From Isurus oxyrinchus (lineage: Eukaryota), in contig JANJGN010000020.1 in the NCBI GenBank assembly GCA_026770705.1, forward strand, positions 77,128,001 to 77,192,000: DNA of 64,000 nucleotides, given 5' to 3'. Shown in pieces: positions 1 through 64,000 of this stretch. Below the pieces are notes generated by a model. The model saw only the letters and a list, made by a program, of their open reading frames with translations, was not told where the DNA came from and searched no databases. Within the stretch, counting starts at the first letter, position 1. The number at the start of each line of letters is the position of its first letter. A program made the translations under genes and the position numbers.

Positions 1-149
1 TTCTGGTATATTTATGACCAGATAGTGTTGATCTCGTTCAACCGCTGAACTGGAAAATGAGGTTATGTTTGCTTTGGAATGTAACCCTTCCCATGCCCTT
101 ACTTGCTCCATGTTTCCTTCCGCAGATTTGATGTGGACACATCGGGAAA

Positions 150-1000
150 TTGGCTATGGCCCAATATTCAACAGAAGCTCACCAACACCCAGCTATCTTG
201 AATACACATCCATGCACATCGCTTACTGGAACGGCTCTTTTACGTTCTCTGAGAATCTCAGTTTCTGCGGAATATGTTCGATTATCCCTTCTAGCTTTCT
301 CTAATAGAGCTTCCAATTACTTCAGCCGAGTATTTCCAGCGCACCGTGGTTGACAGAACACAGCTCCGTGCATGTAACATGTCTCACACTTCGGCTTTCA
401 CACCTTCTCCCACTCCAAGATCCACAATAGGTTTCTCCTTGCCCTTGCCGACCATTCCACACATCTCTAGTATCATTCGGTCCACCTCTGCATTTTCAAT
501 CTCATCCATCATGTTGTCATCACCCAATATGTCCAACTCACCTCTACTCTTTCACTGTGATAATGGGTCTTTGCTCCACTCCGCACTTGTCTCCTCCTAA
601 ATCAATCCAACCCTTCCTTTTCTGAAGAACCTTCCCATGCACGCAATGAACATGCAACACCAGCCCCTTTCTCTCTGCCCTTCTCTCTGACCTACGTCCC
701 AAACACTGCTTCCAAATGGAAAATGGATTTGTTTGAACTTCTGTACATTGAGTATACCCAGTTCGCTGCTCAACATGCAGCCTGCTCTACATTCTGGAGA
801 TTAAATGTAGATTGGTGATCATTTCTCAGATACATCCATTCCGTCCACAAGTGTGATCTTCTGGTCGCTTTTCACCCTAATTATCTGTTCTGCTCTCACT
901 TTGACATGACTGTCATTGAACCCTCCTACTGCTCCAAGGAAATGGAACCTGTGCTCCAGGAGTAAAATCTCACAGTTCCTAAAGGCACTTTCTAGGCTTT
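150..1000 (+). mobile_element. Penelope-like retroelement remnant (RT C-terminus plus GIY-YIG endonuclease), decayed
   Basis: Decayed 'YYKPTDSHSYLDYTSSHP'-like segment at about 160-215. A GIY-YIG-like 'RCSTCSLLYI.E.K.RLGDHFS' segment lies at about 760-835. Multiple stops and frameshifts. Confidence 0.7.
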
Positions 1001-1374
1001 TGGATTTTCCATAATTTTCCACAATCATGATCACACCCACTGTATTTTTCTTCCTTCTTTGCTCTTTGTTGTTGCGTTGGGAAAAAATTTGTTGATATTG
1101 ATTCTGTTATATACAGTTTGCTGTCTTTTAGACATTCCTCTTCTGCTTTTCCTTGTTCCACTTTGACTTCTGCCATCACTGCTTTTGTCATTTGATTTCT
1201 CCTGTTTTCCCCATTACCATAAGCATCTCCTTTTGATCTTGCTTCCCCACATCCGTTTTTTGCCTCTACTTGCATGAAAACTGTTCCCTCTGTAACTTTT
1301 GCCTGCTCTGATAAAAGGTCACATGCTGCCGGATATCTTGAGTATTTCCATCGTTTCCTGTTTAATTCCATTCA

Positions 1375-2330
1375 GGGTGTTTACATTCAGTAATGTGCAG
1401 CTCGGCATGGTTATATTCACAGTGCGCACGCCCAGTTTGACACGGTTACTTCCATTGTGGACTAGTTCAATTCATTTAGTGTAGCCATGTCAATCCCGGC
1501 AATAACGAATGTGCACAGGTGTGTGAATTTACATTTTGTGTGGCAACATCCAGTTCAGGACATGTGTGCTTCGTGCTTTCAGGCTAAGCTCAGTGCACTC
1601 ACATTCAGAGAAGATAACCTCCCGTTGAGCACCATTAAATTAATGGTGGAGCGCTCCAGGTCGACATAGTTATATGCCATGTAAAGAGTCCCGTCCAGCC
1701 CGCTTGCAATCACTGTTAAGTGGAAAACCAGTTTAGGGGTAAATCATGCTATTGTGACTGTCCAGTTCAGTAAATTGCATTCACTGCATTCAGGTTAAAT
1801 TGTGCACAGCAGCACTCAGTGCGAACAGGCCAATTTCTATCCTGTTACACTGAATGCACATAGACGACCTTTAGCCCGGTTATAGTCAACTTTGTCCGGT
1901 GGAATAGAGCTAGGTACTATGTGCACAGTCCCGGCTGCAAACACTTTCTTTCTTGCTGTGGAAAATTTCACTGCAGCGTGATTACTTTCTATGTAGAATA
2001 TCAATTTCATTACTGCTGTATTCGATGGAGAAAGGACTGGCTGAGCATGGTTATGTTTTGCGTAGACTTATTGAAGTCTGTTCAGTGCTAATGAATGTGT
2101 ACATGGACAAGTGCATTCAGACTGGATTGGTTTAATTCTGCACTCTTACTTTTAATGTGAGCTTCTGTAGTTCACTGTGGTGGACAGTCCCAATTGATTA
2201 CTGTTACTGCCAACGTGAACCTTTTAACTTCTCTGAGTCACTCTGTGTGCAGATGGCTTGATCAATGAGCTTACATTCAATTTGCACAATTACAGTTCTG
2301 CAGCATGATTTTCAGTACAGACTGATGTTG
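1375..2330 (+). repeat. Degenerate ~35-bp tandem repeat (consensus about CAGTGTGCACAGGCCCAGTTCAGCACGGTTACATT)
   Basis: Recurring GGTTAYATTCA / GTGCACAG / CCAGTTCAG motifs; GGTTA at 1409 and 1444 gives a 35-bp period. Confidence 0.7.
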
Positions 2331-2409
2331 GCCGGAGAGATTTTATTTATTGTGATTTTCCATGACAAAATCTAGGTCTATTTTTAATGATAAAGTAAGG
2401 CTCATAGGC

Positions 2410-2660
2410 AAAGTACCAGGAGATGAGGCGGTTCTGGAGACTTTAGAATTGTCTTCTCCAGAAAACAAGATACGGCAGGGGCACTAAATATATTCAAGGC
2501 ATAATTAGACAAATTATTATTCGACTAGAGATTCAGTTGTTACTTAGTCTGGCAGGAAAATGGAGTTAAGGCCACGATCACATCAGTCATGAACTTACTG
2601 TATGTTGGAGCAGGATTATTGGGCTGAAACGCTTACACCGACTCTCATCTCTTGTGATCT
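2410..2660 (+). mobile_element. CR1-type LINE 3' end fragment
   Basis: Resembles the 3' ends of other CR1 copies in the window (ATATTCAAGGC...AGATCAGCCATGA...GGGCTGAA...CCTACTC). Confidence 0.55.
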
Positions 2661-2689
2661 CAATGACTTCAAATAAATATCCAGCCATT

Positions 2690-3597
2690 GTCACTGTTTA
2701 TGCCATTTGGCAATAGATTGAAAGAGTATTTAAACGCCCTTTTCTGTTCCGCTTTGTATTTAGTCTGGGTCCCTGCATATATAAGTTTATTGTTACAGGG
2801 TCAAAGGAGTTAAAAAACTATTGCCTTTGCTGCAGAATAAATTTTGTGTCAATGGAAATGGAACTGATAGATCAGCTATTTCCCATACATTGGGTAAACA
2901 GGAAACGTACAATATGCATCAAGGCCAGTAAGAGGAAACTGCCTGAGATGAAGAAGAGTACAACAATAGACTTGCTGTGGCTCTTCATCTCTGAGTCACT
3001 CTGATTCTCTCCATTCCTGTGGGATCAGAGTCTGCAGCAGGATCTACTTGCCAGTAGAATATTTCAGAATGTCTCAATATCGAGCAGCAAAATCAGGAGA
3101 AAGGAGAGACATGGGGTTAGGATACAATCCAGCCAGTCAAACATTCTCCATGGAAATGAAATATAAAATACATCATATATGATAGAGCAGTGAGTTACGT
3201 TGTTAACGATATAAATAAGTTCATATATGAAATAAAAAACGGTGTTTATCAAAGAGAACAGCTTACAGATCATTCCTAAATTTCCAGCTGCTGTTTTCTT
3301 ACTGCAGGTTTTCATTTTCAGCTTCTGGTGACAAATGGCTAGGAAGCAGTAAAAGGTGAATTTGAAGGTTGAGCAGAGAGTACAACATTTGGAACCAAAG
3401 TTTAAAGCATCAAATACGACATAGAGGAATGGTGGACAGAAAACTGACTGGAAAATAAACAGCCAGAAATGGGCTTAATGTCACGGTAATGCTAATGACA
3501 AGGAAATCTGTCAACACCATGGATACCAGATCCTGCGTGATACATCAGGAGAGACCACAAAATCCTCGGAAGAAGATCACAATTATTAGAAAGTTAG
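2690..3597 (-). pseudogene. GPR139/GPR142-like class A GPCR pseudogene, exon 2 (TM1 end to TM7)
   Basis: Acceptor TTACAG then ANFLIIVIFFRGFCGLS*CIT...; FTFYCFLAICHQKLKMKTCSKKTAA (DRF motif mutated); PWRMFDWLDCILTPCLSFLLILLL; NGENQSDSEMKSHSKSIVVLFFISGSF; IYAGTQTKYKAEQK. Contains in-frame stops. Confidence 0.9.
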
Positions 3598-6500
3598 CTG
3601 TAAGAAAGACAGCGAGAGAGAGAAAGAGGAGATAGAGAAGAACAGAATTAGTGCCGAAACCCTCAGCTACCCCTGCAGTTTGGTGGGAGAATGGTATGGA
3701 ATTTGTATCATGAATACTTGATTCAACGCTGGAACTGATTAATTTAGCAATGTAGTGCCTTTTTTTATTAATATTGCCCCAGATACATTGGAAGTTGGAA
3801 CATGAAATAACACAAAACACTTATTTTCTGATTCTTGTAAAGTTTATGCAATCTAGAAGTAGAAGGAATTGAACAAGACTAACGTATTAAATTGACAAAA
3901 GGGCAGCCTGAAAATGGCATAACGTACAGATAATAAATCAATACATTTACTCGTTTAAAAATGCAGCAAATAATAACGTTATGAAATGTTAAACCGCTAT
4001 AATACTTAAAGCAATAGAATGACAGGAAATAAGATATGGGTAATAACTCATACCTAAGAAATAAATGAGGGAACCACGGGACGATGGAAAATAAAGTTGA
4101 GCGAACGCCATTGATTTAATTCGGGTTTAGTTCCTGTGGAAACAGGTCAAAGAGCATCAGCGGTTTTTTTGCAGCTGAATGATTGCTGTATTGGGAGATT
4201 AGGTCTCGAGTTATTAGTGAAGATTTTCAATTGAAGAAGCAGAAAGTCTTCCATTTAGAGTCTCACCAAAAGAGCGACAGAGCAGGTAGTGCTGTCCTTC
4301 CTCAGGAGTATGCAGCTAGATTAGGGACTCGCAATCGGGAGTAGGGCTCAAACCCAGGGCTTGAACACTGATATTTCAAAATTTAGATCCCCGAAAAAAA
4401 GTGGCTGTGAGTATAATAAATACTGGCTCCCATGGGTATCACACAGCCTTGACAACAAAATGCATCTTAGGAGAATTGAATGGAGCAGTGAACAGTAGCA
4501 ACAGAGTTAAAAAAAAAAGTCTTCATAACTGTTGATCGATTGCAACTATTTGATAAATTTACGAATAAACATGTGGAGGGTAAACAAAAATCTGGAAAAA
4601 TACATTTCACAACCATTTATAGTTTCGCGCCCACTAGAAAATATGCTGATCCGTAATGGCTAAGCTCGAAGCGCCACAAAAAAAGCGCCACCCTCCCACA
4701 AATTATATTCCTTCTTCCACAGTTTGCTCATTCAGTTATCGAACATCAACACTTCGCAATGTCCTCTTCTTATGTAAAATATTTACTGTGCCACATGGCT
4801 TATTTTCGGCAGCAATTTGGATACGAAACTTACTATTGCTTCATCTTGAACCTTCTAAATGTGGTGAAAAGCTGAGATCCAAATACAAATCCTGCGAATC
4901 AGCTGTCACCCCCTGTCAATTGAAATGAATTCACATTATCCATCAACAAATTAGATGAGCTTTGTACAAACCACAGCCATCGCGATTTAAATTTACATCG
5001 ATATCACTGTAAATTAACATCTAGGCATGTAAAATAAATGACCTGTTTAACTAAGAATTTCAGGTTTTAATGACATTATTGAAGTAACAGTTAAACAACA
5101 TTGTGCAACTTTTGTATCATTGCCAAAAAGTCCTTGAACACAAGACACAGAAATCGTGGGAACGCATAAAGCAATCTTGATTTTTTTGCTGTTGGTGGAC
5201 AGCCAAACATCCAGAGAAGCTAAACAGTAGACATCTGACCCTCAAGGCTTCACAGTTAAAAGAAAAGATGGAAAAGGCCTAATTCAGGAAAAAAATACGT
5301 TGAGTACAATGAATTCAGATTCAGAATGTTTCCGTTTCGTATTTTGAGTGGTTCAGAAAACTGACTGGAAAATAAACAGCCGTAAACCGGCTTAATACCA
5401 GTGTAATGATAATAACATGGAGATCTGTCACCGCCATGGACACTGCGTATCTAGAAAGACCACAACTTCCTCGGAAACGGATCACGATAGTCAGAAAGTT
5501 AGCTGTAAGCGAGACAGAGAGAGAGAGAGAGGAGGGAGAAGGGAAGAATTAGTGCTGAATCTCCCAGCTACAACATCCGTTTGGCGGGAGAATGGAATGG
5601 CTCATGGACCATCAATATTTCATTCAACGCTCGAACTGATTAATTTATATTGTCCCAGAAGTCGGAATATAAAATGACACAAAACACTTACTTTCCGATT
5701 CCTGTAAATTTTATGTAATCTAGAAGTTGAAGGAATTGATCTTCACTAACGTATTAAATTGACAAAAGGACAACCTGAAAATGGCAAAAGAAATACAGAT
5801 AAAAGCTCATTGCATTTATTCACTTCTAAATAAGTAAATAATAATGTTTTGAAACTTTAAACCGCTATAATAATGAAACCAATCGAATGACAGGAAATAA
5901 GATATGGGTAATAACGAATTCCTAATAAATATCAGAAGGAACCAAGGTACGATGAAAAAGAAAATTTGAGCGAACACCATTGATTCAATTTCGCTTTTGC
6001 CCCTGTGGAAACAAGTCAAAGCACATCAAAGGCTTTTTTACAGTTCAGTGATTGCTGTAGTGGGAGATTAGGTCTCGCAGCAATAGTGAGGATTTTCAAC
6101 TGATAAAGCAGAAAGACCTCGGTTTAGAGCCTCATCAGAAGGAGGACAGAGTAGATAGTGCTGGACTTCCTCAGGGGCATGGAGCTAGGCTACAGACACC
6201 AGATCGGAAGTAGGGAACAAACCCAGGGCTTTCCGAATGAACACTGAGATTTCAAAATTTAGCTCAGCTAAATAAAGTGGCTACGAGTATAATGAATTCC
6301 GGCTCCGAAAGGTATCACACAGCCTTGACAACAAAGCGCACTTCTAAGGAGAATTGAATGCGGCTATTAAAGGAGTTAAAAATGGTGGTCATCACAGTTC
6401 ATCGAATGCAATGATTGATGTTAAATTTACACATTGTTAATCGAACACCAATAAACATGTGGCGGGTAAACAAAAACATGGAAAATACTTACCACTATCA

Positions 6501-7200
6501 TTTATAGTTTCACGCTAATTAGAAAATATGGTGACCTGCAATGGTTAAGCTTAAAGCGCCAGAGAAAAACACCCTTCCACAAATTGTATTCTTTCTCCCA
6601 CAGTTTGCTCATTCAGTTATCCAACAACAACTCTTCGCAATGTCCTGTTCTTCTCTAAACTATTTACTGTACCACATGGCTTATTTTCAGCAGCAATTTG
6701 GATACGAAACTTACTGTTGCTTCATTTTGATCCTTCCAAATGCGGTGAAAAGCTGAGGCCCACATACAAATCCTGCGAATCAGCTGTCACTCCCTGTCAA
6801 TTCAACTGTATTCGCGTGATGCATCAACATATTAGATGAGCTTTGTACACACCGCAACTATTGTGAGTTAAATTTACATCGATATCAATGTAAATTAACA
6901 ACTAAGCATGTGAAATGAATGACTCGTTTAATGAAGAAATTGAGGTGTAAATTACAATTTGCAGTAAAAATTAAACTATATTATGCAGCATTTGTATCAT
7001 TGCCAAAAATACTGTCAACACAAGAAACTGAAAGCACGAGAACACATAAATCAACCTTGAATGTCTTGCCATTGGAGTGCAGACAAAAACCCATAAAAGC
7101 TAAATAGTAAACATCTGACCTTCAAGGATTCACAGTTAAGCAAAGGTTGATAAGAACTAATTCTGGGGAAAAAAATATAGAAAACAATGAATAATGCTAG
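3440..7200. repeat. Diverged tandem duplication, two ~1.9-kb units (about 3440-5320 and 5345-7200)
   Basis: Collinear matches throughout: acceptors at 3598 and 5503, and paralogous ORFs MAKLEAPQKK (4656) and MVKLKAPEKN (6541). Offset about 1885-1905 bp. Confidence 0.9.
5345..5502 (-). pseudogene. Truncated GPR139-like GPCR exon-2 fragment (from the tandem duplication)
   Basis: CTTACAG acceptor then ANFLTIVIRFRGSCGLSRYAVSMAVTDLHVIIITLVLSRFTAVYFPVSFL. Ends at the duplication junction. Confidence 0.85.
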
Positions 7201-7779
7201 ACAGTACAGTATGCTACAGAGACAAGACGCATGCCCTTGCAAAAGCCATTACCCAGACACAAAACTACAGAGACATAGCTCAGCCATCTTTAGGATAAAA
7301 AGTATTGAGTTATGAGAGAATTGCATTCAAAAGTAAAGAGAAATGTACACTATACAATGAAAATATTATACTAGATTTTAAGAATAACTTCTTCAAATCG
7401 GTATTTGTTCGGATATCCAGATTGTTCAATAAAGTGAATTGAAAATCTTATGCTTTCTCACATAGGATTGCTATGTTATATTCGGTGATATAGTATTGAT
7501 ATGCATATGAGTTGTAGCCTCATACTGAAATCCTCACGAACCCACATATAAGTAACAATATTGTAGAAATCGTAAGTTTGCTTTCTAAGTGCGGATATTG
7601 GTAAACTTTTAAAGAGTTTTTTCATTCTGTAATATACCTGCAGTAATATTCTACCCTGGCATAATTTTGCTGGTTCGTCAACTCCGAGGAGCTGTCTGAG
7701 TTGTTTTGAATTCGTACAGAGCAGTTGTTCGAGGCAGGGAGTGGCGGTGGGGGAGTAATGCAGTCAGATCAATGTTACA

Positions 7780-8350
7780 TTTCGAAAAGGCCATTGGGAG
7801 TAATAATTGATTAGGATCGATATATGGCTATAATAAGAGAGCAGGGTCATTGGAATATTTCTGAATGAATACTGTGCTGCAATGCGAATGACAGGCAGTG
7901 CCAATTATCTTGGCTTGATACTAGCCTATAGTGAGAAGAAAGAAAATTGTGAATTATTTTGGATTGGTACAAGCTTATTGTGAGAAGAAAACACCAGTGT
8001 GAAATATCTCGGATTGCCAGAGGCTCACACTTAGAAAAAAGGGCAGAGTGAATTGTTCCAGGTTCGTACCAGGTTGAAGCGAATTGCTAGGCAATGTGAA
8101 ATGTTTTGAACTGAGACAGGCATATAATGAGAGAGCCTAGCAGTATGAATGCCCCTTGGATTGATACAGGGCTGGAGTGAAAAGGCAGCAATGTGTGAAT
8201 TTCAAGAATTATTTTACTAAAGGGACATGGACGAAACAGTGAACGATTTTTGATGCATTCTGGCCTGTAGTGAGAGGGCAGGGCCGACAAAATTGTTTTG
8301 GGATGATACAGGGCCACGATGATAGAGTAAGGCACTGTGAACAATTTGGC
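7780..8350 (+). repeat. Degenerate ~49-bp tandem repeat
   Basis: (G/A)TGAA anchors at 7949, 7999, 8048, 8096, 8145 and 8195. Unit is roughly GTGAATTGTTTTGGATTGATACAGGCCTATAGTGAGAGGGCAGGGCAGT. Confidence 0.7.
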
Positions 8351-8389
8351 TTTCTGCATTCATCTGTTCACATTGGGAGATCCTCATAT

Positions 8390-9250
8390 CATAAAGTTAC
8401 CAGGACATTTAGAGACAGAAGGAATTCATTGAGTCCTTTGCAAACATTTAGGATCTCTGAAGCACAATTCAGTCAGTCTCCTCCTCCCCATTGTATCTCA
8501 GCCGCCCTTCACGTTTATTTCCATTAAGTAGCTATCACATTACCATTTGAAATCATGAGTCATCTCCGTTTCCACCACAATTGTAGGCAGCACCTTGAGG
8601 TCATGACCACTCGCTACATAAACACCTTTCTTCATCACGTGCTGCCAGCACGTTTCACGCGTTCCTCAAAACGTTGCACCCAAGCAACTTTACGATCGGT
8701 AACTGGGAACAAATTTTCTGCTGTCTACCTTATATCAATCCGTTTAATCTGGGAAGTTTCTACCAAATATCTCATCAATTCCCTTTCCTCCGATGAGAAC
8801 AACCCAAGCTCCACTCACCGAATATTGCTGCCAAGGTGCCGCATCCCTCTTAACATTCCAGTAAATCTCCTCTACACTGCATAAAGTACACACACATTTT
8901 ATCTGGTGCATGGTGACCAGAAAAGGACACAGCGATTTAATTCTGATCTAACCAGAGTGTAAATTGTTTCAGCACAGCTTCCTCGTATTTATGCTCAATT
9001 TCTCGATTTATGAACTCGAAAATTCCGAAGCGTGTTGTAACGATACTTTCAACATCTTATGGCACCTTCGAATATCAATTCACATGGACCCTCAGGTCCC
9101 TCTGTCCTTGCGCACTGTTTAGAACATTAACATTAAATGGATATTGTTCCTCACTGGCCATTTTACTAAATCTAGCATTTCCTGGGTAAGTCCCATCTGC
9201 CACTTTGATTCAGATGCTGTAGACTTTTGAAATCAGAAGTCCTCTTCCTA
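8390..9250 (-). mobile_element. CR1-type LINE 3' fragment, old
   Basis: Reverse-complement similarity to the CR1 RT C-terminus and 3' UTR seen elsewhere in the window. Confidence 0.6.
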
Positions 9251-10229
9251 ACTCTTTCCAACATTCTGGTATGTCAGGGTCCTCGTAGTATTGCCTATGA
9301 AATAAGTTAAATGTTGCGTTTCTAGTTTGGTCTAAAACTAGCATTGCCTTCTTCATCTTGTTTCTCGCTTTTATTTCAGTGATTGGGCAAGCACAGGCTT
9401 GGCCAATTTAGTTTAAATTATTCGCAACTACACTAGCTGTGCAACATTACTGGTTGCAGCTCTGTTGTTTTGTACACCGTCCCTAATGAACAAATGCCTC
9501 CAGGTTATTCCCCCCCACCCCACATGACCACCCGCTCCCCTTCCCATACTTCCCTGAAGAATCAGTGCTGCTCCATGTTGAATGTCACTTGCAAGAAAGA
9601 CTAAGAGTTGCAAGGTCGCAGAATGAACTCAGGAGGCTTCAGTGTCCATCACCAAGTGTGTCTCCGAAGCAGCGATAAATATTGACCTGGCTGCATGCCC
9701 AAGGAAACACCTACCAGATTTTGCCTGTGGTAGGTGGTGAGGAAGCCAAAAAACAGGGAAAACACACGTTATCTGATCATAAGTAAACTACCTGTAGCAG
9801 ATAAACCTGTCCACCATAGTATTGGGAGAAGCCTCCAGTACACATTCTGTGTAAACATGAAAACCGTCACACTGTCATGCTGTGTGGCGCTACCATTGTG
9901 CTAAATCAAAGCAAGAAAATCAAAGCCGGATTTCCATTAGGCGTAGTGAGCCATCAGCAGTTGTAGCATTATATCAAATCTTAGTTTGTAAACTCATGGC
10001 CCGTTATACCCCTCACTTTGACATCATGAAAAGATGAAGGGATCAATCCTGATAAAGTGAAGGGTGTAGGACAGCATGCCAGAGCCCCAAAGGATATAAA
10101 AAGGAGGTTTCGACCTGGCGAAGTGAAAAAAACAGAAACCTGTGCATGCCAAGCAGCTGAAAAATGATGTGATTGACAGCTCTAAGATATCCCACAAACA
10201 ATTGGTCAAACCAAAGATCATCAATCCTT

Positions 10230-10730
10230 TCACATCCAATCATGAATGGCAGTGGGCAATAGAAGAATAAAGACAAAGAGGGTATTCCACAAATATCCTT
10301 AACCCTAAAGATGGGGGAGTCCAGCATATCAGGGCAAAAAGAGATGGCTGAAGGATTTTAATCCACTTTCAGCCAGAACTCCCGAGTGGAAGATCCATCT
10401 CAGACTCCTCCTGAGGTCTCCATCGTCCCAGGGTTCTGTCCTCACCCAATTCGATTGATTCCGTTTAATATAAAGACAATTGAGTACAACAAATGCCACA
10501 AAGTCATGGGCCCGAAAAAAGACCCGGCTGTAGAATTGAAGATTAGTGCCTCAGAACGAGTCGACTCCATTTGCGACTTCAGTACATCTTAGAAAGCTGG
10601 CTATGACTCAAACACTTGGACGCTGCCCAAATATGACCTGTCCAGAAAAGGAAGGAAAAATCCATTCCGGTCAACTATCGCCACATTAGTCTACCTTGCA
10701 TTACAAGCAAAGCGATGGAAAGTCTCGCCA
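10230..10730 (+). mobile_element. Internal fragment of a second CR1/L2-clade LINE family (family B)
   Basis: Reads 'KSIPVNYRHISL..ITSKAME', typical of the pre-RT region (NYRPISLLSIISKVME). Confidence 0.65.
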
Positions 10731-11494
10731 TTTTTGTTAATGGTTGGTGGAAAGTCACTCATGTGAATGGCGCTGTGCTTCAAGAAGCGCTTCGTCGTAT
10801 CTTTGTAACGTTTTCCCTGTCCTTCCCTGAAACGTTGGCCAATTAAGTGATGGAAAATTTAGAGCACGTGGCGTGTGGTCAATTTCCTCGGGGCATGAGC
10901 ATAAATTTGAAATGAATAATAGTTCATTGCAGTATTAATGGAGAGATGCGCTGATTGAAGTTCGGACAGTCGGGTGGCATCTAAAACTTAAGCCATTTTC
11001 ATGATCCCAGGTGGATGCAAGAAACATCATGTTGGGCAATTTGGCTTGGTGGGGCTTTATCTAAATTAAAGTTATCCTATTTTTGACCATAGCCTCGGTC
11101 GCATTGAGCAAAACCGTGTTGTCGTGGACTGTGCTTTGACCAAGTAATCTATTAATATTGAAACATACACAAAAGTATCAGAGTGCATGTGCGTAAAAGT
11201 ACAAAGATTAGTCAGAGGGGAATATGATATTCTAACGATAATAGATATCTTCCACAATATCTGTGGTGATTGCAAGTCTCATATTCCTATTTGCAATGCA
11301 TTTTGAATCATTCTTTTTAACTCTTTGCAAAGTAAACTTCTCCCGCCTTCACACTGTTCTGCGACTGATGGAACATCCCAGGTAGTGTGGCAGCTCAAGT
11401 GCAATTTATCAGCTCCCAGCAGTTGGATTATGTGTTTGATATGACGAGGAAATTCTAATAGGCCTGCAATATTGTTTCCACTCAATACTTATAC

Positions 11495-12125
11495 CACCTT
11501 TTTTATTTATTCCTGCGATATGGCCCTGGGTAGCAAGGTCAATCTTTATTGCGAATTGCTCATTTTGTTTAGAATTTCGTGGTGAACTGCCTTTTTGAGC
11601 CCCTTCAGTCCATATGCACTATCTTCATCCATAATGCTGGAAGGCAGGAAGTTTCACAGTTTGACCAAGTGATGAAACTTATTTTCAAATTTCGAGCGTG
11701 AGTGAGATGCAGCTGCTGGTATTTCCACGTGCCTATTACCTTTGTTTCAGTAAAACCCGAAGTTTGGAAGGTGCAGTTACAGAATACCTGGTAACTTGAT
11801 TATTTTTTTCATGGGATGTGGGCAGCGCACAGAAGGCCACATTTGTTGTCAATTTGTGCGCACTTAAGAGGCAGCCATATTGCTGTGGGTCTGCAGCCAC
11901 ATACAGGCCAGATCGGGTAACGACGGCACATTGTCTTCCCTAAAGGACATTAGTGAAGCTGATAGGTGTTTGCAACAATCGATGACCTTTTTCATGGGCA
12001 CAGTTACCGAGATGAGCTTGATACTCCAGTCGCATTAAATGAATTAGCTGCTATGTTATGATTTAAAACAATGTCACAAAGGTATGTGCCTCGGCCTCAG
12101 AATCACCCAATCACGCTACCCCGAA
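11495..12125 (-). mobile_element. Family-B LINE 3' end followed by a SINE sharing the same 3' tail
   Basis: Tail motif TTCATGGGATGTGGGC...GGCCA..ATTT.TTGCC at about 11510 and 11810. SINE body (GGGTCTG.AGTCACAT..AGGCCAGA...GGACATTAGTGAA) matches 22430-22790. Confidence 0.65.
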
Positions 12126-12299
12126 TGTTGATGTAGGACGTTCGACTATCGCAATTACGTTAAATTTCAAGGGGAAGTTGTTTGATGTCCTCATCCTGGA
12201 ATTGGTAACATTTTGCTGTATCCTTCCTGAATACATTCTGCACACCTGGATCTCTTGATAATGGTTGGAATCACAAAATACTGTTCATTGTCGATATAA

Positions 12300-12625
12300 A
12301 CATATAATACTGCTGAAAAAGACCAGTCCAGAATAGTAGATATTGCTCATAACTGGACCTGCACACACTGAATGTAACCGTACTGAAGTAGCAATGTGCA
12401 GACTAAACCTAACTACAAGGATTTTAAGGAGGTCTCATTGCTTGCAATACTGATGAATTGGGATTGTTAACATTGAATCTAATGAGGTTGAACTGGAGCA
12501 GCCCACGCCAGAAGTAACAGTGTATTACTGAACCAGTCCTCTTTGAACACTGGTGTCGAGAAATTACATGTGCACATTGAGAATTACTGTGCAGACCTGA
12601 GTCTTTTCACACTCATTATAGACCA
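12300..12625 (-). repeat. 35-bp satellite (reverse orientation), left part, split by the CR1 at 12660
   Basis: AACTGGACCTGCACACACTGAATGTAACCGTACTGAA is the reverse complement of the unit at 1375-2330 and 59030-60140. Confidence 0.7.
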
Positions 12626-12659
12626 ACAGGCCCCATCTCTGTGGAAAACTATCATATAT

Positions 12660-15225
12660 AAATTGAGCATTTCGCCCTTGAAGGAAACCATGTCGATGAA
12701 ATCAGTGCGAGAGTGAGACAGGGATATTGGCTCAGAAAATCTAGATGTAGATGCAATCTGGGTGGAGATAAGAAGCAACAATGAGTGGAAAAGATCACTT
12801 ATCTTTAGACATCCAGACAGCAGTGTTGACATAGGGGACGGCATAAAACAGGAACTTCGAGCTGCATGTAACAAGGGTGCTACAGAAATCATGGGTGACT
12901 TTTAACTACATATAGAGTTTGTAAACCAAATTAGCAATAATAAAATGGCGAATGGATTCCCGTAGTGTGTACGAAATTTTTTTTTCAGAGTCGTATGTCG
13001 AGGAACGGACTGGGGATCAGGCTATCCTAGATTTGGTATAGTGAAATGAGAAGCACTTAATTAATAATCTTGTTGCGTGGGGTCCTTTGGGGAACAGTGA
13101 CCATAACATGATAGAATTCTTCATTGGAATGGAAAGTGAAGTAGTCTGATCTGAAACGAGGGTGCTAAATCTTACAAAGGAATCGACAAAGGTAGCAGAT
13201 TTGAGTTGGCTAAGATCGATTGTAGTACTTCATCAAAAGGAATGATGGCGTGTAGACAATGTCCAATGATTAAGGAACGAGTGCATACCTTTCAAAAATC
13301 ATACTTTCTTTTCTGGCCCAAAAAAACAAGACAGGAAAAGCGGCCCAATCATGGGTAACAAAATAAATTAAGGATAGCTTTAGATCCAAAGAGGAGTCAT
13401 ATGAAGTTGCTAGAAAAATTAGCAAGCCTAAGGATTGGGAACAATTTAGAACTCAGCAAAGGACGACCAAGACGTCGAATAGGGGGGACAATATTGGACG
13501 AGGGTAAACTTGCAAGTAACATAAAAGCGGTCATTAAAAGCATCTATAAATATTTTTTAAAAACCTTACAGTCTGAAACGGGAGATCTTATAACAGAACA
13601 ATTACTTTAGCTCTGTCTTCACGTAGGGAGACATAAATAACTTCACAGAAATACGAAGGAACCTCGGGTCTATTGAGAATAAATAATTCAACGAAATTAA
13701 TGTTACTAACACAATTGTGCTAGAGAAATTAATCGGACTGAAAGCCAATCAATCCCCAAGTCCTGATAATATACATCTTGGGGTACTAAAGGAGGTGGCC
13801 ATGTAAATAGTGAGTGTAGTGGTTGTCATCTTCCAAGATTATGTAGGTTCTGCAACAGTCCCGGCAGATTGCAGGGTGTTAAATATAACCCCGCTACTTT
13901 GAAAATGAGTGATGAAGAAAACAGCGAATTACAGACCTGTTAGCCGAACCTCAATAGTAGGGGAAATGCTATAGTCTGTTGTAGAGTATGTGATAACAGG
14001 ACACTTTAAAAATATCAATGGGATGAGACAAATTCAACATGTATCTATCAAAGGAAATCATGTTTAACAAACCTACTGAAATTTTTAAGGCTGCAATTTG
14101 CAAAAAAGATAAGGGAGAACCAGTGGCTGTGATGAATTTGGATAATCAGAAAGCCTGGGAAAAAGACGCAAATAAGGAGTTAGCGTGTAAAATTAAAGAC
14201 AGGAAAGAGAGCAGCAATAAGTAGGTCTTCTTTGCAGTGTCAGGCGGTGACGAGTGGATTAACAGGGATCATTGCTTGGGCTCGAGCTATTTATATATAT
14301 ATATATATATCAATGATTTGCAAGACGCAACAAAAGGCAATATTTCCAATTTGCTGATGACACGAAACTTGGTGAGGATGTGAGTGAAGAGGCGAGTGTT
14401 CTGAGGCTACAAGGCGAGTTAAACAGGTTAGTGAGTGGGAGAATAAGTATGATGTTATCCGCTATGGCAGGAAAAGCAGATTGGCAGAATATTATTTAAT
14501 GGTGATAAATTGGGAAATGTTGATGTGCAAAGGGACCTGGATGCCCTTGTGCAGCAATCACTGAAGGCAAGCATGCAGGTGCAGCAAGCAGTTAAGGACG
14601 TAAATGGCACGTTGACCTTTATTGCGAGGGAATTTGAGTGCAGGAGCAACGATGTCTTACTGCAACTGTGCATGGTCATTGTGAGATCACACCTGGAGTA
14701 GCGTGTGCAGTTCTGGTCTCCTTACCTAAGAAAGGATATACCTGCTGGAGAGGGAGTTCAGCAAAGGTTCGCCAGGCTGTTTTCTGGGCTGGCAGAATTC
14801 TCGTATGGCTAGGCCATTATTCATTGGAGCTCAGAAGAATGAGAGGCGTTCGCATTGAAACATATGAAACTCTGACAGGAATGTACAGACTGGATGCAGG
14901 GATGATAACTCCTCTGGCTCGGGCGTCTAGAACAAGGGGTCACAGACTCAGGATACGGGATAGACCATTTAGGACTGAGATGTGGAGAAACGTCTTCAAT
15001 CAGCAAGTAGCGAACATGTGGAATTCTCTAGCACAGAAGGCTGTGGAGGTCAAGTCACTAGATGTATTTAAGAAGTAAATAAATAAACTTCTAGCCTTCA
15101 AATGCATCAAGGGGTGTGGGGAGAGAGCCGGTCTAAGGCGTTGAGATAGAGGATCAGCCATCATCAAACTGAATGGTGGAGCAAGCTCGAAGGGTTCGAA
15201 GGAGTAATCCTACTCCTATTTTCAA
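12660..15225 (+). mobile_element. 5'-truncated CR1 LINE (endonuclease end, RT and 3' UTR), decayed
   Basis: GPLGNSDHNMIEF, NYRPVS.TS.VG.ML, ADDTKLG and RSHLE.RVQFWSPYL motifs, followed by a CR1 3' UTR. Many frameshifts. Confidence 0.9.
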
Positions 15226-15269
15226 TATTTCGGTGGACAATATTTTCCGGACACTGAAAGTAAGCATGA

Positions 15270-15745
15270 GGAATTAACTATCTGCACAAGATTTATAACA
15301 CTGCTTCACATGTGCACATTGAAGATAGCAGTTAATATCGGGCCTGTCCATATTCATTGCAACATGACTGAAATGGGCCTTTGCAGACTTAGTGCTGCCG
15401 TGCATAATCTCGCCTGGTTCCACGGAAAGCGATTTACGGGAAAAGGACGTGCACACTTACCCTTACTTATCCGTCATGAATGAAAGTAACGTGGCAGAAA
15501 TGGAGCCTCGACACATCACATAACCATACCGAACTGGAACGGTCCACATTAACTAGAATCGTGCTCAACTGGACCTCCGTTTACGGAATTGAAGCGTACT
15601 CTCTATAATTATGCATAATTAACGCATAAGCGCTTGATTATATCTGACCAAGTAAAACGTAGCCGTTCACAGCTACACAACTGTGCACAATCACTACAGC
15701 AGGATTTGACATGTCTGCAATGAATTTAACTGAAGTGGAATAATC
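15270..15745 (-). repeat. 35-bp satellite (reverse orientation), right part, upstream of the + strand GPCR
   Basis: Repeated GAACTGGAC / GTGCACA / AACCG motifs. Confidence 0.6.
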
Positions 15746-16159
15746 CACACTGCAAGAAGCCGTACAGAAGATTTGAGTACTTTAAAGCTAAAGGTGATGA
15801 GTTGAACATTTCCATACCAAATACAAACAAGCTTATGTGAAGAGACAGAAAATGCTGGAAATACGCAATAGACCGTTGACCATTTGTGGACAGAAAACGG
15901 TAATAGGTTCAGATCCATGACTTTACATCGAAGTTGGGGAACAGGTAGCAATGGAAGAGTTTTTGTTTTCACTATAGCGGCTGGAAACTGTTGTGGTAAA
16001 GAGCAGATGACAAAGAAACACCAATGTATGTTTGTGTTAATGTGGAAGACAGAAGGCCACTTTGTGAGCATGTTCCTTCAGAACAATGTCAGTGACCTTG
16101 AAGAGCTTTCTACTCCGTCAAAATAAAAACAATTTCCTGACAGCGGCAGCACGAGCATC

Positions 16160-16245
16160 TTTGTTTCAATTAGCGTAATTATTGCAAAAGATCAAAGCGT
16201 CCAATTGTCTCCCTGGAGGCAGGTCTGAGATATATATGTGACTGT
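16160..16245 (+). promoter_or_regulatory. Conserved proximal promoter of the GPCR family (TAATT boxes, O/E-like site, TATA-like box)
   Basis: Aligns with the reverse complement of 55981-56063 at a similar distance from the ATG: TTTGTTTCA.TTAG.GT.ATTA.TG.AAAAGAT.AAA...C.AATTGT.TCC.TGGA...GATA.ATGTGAC. Confidence 0.6.
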
Positions 16246-16287
16246 CTTTAGTTGTGGTGCAGAACACACTCGCAACTGGTGACAGAA

Positions 16288-17960
16288 ATGCACGGATTGC
16301 CAAAAGAATTGATTTTCATCATATGCTATCCCGTCCTTGCAGCGATCGGGATTCCAGGTTAAGTATTTTGATTTGCTATGTTATTGACATTTTTGTTTAA
16401 TTACTTCTCTTTAGTTTGCTTTCATTTTAGTGAATCATTGTTCGTATTTAGGAGCTTTGCTTCTGCATGACACGATATTCTTTCTCCCATTAAACAGAAC
16501 AATCTATCAACATTACGGCGACATCTTCCACTTTATCACGTTCGACACTGTCCCTTTTTTCCACTTCAAGGGAAATGTTTAATTTAATTCTCCATTTTAG
16601 CAACACAATTGCTTTCATTTACTGACATGATTAGTCGTCATCAAAATGTCGAGTCACTCAAGTTTGCTTGTGCCTTTTCTTCCCTTGGACATAGTTTCTC
16701 CCCAATGCCAGGATAATAGTTCAGCAGTCACAATGCACTATCTTTCCTGAGCTAGTAACATTTAGTCAGTTTAATTGGACACTTTCATCTGTTTATCGCC
16801 ACCGTTCGAGGTTTCAGATGTTATTTTATTTTATTCTTGGTATTTTTTAAAAGGGTGACGTATAACGCTGTTACCACTGAGGAAATGTTTTTCTGTTGTG
16901 TCAGTGGCATTGTCACCTTGTGTGAATTATTACACAGGAACTGTATCTAAATTATGCATTATCTCATTCCTTTCCCTTTAAGTTTCGCTGGAATATGAAC
17001 AGTATTTATCTGATAAATCTGTGCAGAATATTAAATGACTGGCCCAGGGTTTCTTGCCTTAGCAGAAACCTGGCACCCTGGGCGGCGAAGAATTCTCAGG
17101 GAGCTGAAGTTGGGCTTGAATTAGGACATTTTGACTCTAAAGCTAAACGTCTTTCAACTTAACAGCAACTGAACATTTAACTGTGTGTGGATTTCCTACC
17201 TGCTGTGAAGGACAGTTGTATTCGCTGCAAGTCGTCATAACTCGGGAGTTCTAGTTACCCTTTATTTCCTTCCAAATGAGCTTTTTTTCTAATTTAGCTG
17301 TTCTCATTTGCTGGTTTATGCCCACAGGAGCAACACTTTGTATTTAATTCCATTCAACGCCATCTACTGAGTTTCTGTAAAATTCTTAGGTCGATTTAAC
17401 ATTGTGTACCTTCTTTTTTTCCAATGTTCTAGCCTGTTCTTCTCTAAACAGCAAGCAAGAGGATACTTGATCGTTTTTCATTTAACTGAGTATCAATGCA
17501 GCAATTTGAATATTCACTATAGGGCCGAGCCCGCATTCTTCTTGTAAATCAGCAGCACAGTATTGACAATTTGCTGCATTTTGGAATGAGTCTTTTTTTC
17601 TCCACTGGAGCATATAAGTCGTGGGACTGAAATGGGAACATTGCTCTCCTTTCATGACCGATGCTGAATTTGTGAGTTTCTCAATATTTTCTGCTCTATA
17701 TTCATTTGTCCTCACCTCAAACTTACTGGTTATATTCCTCTGCCACAACTAATTTGGCAGTAATTGTGATCCTGTCTCGAGGAAAATGCGGTCTCACTGG
17801 ATGTATCACATACTACCTGATGTCCATGGCCGTTGCGGATCTCCTGATCATGATCCTTGCTGTGATGTTAAACCGGATTGTAGGTACATATTTCCCATTC
17901 AGTTTCCTTTCCATCACTCTGGCCTTTGCTCTCAGTCTTTTGTTCATATATGGCGTATAT
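16288..17960 (+). pseudogene. GPR139-like GPCR pseudogene: exon 1 at 16288-16357, truncated exon 2 from 17749
   Basis: Exon 1 MHGLPKELIFIICYPVLAAIGIP with a phase-1 GT donor. Exon 2 ANLAVIVILSRGKCGLTGCITYYLMSMAVADLLIMILAVMLNRIVGTYFPFSFLSIT. The acceptor reads CACAA instead of CACAG, and homology is lost before the DRF motif. Confidence 0.85.
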
Positions 17961-18509
17961 GGGTCCGCTTCACACTTGAACTCGTTTTCCCATAAACATA
18001 GCAACAGGGAACTGGAGTATTACAGACACAGAAAAAGTAAACAGTTTGTTCGCTTCTTCCATTTGGCAATGGAGGCGAAATCCGCAGGGTCATCGTACAG
18101 TACAAGTCACATGGGCAACAATGCCCCCTTTTAAATGATTACAAATCGCAACTGAGCAGAACAAAAAAAAATACCAAATTTAATGGGAACATTATCTTCA
18201 CCATCAATAATGCATTATAAGAGTTAATTGCCATCCTGATACAGAAACAGTAATTAGAATGAAATTGTGGGTTACACTTCGCAATGACCCCCTATCCCAA
18301 TCGTGGGTAAATACTACATACTTGCTCTTATTTGGAATTTCCCATGTTCTAACTTACAACCGCAATGAAAGTCTCAAGACTCAGCATTGCTCTCAGCAGA
18401 AAATCCAATCCAAGGCTCTGTACATATCACTCGTTATGTCTTCCAATGTTAGTTGAAACAGACAGATTGCCCTACACTTTATAAGAGCTTTGTCTAAGGA
18501 ATTAAGTAG

Positions 18510-18890
18510 CCGGAAAATGCACATGTTGTAGAAGCTTATGGTCTTGCACTCATCAGGACAATTTGCAAGAGTTGCGCCAATTTCAACTGAACAAAAGACG
18601 GGAGAGCCAGTCTCTGGCTCATGCCCTCGTGAAATGTCTTGCCAATCAGAATCAATATACTTGATTTGAATGTAAATAATGGTTGACAGTTAACTTCCAT
18701 TCATCAGGTCACTATCGCATTCTCTATTGCAACGCCACGAGTGATCTGTTTGCACTCGCCCATCAATCATCATTCTCTTCTCATGACGTTTAAAGTGTTG
18801 TTCCATTTGATTCTTTAGTTACTCTTGCGAATTGTCCTGATGAGTCCAAGGTGAAAACCTTCGAAAGCATGTGTCTTTGATCAGCACTCT
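18510..18890. mobile_element. Penelope-type hairpin element with ~58-bp inverted arms and a hammerhead-like core
   Basis: 18516-18572 (CACATGTTGTAGAAGCTT...GCACTCATCAGGACAATTTGCAAGAG) is the inverse of 18822-18880 (CTCTTGCGAATTGTCCTGATGAGTCCAAGGTGAAAACCTTCGAAAGCATGTG). Confidence 0.7.
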
Positions 18891-18914
18891 CACGGTCTGT
18901 TCTACCAAAAACGA

Positions 18915-20310
18915 ATGAGTCCCCCGTCAGTGTTCAGGAAACTATTGGAGAAAATTCTGAAGGAAAGAATCTACCTTAACTTGGAGAGAGAAGGCTGTAT
19001 AAGAGATATTCAGCATGGATCTTTCAGAGGTAGGTCATGCCTAAAAAATTTGACTGAATTTTTGAGGAGTTGACCAGGTGTGTAGATGATGGTCGTGCAG
19101 TTGATGTAGTTTATATGGATTTCAGAAAAGCCTTTGATAAGGTCCCACATGGCAGCCTTATAAATAAGGCAAATGCGCAAGGGATACAGGGTAATTTGAT
19201 AAGGTGGATTATAACTTAGCTTAGTTGTAGGAGACAGAGTGTGATGACAGAAGGCTGTTTTAGTGACTGAAAACCAGAGTCCAGTGGTGTACCACAGGGA
19301 TCTGTGCCAGGTCCCCTATTATTTGTTATTTATATAAACGACATAGATGACTATGTGGGGAATAGTATTAGTAAGATTGTGAATGACACAAAGATTGCCT
19401 GGTTGGTTTACAGTGAGGTTGAGAATCTTGAGCTGGAGGAAGATATTGGCGTTGTGGTCAAATGGGCAAATAAGTGGCAGATGGAATTTAACCCTGAAAA
19501 GCATGAGGTTATACACTTTGGAAGGAGTAATTTGACAAGGAAGTATTCAATGAATGGCATGGCATTAGGAAGTTCTAAGGAACAAAATGACCTTGGTACA
19601 TGTGTCCATAAGTCTCTGAAGGCTGAGGGGCATGTTAGTGGGGTGGTGAAGAAGGCATTTGGGACACTAGCCTTTATCAAACGAGGCACAGATTGCAAAA
19701 GTAGAGGGGTCATGTTGGAATTGTATACAACCTTGGTGAGACCACAGCTGGAGTGCTGTGTGCAGTTTTGATCGCCAAATGATAGGAAGGATGTGATTGC
19801 GCTAGAGGCGGTGTAGAGGAGGTACACCTGGATGCTGCCTGGGATGAAACAATTAAGTTATAAAGAGAGGTTGGATAGACTTGGGTTATTTTCGGTGAAA
19901 CAGAGAAGATTGAGGGGCGACCAGTTCAAGGCGTACAATATTGTGAGGGGTATGGACGGGGTGGATAGGGAGCAGCTGTTCCCCTTCGTCGAAGGCTCAG
20001 TCACGAGGGAACACAAGTTCAAGGTGAGGGACAGGAAGTTTCGGGAGGATGTGAGGGGAAACCTTTTTTACCCAGGTGTTGGTGACTGTCTTGAAAGCAA
20101 TGCCTGGGAGAGTGGTGGAGGCTGGTTGCCTCACATCCTTTATAAAGTACCTGGATGAATACTTGGCACGTCCTAACATTCATGGTTGTGGGCCGAGTGC
20201 TGGTCAATGGGATTAGTTAGGTAGGTCAGGTGTTTCTCATGTGTCAGTGCAGACTCGATGGGCCGATGTGCCTCTTCTGCACTGTGCGATCCTGTGGTTC
20301 TGTGACTACT
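18915..20310 (+). mobile_element. CR1 LINE 3' part (RT domain plus 3' UTR)
   Basis: YMDFRKAFDKVPH, GVPQGSVPGPLLFVIYINDID and LVRPQLECCVQF motifs, followed by a repeat-like 3' tail. Confidence 0.92.
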
Positions 20311-20389
20311 TATTAAACTCTCCATGAAGTGATTGTCATGAGTCTAAACAGCAGAATCAAGTCTCTAAATTCGCTGACCTATCAAAAAT

Positions 20390-20960
20390 TGAAGTGAATG
20401 ACCGACTCCCTTCTCGCCCAAACATTGTTTTAATCATTTTCTTATCTGAGTGAACGTACTTGAATTTGAAGGAATGAGACAACTGGCAATATGCTTCTTC
20501 GCCGATGGTGCAGGTGAACGATTTCATACCTGTGGGAACATTTCAATAAATCTCCAGCTGGGGTGGGCAAACGAATTCCTTTCTATGGTCCAGGTATTTC
20601 CAACGTTTCCTTCCATAGAGTACGTCCTGTGTCTTCCCAGGTTGGGTAATCCGTTGAAACCTATTCCACAGACAGAAGAGTTGCAGGTTCTCTCCACATT
20701 CCAAATGCTGCAACTTCAGTTGTAATTCTGTGTAAGTGATTGCAGATCTTTGGATAGTCATTGCATTGGAACACTCCCAGTTGGGTGCGTGTTTTATTTT
20801 GCTTCCAGCAACACGGGCATTTGAAATCAAATTCCACTGATTGTATTGGGAAATATTGCTCCTTTTTTGTTTTAGTTTCTGTTCTCCATTCACGGGATCC
20901 CCTCTCGCTGTCGACTGAAGGAATTCCTTTTGGATGGTTTCAGTTTTGCAATTACCCAAT
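20390..20960 (-). pseudogene. Decayed C2H2 zinc-finger gene fragment
   Basis: Minus strand gives KRWKYLDHRKEFVCPPQLEIY, then PTGMKSFTCTIGEEAYCQLSHSFKFKYVHSDKK. These are degenerate KPWKC..CGKGF..PSQL..H...HTGERPFTC repeats. Confidence 0.6.
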
Positions 20961-21194
20961 AGCCTTTGAGTTCCTCTCCTGAAGATGTTGACTCAGAGGA
21001 AAAGCAGGATACATACAGCTGCTCGAATATTTCCTATAATTCACTTAGTTCATGGGTATTCTAAATATAACTTGCATCTACCCACCTTAGTTTTATTCTC
21101 TTCCAATGGTTTTCCTGAAAGTAGTCAATTTATCTCATTTTTGCATATTCGATTGACTCCGATTCTCTTTGAAGCTTTAGGAGAAAATGGTCAA

Positions 21195-21700
21195 GGGGCA
21201 TGGTAACATAATAATTATTTTAATGGACTAAAACACGAAATCTATTTTATTGATTCGGGACATAATTTAAGATCCCACATCGGTGGCTAAAATAGTTGAA
21301 TTAAGTTCTCTACATGCAGCTGAAATTAAGAAGGCAAAGAAAAAGAAAAATGGCACATCACGAATAATGACCATGAAAGTATATTCTTATCAAGAAGGAA
21401 AAAAATGCGTTCTGTTTCATTAATGCATCTTAATGGAAGGATTGTGCTTTAGTTCCCCTGCTTGGCGTACATGTGATTCCAGACCCATGGAGATGTACCT
21501 AAGTGTTAACTGTTGTCTGAAATGGTCGAGCAAGCCGCTATGAAACAAAAAAAGAAAAGTAACAGTGTGAGGAACACTCGTGATTGTCCCAGGTGCTGGA
21601 AGCTACAAAGGGAAAGCCAGCCCAATCGATCGTGCAAAGCCCTCCTCATTCACATATTGGGACATGACAGCTGACCCACAAACTAGCCAATGGAAAGTCT
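21195..21700 (+). mobile_element. tRNA-derived SINE-like element, decayed
   Basis: GGCATGGTAACATAATAA..AATGGACTAA head and a CATGTGATTCCAGACCCA...GTTAACTG..CTGAAATGG core shared with the other SINE copies. Confidence 0.5.
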
Positions 21701-22419
21701 GACGTTGTCGGACTCGCCGAATCAAACCATTGAGAAAATGTTCCAAACTCTTCAATCACCAGCTCTAGTCATGTGCTTTCCCAATGGCATAATAACAAAA
21801 TGTATCGTAAAATGTGGCACGCTATTTGGCCACAACAGGATGGAACTTTTGTCTTCAAAATCGAAACGGGCTAAATCACAATTAAATTTAGACTATGTTC
21901 AGATATCTCTTTGAGTTTTGCGAAGATCAATTAGATCTCCTGGCTTTGAAGGAAAAAGCTTTGTAATCTTGAATACAACAATATCATTGCAGTAAAAATA
22001 ATACATTGTGCGTTCGTTGGCTAGTAATTATAAAAACGTCAATCTTTCAAATTTGCGCCTATAGTTTTGGAGCCAATGTAGTTTTTAACGGCCAGGCATC
22101 AGCAAGGATACGAAGCAAAACAGAGAATTTCAGTTATTGACCTGATACAGCCATCTTCTTAATTGGGATGATCCATATGGACAACTCGTTTTCAAAGTGG
22201 ACATTATGTCAGTAGTTGAATGTTGCAATTGTGATCGATCTTTGAAAGTAATAATACCAGGCATCCAGTGTAGTTATATTACACATAGACTCCCATGTGG
22301 AAGTGTTTTCATAATTTACATGTCAATTTGAATTTTGTCTGGTTAGCAAATGTCATGTGAATTTTGATTGCTTCCTATAATAGGCTGTGCTATTAAAATC
22401 AGTGATTTGAATTGTTTTT

Positions 22420-22790
22420 TTCTTCTTGATGCTTTCACATGTCATGGATGTCACTGAGCAGGCCATCATTTGTTGCCCAACCCTAATTACCTTTGTCCTG
22501 AGTGGCTTGTAAGGCCATTTCAGAGGGCAGTTAAGAGTCAACCACATTGTTGCGGGACTGGAGTCATCAGTAGGCCAGGCTAGTTAAGTGAACCAGATGA
22601 GTTTTTACAACAAACTGTGATAGTTCCACGGTCACTATTGCTGGGGCTAGTTTCACAATTTCTGATTCATTCAACGAGTTTAAACTCTATCTGATGCCGT
22701 GGTTTGATTTGATCCTCCCTCTCTAAAGTATTAGCCTTGACACCTGGATTATTAGCTTTATGACAGTGCGATGGCGCCACCATCATCCCA
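22420..22790 (-). mobile_element. SINE (shark HE1-like) with LINE-derived tail
   Basis: GGCCATTTCAGAGGGCAGTTAAGAGTCAACCACATTG..GGACTGGAGTCA; the same family occurs at 11800-12125 and 32620-32910. Confidence 0.65.
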
Positions 22791-23654
22791 ATCATATGGA
22801 GAGAAAAACATGCAGAGAAACACAGAGAGTTTAAGAAATCACACATACAATTGCGCTGCTTTAGCTTTCTCTGGGGATACGTATCTCCTTTCAGTTTGAG
22901 ATTCTACTTCAACCAATATATTGGTTTCATTTCTACAATCCAGATATTTGAAGAAAGTTTATTTGAGATATAAACTATTGTATTTCAATTAACCAATTAT
23001 AAGTAACAATAATTCATCGAAATGGATGAAATTATTTTAAAAGCAAGTATAAAAAAATATTCTGCAGTCTCTTTGTCCGCAGTGCTTTAGGCAAACTCGC
23101 AAAATGGTCACAGCCTTCCTTTTCGGGCCTGAAAAGACCTGGGTATATCTCAAATTATTCTGGAAGTCTCAGGTAGCCCAAAATTGGAGCAACAGGTTAA
23201 CAAAAAAAATGCTGTCACGATGCAACGGTGACACTAGTGCTATTGTCCAGCAATCGCTTGAAGACAACAGAACAAGACAAGTTTCTATTCACCAGGCAAT
23301 TGAGTAACGCTGTGTAGGAATTCCACCGCCAGGAAAGTGAGTCAGAGATCCCAGCGATTGGTTGGTCGAGGCAAACAAAATGTCCCTCCACCCGGTTCGT
23401 AATATACAGAACAAAGATCCAACTGATGCAGCCCGCGCTTGAAAAACTCGAATCAAAACTCCAACAATTAGAGACGATTCCACGATTGGTCAGCAGTCGT
23501 TGAGCAGTCTTGAGTGTGCTAATTGCTGCACGCTAGCAAGAACTTCAAGGTGATCCGTCAAGTTGGTCACATGGTTCATTAAAACTTGTAAGTGACAACA
23601 TACATTCATAAACAAGGATTCGATCTCTGCAAGCTAAATTAATTTTCCTTTTTT

Positions 23655-24075
23655 TTTTCAAAATTTGTATCCAGAATTCAGGCTTCGCTGGCTAGGCTAA
23701 CATTTATTGCCAATCACCAATTGTCCTTCGGAAGGTGATGGTGAACCGCGTACTTGAACCGCTGCAATCCATGTGGTGTACAGGCAGTACAGTGCACTTA
23801 GGGAGGAAGTTCAAAGATTTAACCTCCACCACAGTGAAGGAGCGACGATCTGATCGAAGTCTGGATGGTGTGTGGCTTGGAGGAGAACTTGAAGCCGATG
23901 GTGTTCTTATTCATTTCCTGCCCTTGATCTTCCAGGCAGTAGAGATCGTAGGTTGTTAAGATGATGTCTAAGAAGCCTTGATGATTTCCTGAAATGCATC
24001 CTGTACATTGTTCGCAACTGCTCCCTCTTTGCATCGGTGGTGCAGGGACTGATTGTTTGTCGACGGGGTGCTAAT
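23655..24075 (-). mobile_element. Family-B LINE 3' fragment (resumes at about 25245-25290 after the nested CR1)
   Basis: GCTGGCTAGGCTAACATTTATTGCC...GAAGGTGATGGTGAACCG matches the reverse complement of 37900-38310. Confidence 0.75.
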
Positions 24076-24079
24076 AGCT

Positions 24080-25245
24080 AAGTGATAATAAGAAATTGCA
24101 ACAGCAGTAAGCCATTCAGCCGCTCAAGCCTGCCCTGCCATTCAATGATATCATGGCTGATCTGCCCCAAGCCTCAACTCCTCTGTACTGCCAGCTCTTC
24201 ATGAAGCTCAACTCATGATATTTCAAAAATCTATCCATCTCTTTTTAAATACCTTCAGAGATCAAGCTTCCACAACTCTCTGGGGTAGAGAATTCCAGAC
24301 ATTCAATACTCTCAGAGAGAAGATATTCCTTCGCAACCCAGTTTTGTAGGAGTGGCTCCTTATTATTTAACTGTGTCCCCTAGCTCGAGAGCCAACATTT
24401 TCTCAACATCTACCTGCCAAGGAACCCCTCCCCTCAGGATTCTGTTCATCTCAATAAGATCATCCCTCATTCTTCTAAATGTTAATAAATAAAGTCCTAA
24501 TCTCTTCAGCCGTTCCTGATAAATCAACTCCTTCATCCCAGGAATCAGCCTAACTAATCCTCTTTGAACAGCATCTGATGCCTGTATATAATTTCTTAAA
24601 TACGGGAGCTGAAACTGTACATAGCACTCCAGTTGGGGCCCCAACGAAGCCTGCACATTTGTAACAAGGCCTCCCTATTTTTAAAAATGTAACCCCCTAG
24701 CAACAAAATCCAAAATGCCATTTGCCTTCTTAATTACATGTTAACGTTTTGTGTTTCGTACATAGGAACAATCAGATCCTGCACGTTTTTGGAGTCTTTC
24801 TACATTTTAATAATAGTCTGCCTTTTGATTCTTCCTACAAAAGTGAATGACCTCGCACTTTCCTACATTAAACTCCATCTGCCAAGTGTTTTTTCTCACT
24901 CACTCAACCTATCCACAACCCCTTTTATATTCCTTATGTCCTTTCAAAACATGTCTTCTCACATGTTTTTTCTCATATTGTTGTATCATCAGCAAATTTG
25001 GATACATCACACTCTGGCCGCTCCTCCAAGTCATCGCAATAGATAATAAATAGTTGAGGCGCTAGGAGGTATACTTGTGGCACTCCATTTGTTGAGTCTT
25101 TCCAATGCGTCTGAAAAGGACCCATTAATCCAGACTCTTTGTCTCCTCTCTGTTATCCAATCCTCAGTCCATACCACTACATTTCTCCCAATACCATGAG
25201 CTCTTAACTTGTGCAATAACCTTTTACATGGCACCATATCGAATG
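24080..25245 (-). mobile_element. CR1 LINE 3' part nested in the family-B element
   Basis: ORFs FDMVPCKRLLHKLRAHGIG and GPQLECYVQFQLPYLR...LKRLGLY, plus a CR1 3' UTR. Confidence 0.88.
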
Positions 25246-26479
25246 TGCCAGTCAAGCGCGTTGCTTTGTCCTGGATAGTGCTGAGGTTCTAAACGGTAGC
25301 TTTACTTTTGAGTTGCCCAAAATCATGGGAAGCTAACGGCTGTCCATTGCTTTCTCCATGGCTGCGCTCAGCCAATCAGCTTCGAGTTCCTGTGATCGTT
25401 TGAAATTCGGGATTCATGATGAGTGCAAGATAATAAGCTTCCAGAACCTATCGCTCATTTTCAGCAATACATGGAATTTTGTACTACCAAGCAACAAGTT
25501 GTAACAGATGTTCCTCATCCCTGTCATCATTTCGAAAGCTATAAAATCCTTGCAAAATGTTCTTCTCAGAACTGGCCTCAAATGCTCCAGCAACTTTCTT
25601 GTGTTTTTATCCTAGGTTGCTACTTATAGAATCAAGCCTCCTTGTATGCCGATTTATAAACATATGGAACATCTATTTTGCTCCTGCAATCCCATTACAA
25701 TCATATCCTTTAATCGAGTTTGCTTATCCTTATTCTCCATTCGAAGATGATTCACTTGACAGATAGCTACATTAAAGTTAAGCTGCCAACTTGTATGCCC
25801 ATGTTATAAATCTGTCCATGGCTTTTGGAAGTTCAGCACCCTCGTCACAATGGTTTGCAATATTTCCAAGTTTTGTCACATCTGTAAGATTTGAAATTAT
25901 CTCACGTACACTCAAGTCAAAGCCATTATACATATCCAGAAAAAGGGTGTTGACACCAACTCCTGGCGAAATCTTCCTCCAATTTGAAACATTATTTGAC
26001 TCGTCAGCTCACTTTTTAAGAATACCGATGTAAGGGGAAAACAACAATTTATACTGCATGTGAAGACAGTGCTGATTGTTTGGCAAGTGGACTCCAGCAG
26101 AGGAATTGTCATGGAGAATGCACCAATTATGGCGACTGAAAGTTAACTACTAAACTTTGTTTGAAATTTTAACTAGTCAGCTTGGCCTTGATTAGTCAAA
26201 ACATTGCCTTGAGGACTGAGTCAGCGAATGGCTGTCGCTTATTGCATTTAGCTGAACCAGGCACAATGTGTGTGCATGTCATTTCTGCTTGCAAAGAACG
26301 GGGTCCTTTGCATTAATATATGCAGCGTCCATTACATGCAAATGCGCCACTCTGCAAGTGCAACTGATAATCTAAATTGGTTGTCAGCGTTATTGTTAGT
26401 GCAATTAATTATATTTAGCAAATGTTCTCGAGTTCCAGAATCGCATAAAATGTTGAACACTGTTATTTGAGGTTTACCA

Positions 26480-27200
26480 GCACGGTCTGTTTGGATATGT
26501 TCTGTACTTTGCCCGTTTCGAGGTTCAGCGAGCATAAAGATTTGCTTGATTTACGCCATTTAGAAACATTGCATTTCCCTTTCTTACTGCCAAATTGCAC
26601 GACTTCACATTTCTGCACTTGGTGCTTTGATAGAATGTCCATCTGTGGCCCACTACCTTAACCTTTCGACATCAATTTTCAGCCTCCTTGCGTTCTCCTC
26701 ACAGTTTGCACCCGCACCTAGCCTTGAATCGTCAGCAACTCAGTTATTTTCCAGGTCTTTTCCTAAGTGATTAATGAAAATTGTAGCTGAGGCCATCATT
26801 GGAAGTTGTGGCACTCCACTGGTGAGAGCCTGCCAGCCTGAAAGTGCCCGGTAAACCATATTATTTGCTTATTGAACATTGACCGATCTTCTACCCGTGC
26901 TAATGTATTCGCTTCAAACCCATGAGTTATCATCTTATGAACTAACCTTTGTGTGGAATCTTGATGGATTTAAGTTCCAAATCCAAGTGTATTACATCAA
27001 ATGGTGTCAAAATGTGTCAAATACAATGTCACTATCATAAACCATGAAGATCTTCTCCAATCATAGCATAAATTTATTAATGAATTATTGAGAATTCTTA
27101 ACAATCGATTTCCACAGTTCCTGGCGACCGAGGAAAGGCTCATTGTACTTCTGGTCTACTTGTGGCATTTTTTTTACCATTCCTCTCTGTTGAAGTGCAA
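26480..27200 (-). mobile_element. Old CR1 RT fragment
   Basis: Reverse complement of ADDSRLG and GVPQ-type motifs (GAATCGTCAGCAAC, TGTGGCACTCCACT). Confidence 0.55.
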
Positions 27201-29337
27201 ATACTGTCTGTCTCTCCAATTCCAAATATCTTCCTGCAGCTTATCTTTTTCAGGTTTTGCAGTCGACCATCTTCAACAACTTTGATACCTCCGCAAATTC
27301 GGCCATTGTTCTTGTGTCTTCGAGCTTCGGGTCACTATTAACGGCATTAAAAAAAAAGGTTCAAATAAGGAGAGTCTAGGAGATCCACTTTAGGCCAAAT
27401 CATCTCTGTATCCATGCCGTATAGGCACAATGCATCAACATGCTAGTAACCCCTTGTGAAATATATCCACCGATTCAAGCAACTGATTCCTAGAAGAACT
27501 ACGTGCAAGGACTGAAAAAGCCAAGTGTATCGCATCCATTAAATCGATCCTACCTGGTGAAGTTGAATGGTACAGACTCCGTTTCATGAGCATATATCCA
27601 CTATATATTGACATTACTTTGCATCCATCTGTTCCATGGCTTTATATGCAGCAACGGTTGCTCAGGAGTACACACTCTGAACATCACCTCAATACTTTGT
27701 ACTTTTCTGGATCAAATTTGCATCTGCTTTTCTGGAGCACCAACCACTCTTTAATGGTCAGGACTTTCTCTTTGATTTGTGTGCGGCACCCTGCAATGTG
27801 CTTACGTATTTGAATAAGGAAGCTCGATTAAAGTTAACTGGCCACTTAGATCGACGAATCAGAATTGAATTTTGGACAGCTGTTCATCAACCATGTTGAT
27901 CGCAATGTGACCTGAGTCACAACGACTCTCTGACACACTCTAAAAAAGTCACTTTTTTATCCATTAAATGCATGGAGGTGTTTTAAATATCTGCAAGAAT
28001 TTTGCCTATTCCCACTTCTCTACTACCTATAAAAGTATGTATTTCTGAGTCCCAATTATTGATCATTGAAAATTTGTCTGTCTCAATATCCCACTCCAAT
28101 AACATGAAAAAAACCACAATATTAATTTATTGCGCTCTCTTCGGAGACTGTTTATATATGCAGGTGGAAATGCTGGACACATTTGGTCGACTGGATAACA
28201 TCTCTGGATTGAGAACAAAAAAACAGGTAACCGTTTCAGCTATCAACGGAACTGCAAAGTGCTGGGGGTGTTTTATGAACGTGCTGATTGGACGCTCAGT
28301 CAACATGCGTGGATTATTCAGTAGACATATTCGTGAAAAATTTTTCTTGAACATTTAATCAGTTGAAATTTCCCAATCATCTGCAAATGTTGCGGCATTT
28401 ATCTCAATGGGCATTCCTTGATTTGTGAAGCATTACCATTCTGGATGACCTCATGTGTTTCTGATATTCTTGTATTTGGTCACATTCATCCTTAGCGTTA
28501 GCAAAACCTCAACCCTTCCTAAGTTAGCGTGGTACGCAATTTTTTTATACTATACTTCTCAGCACTGAGATCTGCTCATTCAAGTCCATGGTGGAAAATG
28601 GTGGCTAAAGTTGCTATCCCCATGGATTATTGCTGCTACTTGGCACCCGTAGTAATAACTATATTCAATTCCTGCTCTCTGTATTTCTTCTCTGTTAGCT
28701 GTATTTTGGTAGTAGAGGTTAAAAAACCACTGGGAATATCTGGACGTTTTAAATAAGTTATTCATGGTGATCTGTATATGTACAAGCTGAACACGTGGTA
28801 GAAGCAGATAATATTTCTTCCAAAAATGAATCACTATTCAGAAAGGAAAATAAATTACTATGAGAAGGAGCATTGGAACCGGACAAATGGAATAGCACTT
28901 TCAGGAAAAGGAATATTGGGTATACTGGCCTCCATCTGTGCAGTGCAATGCTATGCTTTGTTATCCATTCAGCTACCGCAAAATTGGAATAAAATGTTAG
29001 TAATTTTATCCTCAATTAAACAAACGGCAAAAAAATGGTAGGCAAACGTGCACAAGTCAAAAAAGCAACGGCATAAACGTAACAAAAGACACTGGATGCT
29101 GAAGACCTGAATGTTCTGATGAAATGGCGTCGACGTGAAACCTTGGCTTTCCATCTTTCTCCTCGTGAGTGTTATCTGTTTCTATCTAATAACAGGTACT
29201 TTCATATGGATAAATTCCAGCTTCATTCCGACATCGCATCATTTTAATGTATTACATGATTTGTTGTCGTTATTTATTTTTTTTGCTGAGATTAATTGAG
29301 GTTCCCATTGGCCAACCCCTCGGTAATATCCGTGTAG

Positions 29338-29615
29338 ATTCAACAGACCGCATCTGGATTGAAGTCTATGAGGACGATAACGGAACATCTGGACAACAGC
29401 TCCAACATTCATCGTCCTGTTCTTCCTGAGCATCTTCGACAGCGCTGCTGTCACACTGGTAAAGGTGAGAAGATTTCAATCCACTAACACTACAATCTGA
29501 CAGAAGCGGTTTGAAAACGTTCTCAATATTATAACAGTTAAAAACTATAATATAAATGCACCAGATCATAAATATCTGCCTTCATTATTTTCTGCCTCTT
29601 TTACAGTTCAAGTGA
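29338..29615 (+). pseudogene. Immunoglobulin heavy-chain transmembrane exons TM1 (29338-29464) and TM2 (29607-29615), frameshifted; isotype (IgM/IgW/IgNAR) unresolved
   Basis: GTGTAG acceptor, then DSTDRIWIEVYEDDNG-[1-nt deletion]-IWTTAPTFIVLFFLSIFDSAAVTLVK, then a GTGAGA donor. A 142-bp intron ends TTTTACAG and is followed by TTC AAG TGA. This matches the canonical IgH membrane segment W.TASTFIVLF.LS.FYS..VTL.K|VK*. Confidence 0.88.
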
Positions 29616-30657
29616 TCGGTTGAATTTGGGACCCTGTAGCTTTTCCTCAGCTGTTTATTCAGATCTCTGTATTCCAATATAAAATATGTTCTCCTGGTGA
29701 TTCTAAAGGTGAAATGTCTTCACTTTGTGATCCCGAATCTGTAACCAAACCTGTAGCAGTTTTTCCGTTTTCATGCATGAAATGTGCGAGATGATAATGG
29801 TTGTAATGTAATTGTCGCATCTAATTTCCTTGGAGTTAGGATTTGAAATTGTAATTAAGTAACTTTTATCATTCGTTATTCCCCCCTTCCCTTTCATTTG
29901 AGCCACAGTTTTCTCTTTCTGATTTATGTTCCAGTGGTGCATACAATTTAGCAAATCAGAGCGCATGTGGTCTGTTCCCAACGTGACCTCAGGCATTATA
30001 TTCACTTCTGTTAACTTTAAACTAAACTTTGTTGTGAAAATATTCTCTGATACTACAAATAAATCTGGAATGAAAAGTGAACTAACTGTGACTTTGCTGG
30101 ATTACTTTCTCCAAGGCTCATCGACACTGCTCCATTTTCACTATTACACATTTCTCCCTGTTTTACCAGTCCTGTCTGGGGTTTGTTTGCACCCAAGGCT
30201 CCACTGGACCCAAGACTCCATCCGTGTGAGGAGACCTTTACCTCTGCCTGTTTCTGGCAATTGCCCGAGGCGGAATGACTGAACAGGGAGGGTCACCTCG
30301 GTGATTTCACTCTGGGGTGGTGCAGTCACATGTCTGGCAATTCCAAACTGTAGGGTTCCGGCTTCATCTGAGGCTGATATAGGATAGTGAATTGGAGCAG
30401 AAAACTTCCTTTAAAGTACCCCATCAAACACTCCCACTGTTGGTGCAATCAGGGTCAGAAAAAGGGTAAAGATCCCTCTGCATTGTCCCATTAAACACTT
30501 TGAAGTGGGGGATGCCACAGGCTAGATATATAACACAGGCAGAATATGGAGCACAAACCAAAGGAGTTTTCCAGTGGCTGGGGCGTATCTGGCACTGATA
30601 TATTATTAAGTACAAATCCTGCCAATTATTACAGAGCTTTAGGTCTATTGGACATCC

Positions 30658-30720
30658 GGTGGGGGGGGGGGGGGGGGGGGGGGGGGGGGTGCGGGGGGGG
30701 GGGGGGGGGGGGGTGGGGGG
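30658..30720 (+). repeat. Poly-G tract
   Basis: About 60 nt of almost pure G. Confidence 0.95.
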
Positions 30721-31074
30721 TCAAAACCGTGAAAATACTCAAAGATGGGGTCCAACGTTATGCTGCAAGTTACCATAAACATGGGACTTGTTCACAGATC
30801 CTGGGGCCCGATCGGATACTGAGACACTAGCTTCCCATTTTCTCTTAAATACACAAACAGACGTAGTCTGCATCTTGCTCTGCCCCACCTCTTTCCGTTT
30901 AGCATTACACGGTCCTTATTCCGGTAAACACAGGCCGACTCTCCACTTCCACCTTTCTGTTAAATCCATTAGTGCTGTCATTCTCCCCTTCTGCATTGAT
31001 AATGAACTGTATTCCTGATCAGCTCATTCCTACTGATACCATATCGCTGAACTCGCTGAACATCTCCCCAGGGG

Positions 31075-31290
31075 TAAACACAGAAATAGCTGGAACTATC
31101 AGCGGGTCTGATAGAATCTGTGGAGGCAGAAACGAAGTGGTCTTCTCGAGTCGTTATGACCCTTCATCAGATGGACTCGAAACGTGAACTCTGTTTCTCT
31201 CCCCCTCAGATGCTGTCAGGCCTGCTGAGTTTTTTCCAGCAATTTTTGTTTTTGTTTCAGATTTCCAGCAATCGCAATATTTTGCATTTA
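31075..31290. mobile_element. Palindromic Penelope-associated hairpin element
   Basis: 31075-31152 is the inverse of 31174-31252 (...GAGTC / GACTCGAAACG...CCAGCAATTTTTG). TTCATCAG in the loop is the reverse complement of CTGATGAA. Confidence 0.75.
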
Positions 31291-31627
31291 TAACTCCAAG
31301 GATTTCATTCTACCTGCTTCATCGTTTCATCAGAGCATCCTTCAGAGCCTCCCGATCATGGAATATCAGCAGAAGTTTCTCTTCATATCCTACTATCTTC
31401 CAATATTTTCCATCTGAAACTGAGCCACTTTTCTCTAATGCCCCAGAGTTCAGGCGTGAGGTTCCTTGTTGTTTGAATATAGGAAGGGTTCGGCAGAGAA
31501 AAAATACCTACACATCTTCAAGACTCGGAATGATATTTATGAATGAGTGGAGTTAATGCTTAAACCCTTTCTATCTCCCAATCTCTCTCCTTCCTCTCCT
31601 GCAATGCCATTCAGGACATCTGAATAA

Positions 31628-31866
31628 ATGACAGAAAATGTTGTAAAAACTCAACGGTCCTTAATGCATCTGTGGAAAAAACGATAGAGTTAACGTTTCG
31701 AGCCCACATGATTCTACTTCGGAGTCTTCTTATCTGAAAGAAAGTCTTATAGGCTCGAAACGTTAATGCCATCTTTCTCTCCAACGGTGCTCTTGGAGCT
31801 GCTGTGTTTTTCGAGCATGTTCTGTTTTAGTTTTAGATTTCCAGAAACTGCTATATTTGCTTTTAC
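31628..31866. mobile_element. Second palindromic Penelope-associated hairpin element
   Basis: GTTAACGTTTCGAGCC at about 31690 is the inverse of GGCTCGAAACGTTAA at about 31752; the arms match the 31075 element. Confidence 0.72.
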
Positions 31867-31919
31867 CGTTCAGGACTTCCCTCCGCTGTTGGCTGCATTT
31901 TTCATAACTGCCGCTGTTG

Positions 31920-32320
31920 CGCATGGGATTGGGGATGGTGTATTGAGATGGATAGAAAACTGGCTGGCAGACAGGAAATAAAGAGTAGGAATAAACTGGT
32001 ATTTTTCTGAATGGCAGGCAGTGACTAGTGTGGTACTGCAGTGATCGGTGCTGGGACTACAGCTAGTCACAATATATATTAATGTATTAGATGCGGGAGC
32101 TAAATGTAATACCTCCAAATTTGCAGATGACACAAAGCAGGGTGGGAGGGTGAGCTGTGAGGAGGATGCAGAGATGCTTCAATGTGATTTGGACAAGCTG
32201 AGTGGGCAAATGCATGGCAGATGCAATATAATGTGGAAAGAACAGTAAGGCAGATTATTATCTGAATAGCTATAAATTGACAGAGGGGAATGTGCAATGT
32301 GACCTGGGTATCCTTATTGT
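31920..32320 (+). mobile_element. CR1 RT fragment
   Basis: HGIGDGVLRWIENWLADRK and SKFADDTK motifs. Confidence 0.85.
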
Positions 32321-32619
32321 TTCAGCAGAATGGATGTGTGCGTGAATCAATTGTAGCTGCTGGAGCAGCTGAACAACTGCTTCCCAGTAAAAACAGACAA
32401 TTAGAGTTTTGGCGAAACCATTCTTTCTTCTGTTGTTCGTCCAGCACTGTAAACATCATCCCAGGCATTCTCTGCTATGCCCCGGCCCCCGTGCACATCC
32501 CCACGGGAGATCCTGGCGTATTGGTAATGTCACGATGCGGTTAACTAAAAATGCAGGCTCCCGCTCTAGCACAAATGTTCAAACCCCGTTACAGCAACTG
32601 GCTGAATTTCCGTCAGAAA

Positions 32620-32915
32620 ATCAGGAATTGAAACCCCTTCAGGAATGGGAAGGATTTCATTCTAAATATGAAATCTCTGGTAATCTCCCGGAATTTCCCA
32701 CATTCTGGCTGCTCCACGTGATTCCAGAATCACAGCAATGTGGCTGGTCCTGAAATAGTCTGGACACCGTGAGTTATATCAAACCGCTGCAGACAAGCCA
32801 AACCAGATGGACAACTTCTCTTCAAGAACGTCCCCACCAACAAATTCTCCAGGGAAATGAGGGATGGCAATAAACATTGGCTTTGTCTGCAATGCTTCCT
32901 TCAAATAAACAATGC
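32620..32915 (+). mobile_element. SINE fragment with family-B tail
   Basis: CACGTGATTCCAGAATCACAGCAATGTGGCTG...GGGATGGCAATAAACATTGGC. Confidence 0.55.
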
Positions 32916-32924
32916 AAAACAAAA

Positions 32925-33950
32925 TCCAAACCTATCGCATTGGAACAGGTGTATACCAATCAGCCCATCGAACCTGTCCCACCTTTCATTGCGATCATGG
33001 ATGATCATCTACTTGAACATCTTTTTCCCACACTATCCCCCATACCTTTTCTATCTTTGGTATTTAGAATTCTGCCGTTCCCTGCTTGAAACATGCTCAA
33101 TGATTGAACTTCCACAGCTCTCTGGGATGCAGAATGCAAACATTCGCAAACCTCTGAGTAAAAAAGCAATTCTCCTCATGTCAGTCCTAGTGGTTTTACC
33201 ATTATTTTGAAATTGTGTACCCTGGTTCTAGATTCCCCAACGAGGGGAAACATGAGACCTGCATTTACACTTTCTTCCATTCAGGTGTTTTGATTGTGTT
33301 AATTAGATCTTTTTGCTCATTTTTCGAAACTCTGGAGAATACAGGTCCAATGTCCCCAATCCTTCTTCACAGGAGAGTCACGCCATCCCTGATGCAAGGT
33401 CTGGTGAGCCTTCGATTCACTCGCTCAATGACAACTGCAACCCTTCCAAAGGAAAGGGGGCCAAACCTGCATATTGTACCCCAGGGGCGGCCTAACCAAG
33501 ATAAATGAAACGAGTCTTCACTACTGCTGTATTCAAATCCTCTTGTGGGAAAACCTAATTTTCTATTCGCCTTCTTAATTGCTTCATATGTATGTCAGGT
33601 TTCAGAGACTTATTGATGAGGGCACCCAGGCCTCCTTGTACAGCTACATTTTCCTGGCTCTCACGTTTTATGAAATAATCTGCACATCCTAACAAATTGG
33701 TTAACCTCGCATTATTCCACGTTAAATTTCATCTTTCCTGTTCTGTCCCCCCTCATTCAGTCTATCCAAATCGCCTGAAACCGGTTTTCAACTTCCCTCA
33801 CAACAAACGTTCCCACCAAGCTTTGTGTCATCCACGAACTTGGAAATATTACACTTGGCGCTCATATTGAAATCATTGATATGTTGTGAACAGCTGGCTC
33901 TGAGGTGGTGATTTCGCAGTAGCCCACTGGCCACATGCTAACAATGTTTG
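32925..33950 (-). mobile_element. CR1 LINE 3' part
   Basis: Reverse CR1 3' UTR and RT (TGTGTCATCCACGAACTTGG is KFVDDT on the minus strand). Confidence 0.8.
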
Positions 33951-33967
33951 ATATTTCACTCTATACT

Positions 33968-34062
33968 TCCTCCCCGCCCCCACCACCCTCCCCCCCGCCC
34001 CCCCGCCCCCCCCCCCCCCCCCCCCCACCACCACCACCACCACCACCCCCACAACAAAAAAA
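33968..34062 (+). repeat. C-rich low-complexity tract with (CCA)n
   Basis: Direct inspection. Confidence 0.9.
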
Positions 34063-34900
34063 CCCTACTTAGGCCGGCCAGCCCACTGACCCCATACCTA
34101 ACACTTTGAAATGACATGCTTCAGTTACTGCTGCAGTAGGAGGAGGCCTTTGGATCACCTAAGAGTGTCACAACACTGATGGAAACTCTTAAAGCTTTAG
34201 TCTGCTTATCTCTACACAAAGGCAGCGAGGGCTGCTGATGATTCCCAGCATTTATGTTTTTAATTTCAGTTCCGAGAACATTGGCCCCCCTCTCTCTCCT
34301 TTCCTGAACATCCTGTTTCCGGCTGGGTTCAGAGTGTCATTTGAATTGACGAATTTCATTGGAACATAATTTGTGCAGTGGAAATAAACCTTTATTTGAA
34401 ACGAGGAGACTTCCCGCTCTGAGGTTCTGGGACTGTTCAGCTCTAAAAACACTGGAATAAAATCACATAAATATTTTGAAAAGCTGAAATCACTGACTTT
34501 CGAACCTTTAAGAACCACCCTCCCATCTGCAGGTTGGTCTGAAATGTTTTGAACAAGGTTTCCCTGGGATACTGGAGACACTGCAGCATGTCCACCCCTG
34601 GACTGTAACCTGCCCGCGTGACCTTACGCTCCAAACCCCCTTTGTGCAATGATATGAATCTCGAGCCTGGTGGGTGGGAATTTCACAAACCATGCCCAAG
34701 GACAACAGGAGAGTTGTAATAGCCTGAAAACCATCAGAACAAACAGGATTTAGGTAAATTGCTTCCCAAACGCACGATTTCTGTTACTCACTGAATCCTG
34801 GCGGTGAAAGATGAAAACCGGCCTCACCCTGTGCTCATCACCGAGGTGAAAAGATTGGGAATAAAACAGGGGCAACTCGTATTGGTAATGGAAATTCTTG

Positions 34901-35800
34901 TCACTGTTGAATAAACTTAACAATTCCAGAAAAGGGGTATTTCACCACATTCTTCAGCTCCTCTCTGAATTTAGTCTGGGTCACTGCATAAATGGCTGTG
35001 TTAGTGCAACAACTCAGGTGCTGAAACATAAATCCCAGTTCCTGCACAAACTTAGGAAGATAGCCACGAATAGCATCTAACAAATATAGCCTATTTCAAA
35101 CAGAATCTATCATAAAAAATTACCCACAACAGGATAAAATTCCCCGACATAGCAAATAATGTAAAATGATGGATTTCCTGCGTTTCTCCATCTCTGGGTC
35201 ACTGGTATTCTCCCCACTACAGTGAGCCCGGATTCTCCTGCGGACTCTGCTCGACACTAACCTATATCTGAAAGTTAAAGTGTTCAACATCAAAATCAAG
35301 ACAAATGGCGCAAATGGTGTTAAAATATAATGAAGACATTCGATTGTTGCCCACATTGAAGAAAATTCAGCATCCGTCACTAATGTGCAAAACCAAGCAG
35401 CGTTGGAAACCAATATTGACCTTCATACATAAAGTACCAGACAGTGTCCTTCACACAGAATAGCAGACTCACTGTTCCGAGAACCACAGCCGCCATACGC
35501 TCGGTGCAATATTTTGTTTTCAACTTCTGAGAACAAATAGCCAGAAATCTATCAAAGATGAGACTGTGAACCAGACAGAACAATCTGTGGCAGCATAAAG
35601 CAGGACTGCATGGATATTACACACTTTCATCCTCCACATGAACTGAAACTGAGCCCAGTAACGAATAGCAAATTGCCTGAATATGATATCAAGGATAACG
35701 ACCAGTAGTTCCACAGTTGCCATGGACACCAGTTAAAGGGAAACACATTTGGAGAGACTGCACCCTCCCCGAGTCAGGGTCAGAATAGTCATCATGTTCA
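34901..35800 (-). pseudogene. GPR139-like GPCR pseudogene (divergent subfamily), exon 2
   Basis: TTCCTTACAG acceptor, then VNMMTILTLTRGGCSLSKCVSL*LVSMATVELLVVILD; VCNIHAVLLYAATDCSVWFTV; FDRFLAICSQKLKTKYCTERMAAVV; LTPFAPFVLILMLN; GENTSDPEMEKRRKSII; LSCCTNTAIYAVTQTKFREELKNVVKYPF. One stop and several frameshifts; exon 1 not located. Confidence 0.92.
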
Positions 35801-36544
35801 CTGTAAGGAAGAGAAAGACAGGAAAGTTAGTGTTTAACTTAGAGCATCTGTTACAGACAGATAGAGTTACATTTGAACAGAGTTATCCAAGGTCAGAATC
35901 TAATTACTTTACCACTGTTTGAGCTTTACCCTGGAGGGAGTATTTCGAGTTAAACATCATCCTGTTGTAGCAGGAAACCAAATCCTGCAGCAGGTCCCAC
36001 CGCCACTTCCCTACATTATTCATGGAGTTCGGAGTGAAAATCACTCACCCCATTACTAGTCCTGCTCAATATCACATGAACATGCTGCAAACTGCATCAC
36101 AACGATACGTAGGATGGGCTGTGATTTGTACTGAAGGAAAATGTTTCATTGTTATTTGACAAGACATTTGAGTGGAACATTAATGTTGTGTAAAGGAGTA
36201 AGTACAGATTTGAATTCAGAAATTGTCTTTCAAATTAGGATGTCCAAATCTGCCTTCCTGATAATTATTGCCTTCGCCAAAAGGCACAATGAATCCTTAG
36301 ATTGTATCCCAGTAACAAACAGACTCTCGAAAAGAACTAAAGAACAGGGAGGTAAATGGATCGCTAAACTGAAGAAAATAAATTAGAGATTGAATCAGAG
36401 CTGAATATTGGCCAACAGGAAGGAACAGCGGAGAGTGACAGCATCCAAAATTCAGGCTGGCTAGCAGGAAAGAATTTACCAATGCATCGAATGTCTGTGT
36501 TGTGGGCCAGGAATTAAATGGGCAAATGGTTGGGAATTGAGGTT

Positions 36545-37035
36545 GTTACATGAGAATGCAAGAACTAGGAGCCAGAGGAAGCCATACTTCCCTGTGGCCA
36601 AATCTAATGTTCACTAAGCCCATGGCCGTTCTTCGACTTCTACCTTCCAAAACTATCCCCATTTACCTTGATGGCCTTAGAGCACAAAGATCTATCGACC
36701 AACAGGCCTCGAGAATTGATAATTCCAAAGATTCTCCACTTTCTGAGTGAAGAAGATTCTCCTCATCTCAATTCCAAATGGCCGACATCTTATCTCAGAG
36801 ATCGAGTTCTGGACTCCCCACCTAAGGGAAACATTCTGTCAGCATTTATCCAATGAGGACACTAAATGATTTTCTATGAGATAATCCTGTGTCCTCTAAT
36901 TTTAAGAAGATACACGTCTAATTTGATTGATTGATTCGTTAAGTATATTTTTCCTTGGGCAAGGAGGCCAAAACTGTACACATTAATCCATATGTTTTCT
37001 CACTAATCACATGCATAATTCTATCAACGGTTCCT
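36545..37035 (-). mobile_element. CR1 3' fragment
   Basis: Reverse CR1 3' UTR (AGAATGCAAGAACTAGGAGC...GAAGAAGATTCTCCTCATCTC). Confidence 0.7.
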
Positions 37036-37089
37036 TACTCGAATACAGGGAACACTGCCATTTATTATCCTATTCATTTACTATATTGC

Positions 37090-38320
37090 TGTATCCAAAC
37101 CTCATTACAACCTTGATTCAAACATGGAAAAAAGATCTGAACTCCCGGGGGGAGGTGAGAGCGGCTGCCCTTGACATCAAGGCAAAATTTGGAAAAGTGT
37201 GGCATCAAGGGTTCCTAGCAAACCTGGAGTCAATAGGAATCAGGAGGGAAATCTCTGCTGCTTCGAACCATACTGAGCAGAAAGGAAGATGGTTGTGTTT
37301 GTTTAGGGTCGGTCATCTCAGCTCTAGGACTTAACTGCAGGATTCCTTCAGGGTTCTGTCCTCAGCCCAACCATGTTCAGCTGTTTCATCAATGACCTTC
37401 CTTCCAATCTAAAATCAGAAGTGGGATGTTCGCTGATGATTTCACAATGTTCAGCACCATTTACGACTTCTCAGGTACTGAAGTAGCCCATGCTCAAATG
37501 CAGCAAGAGCTGGAGAATTACCAGGCTTGCGCTGACATGTGGCAAGTAACTTGCCCACCACTCAAGTGTCAGGCATTGACCATCTCCAACAAGGGAGAAC
37601 CCAACCATCGCCCTTTGTCATTCAATGGCATTAACATCAATGAATCCTCCACTATCAAATCCTGGGGTTTACCATTGACCAGAAACGGAACTGAAAGAGT
37701 TATATAAATACTATGGCTACAAGAGCAGGTTAGAGTTTGGAATAGTGCGACGCATAACTCACCTCCTGACTCACCAAATCCTGTCCACCATCTGCAAGGC
37801 ACAAGTCAGGAGTGTGGTGGAATTCTCCTCACTTGCTTGGATACGAGTAGCTGCCAGAACGCTCAAGAAGCTTGACACTATTCAGGGCAATGCACCTCGC
37901 TGGATTGGCAGCACACCCAAAAATATTCACACACTCCACCACTGTTGCATAGTAGCAGCAGTGTGTGCCATCTACAAGATGCACTGCAGGAACTCACCAA
38001 GGCTCCTTCGGCTGCACGTTCAAAACCACGACTGCTATTATCTAGAAGGAGAAGGGCAGCAGGCAGATGTGAACACCACCAAAAGGAAGTTCCCCTCCAA
38101 GTCACTCACCATCATGACTTGGAAATATATAGCTGTTCCTTCACTGTCACTGGGCCAAAATCCTGGAATTCCCTTCAGAACAGCACTCTGGGTGCATGTA
38201 CACCTCGAAGACTGTAGCAATTCAAGAAGGCAGCTCAGCACCACCTTCACAAGGGCAACTAGTGATGGGTAAGAAATGCTGGCCCAGCCAACGAAGCCCA
38301 TTTCCCATGAATGTATAATA
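37090..38320 (+). mobile_element. Family-B CR1/L2-clade LINE, RT domain to 3' end
   Basis: LITTLIQTWKKDLNSRGEVRAAALDIK.KF.KVWH, PSGFCP/QGSVLSP region, MFADD and KAQVRSVVEFSS motifs; A-rich tail. Confidence 0.88.
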
Positions 38321-41300
38321 ATAAAACATATTGCATGTTCGCTTTCTCTAGTCTGTGTACCCGAGCACCCAAACTGAAAATTTACAATGTTTACTAGTTT
38401 CTTCCCTGTTGAAATGCTGGATGAGGGTAGAAGGAAACTCGTCTTTGTTATTATCTCAGGGAATCTGAAGGTTCTCGTGCAATATTAAGACAGGGCAGTG
38501 ATGCGTGTGTAAATTAATACATGAGATAATTCATAAAATTAATGGTCCTGGCCTCCCATTTGGTGGTGATAATGGGTTGATCAGCTCTGATTGTAAATAT
38601 AATTAAAGCCCTATCTTTTTCCACCCTTGCAGCTTGTTTTTCTTCCCTATGTAGTGGGGTGGGGGAGATGAGGTGTGTATGAGGTGCATAGATACCGGGG
38701 TGGTTAGTAATTGGGTTGGGGATGGGTGAGTAGTTAACGTGCTTTGCAGTCGGTTGGGTGTTGAATGGACGGGCGATGGCGAGTGAGAGCTGTGCAAGTG
38801 GATCGAGGGGAAGGCAATCGAGTCAGATTAGCTATTCTGGGGTCAGTAGTTGGGGGTGCTGTGCGTTGTTGTATGTGTGCGCTAAATGTGGGAGATCTGT
38901 ATGGGTAGGGGTTGGCCGTGCATGGGCTGAGCTCGACAGTTACTTGCTGACACATGCTAGAAATTAACAGCGGGAAATTACTAGGGCAAGCATCTGGGTA
39001 AGTATCATACAACATGCACAAGGGTCCATAACTGAAGTCAGTGTCGGAGTCATTGTTAGAGGGTCCTGGGAAGTACAAATCTGTCAATCAGAAGTTTAAA
39101 TTTCGCGATTAATTACCGTGCATGCTCCTGGATCAGCATTTTGGATGGCTCCAGATGTTTAGAGCGGTGGACATTTCAATATTCATTACTGTTGGCAAAG
39201 GGAGCTCTGGTTAATAGTGCAGTCAGTATCAAATTCACAGCAACGGACTCCAGACACCAGCTTCAGATAAAGGGAAATTGCACAAGAGGGAAATGCAGAT
39301 CAGGTCAAAAAAGGCAGGTTTAAGGGGAATAACAAAAAAACATTTTAAGAATTAACTTAAAGGATGATAAGTTTGTAGCGAGGACAACAGATTTTGGAGG
39401 AGATTCAGAACATGAAAGCCTTAATTTTTCACTGTGGTCTCCCATGCCAAAGGCTGCAGACATGCCCAGAAAAGGAAGGAGAGGCAGCTTAACATCAGCA
39501 GAGTCACATAAGATATCATTTGTGCCTTTGCTAAGGACGGTGTAAGAGTTTTAATAAGGGAGAAAAATGGTTAGAAAGATTTAAGCATGGAGTCCCTTGG
39601 AAGTGGGGCAGAAACGTGGGGGGTAGCAGCTGGTGCAAGGAATTTGTAGAGGAAAGAGAGGTTAGAGATAGCATGTTTGCTTACAAGGACTGAGGCATCA
39701 TGGGTTGTTTATTTACAAGGGCACGGGTGGAACTATTAACTATATCAGCAAATGCGGAAGATGGTGAGGAAGTTCGGTGTTCAGTAGTATGGTGGGAGTA
39801 TGATGGAATCGCCACCAGCAGCCCCCCCGCACACCCGCCTCCCCCACCCACCGCCCACACGCCCTTCCCTCCCAGCCTCCACTTTGCAGTGCATTTCTCT
39901 GCAGTGGGCCCGCGAGCCATTGAAATCTACATTCACATCGGAGGGACCCGGAAATCCTGCTGGAGCGAGGGATTGGAAAATTGCGGCCTAATTGCGACTT
40001 ACTGGACTGAGCAGAGCCTGAGGTGATGGCTGCATCAGGGAGAATGCTAAGGGTGAGAAAGGAACGTAATGTAAAGGATATCAAAGATGGAGATAAAGAA
40101 ATGAGTTAGCAGATTGGAGCCTGTAGAAATGCCTCAGTGAGGGGGAGGGTTAACATCCAAACCGCTTGTAATTTGGAACTGGGAGCAGCTGCTCCCACTG
40201 CTCCCTAGTTACCCTGATGGTGACACAGACAATCTTCCAGACAGGGAACACGGTTACCTCAACTTATTCTATCAACTGGCAAAACCCAACAAGCTATCAG
40301 TAAATTGATTGAGGAGCTTTAGGTAGTGCCATAAATATTATCTATTCGCCAATATCCTGATCACCAATACTCCGTTTGCGCTATACCTGAAACATCCCGA
40401 TGGAAAAACACATCATTGTCCAGATGCAGACACAATTTCATTGGGAGCTACCAGAAATTCAAAGCCTGATTCCCACCAAACCAATCAAAACCTGGAAATC
40501 TCGCACCTGAAATATGATGAAACTCTCACTATTCATCAGGATGGTAAAGGAAGCAACACACAATAAGCACAAGCATCCTCCAGATTGGAATATATGCTCC
40601 ATCAGTGATCGTCCATCATTAAACTCGATATTTCACCGACTCCTCCTCTGTGGATGCAGGAAGAATGTCGATAGAATCAACTGCAAAAAACACCGAGGCT
40701 CCTTCGACAGCATGCTCTGGCACAGCAACATGCAGAAGGGGTGCAATGCTGCGAGGTTCACCAGCACTAACGCACCACCCTGACTTGATCTAATTTTCTG
40801 TGAGATCTAATGATTGCTGTTTATGCTGGGGACCACTATACTCTGTCAAACACTGATATACACAGTGAAAACATTGCCGAGATATAGGCAGAGGAGATTC
40901 TCCGGTGATTTGACTAAACAATACACTGACTGACATTAATTACAGTCTCTTAACAAACAAGATGCTTTAACCCTTCCATTCCATCAGATTGTGTGGAAAG
41001 AATACAATAAAAACAACGTGGCATGCCGGTCAAGATAATTCATTCAAAACAAACACTTTACGTCAACCACTGTTGTGAAAAACAGATTATGGAATCCTGC
41101 AGGCTTGCAGCACAGATGAAAAATAAATAGGTTCAGATCCAGAGTTCTGCATATTTCGTAGATAAACTCCTGCCCAACAATTTCACGTTTTCAATTCATT
41201 TCTCAGAGAATGAACTTAACACAAGTCCCAGGGAATGGTCAGAAGCAGTAACAGTCCAAAAGGATTTATGGTTGATGATCATCTAGTGATCAGAACGAAA

Positions 41301-41639
41301 AATAATGGGCTAATAATTTGAAACTTATGTCTGGTCTAGCAGTAAACGTTTGACAGTTGCCACGGAGTGACAATTACAATGGGAATTATAACAGAGTTCA
41401 ACTTTAAAACTGTCTTTGTAAATGATACCCCGGTGCAACAAAAACCCAGTAGTTGAAATCCTTGGAATATTAGTGTCCATGTAAAAGATATACAATCTAA
41501 AATGACATGGTATCTGACACCACGGACTTACAGTGACCACGTAACTTATACCTGGTCACACAGTGCTCGTTTAAATGATACAAATGTTCAGCAGTGGGCG
41601 TTCCACAGATAGTGTCGTCAAACGGTTACCTTGGGATTG

Positions 41640-41904
41640 AAACCTTATGCTCCACTGGTCTTGTATCGGACACTCCGCTCTAACTGTTACCTTGCAAATA
41701 ATGTCTCAATCCACAATTGGCACAGCAGTCCTTCCTAACAGTCACCTTGTAACTGATAATCCAGTCTAACAGTGACTTTGTACTGGATCTCACAATTTAA
41801 CAATAATCTTGTACTTGAGACCCGGGTCTAACAGTGACCTTGTAACTGATATGCTACTTTAGTAGTGATTTTGTAGCCGATACTATGGTCTACAATAGAC
41901 CTTT
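41640..41904 (+). repeat. 31-bp minisatellite, monomeric left segment
   Basis: Repeated TAACAGTGACCTTGTAACTGATA.TCCAGTC units. Confidence 0.8.
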
Positions 41905-42995
41905 TGTTACTTGTGGTTAGTATCATTGTTCGGTTGTTTTTTTTTTCAATCTAATCTTTAGTTTTGGAAATTAAAGATTTAACTGTAGACAGTGAGGATA
42001 TCTGGTGACGAAACTGATAAAAGCAGCCCTGAACTTAACGCAACGCAAGCAACTTTGGAGCTTATTTTGCTTAAAAGTTTGGCGCCATGTTGACATAAGA
42101 GTTAACAGCTAGGAAGCTAAGGTCATGATACTGCAAGTGGTCTTAATTAGCTAAGGAACTGGAGACAAGATGTCTGCAGTTATTCCAGCAAATTATAAGA
42201 TGTTTATGCGGTTTTGCAGAATTAAGGAAAGTTTTGGAATTAACGGGTAATTAATTTGCAATTCTACGCGGCAACAGGTCACGTGTTTCACGCTAATGTG
42301 AAGATAGGTGGAGCTCAGTTAAGAGTTTAGAACAAGACGGAGTGAAGAAAACATATTTGTCATAAAAATTCAGTTCAAATTCCGGGCGTTTGCTTAAAGA
42401 AATAAATCTTTTGTCAAGTTTAGAACTTTCACAACAGTGAGTTGAATGTCTGGTATGACCAAGCTAAGGGGGCAGAGAGAGAAAGAGTTATATATACAAA
42501 CCTCCACATCAGAGAAGATTAGAACAAGGAGAGTCCTGGCCCGAGGTCGCTACGTTTACATCACCAGAGACAGCGGTGCTGAAAGAAGAGTTTGCAAATT
42601 TAGAACGTTTGGAGGGTTTTTGAAGGGACCACCCCTGCTGGAAGCAAATGGAAAGCCAATGCATCTCAGCCTGTAGATGAGTCGTTGACAGATTTCCCAG
42701 ACAAAGCGGGTAATTTTTCAAGTTTTGGTATGTACCTGCGTTGAGTATTTTGGGGTGTAATTATAATGGGTGTAGATGGAAGGGTTATTTTAAAGCCTAA
42801 GCAAATGCGATCATTGTATTTTTATTATCTTCAACACTCTTTAAGAGAGACCACAGTTATTTACGTTCCCGTTCTTTGGGCCTTGTATTATAAAATTCTT
42901 CTCTTAAAACACGGACTTTGTGGCTTCATACTCTGTTTCTGAGTTTGATTAAAAAAAAAATGAAAACCTTACTGATTTCTCTCGAGTTCTGAACA
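41905..42995. mobile_element. Probable solo LTR inserted into the minisatellite
   Basis: Begins TGTT and ends AACA, flanked by CCTTT / ACTTT (5-bp TSD, one mismatch). Removing it restores the minisatellite phase. No coding remnant inside. Confidence 0.6.
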
Positions 42996-44120
42996 ACTTT
43001 TAATTGATATTCATATTTAACACTAAACTTGTACCTGACACAATGGCCTAAAAGTGACCATATATGTGGCAGACCTGCGAACGTATAACTGATGCCCTTC
43101 TATAACAATGACAATGTACCTGGAACTCCAGTCTGTCAGCGAACATGTAACTGATACCCTTGTCTAACACTGACATTGTACCTGAAACTCCAGTCTATCA
43201 GTGAACTTGTAATGGATGTCCTTGCATAACAATGACATTGTACCTGAAACTCCAATCTATCAGTGAACCTGTAACTGATGTCCTTACATAACACTGACAT
43301 TGTACCTAAAACTCCAGCCTATCAGTGAACTTGTAACAGATCTCCTTGTATAACAATGACATTTTACCTGAAACTCCGGTCTGTCAGTGAACTTGCAACT
43401 GATGTCCTTTTATAACACTGGCATTGTACATGAAACTCCAGTCTATCAGTGAACATTTAACTGATGTCCTTGTATAACATTGACATAGTGCCTGAAACTC
43501 CAGCCTGTCAGTGAACTTGTAACTGATGTTCTTGCATAACACTGACATTGTCCCTGAAACTCCAGTGAATCATGAACTAGTAGCTGTTGTCCTTATAAAA
43601 CACTGACATTGTGCCTGAAACTGCAGTCTATCAGTGAACTTGTAACGAATATGCTTGTCTAACACTAACGTTCTACCTGAAACTCCAGCCTGTCAGTGAA
43701 TTTGTAACTGGTACCCGTGTCTAACACTGGGGAGTGTATCTGAAACTCCAGCCTATCAGTGAACATGTAAGTGATTTTGAAGTCTATCCACCGAACTTCT
43801 AACTGATACCCCAGTCTAGCAGTGACATTTTCAATGATATCCCGATCTAACATTGACCAAGTATTGATATCTGGATCCAATTGTGAGCTTGTAAGAGATA
43901 TTCCGATTCAACATTAATCTTCCAACTGATAGTTATGTCAAACATTGAAGCTGTAGGTCATGTATGATTTAATAAGACCTCATAATCTCTACCCTTATCT
44001 TGTAACCAATAACACATTGTCAATTTGATTGTGTAGTTGACACCCGGTCTAATATTCAGCTTGCCTTGGCCAGGTTGTGTAACATTGACTTTATACCTGG
44101 AATGCACTCCAACACTCGTT
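42996..44120 (+). repeat. 31-bp minisatellite with a 62-bp dimeric higher-order core (about 43100-43780)
   Basis: GTGAAC anchors at 43201, 43263, 43325 and 43387. The unit is AACACTGACATTGTACCTGAAACTCCAGTCT + ATCAGTGAACTTGTAACTGATGTCCTTGTAT, decaying to monomers on both flanks. Confidence 0.92.
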
Positions 44121-44149
44121 ATGTTGGAGTGGAATTCTCAGTATAACCT

Positions 44150-45720
44150 ATAATCAATAAGGGAAAGGAATGTTGGTGCTCATTGCAAGGGGAGTCGAAG
44201 ATAAAGGGAAGGAAGCATTGCTGCAGTGAGACAGAGCCTTAGGTGCCATCTGGAGTACTGTGTACAGTTCTGGTCTCCTTATTGAAGTAATGACAGCAAT
44301 ACAATCGAAGCAGCTCAGCAAAGGATCACTCGTCTCATTCCTGAGATGAAAATGTTATCTTAAGAGGAAATGTTGAGCAGGCTGGGCCTAAACCCATTGT
44401 GGTTTAAAAGAATGAGATTTCATATATATCTATTTCAAAGGACATGGGCGTTGCTGGCTAGGCCATCATTTTTCATGCCGTTCCCTAATTGCCCTTGAGA
44501 GGGCGAGTTTGAGGCACCTCCTTGAACCTCTGCAATCCAATTGGTATATGTACCCAGACAGTGCTGTCAGGGAGGGTGTTCCAGGGTTTTGATCCAGTGA
44601 CCGTGAAGGAACAGTGATATAGCTAGGTTGGTGTGTGGCTCAAAGGGGAACTTGTATTTGCTGCCTTTGTCCTTCAGGTTTGTAGAGGCCGCCGGTTTTA
44701 AACTTGCTGTCGAATGAGCCTTGGTGAATTGTTGCATTTTATCTTGTAGATATAAACATAAATATAAACACGTGAATTATGAGCAGGAGGAATTATGTGC
44801 CATTCAGCTCTTTGATCCAGCTTCGCCATTCAGTGACTGATCTGACTGTAAGCCCAGCTCCAAATTTCAACGTACCCCTGATAAATGTTCATCCACTTGC
44901 TTATCAAGAATATATCCAGCTCCACATTTAAAATGTTCAAAGACTCTGCTTCTAATGCCATTTGAGGAAGAAAGTTCCAAAGAACCACAACCCTCAGTCA
45001 GAAAAAAAAATCTCTTCCTTTCTGTCCAAAATGGGGGAGGCCTAATTTTTAATCAGTGTCACCGTGTACTAGAATCTTACACAAGAGGAAACTTCCTCTC
45101 CACATCCACGTTTGAAAGACCCCGCAGTGTCTAATCTATTTCTATCAAGTCGCCTGATGCTCTTCTAAACTCCAGCGAATACAATCCTAGTCTGTCCAAC
45201 CTTTCCTCATAAAAAAACTCGCTAACTCCAGGTATTAATTTAGTAAACCTTCTCTGATTTGCTTCTGACAGGCTTATAGCCTTCATTAAATGAGGAGACA
45301 TAATGCAGACACTGCTGCTATTGAACATTGGTGATGCAGAGGGAAGGCGTTGAAGGTGGTGGATGGGGCGCCAATCAAGTGGGCTGCTTTGTCCAGGCAA
45401 GTGGAGTCACAAACACCTACGATGTTCACAACAGTTTCCGAACTGTGCGTTTTCGATGTTTTGAGCCTCTGTGGAGGCAGGAGATGAGTTGCTCGCTGCT
45501 GAATTCCGAGGGTCTGACCTGTTCTTGTAGTCGCAGTTTTTTTTATCATTGGTCCAGAGTTGATCCTACTGAAACATATATTAATCCAGCAGGGACTTAA
45601 GAGAGTGGATGCTCAGAGGATGTTTCCCTTAGCTGCGGAGTATAGAACGTTAGGAAACAATTTTTAAAAACAGGAATGTCCTCCATTTAAGACTGAGATG
45701 AGGAGTCTATTTTCTCAGAG
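44150..45720. mobile_element. Nested LINE cluster: CR1(+) interrupted by family-B(-), itself interrupted by CR1(-) at about 44755-45300
   Basis: CR1 LEYCVQFWSP at about 44250 resumes at about 45565. Family-B pieces lie at 44425-44750 and 45300-45555. The reverse CR1 ORF reads RRFTKLIPG...LDRLGLYSLEFRR. Confidence 0.75.
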
Positions 45721-45739
45721 ACCAGGCCTCAATTATTGT

Positions 45740-47105
45740 ACCCATGCTGAACTGATTTGCCCTGGCTGAATGTAACCAAACAGAAACTCACCATTCCTCA
45801 TTGATATTAACCGAGCTGAACTGGACCCACATACTGAATGTAACCACATTGAACTGAACCTGCCCACGCAGGAAGTCTTGGTAGTGTACTTGGGAAATAC
45901 ACACTGATTGTGAGTACCCTGGAGAGGAACTGTTTATACTGATGATACTGCAAGAAGATATGGGGACTTATCTGGAGACTGGAGAATTGTGCTGCAATGG
46001 GAAACATACAAAAATGTGGCTTAATTCGCAAAATTTGGATGGTTCTGTCAGGATTATACCAGAGTTACTCAGAAAACTTTAGAAGAATTAAAACCTCTTC
46101 TAACTTCTGAGAATATATTATAAACACCCAGACCGACTCCATAGGACTCCCCCCATATCCTGGACCTTCCCTGCCATCTGAACACCCGACCTCCGACCCA
46201 CCCGCCCCACCGCCTTGACCTCCAACTCCCCACTCTCAGACCCTGTCCAGCCCCCAAATCCTATCCAATTGCCTTTTTCCTGGCCTGTCAATTTCACTGG
46301 GCCCTTAAAATTTACTTGCTTTACGACAGCAAGTGCCAAAAGAGGCGTGGCCTCCTTGAGTCCGCAGGAGCTGCATTTCGCTGGGCCCAATATCTTTTGA
46401 TGTTGGCCCCCAGCAGCTCCGGCGAACAGAAGTTTCAGGGTAATTTTCAATGCCATGTAAGTGTGCATTTCTTTCTTCCAATTCCTGTGGGCCATCTCTT
46501 TCCGACATTAGTTGGAAGTTGCAATGCATTGAATATATTCGAGGGTGAGTTAGACAGATTTTAATCGACAAAGAAGTTAAGGGTTATGGGGGACAGGCAG
46601 GAAAGTGAAGTTGAGACCGCAATCAGGCATGATCTTATAGAATGGCAGTGTAAGGTCAAGGGACCGAATGGCTTTCCACTGCTTCTTATTCTTGAGTTCT
46701 TGTGACATATCTTCACTGAGCGTAACTTTACCAAATTCGATAATAAATATTGTCAGAAGCTGTGCGGAGCTGGAACTTCCCACACAAACAGTAAACATGC
46801 CCAACCTGATCCTATGAACGGCCAGGTAACCACGTGTGACAGGGCCTAACCCGTTCTCTGCGAACTGAATATAAGAACACTCACCTAAACCACTCCAGTC
46901 TAACGTTAATCGCGTTTAAAAAGACCTTTCCATACCAAATGCAACCGTGTTAAACAAGACCAGTCCACACTGGGCGAAACCTTCCTGAGAATGTCCAGTC
47001 CATAATTGATGAAAATGCGCTGAATAGGACCAGTCCAAAGTGAATGCAACCGTGCTGAACTGGGCTTGTCCATTCTGGATACAACCGTGCTGAACTCTGC
47101 TTGTG
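45740..47105 (-). repeat. 35-bp satellite (reverse orientation), interrupted by other repeats at about 45900-46710
   Basis: AACCGAGCTGAACTGGACCCACATACTGAATGTAACC at about 45810 and AACCGTGCTGAACTGGGC at about 47050. Confidence 0.65.
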
Positions 47106-47264
47106 GATCAAGAGTGTCTCCTGCTCTTACTGTTGCTCTGTGAAAGGTTTTAAGTTTGGCATAAAATCTGTGGGTTGCGAGTTCTCATCCCTTGCCCATC
47201 AAGCTCTGATGTGTGATGCGAATCCAGAGCTGCTGGTTTACTGGCCCAGTCACCTACTATGCCA

Positions 47265-48055
47265 CAAGAACACACACAGAAGTGGGCAATACACCGCGTT
47301 GAGCCTGTTCCACAGTCAGAAGATAATCTCTTATCTTGAGCTTCAGCTCCACTTTCCTGCCCTCTCCCAAATTCCTTGATTCGCTGAGAGGCCAAAACTC
47401 TGTCTATCTCAGTCTCAAACTTATTCAACAATGGAGCATCCACAACCATCTGGGGTAGATAATTCCAACGGTTCACAATGCTTTGGGTGAAGTAATTTTT
47501 CCTCATCTCAGTACGAACTGATCCAACCCTTATCTTCAGACTTATCTCCCGTGTTTCAGCTTCGCTGAGCAGGAGAGACAACATCTCAGTGTCCAACCTA
47601 TCAAGGCCAATCAGAAACTGGCAAGTTAGGTCACATCTCATTCTTTCTAAGTCCTTTTAATATCGGCTCAATTTACTCAGCCTTTCATTATAGGACAGCC
47701 CCTCATTCCAGTAACCAGACTACTAAGCCTTTTTCTGTCCCTTCTTCAATGGAAATATACCCCTCCTTCAATGTGGAGACCTAAAAAACACATTGTTCCT
47801 AATGCGGCCTCAACAAGGCCTTTATAATTGCAGCAAGGCTTATTTATTCCACCTTCCCAATCGCCTTGCAATTAGGGACAACATGCCATTTCAATTTCTT
47901 GTTGCATGTGCATGCTAATTTTCTGCATTCCTGTACAAGCACAGCAAAGTCTCTATGAACATCAATGTTTCCGAGATTCTCATCGTTCAAACATATTCCA
48001 CATTTCCATTCTCACGACCAAAGCATACAATCTCATGCTCTTATCACATTGTAAA
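47265..48055 (-). mobile_element. CR1 LINE 3' part
   Basis: ORF reads RTEMRKNYFTQSIVNRWNYLPQ, followed by a CR1 3' UTR. Confidence 0.82.
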
Positions 48056-48249
48056 TTAATCGTATGGTGTTACTGACACTATCACTGTGAGGGAGTTATC
48101 ACACTGTTATAACACATTGGAAATGTAGATCAATTATGTTACTGACAATGTTTCCGCGAGCAGATTATCACATGATTATTTCTGTGTATCACTATCTTTA
48201 CAAATTCGGGGAATTTTAGTATTTGCGAGGATTAATTAGTAACAGAAAG

Positions 48250-51200
48250 TTTACTAATAGTCTGAAAACTTTATAGATTGGCTGGTGAGTATTTCCTACT
48301 TATCCAAACGAAGGAATTTCAATCCAGAAAAGTAGAACATTTATGGAAACAATAAGAACATAAGTGCAGACTGGGCTAGAGAGATTTAATCAAATTTAAT
48401 TAGTGAAACAACTAAATATTTAAATACTACACAAATGGCAGGGAAGGTCATGTATTGGGACTGCAGAACGTGGGTTCTCTTGCATACTGGGTTGATCCAG
48501 GGCACACACAACTGTAGTCAGTGTTTGCAGCTGGAGAAACGTCAGCTCTGAGTCACTGAGCTGGAGGCCAAGCTGCAGACACTGGGACGATTCAGTGAGG
48601 GGCAAATGTACCTGGACATGTTGTCGCAGGTGGCGTTCACACACCAGAGGGTAGGTTCATTAAATGTTGGTCCATGTTTAGGCACAGAAGAGGGTGACAG
48701 GGCATGTTAGTGGAGGACAGTCTATTCAGAGAGATAGACACAGTCCTTTGCAGCGGAGAGTGAGAGTCCAGACTCCGGCGTTGCCTACTTTGTGCCAGGG
48801 TTCTGGACATTTGCTTGCACTGGAGAAGAACTTGCACTGGTGTGGGGGGAGGTCGGGGGGGCGGGGGGGGGGGGAGCCTTTCCGGTTGCGTTTGCTGCGG
48901 AATTCAATTGGTGTGGTCCACGTATAGTTTTTTAATATTCATTCATGGGATGTGGGATTTGCTGGCTGGGCCAGCATTCATTGCCCATCCTTAATTGCCC
49001 TTGTGAAGGCAGTGGTGAGCTCACTTCTTGAATTGCTGCAGTCCATGTGCTTTTAGGAAGGGAGTTCCAGGATTTTCACCCAGCGACAGTGAAGGAATGG
49101 CGACATATTTCCACATCAAGATGGTGAATGACTTGGAGGCAAACAATAGGTGGTGGTGTTATCATCTTTTTGGTCCTTCTTAATTGGTCCTTGTCCTTCT
49201 TAATTGAAGTGGTCTTGAGTTTGGAAGGTGCTCTCTAAGAGTTCTTGGTGCACTCCTGCAGAGCATCTTGTTGAAGGTACACATTGCTGCTCGTCGGTGG
49301 AGGAGGGAGTGAATGTTTGTGGATGTAGTGCCAATCAAGGGGGCTACTTTGTCCTGGACAGTGTCAAGCTTCTTGAGTGTTCTGGGAGTTGCACTCAACC
49401 AGGCAATTGGGGAGTATTCCAACACATTCCTGATTTGTGACTTGTAGATGGTGGACAGGCTAAAGTTAGGAGTGTGATAGAAAATTCCCCACTTGCCTGG
49501 ATGAGTCCAGCTCCAGCAACACTCAAAAACTTGAAACTGTCAAGGAAGAAGCAGCCTGCTTGATTGGCACCACATCCGCAATGCATGTACAAAGGACTTG
49601 GTTGGGACTCGGAGAGATTATGAGCTGTTAGGCACTTTTTAAAAAAAAACAGAGTATTAAGTGTAAGGACCTGTGGCATAGGGTAAATCATATTAGAGAG
49701 TTAAATGTGTGGCTCAACGTTTAGTGGGGGAGAAATGGACTTTGATTCATGGGGCACTGGCCCCAGTACTTGGGAATGTGTGACCCAGACATCGGGGTGG
49801 TTTTCACTTGACCTTACTGAGAACAGTATTCTGGTGAGTCAGATAATTAGGGTGGCGTAGAGCTCTTTCATCACAATAATGGCAGCAAGGGGACATGTGA
49901 GGGAAGATGTGGTAAATTAAGTGAGACGAAACGGCAAGACAGCAAGGTAACAGTAATGGAAGTGATAATGAGATTGTGGCAGCAAGGGACAGAGCACACA
50001 AACTTAAGTGTGCGCCAGCAGATAAGGCAAAGGGATGTGAAAATAATAAGAGAGCGAATGTAAGATCTGTTCTCCGAATCCACTCAGCATTCACAACAAT
50101 GCAGATGAAATGTTGGTATAATTAGAATTAAGCAGCAATTCTACAATTGCCATTGCAGAAACTTGGCTGTTGGGTGATGAAGGCTGGCAACTGAATGATC
50201 AAGATCTTCAGCAGTTAGGAAGGATGGGCAAAAAGGGAAATGAGGTGATTTGTGCTCTCAATAAGTGATCAGGGCAATGCATTGGTGTCAACTTATCTTA
50301 GATTGGTAGGTCAAGGCGCTGGATCAGTTTGGTTGGAGCTAAGAAAATAAAGGGGCAGCAAACATTGGTTGGAGATGTTAATGAGCCACCAAACAGCAGT
50401 GGCAATGTAGGGAACAGTGTAAATCAAAGAATTGGAGGTTCCTGTAACAAGAAGAATTCACTAAACATGGGGGATATCAGTCTACATAAAAACTGCGTGA
50501 ACTTAATTAGCACTAACACCGTGGAGGACGATCTGAAATAATTTTCGAAAAGATTACATTGAGCAACGAACAAGAGAAAGAGCATTTTTACATCTAGCAA
50601 TGTGCAATGAAAAAGGGATACGTAATAATTTTGTTGTAGAGGAGCTTTTAAGGTAGACCGACCACAACATGAAAGCATTTTACAGAATGCATGAAAACGA
50701 GAGTATTAAATTTAACCAAAATACATTGGGGAGGCATGATGCGCTAGTTTTCTGTGGTACGTGGTTTGCAATAAATTTTCATCTCTTTGAGGGACGAAAA
50801 CTCAGCAGGAAAGGTGCTCCATTCATGGCTAACAAGGCATGCGAAATATTCTATTAGATCAAAAGAAGAGACTTTTAAAGCAACAAGACAGATGGTTTGT
50901 AGCAAATTCAGAGAAATACCAGGAAACTGAGAACACTAAAGGGGAATTAGAATATGACAGTAAACTATAGAGAAACATTAAAATGGATATAAAAGACTCT
51001 ATGGGTCTGCAAAAAGTAGAAGACAAGCAAAGACAAATAAGGGCCCATTACAGGCAGAGACAGTGGAAGGCATAACGGGGAATAAGGAAATGGCAGAGAA
51101 GCTAGGCAAATATTTTTTTATTTGTCTTCACAGAGGCATATGCATAAAACCTCCGAGGAATACTAAAGAACCATGGGATGAGACATACTGGTGAACTGAA

Positions 51201-51840
51201 ACAAATTACTGTTAATAAAAAAAAGTAGTACTGCAGAATATAAGGGGTCTGAAATTTTATAAATCCTCTGGACCTGATGATCTGAACGGTGTAGATGCCG
51301 AGATGGTGGATGTGTTAGTGGTCATCTGAAGGTTGAAGATAACGACTGTAAACTACTATATCAGAAAGGAGGGTGGCAGAAAACCGTAAACAACAGACTC
51401 TTAAGGTGAAATCAGTAGCAGGGGAAACACTAGATTGTATGATGAAGGCTATGTTAACTGAACACTCTGAAGGAAAAATGGTGGGTTGGGACGTATGAAT
51501 TTGACATTATGTTTGTAAAAGCTGTTAGAGCTTTTCGAAGATGTAACTTGCAGAATAAATAAGGGGGGGCTCTGTGGATGTTGTGTATTTCGATTATCAC
51601 GAGGCTTTCAATGAGGTCCCAGACAACAGGTTAGTAAGCAGCAAAATTAGAGCACAAATGCTTGGCGTGTAATATACTGGCTTGGATTGAGTTGTTTGAC
51701 AAACAGAACACAGGGAGTTGGTATGAACCGGTCATTCTCTGGTTGGCAAGCTGCAAACAGTAGTGTACCATAAGGTTCAATGCTTAGGCCCTGACTCTTC
51801 ACAATCTATTTCAATGATTTCGATTTGAGTTCCAGGTGTG
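48250..51840 (+). mobile_element. Long decayed CR1 LINE retaining ORF1 (zinc finger/leucine zipper plus SGNH esterase) and ORF2 (endonuclease to RT)
   Basis: MAGKVMYWDCRTW..HNCSQCLQLEKRQL*VTELEAKLQTL; VEDSLFREIDTVLCSGE.ESR (GDS esterase-like); IAIAETWL; KSSGPD; DVVYFDY..AFNEVP; VP.GSMLRP.LFTIY.ND. Confidence 0.8.
48930..49580. mobile_element. Family-B LINE fragments inserted in CR1 ORF1; minus piece followed by an inverted plus piece
   Basis: MLEYSPIAWLSATPRTLKKLDTVQDK on the minus strand; 49465-49578 is the reverse complement of 49320-49435. Confidence 0.75.
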
Positions 51841-54749
51841 TCCTTTCCACAAAAAGTAGGAAAAACCCAGTCCGCCCATCAGTTTACTCTGGATCATCGG
51901 CTAAGTGTTGGAAAGTTTTGTCGGCAGTATTATCAGGCAGTAATTCCATAGCAATAACCTGCAGCCTAATCTCATCCTGTGTTCCGCCAGGGTCACTAAC
52001 GTGATTAACAGAAGAAGCAACAGCGACATGATAAAACGAAACTTAATTTTAAATGAAGAGATTAGTTAGGACCTGCCTATGGTGAGAGGCGGCAGGAATT
52101 ATCCAATTATGTGAAGAGAAAAGAAAGAGAACAGAGTTATCGAGAAAAGGTTGTGCAGTGGGATGCGATGTTCTGTCCTTTCAGTGGCCAGCACGGACAT
52201 ATCATACCGAATGGCCTCATTCAATGATGTAGCCATGGTATGAGCTGCTGATTCTCCGATTTAGATGAATAATGTCGTCAGGTTATGTCGCTTGTAACCG
52301 AGCTGGAGAGATGATACAATGGGTTAGAAACCCTTTCGGGTCCCGAAATTCGGACCGCGCTCTTCATCATTCCCGAATTGCACCGGGTGTCAGCACGATT
52401 CATTATCGGTCCGATGGAATAAAAACATCCCAAACGCTCCTTCACGTTCTCATTTCCATTTATCTAAAAGCAATTTGAGATCGGAAATGTAACAGGAATG
52501 AACCAAGTTGGCGACATCCGAACTTACTGGGTTTGCATATATCGTTCTCCCTCTGTCACTGTCCAGTTATATGTCTGGGTGTGTCAATGTGTTTCAATTC
52601 CCCAGTAGGTGGGTACATTTTACCATCGTGAACGTTATTCACATCAGTTGTGTAGATGTTTATTAAAATGTGACAGGTAAAAATAAAAAGCATTATACAC
52701 GCCAGGGATGATTGTATATTTGATTTAAGTTGAGACAGTTTAGCCACTAGACCCTTTAGCCGAGGATGATTGGACTTTTCACTGAGTAATGGAACACAGA
52801 AACCACGTAGTTGCAAACAGGTGATTAAAGCAATGGACACATCTAGAGAATGAATTTGTTTATGCAAATAGACCAGAGTGAAATCTCTCTGAGACCTGTT
52901 GACAGGTCTCACAATGAACAGGAAAACCAAGGTCCACTCACACCTATATCAGGAACGGGCAGGTTAACATCACCAGGAGACCCCGAACAGCTGGTGTTCT
53001 AGACAAGAGAAGACTGGGAGTTGCACTGAAAAAATGGAATGCTTTATTTGAGTTTAGTCAGGGATTTGAGGCGAAATTCATTCACTCAGCTTCAGGATTG
53101 TATCCACTATATCTGTATGAACCAAACATTGAGCCGTTTATGGATGTAGCAAGAAATGCCTCAAGTTGAGAACTAATTCAAAAGATCGCATTTTTTTACC
53201 GTGTGAATCAGCATCTTTGTCGAACTACCGTGAAGATACTGCAGTGACTGCACTTCGAAATAATTTCTGTCGCTTTAAATCTCCTTGTGATGTCCTGATT
53301 GCGGGAAAGACAACATCTAAAAATAGCAATCTTTCTTACTCTTATTTTTTTTCAGTGTGTAAGGTTGAAAATAGCAATTGCTCTGGCAATAAGTTTGAAA
53401 TATTCTTCGTCTACACAACGGTTGCCAGAGGACTGAAGGTTCTAAATGTGGCACGGCTGTTCAAAACGTGGAAGAAGTACAAACAGGCAAAGCCGCATTT
53501 ATTTTAGTTTCAGAGCACATTATAGCCTTAAATGCCAAATAATAACCAAGGGGAATATTAACATTCCTCCAGTAAACAGTGAATCCCATAATAGTTCAGA
53601 GATCAGAATCTCTGTCTCCAAATGAATGTAAGGAAACCCTGGGGCTCGTGGGGCTGGCTGGAATGTATCTGACTCGAGTCAGCTCGGGAAATGGATTGGG
53701 AACTATCTGATAACGGTGCAAACAACTGAACTGTGCAGCATTCCTTATATAATCTTAAATTCACATTGCGCCAAAGTATCTGAAAGCGAGTGATTATGGA
53801 TCTGGGAAGGCACGCTGTGCGTGGCATGGTTAAAGAGAACAATAGGATGATTATAAAATATGATTCATGTTGGATTGGAAACAATTTGCCAACTCGTGTC
53901 AGGGGACGGGTCCCAGCATAAATAAACGGATTGATGCAGGAACTCAAAAGCTGGAGCATTGTTCCACTTTCATCGAGAATAAAAGTCAAGTTGCTGAAAC
54001 CAGAACCTGAGGGATAGGTAACCTTTGCAATTTGGACATAGAAAGTGTTTACAAAGGATAACAAATATAACAGGATGAAACTGCCGGGGATGACGAAGAG
54101 TAAAACAATGGACTTCCTCCACTTCTCCATCTCTGGGTCACTGTGATTCTCTCCATTGCTCTGGGTCCAGAGTCTCATGCATGTTCTATTGGGCACTAGA
54201 ATGTGTCTGACAGTCAGCGCATTGTGCAGCAAAATCAGATTGAATGGGACTCACGGGGTTAAAATGATACGAATCCAGTCATATGTGGTCCATATAGTGA
54301 AGTATAGCATATTGATTTTCCACTGCAAAACCAAGGTATATCTTTAATGTAAAAGGAAGGTTCATATGTAAAGTACCAGTGTATATTTACAACACAGCTC
54401 AGAACGCAGACAGTTCCTATCACCTCCACTGTCGTTATCTCTGTGCAGTATTTATTTTCTGCTTCTGGAAACAAATGGGCACAAACCTATCAAAGGTGAA
54501 AGTGACCATTACCCAGACAGGACAACCTCTGACTCCCTAAATCAGAACAATGTTGAGACGACAGACAGGAGTGATGGAGGTGAAGCTGAAGGGGAAATAA
54601 AGACGGGCAATCTGCTTTAATATCACAGCTGTGATAATGACCAGGAGGTCCGTCATCGCCATGGATATCAAGTATTACGTGATACATCTGGAGTGGCCAC
54701 ATCTTCCTCGAGCCAGGATCATAATCACTGCCAAATTTGCTGTGTTGTA

Positions 54750-55060
54750 GACAAAAGTAACCCGTGGTTAAGTGACTGAGATGGTGGACAGGCTCTGGGG
54801 AGTCGGAAGGTGGGATACTCATCGCAAGCTTCCGATCCTCTCAAATGTTCTTGCAGCCGCAGTACTTATATGGCTAGTCCAGTTCAATTTCTGGTCAATG
54901 GTCACCCTCAGGATGTTGATGGTAATGCCATTGAATATCAAGAGATGTTGGTTAGATTCTGTCTTTTTGGAGATTGTCATTGCCTGGCACTTGTGTGGCG
55001 TGAATATTACTTGCCACATGTTAGACCAGGCCTGGATATTGTCCAGGTCTTTCTTGACTG
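54750..55060 (-). mobile_element. Family-B LINE fragment inserted just upstream of the exon-2 acceptor
   Basis: ORF MWQVIFTPHKCQAMTISKK...TIDQKLNWTSHI. Confidence 0.8.
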
Positions 55061-55087
55061 TGGTGAGTAAAGTAACTCAAACACGCA

Positions 55088-55240
55088 ATGGTTAAGCCCT
55101 GATTCAGTTGGTAGAACTCGCACTTCTGAGTCAGACGGCTGTGGGTTCAGTCTCTATTCAAGGGCGTGAGCAGCATTGGAGTGTTGCAGTGCCTTGTGTG
55201 TCAACTGCCGGCTAAGCAAATAAACTAAGGCCCCCTCTAA
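55088..55240 (+). mobile_element. tRNA-derived SINE (SacSINE1/DeuSINE-like head)
   Basis: TGATTCAGTTGGTAGAACTCGCACTTCTGAGTCAGACGGCTGTGGGTTCAGTC carries A-box and B-box-like motifs. Confidence 0.6.
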
Positions 55241-55980
55241 GTAAAATGCTAAAACAAGCTCAACACCAATTTAAGAGAGGGCCATTGTTTGTATTACAGT
55301 AAAAGAAACAACATGCACAGCAGGTTAAAAGTGTGAAAATGCAGTAAATGCAGTAATCTTAACATCACAACAGAGTTACATTTACAGTGTAATAGTGGCA
55401 AAGCACAGTACTAATACATTTACACAGTGACATTCCTGTGATATCACAGCCACCGTGACCGCATCAGCAGCACAAAAATTACATTTATCCCATGAGTTGG
55501 TTGCAGTAAATAGGTAAAGTCATAAACTTAAAGGGATGAAATGGTAATTGGTCAAGTGAATGTAACATACGGAATGCCCTTAAAGGGGAGAAATGGCACC
55601 GTTAAAGTAAAAATTTGTGCCTGTAACGAAGAGTAATTATGCCAGTGAAAATGAAAAAAAATATGATGCAGTAAAAATTCTGAGTTAGTACCACCAACGT
55701 TGAAAATAGTACTGAAAAATTGGAGAAATGGAACTAGTGAAATGGAATGAATTGTTGGCCTAAAGGTGACAAAGGATATGGATACGATGGAGAAGTATTA
55801 TTTGTAAACGAGAACAGTGACAGAGCTAAACAATGATTACCATAACTAATAACTAACCAGAATCCTTTAACAGGAACTCCGATAGCTGCAAGGATGGGAT
55901 AGTAAATGGCAAACAGCCATTGGTGATGAGTGCATTTCTATCAGAAACTCCGGTTGCGTTCATCACTGCTCTCACAGATT

Positions 55981-56063
55981 GTCACATTTATCCTTGATGT
56001 CAGGTTCCAGGAAACAATTAGATGATTTCATCTTTTACACTAATGACACTAACTGAAACAAAC
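55981..56063 (-). promoter_or_regulatory. Conserved proximal promoter of the GPCR family (paralog of 16160-16245)
   Basis: Reverse complement reads TTTGTTTCAGTTAGTGTCATTAGTGTAAAAGATGAAATCATCTAATTGTTTCCTGGAA...GGATAAATGTGAC. Confidence 0.6.
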
Positions 56064-56469
56064 ACATTGTTTATGTTTTGATGGAATGAAATGTTTTTCA
56101 AGGGCGCTGACACAGCTCCACAGGGAAGAACTCAGAGAGTATAGTATAGTCCCAGTTACATTCCGCGTAAAAATAATGAAAAGTTAAACAGCAGACAGTT
56201 TCAACTGGAATGTGAGCATGGTACACGAGGAATGATTAGTTGTAACCCGATAATGCTGAGCTTATTGACTTCAGAACAAGTTATAACTGAACTGAATATT
56301 CTAATCCTGAAGAAAAACGCAGCCAACTTCTCCCACCTGAAATATATTCAGCCCATGTGATCATGCATCACATGCAACGTCGTTGTAAATCTCTCTGAGA
56401 CTTTATAATCATTTTAGTGTAACTGCCTGTGTATAAATTTTGGAGAAGTACTTTTCAACACGCTTAAAT

Positions 56470-56910
56470 GTGGTGAGCACAGTTCCTGTTTAGATGTTTC
56501 AATTAAATATAAACTCGTCCAGTTCAGCATTGTTACGTTCTATGTGCACAGGTTCAGGACAGCACGGTTACGTTCACAACAGACTGGTTCACTACAGCAA
56601 GGTTGAATACAGGCCAGGCCAGGTCCACTTCAGTAAGGTTAAATTCAACGTAGACAAGTCTAATCCAGTCAAGTTATATTCAACCCTGAACTATCCAGGT
56701 ACTGCCATGGGTGACCATTGTCAGTGCCGAAAGCTCTAGTTGAGCACAGTTAATTTCAATGTAGACAGATCCGCTTCAGCAAGTATGACATTGCCCAGGT
56801 CAGCGCTGTTTTCCTTATGGAGGACATAACAAGTTCAGAAAATGTACATTCAGTGTTAGCAGGCCCAGTTATTTTCAGCATACACAGATCCCTTTCAGCA
56901 TGGTCATGTC
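56470..56910 (+). repeat. 35-bp satellite upstream of the minus-strand GPCR
   Basis: GTGCACAGGTTCAGGACAGCACGGTTACGTTCA-type units. Confidence 0.7.
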
Positions 56911-56929
56911 TGTCACAATAAACAGCCAA

Positions 56930-58290
56930 ATACTCTGCACCTCCATCACCCACCAGGGCCATATGCGGTCTCTCCTCTCGCTTCATTGAACCAAGACGCA
57001 ACCACCATCCACCACGAAACTCCTCCGCCTGATTGAACGACTTCTCATATTGAACAACTTCTTTAACTCCACTCACTTGTTTCAAATACTAGCGACTGTT
57101 ATGTTCACCCCCCATTGGTCCTGACTACGTTTGCCCTTTGTAAGATCTGTGGCACATTCTTTGCTTCAGTCCTACTCAGGTTCACCTCTTTCCCCAACAT
57201 ATTGATGACTGTATCAATGCCGGTTCCAGCACACTTTCTGAACCAGAAAATACATCACATTTGTCTCCAAATTCCACCCTCCCTACATCGTCGCTTGGTC
57301 CATTCTGGATCTTCCATTCACTTCGTGGACTTTAGTTTGTTCCTTTCTGGGGATAAATTATCGACCAATATTGATTATAAACCCATTAACTCAATCAGCT
57401 ATCCTGACTAAAATATTGCATTTCCCAATTTTTTCTGCAATGAATCGATTCAGTTCGCCCTGTTGTATTTTCTCTCCCTTTCTGTTATATCTGTTCAGGA
57501 GTTCCAAACAACCAATTTGGCGCAACTGATATCTCTTCATATCTCTTCAACTGGGTATCTCCACCTCACCGTGGGTGACAGATCCCAGAGATATGTTCAT
57601 CCAATTGTTCGCAATTCTGCTCTCAACCCTTCTTTCCCTCCCAGAAAGACAACACTGTTTCTCATTTCATCACCTTCACTCGCACTGACATCCACAATCA
57701 TTGGATCTGTAATTATAACCACACATTAATCTGTAATTATAACCACAAGTGTGATACCACCACCGAACATATCTTACTGCCCCCTTCACTTTAAGCATTC
57801 AAAATAGATTATTTGCTCCTCTCCCCCCTTACTTGTTCCCAATCACCCCCAAACTACATTTCCAACAGCACCTTAAAATGCCAGCCGAGGGATTGCAACC
57901 CCTTCCCCTGTCCCTCCGCCCTTCTTGCCACCCAAGGTCACAACCATTACTTCCAAGTGAAACAACAATTTACTTGCACTTCTTCCCAATGAATATAGTG
58001 TGTTCTGCGCTCACGCTGCCGTCTGCTCTGCATCGTGCAGGCCGAGCATAGATTTTGTGGCCATTTTGTGGAGCATCTGCATTCAATCCAGAAGTGTATC
58101 CCTGAGCATCTCGTCGCTTGTCACTTCATTCACTAACATTGCTCTAACTTTGACCTCTCTGTGCTCGGCCTCCTGTACTGTTCCATTTAAACTCAAACTA
58201 AGTTTGAAGAATAACACCTCAACTTTCGTTTATACACTTTGCAGATGTATTGACTTGTTGTAAAGTTCATAAATTGCAGCTCATAACCGC
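56930..58290 (+). mobile_element. Penelope-like retroelement remnant (RT plus GIY-YIG)
   Basis: GDKLSTNIDYKPINSISYPD resembles TDIYYKPTDSHSYLD. A GIY-YIG-like C.RCRLLCIVQAE..DFVAI..EHL segment lies at about 58000-58085. Confidence 0.72.
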
Positions 58291-58414
58291 TGGCTCTATT
58301 TTATATTTTTTAAGCTTTTCAAATGCTTTTGGACATCAGGAATTGGTGACATTTCTTTCCTGACTCCCAGTTTATCACACACCTACCCTCCTCTACTTTC
58401 ATCACAACTGCCCT

Positions 58415-58562
58415 CCATCCCCCCCACCCCACCCCCCACACGCACATATGCCCACACCCACACACACACACACACACACACAGAAAAACACCCACACTCA
58501 CACCTACACCCAAACCCGCGCGGATACACACACACAAACCCACAGTCACACACACCCACCCA

Positions 58563-58632
<70 letters not shown>

Positions 58633-58885
58633 CCATACACACACATCCACAGACCCACACCTACATGCGCATCCACGCACCCCCCCACACACACACACCC
58701 TCATGCACACCCAGACATAAGCACACACGCACACCCAAACCCACATGCACACACACATAGTTACACACATGCCTATACGCACATACACAGCCGCACACAC
58801 ACACAAAAACACGCCCCCACACTCACCCACATACACATGCACCCACACCCACACACACACATACACACACACACATACACGCACC
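58415..58885 (+). repeat. Complex (CA)n microsatellite
   Basis: Direct inspection; it generates the spurious CV/HT ORFs. Confidence 0.97.
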
Positions 58886-59029
58886 CTTTTCCTGCGCCTA
58901 TATGTTTGCTTTAAAACCCTGTCCATTAACAACTTCTTATCATTCTGATGAAAGGTTATAGCTCTGAAACGTGTGTCTCTCCACAGAGTCTGTCTGCATT
59001 CCCATCAGGTTTTGTTTCATTCCATTCAG

Positions 59030-60140
59030 CAGGGTCACATCACATGTGCAAACGTCCAGTGCAGCGCAGATATTTCAGAATGCCCAGATATAGTTCTGCA
59101 TAGTTATTTCAGTGTCGACTCGTCCAATTCAGCTTTTACCAATGTAGAGCTGTCAACCCGACAATAGTGAACGTGCATAGCTGCTGTCATGCATGTTTAC
59201 ACTTTATGTGGCAAGATTGAGTTCAGCACTTTGAGCTTAGTGTTGAATGGCTGAACTCAGTAATCAGGAATTCAGCGAAGACAAGGCCCAGTTGAATACG
59301 CTTATAGTTATAGTGTGCAGTTCCCTTTCCTCATCTTTCAGTCCTGTGTAAAATAGCATAGGTGCTTGGCCTAAATAGCCAAGTGGTTATGGTACTGGGC
59401 TTGTAACCCTAAGATCAAGAGTTCAAATCTCACAATGGTCAAATGGTACAGTTCAGCACAGCTGACAGGTAAATCAGGTTGACATTCAGTTTGCAGGTCC
59501 AGTTCAGGAAAGCTGTTTTCAGTGCAGTCAGGTCAAATACTGTTGTATTCAGTATGCACAGGCCCAGTTCAGTCCTGCTTCACTGCCTGTGCACAGGCCC
59601 CGTTCTGCAGGGTTACTTACAATGCGGATGGGTGAAGCCCTGCAACAAATATTTAGCACAGGCCCAATAGTGTACGCTACCGTTCAGGGTGCCAAAATTG
59701 TTTATTCGTCGTGGCTACATGCAAATTAATCAGATCAATATGGCTGCAGTCGATGGACACAAGGCCAGCAGAGCCCTTCTATAATTAATGTGGACTACTC
59801 CAGGTCTGCGCAGTAATATTCCGTGTGTACCTGCCAAATTCTTTGACTATTACTCAAAGTGGACTCGGCCATTTGTGCACTCTTACATTCGATGTGGACT
59901 GCTCCGGTTCAACCCCGCTGTATTCAATGTGTACAGGCCCAGTTCAGCACAGCGTGAGCCTGTCCATGTTATCGTGGTTAGGATGAGTGCGCACATGTCT
60001 GTTCAGAATGGTTACTCTCAGTGAGCACAGATCGAGCTCTACAGTATGTCTTTCAGTGTGGGCTGCTTTAGTTCAAAGAACTTTTGTTTATTGTGGCAAC
60101 GTCCAGTTTCACACGATTGTATTCAACCCTGGAGTGGGCC
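59030..60140 (+). repeat. 35-bp satellite
   Basis: TTCAGTATGCACAGGCCCAGTTCAG at about 59548 and TTCAATGTGTACAGGCCCAGTTCAGCACAG at about 59923. Confidence 0.75.
59369..59441 (+). mobile_element. tRNA-Thr(TGT)-like SINE head or tRNA pseudogene inserted in the satellite
   Basis: TAGCCAAGTGGTTATGG A-box, CTTGTAA anticodon loop and AGTTCAAATC B-box. The acceptor and anticodon stems pair poorly. Confidence 0.6.
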
Positions 60141-60169
60141 AGGTGTGAACAGTATGTTCGGAAAAGTTA

Positions 60170-60720
60170 GAGCAGGCAATTAAAATCTTCAACACAAGGG
60201 GCTGTAACCACCCCCCATTGACATTGAACGGCAGTGCAATCGTTGAACCCAACCAGCGCCCCCTCACCCCCACCGGCAACATTGTGGGTGGGTGTAGGGG
60301 ATGGGTAAGGTCACTCATCACCCGAAACTGAACTGAACCAGCCACATTAATACTGTCTGTAGAAGTGTATGTCAGAGGCGATGTATTTAGGATGAGGGAT
60401 TGACTCTGAACTCCCTTAACCTTGTCACAATCTTCAAGGCACAAGTGGGGCATGAGATAGAATATTCTCCACTTGCCTGATTGAGTACCCATCCAACAAA
60501 ACTCAAGAAGTTCGATACAATCCAGAACAAAGCAACCTGCTTGATCAGCAGGCCATCCATCATGTTAAACCTTTACTCCCTGCACCGCGGGAGCACCGTG
60601 GCTAACGTGTGTTCAATCCACGGGATGTACAGCAACAAATCATCCAGGATTCTGCTTGACCATCACTTACCAGCTCCCGGTGCTGCTGGTGGCAGCCAGG
60701 CCCGTCATTCCAGGTACTGA
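60170..60720 (+). mobile_element. Family-B LINE fragment
   Basis: TKLKKFDTIQNKATCLI...LYSLHR matches the 37745-38272 ORF. Confidence 0.75.
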
Positions 60721-60739
60721 ACTCAACTGCAGCATTGAT

Positions 60740-61640
60740 AGAGTTGACAATCCACAAGAGTGGACAATAAACTGGACGGCACACCCAGACTCCTGTTGTA
60801 AACGCTAAAAGACGCCAAGCTGCTCAAGGCCTTCAGCAGCCCTGCAGATGGAGGGCTGGACAGATACAACTGGTGAGGGCCCAGTTGCTCTGGCCATTCC
60901 AGGATAGACTCCCTGTTTGTTCCCCGAGCGATCATGGTCAAATCCACCGATGTCAACTGATGTTCCTCTCAGAGCACTGCCTCCTACTGGCCGATCGTCA
61001 CTTACAGGAAAAGCAGGGGAACGTGCCAGCTGTCAGTTGGCATGGGTCATGAAAGCTGAACGTGAACCTGATTATCCCTAGAAAGACTGAGGATCTCTAA
61101 AATCATTACAATCCTTGGTGAACTGGGAAAACCCACTTTGAGTCCCCGCCGCTATGGTGGGAAGCTATCAAGGTGAAATACCAGATGCAATTCATCTTCA
61201 AAGGCCTTCCAAAATGGGAGGAATAGAGGGATAGAGAGAGAGATATAGGGAGGGAGAAATGTCTCAACTCCAGTGAAAGGTGTTCTTTCTGCACTTTCTA
61301 TTGTTGATGGTCATTGTTGTCGATGACGATCCCTGAGAGCTCAAGAGATCACAGGTCACACTCTTTGCTGTGGAGATCTCCAGATCAGTACCTGTCCAGA
61401 GTATCCTGCCTGGAGCAGGATTAGTCCTGGTCCCACATCTTCTGTTCAGTAATGTCATTGCAGACTGTCAGTCTGAGGATCAGCAAATCATTTTGTGCCA
61501 GATTGTATAATGTGAAGCCCACAGTCACCAGGGCTCCGCTTCATCCCTCGTATGCCCTCAGCTATTTCAGAGGACGGTCTTGGAGCCGCATGCTTTTGCG
61601 GAAAGAGGATAAGAGCTGCCTCAAGAAAGGTATTTTCTCA
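60740..61640 (+). mobile_element. Possible Tx1/L1-clade LINE ORF2 remnant
   Basis: WWEAIKV, RV..LEQD and SKSFCARLYNVKPT segments resemble the EN-RT linker of Tx1 elements. Heavily decayed. Confidence 0.45.
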
Positions 61641-61697
61641 ATCGTGGGTTCTGCTCTTTCTCCTTCTGTTTTCCTCGCTTCTCTGCAGTACAGTTTA

Positions 61698-62005
61698 CAG
61701 GGGTGATCTTGTGGCACGGTGATAATGTTCTTACTCCTGAGCCAGAAGCTCCAAATTCAAACCCCAGTTTATGAAATGAGGGAGGTCGGTTCGTAGTTTA
61801 ACACAGAGTTATTAACAGCCTGTAAATCATCCGAATATGTCTGATGGTGGATGCTAAGAGTGAGGGAGTTTATCAGTCAGCCATACTGCAGAGAACAACG
61901 CCAAACCACGTCAGTACTCTGCCAAGAATAACAATGGAATAATCCAATGGAAGCCCATGGTCACCATTTCCTGTGAAGACATGGTACCTGAAGGAAGAGG
62001 AGTTT
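61698..62005 (+). mobile_element. tRNA-derived SINE
   Basis: TGTGGCACGGTGATAATG..CCTGAGCCAGAAGCTCCAAATTCAAACCC head and a GAAGGAAGAGGAG tail. Confidence 0.5.
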
Positions 62006-62914
62006 ATACGGCCACCTTCCGGCTGTGCTGTTGGTTGTTGGATGAGGCTATATGATATTTTACAACTTGTGATAATTTTCTGTGTCCACCTTCAGATCTT
62101 GTGCAAACCTTAATCTGTGAAAAGAACATCTGTTTTCAATATTTCACAAGCAGATGTATCCTCTAAATCAGCCAGGCTGATTTCACATCATCACAGTTGC
62201 GATGCTGGAGGAAATACCCTCCCACACTTCTATCGAACAAGGGTGGAACATTTGGCCTGATGGAGGGATCGCTGGGCTAACAGTTTAGCGATTGTCACTG
62301 AATGAAATTCAGCTGCGGCTGATAGCACCTCATGGATGCAAGTTTTTTAGTCAATGGATCTCTGTGAAGATGGGACTTCGTCTCCACAGCAACAGTGCGT
62401 TGCTCATTTCTGTCAATTCTTTCATGGGCAGATGCAACAGGTTAATTGGTGAGGGTGGTTTTAAGTCAATTTTCTCCACTTCCAGTTTTTCACACCATCT
62501 GCTGCAGATCCAGTAGAGCAGATATGTCCTTCAGGTTTCGATCAGTCCTGTTAGTATAGGTGATGCAGATTCAGTGTTGTTAGTTATCATTGACAACTCC
62601 CTGCTGTGAGTACATCACATGCCATTGTTACCCCCAGTGTTTTATCCAAATGTTGCTCAACATTGAAGTGTTCTGCTTCATCAATTGCATCAATGTGCTA
62701 ATGTACATGGTATATCCTTGTCCACTATTGACCCGGTGTCATGAGACTTCATGGTGTCTGCATACATAGCTGATGACTCCGAGTACCACACCATCTTGAT
62801 TCGGCCAAATTCTACAAGGGATGGTGATGGAGGAGTCGGAGGCATTAACTGCAGTGCTCTATAGTGGGAACTTCACTACAAACTTCCAGCTCGAGAAGTC
62901 CCCCAAAACCATTA

Positions 62915-63130
62915 CCTTCCCTTTCGTATCACTCAGCCAATTTTGTATCTATGTTGCTACTGTCCCATTTATTTAATGACCCTTAACTTTCCTCAGAAGT
63001 CTGTTGTGCGGCACTACATCAGCAGCCTTGCCCCCATTAACCTCCTCTGTTACCTCTTCAAAAGCTCCAACAAGTAGTTAGGCACAATTTCAGTCAGTAT
63101 TGAATGCTTCCTTGCCAATCATGTGAAGAC
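62915..63130 (-). mobile_element. CR1 RT fragment
   Basis: Reverse of W...WLSDTKG / EEVTEEVNG (CACTCAGCCAATTTTG, CCTCTGTTACCTCTTCAAA). Confidence 0.6.
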
Positions 63131-64000
63131 CAATAAGGATTCCGCCATCATAAAAGATGTGGTGACTTTGATGGTGTGCAACAAGGAAATTTATGTTCTC
63201 GCAGGATAAGATAGCTAAAACTCGGAGAAAGGCCATGCACAGGATGAGGGGCGCTATACATGGCCATGCACATGCCTGTGGGTGAAACAACGCTGGATGG
63301 AGCTGCGAGACATCGAGGCAGGGCAATCAATTCATAAATATGAGGCGGGTGTGGAGGTCCAGGAAATGAATGGCAGAATGAATAGGGGCAAGGGACACTG
63401 CAGAACAAAGAACAATATTCATATTGGCTCCACTGTCACACACAGCTCCAAATAATGAAGAGTCAGGAAGACATGTTGCTCTTTCTTAACTCTTCTCTTT
63501 GTCACCAGACATAAACAAGAGCAGCCAAATGCCAAGTCTGCACAACATCACTTCATTTCTAAGGAATACAGATAGATCTCCGAGGCGGCATGTCAAATGA
63601 CCCCAACACTTACCCCCAACACAAATCCACTCAAGTTTGTGGACGGTGGAATGGGAGCAGCAACAGAGTCACAATCCAGTGACAGCAGCGCAGTAGCACT
63701 GGAGCAGCTGACAGAGGCAGTGACGTATGCAGCCATTCTCACTTCATAGGCGGTGGGAATGCCTGGCAATGCTCAGATTCAGACTGATGGTTTCACGCTG
63801 TTGAGATCAGCAATGCTACGGATGCAGATGCTGCAGTGGCAGATGTCTAAACATCTGTCACAGCTTCAAGAGACTATGCGCATCTGAGGGTAATGGTGGA
63901 GACCATCCAGGTCATGAATGCAACCAGGGACCTAACTCGAGAATGAGAATATATTATTATTATCATTTTTATTATTATTGGTAGTAGTAGTAGCAGTAGT

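Follow-up and report, generated by a model that had tools for sequence, protein, structure and literature searches.

What kind of receptor family leaves behind a cluster of broken genes, and what might its working members do? The question is raised by 64,000 nucleotides of Isurus oxyrinchus DNA (contig JANJGN010000020.1, 77,128,001–77,192,000; this whole stretch is called the window below), in which a preliminary description had reported disabled G protein-coupled receptor (GPCR) copies and ascribed them to a shark expansion of GPR139/142-like genes by birth and death.

Disabled copies in the window

A profile built from intact exon 2 sequences and a second profile of promoter and exon 1 were run across the whole window. 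The former returned exactly six pieces and the latter three modules. Four class A GPCR genes, all of them disabled, lie in the window together with two fragments, and tblastn E values down to 1e-102 show that the matches are not due to chance. As described before, the copies are paralogous and lie in both orientations; they represent at least two, probably three, subfamilies. Each is damaged by stops, frameshifts, splice-site loss or deletion, and a receptor can be produced from none of them.

Copy A on the reverse strand consists of exon 2 from the end of TM1 to the C-tail (2690–3597) with six stops, two frameshifts and an intact acceptor; the promoter/exon-1 profile found no exon 1 of this copy in the window. 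The inverted duplicate of copy A at G000:C20:77250421 has four of the stops and one of the frameshifts in common with it. Two reverse-strand fragments lie nearby, a 73-bp internal exon-2 piece covering TM4 to ECL2 (2353–2425; tblastn E 3e-5, nhmmer E 9e-6) and fragment A' (5350–5502), which comprises an acceptor and the start of exon 2. A' belongs to a tandem duplicate of the intron end of copy A, with an 80% match between 5658–7192 and 3791–5314.

Copy B on the forward strand retains a promoter module (16143–16287) with a TTTGT box, TAAT homeodomain sites, an O/E-like site and a TATA-like box, followed by an intact exon 1 of 23 codons plus one nucleotide (16288–16357) with a phase-1 GT donor. 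Its exon 2 is reduced to the 5′ part (17749–17957) behind an acceptor changed from AG to AA (17747–17748); the remainder was removed by a deletion of approx. 1.1 kb relative to the duplicate of copy B. An exon-1-like open reading frame at 22420–22512 gave no match with the promoter/exon-1 profile and was dropped.

The other two genes lie on the reverse strand. Exon 2 of copy D (34903–35800) carries two stops and four frameshifts and is 83% identical to that of the intact locus L253, while the promoter remnant (40792–40967) lacks the coding end of exon 1. Copy E combines an exon 2 with three stops, two frameshifts and a replaced helix 8 (53903–54739), a frameshifted exon 1 whose donor is changed from GT to TT (55871–55935), and a promoter module (55936–56069; score 40). 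The three stops and one frameshift of copy E recur in all three tested copies on C38 and C42.

Copies A, B and D are carried by one arm (3–41642) of an inverted segmental duplication of approx. 80–92% identity, the other arm of which lies approx. 19–62 kb beyond the window end. In the subfamily tree, D falls into one clade (support 99) and B and E into another (100), while A is weakly placed on a long branch outside both. The phase-1 intron in TM1 was confirmed and lies before N1.50. The ICL3 and ICL2 motifs said to be common to the copies were present, partly degenerate, in A, D and E; copy B and the fragments end earlier or miss them.

Relation to GPR139 and GPR142

The 7tm_1 profile (PF00001) is present in all 120 listed homologues, a model of a horn-shark member displays seven TM helices and helix 8 (pLDDT 68), and the Foldseek matches of this model are class A receptors. 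N1.50, D2.50 and D3.49 are each conserved in 55/55 genes and R3.50 in 54/55, with DRF standing where DRY is usual. Profile, seven-helix fold and motifs identify the family as class A (rhodopsin-like) GPCRs. Two candidate pointers were discarded: Pfam PF10324 hit GPR142, a single family copy and, at four loci, three galanin-receptor-like genes, but missed the bulk of the family, and the fold search gave GPR139 no special place (rank 36).

GPR139 and GPR142 are class A orphans activated by L-Trp and L-Phe (PDB 7VUG; PMC8807744). They resemble the family in the phase-1 intron before N1.50 and in W6.48, F6.44 and D3.49-R3.50, and a reciprocal search of the genome placed them nearest to it. Intron position and the reciprocal best relationship place the family in the wider GPR139/142/SPR-related clade. 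At this level the label GPR139/142-like was justified; beyond it, the family forms a lineage of its own, in which the pocket has been rebuilt. Both receptors exist as separate single genes in this shark, are 18–28% identical to the family and lack the cysteines at 3.25 and in ECL2, which the family has along with a longer ICL3. No exon 1 of GPR139 was found in 50 kb. All five residues of the agonist pocket defined in PMC8807744 (E3.32, F3.33, H5.43, R6.51 and N7.38) are kept in shark GPR139 and GPR142. In contrast, E3.32, R6.51 and N7.38 occur in none of the 27 genes of the main clade of the family; outside this clade N7.38 is found in 9 of 28 genes, and E3.32 and R6.51 are not among the six commonest residues.

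The database names of family members, the shared intron and the best PDB sequence match (GPR139, 34.4 bits) would suggest multiplied GPR139 orthologues sensing Trp or Phe. This reading is hardly tenable. CCK1R follows closely at 32.9 bits, one clade with GPR139 was rejected (AU test, p 1.4e-34), and the separate GPR139 gene, the tree and the missing pocket residues refute orthology, be it 1:1 or multiplied. Because the family is a separate lineage with a rebuilt Trp/Phe pocket, an amino-acid ligand cannot be transferred to it from GPR139/142.

The sister group (support 100/99) is an amphibian and sturgeon orphan annotated as probable GPR139 (XP_069092602.1 group), which shares the DPEM-RRRS motif of ICL3. 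Unlike the shark family it is apparently single-copy, with one 90% cluster per listed species, and only 24–34% identical to the family. Two more conserved vertebrate clades, each with its own shark gene, stand between the family and GPR139/142. By position they may correspond to the GPR210A/B orphans placed near GPR139/142 (Rinne 2019, PMC6504862; sharks are absent from the accessible part of the paper). In contrast to the shark family, these clades were not expanded in the searches made. Judged by Atlas features, FMRFamide-receptor-like clusters come next in relatedness. The expansion affects sharks as proposed, but not sharks alone, since subfamilies are shared with rays (Hypanus, Leucoraja and Narcine members).

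Copy number and turnover

Exact codon patterns of TM3 and TM7 matched 2,126 and 1,888 places in the genome, with no match of either reversed control; a further exact pattern gave 1,514 matches (control 1), and an earlier exact TM3 pattern had given none. Sampled matches of the 2,126, 1,514 and 1,888 sets were family members in 29/30, 10/10 and 30/30 cases. The I. oxyrinchus genome contains over 2,000 copies, so that the birth-and-death expansion was borne out in a family far larger than first implied. Totals of approx. 3,900 copies and 1,000 open exon 2s are extrapolations. Exon 2 was intact at 28 of 59 pattern-positive loci picked by position elsewhere, compared with 1 of 12 full exon 2s in 264 kb around the window, and the window therefore overstates the decay of the family. 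Twenty random 10-kb stretches of cluster scaffolds yielded a single full copy, from which no ratio could be derived. In the subfamily comprising L159–L165 and L167, no exon 1 was found within 8.9 kb upstream, nor, for two of its members, within approx. 29 kb.

Copy E was dead before it split from its C38/C42 copies, and copy A before the inversion. Copy number thus comes in part from passive duplication of already dead genes. Amplification might even be mostly passive: duplication-prone regions of a large genome would copy a limited number of functional genes, and genome mechanics and assembly redundancy would account for the count. This would fit the 11 of 12 broken local copies, the location of 1,014 of the 1,114 matches of the largest branch (that of copy D) on scaffolds of approx. 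11 Mb or less, and exact locus repeats on some small scaffolds (L044/L045 100%; L031/L032 same protein). We regard it as improbable: among 75 sampled intact exon 2s, 40 are over 10% and 14 over 40% divergent, young bursts display graded identities of 96–99.9% in five or more copies, which exceeds two haplotypes, subfamilies occur in rays as well, and both purifying and positive selection were detected. Evidently, the family grew by tandem and segmental duplication from one ancestral orphan of the wider GPR139/142 clade. Copies died through stops, frameshifts, deletions or the loss of splice sites, and dead ones were duplicated again.

Selection, promoter and putative function

Intact members present a constant signalling face (D2.50, DR[FY], F6.44). 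The deep pocket of the largest branch is almost invariant (D2.57, Y3.33, H5.43, W6.48) and lies beneath a positively selected rim (ECL1–3 and the tops of TM6/7). N-terminal repeats are variable and glycosylated. For 23 genes of the branch to which copy D belongs, 2dlnL reached 218.5 (M1a/M2a) and 196.5 (M8a/M8). Fifteen of the 16 selected sites, with omega about 4, are extracellular, compared with 65 of all 293 columns (p 5e-10). Significance was also reached by each third on its own tree; nine further genes of the branch gave 2dlnL 54.9 with 9/9 sites within the same 16, and 14 very young copies reached omega of about 10 at 3% of sites. Transmembrane columns are under purifying selection (omega 0.3). 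The suggested dN/dS analysis of extracellular loops revealed positive selection in one branch; the branches to which A, B and E belong showed none among the 17 genes tested (LRT 0). Such selection suits host–pathogen conflict and chemosensation equally.

Reproductive proteins, too, typically evolve fast in their extracellular parts. Sperm, the oviducal gland or reproductive neurons could carry the receptors and read seminal or mate peptides with them, in the manner of the related insect sex-peptide receptor, and the accessible part of PMC12208981 relates the wider clade to MIP/sex-peptide and FMRFamide receptors. A thousand receptors would far exceed known systems of this kind, which makes this role rather remote.

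Alignment of 27 upstream regions demonstrated that promoter blocks align across deep subfamilies and that intact members have in common a short module with conserved homeodomain, O/E-like and TATA elements. The module of copy B scored 47 (background maximum 22). Homeodomain sites numbered 75 in promoters versus a shuffle mean of 32 and maximum of 50, and were nearly as frequent in intron controls (63). A homeodomain site adjoined an O/E-like site in 10/21 promoters versus 20/1000 genomic tiles, the motif being defined after seeing the data; the exact O/E palindrome occurred in 1/27 promoters, the O/E-like sites being degenerate. A comparison with the GPR142 promoter was void, as an acceptor precedes that exon, which is not the first.

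The homeodomain and O/E-like sites of the promoter speak against an immune or barrier repertoire, although EBF is active in B cells as well. In such a repertoire the receptors might let leukocytes or mucosal sentinel cells sense peptides of microbes or parasites; alternatively, pathogens might bind the loops and drive escape. Recurrent selection on the same exposed sites, the constant pocket under a variable rim, the glycosylated repeats and the recent bursts would suit this explanation, which we consider unlikely though the strongest of the rivals. No GPR139-type label appears in supplements of two single-cell papers on shark immunity, although their gene naming may hide the family. No such label was found in supplements of PMC11372145 (4 files), PMC8455134 (12/24 files), PMC13188829 (8 files), PMC10529500 (1 file) and PMC5568229 (10/20 files). 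When an intact exon 2 was used in a run search, 14 possible RNA runs, all without tissue labels, contained 6–14% of its words and five 0.00. Paralogous contigs from four runs covered exon 2 of an intact two-exon gene partly, mostly at less than 90% identity; this partial cover included no splice joint, and one run is probably DNA. The result is compatible with expression as well as with its absence.

The reading that we prefer, with a probability of about 0.5 judged from sequence, is that the family serves as a repertoire of chemosensory receptors. Through their common promoter the genes would be active in a single type of sensory cell, with a few expressed in each cell. The ligands, most likely waterborne peptides, would share a chemical group that fits the fixed pocket, and the remainder of these larger molecules would be recognised by the variable rim; signalling would proceed via a G protein. 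The size of the family, its clustering and its birth-and-death turnover are in line with this function, and diversifying selection on the ligand face is so in one branch only. Vertebrate repertoires (OR, TAAR, V1R/ORA, V2R and rodent vomeronasal FPRs) are likewise clustered and subject to birth and death, with approx. half pseudogenes, ligand-face selection and a compact shared promoter. They differ in ancestry; the shark family has its intron in TM1 and does not share its promoter with local V2Rs.

Mouse OR promoters, according to the available parts of PMC5318403 and PMC5608512, contain homeodomain and O/E sites and usually (PMC5318403) no TATA box. The TATA-like box of the family promoters therefore speaks against a chemosensory role. 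So does the finding that neither 200 kb of the V2R cluster, where the best score was 18, nor any of the 4 located V2R promoters contains the module, V2Rs being the receptors demonstrated for shark olfaction (PMC10116579). A catshark library of brain and olfactory epithelium had no GPCR among its top 50 genes in the accessible part of PMC11979771, an argument of little weight for sparse genes.

The window itself contributes pseudogenes and a record of family turnover, nothing more. With more than 2,000 copies the family would rank among the largest vertebrate receptor repertoires; it carries the machine label GPR139 and was missed by surveys targeting the four known chemoreceptor families, and our literature search found no paper describing it. 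More tentatively, it may represent a fifth olfactory receptor family of sharks and rays with about a thousand working genes here, derived from an orphan peptide-receptor lineage that apparently stayed single-copy in amphibians. Sharks have been described with about 50–65 chemoreceptor genes (PMC10116579 and the accessible part of PMC6368271, which gives 65 known genes for the catshark), and only 37 NCD3G exons were found in this genome. If true, the repertoire would be as large as the mouse OR set and would overturn the notion that shark olfaction depends on a few dozen V2Rs.

The pseudogene cluster and its duplication history

The window, G000:C20:77128001-77192000, is a real pseudogene cluster. 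Translated reading frames, a tblastn search using 120 homologues, alignment that allows for frameshifts, and DNA profiles together detected four genes and two fragments, every one disabled, in agreement with the preliminary description of multiple inactive GPCR copies in both orientations. Copy B (16288..17957) lies on the plus strand and all other pieces on the minus strand, including exon 2 of copies A (2690..3597), D (34903..35800) and E (53903..54739). In intact relatives, a short exon 1 that stops within TM1 in phase 1 is followed by an exon 2 of ~300 codons. LINE fragments occur at 19271-19771 (RVT_1 match at 19271, E 8.5e-8), 54772-55095 and elsewhere, and the acceptor of copy E adjoins a repeat-like stretch that is presumably LINE-like. 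Related 62-bp and 31-bp tandem repeats, a long CA tract and poly-G/poly-C runs were found at 43079-43775, 41735-41851, 58453-58884, 30661-30720 and 33972-34026.

The 264 kb centred on the window contain 12 full-length exon 2s and five fragments; one of the 12 (locus L095, exon 1 present) is intact. Positions 3-41642 form one arm of an inverted duplication. Copy A has four stops and one frameshift in common with its duplicate and was therefore dead before duplication. The duplicate of copy B retains a full exon 2 carrying its own stop. Lesions differ between copy D and two paralogues, indicating separate inactivation. The three stops and one frameshift of copy E are present in all three tested copies of the five on scaffolds C38 and C42, which are ~94% identical to it. 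Both gene birth and death and the copying of already dead genes are seen.

Family size in the genome

Exact degenerate patterns searched through the 4.98 Gb shark assembly gave 1,514 (control 1), 2,126 (TM3; control 0) and 1,888 matches (TM7; control 0), which disposes of the earlier proviso that copies might be few genome-wide. Sampled matches were true family members in 29/30, 10/10 and 30/30 cases. Within the range listed by both later patterns, 100 and 92 matches had 49 in common, an overlap that extrapolates to a total of ~3,900 copies if the patterns are independent and this range typical. The TM3 pattern was present in 59 of 70 loci chosen by position. An open exon 2 with acceptor was found in 28 of these 59 (47%, interval 35-60%) and in 4 of the 11 others. 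As 47% of TM3-pattern loci are open, about 1,000 open exon 2s (750-1,280; exon 1 mostly unchecked) are extrapolated genome-wide from a sample drawn from the larger scaffolds, whereas 1,014 of the 1,114 matches of the main clade, the largest branch and that of copy D, come from C39 on. Exact locus repeats on some small scaffolds also bear on copy counts. A galanin-receptor-like exon with identical protein at L031 (C22) and L032 (small scaffold C577) suggests a degree of redundancy in the assembly. In a score-biased sample of 75 intact exon 2s, the number of distinct sequences falls from 59 at the 99% level to 40 at 90% and 14 at 60%. By comparison, 37 matches in total were obtained for the class C NCD3G exon. 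Main-clade copies form a head-to-tail array with a step of ~18.7 kb at G000:C34:1.27-2.31 Mb, where one of four sampled copies was intact.

Ancestry and ligand pocket

A search with the shark gene on C22, which we take to be GPR142-type, returned first the gene on C15 (55%), which we take to be GPR139-type, the naming resting partly on likeness to human GPR139. Next came the family at ~30%, with other class A receptors ranking below it. A phase-1 acceptor before N1.50 is common to both genes, a single C6 gene and the family, and the matching donor was seen for GPR142. L157 (G000:C6:157.84 Mb), a single intact relative with the same intron, groups with anchovy and caecilian orphans.

In a tree of 38 sequences (19 family members picked for spread; LG+C20, rooted on protostome-type receptors), the family formed one clade (91/85) with an amphibian/sturgeon gene, appearing as one cluster per species, as its sister (100/99). 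Further out came two orphan clades conserved in vertebrates, next the amphioxus genes and last GPR139/142. A forced clade of the family with GPR139 was rejected by a constrained-tree test. The GPR139/142 affiliation proposed earlier thus stands for the wider clade, based on intron and search order, and does not extend to orthology, since the family branches apart with GPR139/142 beyond the amphioxus genes. Several orders of sharks, and rays as well, are represented among the named members, so that "shark-expanded" was correct for sharks and too narrow; no chimaera is among the named members listed.

The agonist-binding residues of human GPR139 (PMC8807744) are retained in shark GPR139/142 and, in contrast, largely lost from the family. 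The deep pocket of the main clade is almost invariant (D2.57 27/27, Y3.33 27/27, H5.43 25/27, W6.48 27/27), and other subfamilies differ at those positions.

Selection, promoters and candidate function

Codon models (in-house code; GY94 with F3x4, branch lengths from IQ-TREE under a single scale factor, and naive empirical Bayes) were fitted to 23 of 27 main-clade representatives, after removal of a truncated gene and three near-duplicates. An omega of 4.5 was estimated for 7% of sites (LRT 218.5). Fifteen of 16 selected sites were extracellular, with loop limits taken from the alignment and a structural model once the first run had revealed these sites. Separate trees per gene third were all significant (LRT 52.7, 79.6 and 60.7), which lessens the concern about gene conversion, though it is still present. 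Nine further genes yielded nine selected sites, all within the same 16. Seventeen genes from the branches holding A, B and E showed no positive selection, with omega ~0.3 in all regions, so that the dN/dS check suggested for the loops indicated positive selection in the main clade only. Set against the copying of dead genes on one side and this selection on the other, mostly passive amplification of the family appears improbable. An immune repertoire, read from the same extracellular sites and the nearly invariant pocket beneath them, is somewhat less improbable, yet still unlikely.

Alignment of 27 upstream regions revealed a module consisting, 5′ to 3′, of TGTTTGT, ~10 bp, TAA[TC]TAA, ~20 bp, TAATTG plus an O/E-like TC.CTGGAG, ~12 bp, TATAAA and ATG; the motif names are our presumptive assignments. 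In leave-one-out scoring of this module, 15/20 promoters lay above the highest background value (21.7, from 180 kb), and window copies B, E and D scored 47, 40 and 30. The exact O/E palindrome occurs in 1/27 family promoters, and intron controls are also TAAT-rich. The module partially resembles mouse OR promoter elements (PMC5608512, PMC5318403). It is absent from the shark cluster of V2R olfactory receptors (L263-L282, G000:C2:230.79-230.99 Mb). The four V2R promoters located there have a TATA box ~50 bp before the ATG and, in three, a TTCTTT(T)GGG element. The conservation of the module points to a putative single shared cell programme, of whatever kind. A reproductive repertoire is slightly less probable still than mostly passive amplification.

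In part of the main clade (L120, L125 and L166), exon 1 encodes an N-terminus of tandem 14-residue repeats in variable number, most containing an N-glycosylation site. At intact locus L115, a single exon 2 is preceded by two segments that resemble exon 1 (3667 and 4615), each with a phase-1 donor, and the module lies at the farther segment only.

Searches of the open-access literature yielded no paper on the family expansion (cf. PMC6504862, PMC12208981, PMC6368271 and PMC10116579) and none on GPR139 combined with elasmobranchs; the tandem-cluster figure and supplements of bioRxiv 2025.06.08.657570 and the supplement of the catshark paper PMC11979771 could list such genes. The family is a very large GPCR repertoire of elasmobranchs, apparently undescribed so far, whose ancestry is separate. 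In its genetics it works like a chemoreceptor family, and, as judged from sequence, it is a candidate chemosensory repertoire with a probability of roughly one half.

What the first reader, a model, noticed from the sequence alone, without database searches (positions are those of the whole stretch)
29338..29615. Orphan immunoglobulin heavy-chain membrane exons inside the GPCR cluster
Seen: a spliceable TM1+TM2 pair missed by the ORF track because a 1-nt deletion (GGA-AC) splits it. Splice signals are intact, the conserved FYS tyrosine is changed to Asp (GAC), and the tail is FK* rather than VK*. Known: sharks have multicluster IgH loci (IgM, IgW, IgNAR) and these exons encode the BCR anchor. 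Inference: this is the relic 3' end of an IgH cluster or a dispersed orphon, physically linking IgH loci with the expanded GPCR family. I saw no V segment, RSS or intact CH exon in the window.
Basis: partly seen in the sequence, partly recalled or inferred. Interest (0 to 1): 0.7.

Follow-up and report, generated by a model that had tools for sequence, protein, structure and literature searches.

The report
Shark IgM tail relic, 33 copies
This is the cut-off membrane-anchor end of a shark antibody (IgM) gene, present in 33 related copies that all lack the rest of the gene; it was likely carried along passively when a neighbouring block of receptor genes was multiplied, and is probably dead DNA rather than a new kind of antibody anchor.

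Summary
The TM1+TM2 pair is real and IgM-derived. TM1 (29338-29464) is 1 nt shorter than in 29 of 29 nearest paralogues; splice sites are canonical. The Tyr-to-Asp change is not private decay: it marks one clade of 33 copies sharing a non-Ig upstream flank. None of 33 has a CH4 exon within 8 kb upstream, against 88 of 97 Tyr copies. The Asp exon varies like its flanks (3 disabling events seen, 3.5 expected if neutral), whereas IgM controls are conserved. A GPR139-like gene 19-34 kb upstream of 31 of 33 copies is under purifying selection (3 seen, 23 expected). Spliced contigs from one sample of a related organism carry only Tyr. So this is a headless IgM tail hitchhiking in a ~55-kb amplified receptor block, 58 kb behind a disabled IgM cluster. 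The deletion is unverified and may be a consensus error. The main IgM array shows no GPCR motif. The scan noted such relics before on other DNA of this genome. A weak residual signal (omega 0.48, p=0.07) leaves a small chance of function.

The parts
29338..29464 (+). IgM TM1 exon relic, 127 nt (1 nt short), Asp-type clade
29382..29384 (+). Site of the 1-nt deletion, in a short G run in most paralogues; unverified by reads
29438..29440 (+). GAC (Asp) in place of the Tyr of the YS motif; founder change of the 33-copy clade
29465..29606 (+). TM1-TM2 intron, 142 nt, GT..AG (140 or 147 nt in the 29 paralogues)
29607..29615 (+). TM2 coding part, FK* (IK* in functional clusters)
29319..29337 (+). Only ~19 nt left of the CH4-TM intron, with the acceptor; homology to IgM clusters starts here
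29616..31119 (+). 3' UTR and downstream flank homologous to intact IgM clusters (83-86%), running into a high-copy repeat
28960..29318 (.). Non-Ig founder flank; 28960-29316 occurs 33 times in the genome, each time beside an Asp-type TM1
34904..35864 (-). Broken GPR139-like receptor gene, nearest to the relic (5.3 kb downstream); part of the amplified block
17700..18032 (+). 5' fragment of a GPR139-like gene; the paralogous blocks hold a full-length, also broken, copy here
2699..3652 (-). Broken GPR139-like gene in the block
1..39848 (.). Window part of the amplified block, collinear at 87-92% with C38:4.18-4.23 Mb and with an inverted copy 66 kb away on C20; the block extends ~19 kb before the window start

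Best explanation
The two exons are the membrane-anchor end of a shark IgM gene that has no V or constant exons in front of it and occurs in 33 related copies; it is likely a non-functional passenger that was multiplied with a block of GPR139-like receptor genes. Shown: IgM origin; loss of all but ~19 nt of the upstream intron; one shared junction and the Tyr-to-Asp change in all 33 copies; no CH4 near any copy; exon variability equal to flanks; a receptor gene of the block under purifying selection. Inferred: one rearrangement cut the tail from an IgM cluster of the C38-type lineage, the founder acquired Asp, and repeated segmental duplication of a block of about 55 kb spread it; selection on the intact receptor is the likely reason the block is kept. 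The 1-nt deletion and the FK* tail are late and private to this copy, or (deletion) a consensus error; neither is needed to explain the loss of function.
For: IgM: sister clade of TMs lying 5.3-5.8 kb behind CH4 of V-D-D-J-CH1-4 clusters; that CH4 is 91% identical to Triakis IgM and 87% to nurse-shark mu. One founder: Asp clade monophyletic, FastTree support 1.0, 33 of 66 rows; upstream flank found 33 times, always beside the exon. Headless: CH4 within 8 kb upstream for 0 of 33 Asp copies against 88 of 97 Tyr copies; no V or CH in 130 kb around the C38 copy L002. Neutral: exon p-distance 0.060 against flank median 0.054, 13 of 19 flank windows as conserved or more; in two Tyr control sets (14 copies each) 0 of 19 flank windows are; disabling events 3 seen, 3.5 expected. 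Driver: one GPCR paralogue lies upstream on the other strand of 33 of 33 copies (19-34 kb in 31), 27 of 30 fetched copies open over 909 nt, omega 0.47, p 1e-9, 3 disabling events against 22.8 expected. Expression: in two presumed RNA runs of one sample of a related organism, cover is confined to the exons except for one contig, with CH4-TM1 and TM1-TM2 junctions, and all depth at 29438 reads T (Tyr): 207.8 of 207.8 and 19.5 of 19.5; a DNA run shows the G form (24.5 of 626.2).
Against: 30 of 33 copies keep an open TM1, and GT/AG sites are kept in all 33 as far as printed. Codon-model omega of the 30 open copies is 0.475, the same value as the selected GPCR (0.465) and near the Tyr controls (0.37); it is not significantly below 1 (p 0.069) but the exon is short and the test weak. 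First+second positions vary less than third (0.26 vs 0.36 alleles per site). The RNA evidence is contigs from one sample, of a related organism, of unknown tissue; contigs drop rare variants. That selection on the GPCR drove the duplications is inferred, not shown. I looked for non-IgM upstream exons only by motif scan and tblastn with IgM domains.
Confidence: 0.85

Rival explanations
1. The Asp-type exons are a used alternative anchor: reached by long-range splicing, read-through or between-cluster switching, they would give a membrane IgM that would not couple normally to CD79a/b and might pair with another partner through the buried Asp.
For: 30 of 33 open frames and kept splice dinucleotides; omega 0.475 in open copies; the clade is also present in DNA of a related organism; switching between shark clusters is reported (PMC5192425 section 17); the YS motif mediates Ig-alpha/beta association (PMC6304377 passages).
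Against: No CH4 within 58 kb of any of 33 copies; the only near cluster is disabled four ways; exon no more conserved than flanks, with non-conservative changes inside the helix such as T-to-K, S-to-P, S-to-R; no Asp form in RNA contigs; most open copies come from two recent bursts.
Confidence: 0.06
2. This copy's frameshift is an assembly consensus error and the exon is open like 30 of its paralogues (this changes the status of the deletion, not the verdict on function).
For: The copy has 11 private 1-nt indels (10 in homopolymers) per 96 private substitutions against 12 per 438 in the other 32 copies, Fisher p 0.0014; 9 in the 2.2 kb around the exon against 2 and 2 in two paralogues; no contig with the deletion was listed in the runs laid.
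Against: Over the other ~45 kb of the block the window copy has an ordinary 1-nt indel rate (0.022-0.047 per substitution, paralogues 0.024-0.052); it has the longest terminal branch, so real decay is expected; the runs laid are not of this genome (best share of words 0.29).
Confidence: 0.35
3. The exons are a lone orphon inserted into a GPCR cluster by transposition or retroposition.
For: The IgM-derived piece is short (about 1.8 kb) with a sharp 5' junction.
Against: The TM1-TM2 intron and the acceptor are retained; no empty site exists (flank found 33 times, always joined); two further TM relics keeping 0.5 kb and 1.4 kb or more of the intron lie in the same block, the first still attached to a full cluster on C20.
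Confidence: 0.07

Closest known systems
Elasmobranch IgM minicluster membrane exons (horn shark membrane-bound C region P0008; catshark P0001)
   Same: Two-exon TM1/TM2 layout, acidic spacer, W-T-x-x-x-T-F-I-x-L-F-F-L-S core, two-residue TM2; 86% identity to P0001.
   Different: No V, D, J or CH exons upstream; Asp in place of the Tyr kept in 7 of 7 retrieved membrane forms; 33 copies evolving like their flanks.
Shark IgH pseudogene clusters (nurse shark Groups 6-8; PMC2435157 passages, PMC5192425 section 17)
   Same: Dead by-products of a multicluster IgH family.
   Different: Those are described as VH-bearing clusters; these are tail-only and outnumbered 3 to 1 by Tyr copies but amplified as part of a non-Ig block.
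Rabbit IgD remnant (PMC5568218, abstract only)
   Same: Largely intact but non-functional TM exons surviving after loss of upstream constant exons.
   Different: Single locus in a translocon; not amplified.
Mammalian mIgM TM in BCR structures (PDB 8e4c, 8ema, 7xt6, 7wsp, 7xq8)
   Same: Aligns over TM1 residues 11-43.
   Different: The Tyr of the YS motif, implicated in Ig-alpha/beta binding (PMC6304377), is Asp here.

Membership tests
IgH membrane exons (TM1/TM2) | Sequence homology to the mIg transmembrane segment | tested here: met
IgH membrane exons (TM1/TM2) | Phase-1 acceptor, phase-0 donor after Lys, short TM2 ending in a stop | tested here: met
   the same junctions appear in spliced contigs of Tyr paralogues
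IgM (against IgW, IgNAR) | Nearest relatives lie behind four CH exons with a mu-type secretory tail | tested here: met
   IgW and IgNAR TM exons were not placed in the tree
Functional IgM minicluster | V, D, J and CH1-4 directly upstream | tested here: not met
   0 of 33 with CH4 within 8 kb; nearest 58.5 kb; none in window
Functional IgM minicluster | Open TM1 frame | tested here: not met
   127 nt, stop at codon 31 in this copy, unverified by reads; open in 30 of 33 copies
Functional IgM minicluster | YS motif for CD79a/b assembly | tested here: not met
   Asp (32 copies) or Asn (1 copy) at the Tyr position
Functional IgM minicluster | Exon conserved above flanks | tested here: not met
   omega test alone inconclusive (p 0.069)
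Functional IgM minicluster | Spliced transcript | tested here: inconclusive
   Only Tyr forms in contigs of one sample of a related organism; no RNA of this genome was listed
Processed (retroposed) orphon | Intron loss, empty site | tested here: not met
   intron kept; no empty site
GPR139-like class A receptors (neighbours) | 7tm_1 match with GPR139 as nearest solved relative | tested here: met
   PF00001 E 2e-21; best PDB hit GPR139, E 2.8e-7, a weak margin over muscarinic M4 at 2.1e-6; orthology not tested

The most novel reading that the evidence does not exclude
A 33-copy family of IgM anchor exons with a buried Asp in place of the CD79-binding Tyr is a working alternative tail: rearranged IgM genes reach it by long-range splicing or between-cluster switching and make a membrane antibody wired to a different signalling partner, co-amplified with an uncharacterised receptor family.
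Probability: 0.06. Interest if true: 0.8.

Novelty: new member of a known kind. Interest (0 to 1): 0.28.

Why it matters
As it most likely stands it is an Ig pseudogene fragment, a known by-product of shark multicluster IgH loci. Its use is as a marker: a neutral tag that traces about 33 duplications of a ~55-kb block holding a selected GPR139-like receptor, interleaved at megabase scale with one IgM lineage. It also warns that counting TM exons overstates functional IgM clusters here (33 Asp relics and at least 24 copies of a second relic beside 97 Tyr copies). I found no paper describing these relics or the GPCR-IgM neighbourhood (listings only; open-access library). If the Asp exons were spliced, it would be a B-cell receptor form without the conserved CD79 interface, which would surprise specialists.

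Tried and rejected
Read check of the deletion: no RNA holder listed and no run holds more than 0.29 of the words; contigs laid are 90-99% alike and come from a related organism or paralogues, so they cannot settle it. Pfam has no family for the TM exon (0 hits). Protein search with TM1 gave 1 hit among 4 candidates and no annotated Asp form; weak evidence. Branch-wise counting of changes was not done; selection was measured on extant copies only, so recurrent changes are undercounted in the allele tests. Two of 35 pattern matches (C16:98998588, C20:60523247) were dropped unfetched as chance, since neither came up. Three broken copies were left out of the codon model, which biases omega down. 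One search used 100 of 105 CH4 places (5 not listed); 5 of the 9 Tyr misses lie on contigs beyond the listing, no Asp copy does. One search lists 100 of 790 GPCR motif hits, ending at C38:10.29 Mb, and an exact motif misses diverged copies, so distances are upper bounds. GPCR selection used 30 of 39 close copies. Tyr controls were 28 of 97 copies, not picked at random. Use of the window exon by the C20 cluster upstream was considered and rejected because that cluster is disabled. PDB search of the GPCR at E 1e-10 gave nothing. No fold or complex prediction was run: the exon has no ectodomain to fold. The poly(A)-signal offsets printed were mis-computed and not used. PMC12227049 main text has no hit for GPR, GPCR, G protein or pseudogene; its table S1 was not seen and may list these neighbours.

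Full report
Observation. The window is G000:C20:77128001-77192000 in a 4.98-Gb genome. At 29338-29464 lies a 127-nt exon between AG and GT, followed by a 142-nt intron and TTC AAG TGA at 29607-29615. The 29 nearest paralogues fetched all have 128 nt and read DS.D.IWI..YEDDN.NIWT....FI.LFFL.IFDS.AVTLVK; the window copy lacks one base at 29382-29384 and stops at codon 31. The in-frame paralogue L002 is 86% identical to the C-terminus of a catshark V-C-TM protein and aligns with mouse and human mIgM in BCR structures, Asp facing the Tyr of 'FYS'. No V, CH or RSS was found in the window.

Isotype. In a tree of 66 TM regions the window copy falls in a clade of 33 (support 1.0) whose sister group is the Tyr-type TMs of C38-like clusters. 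One such cluster, read in full, has V, two D, J, four C1 exons, a secretory tail and TM 5.3 kb behind CH4. Its CH4 is 91% identical to Triakis IgM and 87% to nurse-shark mu. Contigs from presumed RNA runs of a related organism join the end of CH4 to this acceptor and TM1 to TM2. The piece is IgM-derived. IgW and IgNAR TM exons were not in the tree.

An exact pattern finds 97 Tyr-type copies and 35 Asp/Asn-type matches, of which 33 are this clade (two dropped unfetched). So Asp is a founder change. The usual tail here is IK*, so only I-to-F is private. Homology to IgM clusters starts about 19 nt before the acceptor and runs about 1.8 kb. The 357 nt before that point are not Ig, occur 33 times in the genome and are always joined to the exon: one founding junction, no empty site. 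A CH4 exon lies within 8 kb upstream of 88 of 97 Tyr copies and 0 of 33 Asp copies; the nearest case is the window copy at 58.5 kb (using 100 of 105 CH4 places). Around the C38 copy L002, 130 kb hold three TM relics and no V or CH.

The neighbourhood. Upstream of the window on C20 is an IgM cluster (V 77085.7 kb, CH1-4 77092-77099 kb) that is disabled: a 6.5-kb insertion just before the leader donor, loss of the first D, a frameshift in the secretory tail and a stop in its own TM1. Then come a second relic (77116.3 kb, keeping 0.5 kb of intron) and the window relic. An inverted copy of the block, with an open Asp exon, lies 66 kb away. The block is collinear over roughly 55 kb at 87-95% with C38. 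The second relic has 24 full and 4 partial close copies among 40 scored. The receptors match Pfam 7tm_1 with GPR139 as best but weak PDB hit; all five pieces in the window are broken or partial.

Selection. Among all 33 copies the exon is as variable as its flanks: p-distance 0.060 against a median of 0.054, with 13 of 19 flank windows as conserved or more; in two sets of 14 Tyr copies the exon is more conserved than 19 of 19 flank windows. Three copies are broken (this one, a 25-nt deletion, a stop); 3.5 events are expected at the flank rate. Against this reading, omega of the 30 open copies is 0.475, p 0.069 against 1; Tyr controls give 0.37, p 0.004. The estimate omits the broken copies, and 4 of 9 variable third positions are CpG sites, both of which lower it, but 42 codons give little power and a remnant of constraint is not excluded. 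One GPCR paralogue lies upstream on the opposite strand of 33 of 33 copies (19-34 kb in 31; 79 and 88 kb in two); 27 of 30 fetched are open over 909 nt, omega 0.465, p 1e-9, with 3 disabling events against 22.8 expected. The copy just before the window carries a stop. I infer that the receptor is what selection keeps and the tail is a passenger.

Expression. No RNA run of this genome was listed. In two presumed RNA runs of one sample of a related organism, cover is confined to the exons except for one contig of depth 11.8, and all depth at 29438 reads T, that is Tyr (207.8 of 207.8; 19.5 of 19.5). A DNA run shows the Asp form (24.5 of 626.2) and two contigs running from the clade's own flank into the exon. 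This fits a silent clade that is shared with that organism, but contigs lose rare forms and the tissue is unknown.

Is the deletion real? Unknown. The copy has a local excess of private 1-nt homopolymer indels (11 per 96 substitutions against 12 per 438; p 0.0014), confined to the 2.2 kb around the exon; over the rest of the block the rate is ordinary. I put the chance of a consensus error at about one in three. The verdict does not rest on it.

IgH-GPCR link. The GPCR motif has 790 exact hits (first 100 listed). None falls in C26:24-40 Mb, where 33 CH4 exons lie. In the listed part of C38, 11 of 11 Tyr copies are 89 kb-1.2 Mb from the nearest hit and 5 of 5 Asp copies 5-33 kb (read by hand). 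A few clusters do lie close: the disabled C20 one (7 kb) and a CH4 at C26:6.04 Mb (11 kb). The link is thus regional for one IgM lineage and tight only for the relic block.

Known and new. Shark IgH comes in up to hundreds of miniclusters with pseudogenes among them (PMC5192425, passages and section 17; PMC4279169 and PMC2435157, passages). IgH isotypes are linked near TCR alpha/delta in several elasmobranchs; the main text has no hit for GPCR terms (PMC12227049, abstract, section 6 and term search; table S1 not seen). The YS motif mediates Ig-alpha/beta association (PMC6304377, passages). Surviving TM exons of a dead gene are known from rabbit IgD (PMC5568218, abstract). Rumfelt 2004 on shark TM forms was seen only as a reference entry. 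Six searches (listings only) showed no account of these relics. Earlier notes of this scan report the same kind of relic and an amplified tail-plus-receptor block on other pieces of this genome; they are unchecked notes, and I had seen the block before reading them.

Verdict. A real, IgM-derived, headless tail, one of 33 copies amplified with a receptor block and most likely non-functional (0.85). New member of a known kind; interest 0.28. A working Asp-type anchor remains possible at about 0.06.

Noticed in passing
G000:C20:77085685-77103449 (L061, L058, L057), 25-42 kb before the window: Complete but disabled IgM cluster: insertion near the leader donor, first D lost, secretory tail frameshift, stop in TM1; V and CH1-4 frames open.
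   Followed up: yes
L076 (G000:C38:4550438-4550797) and L061:7685-8044: The V of this IgM lineage looks, from recall only, more like shark IgW V than IgM V (framework 3 'GRIIPS'), although it sits on mu constant exons; not tested.
   Followed up: no
L041:4200-4900 (G000:C38:4183200-4183900) and C20:77116266: A second, older TM relic (Tyr-Gly type) travels in the same block: 24 full and 4 partial close copies.
   Followed up: partly
L042:3545-4501 (-): A GPR139-like paralogue with 39 close copies (93-100%), mostly open and under purifying selection; six sit in inverted pairs around a relic or apart from it.
   Followed up: partly
genome-wide: 790 exact hits of one 26-nt motif of the GPCR family, on many contigs without listed IgM (C18, C21, C27, C29, C33-35).
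   Followed up: no
G000:C26:24-40 Mb: Main IgM array: 33 CH4 exons, CH4-to-TM spacing about 3.2 kb against 5.3-5.8 kb in the C38 lineage; at least 105 CH4 exons in the genome.
   Followed up: partly
window 30655-30722: Long G tract inside the IgM-derived flank; length varies widely among copies and it is absent from Tyr clusters.
   Followed up: no
P0009: A protein filed under Aeromonas veronii is 91% identical to shark IgM CH4, on a 742-nt contig; likely host contamination of that record.
   Followed up: no
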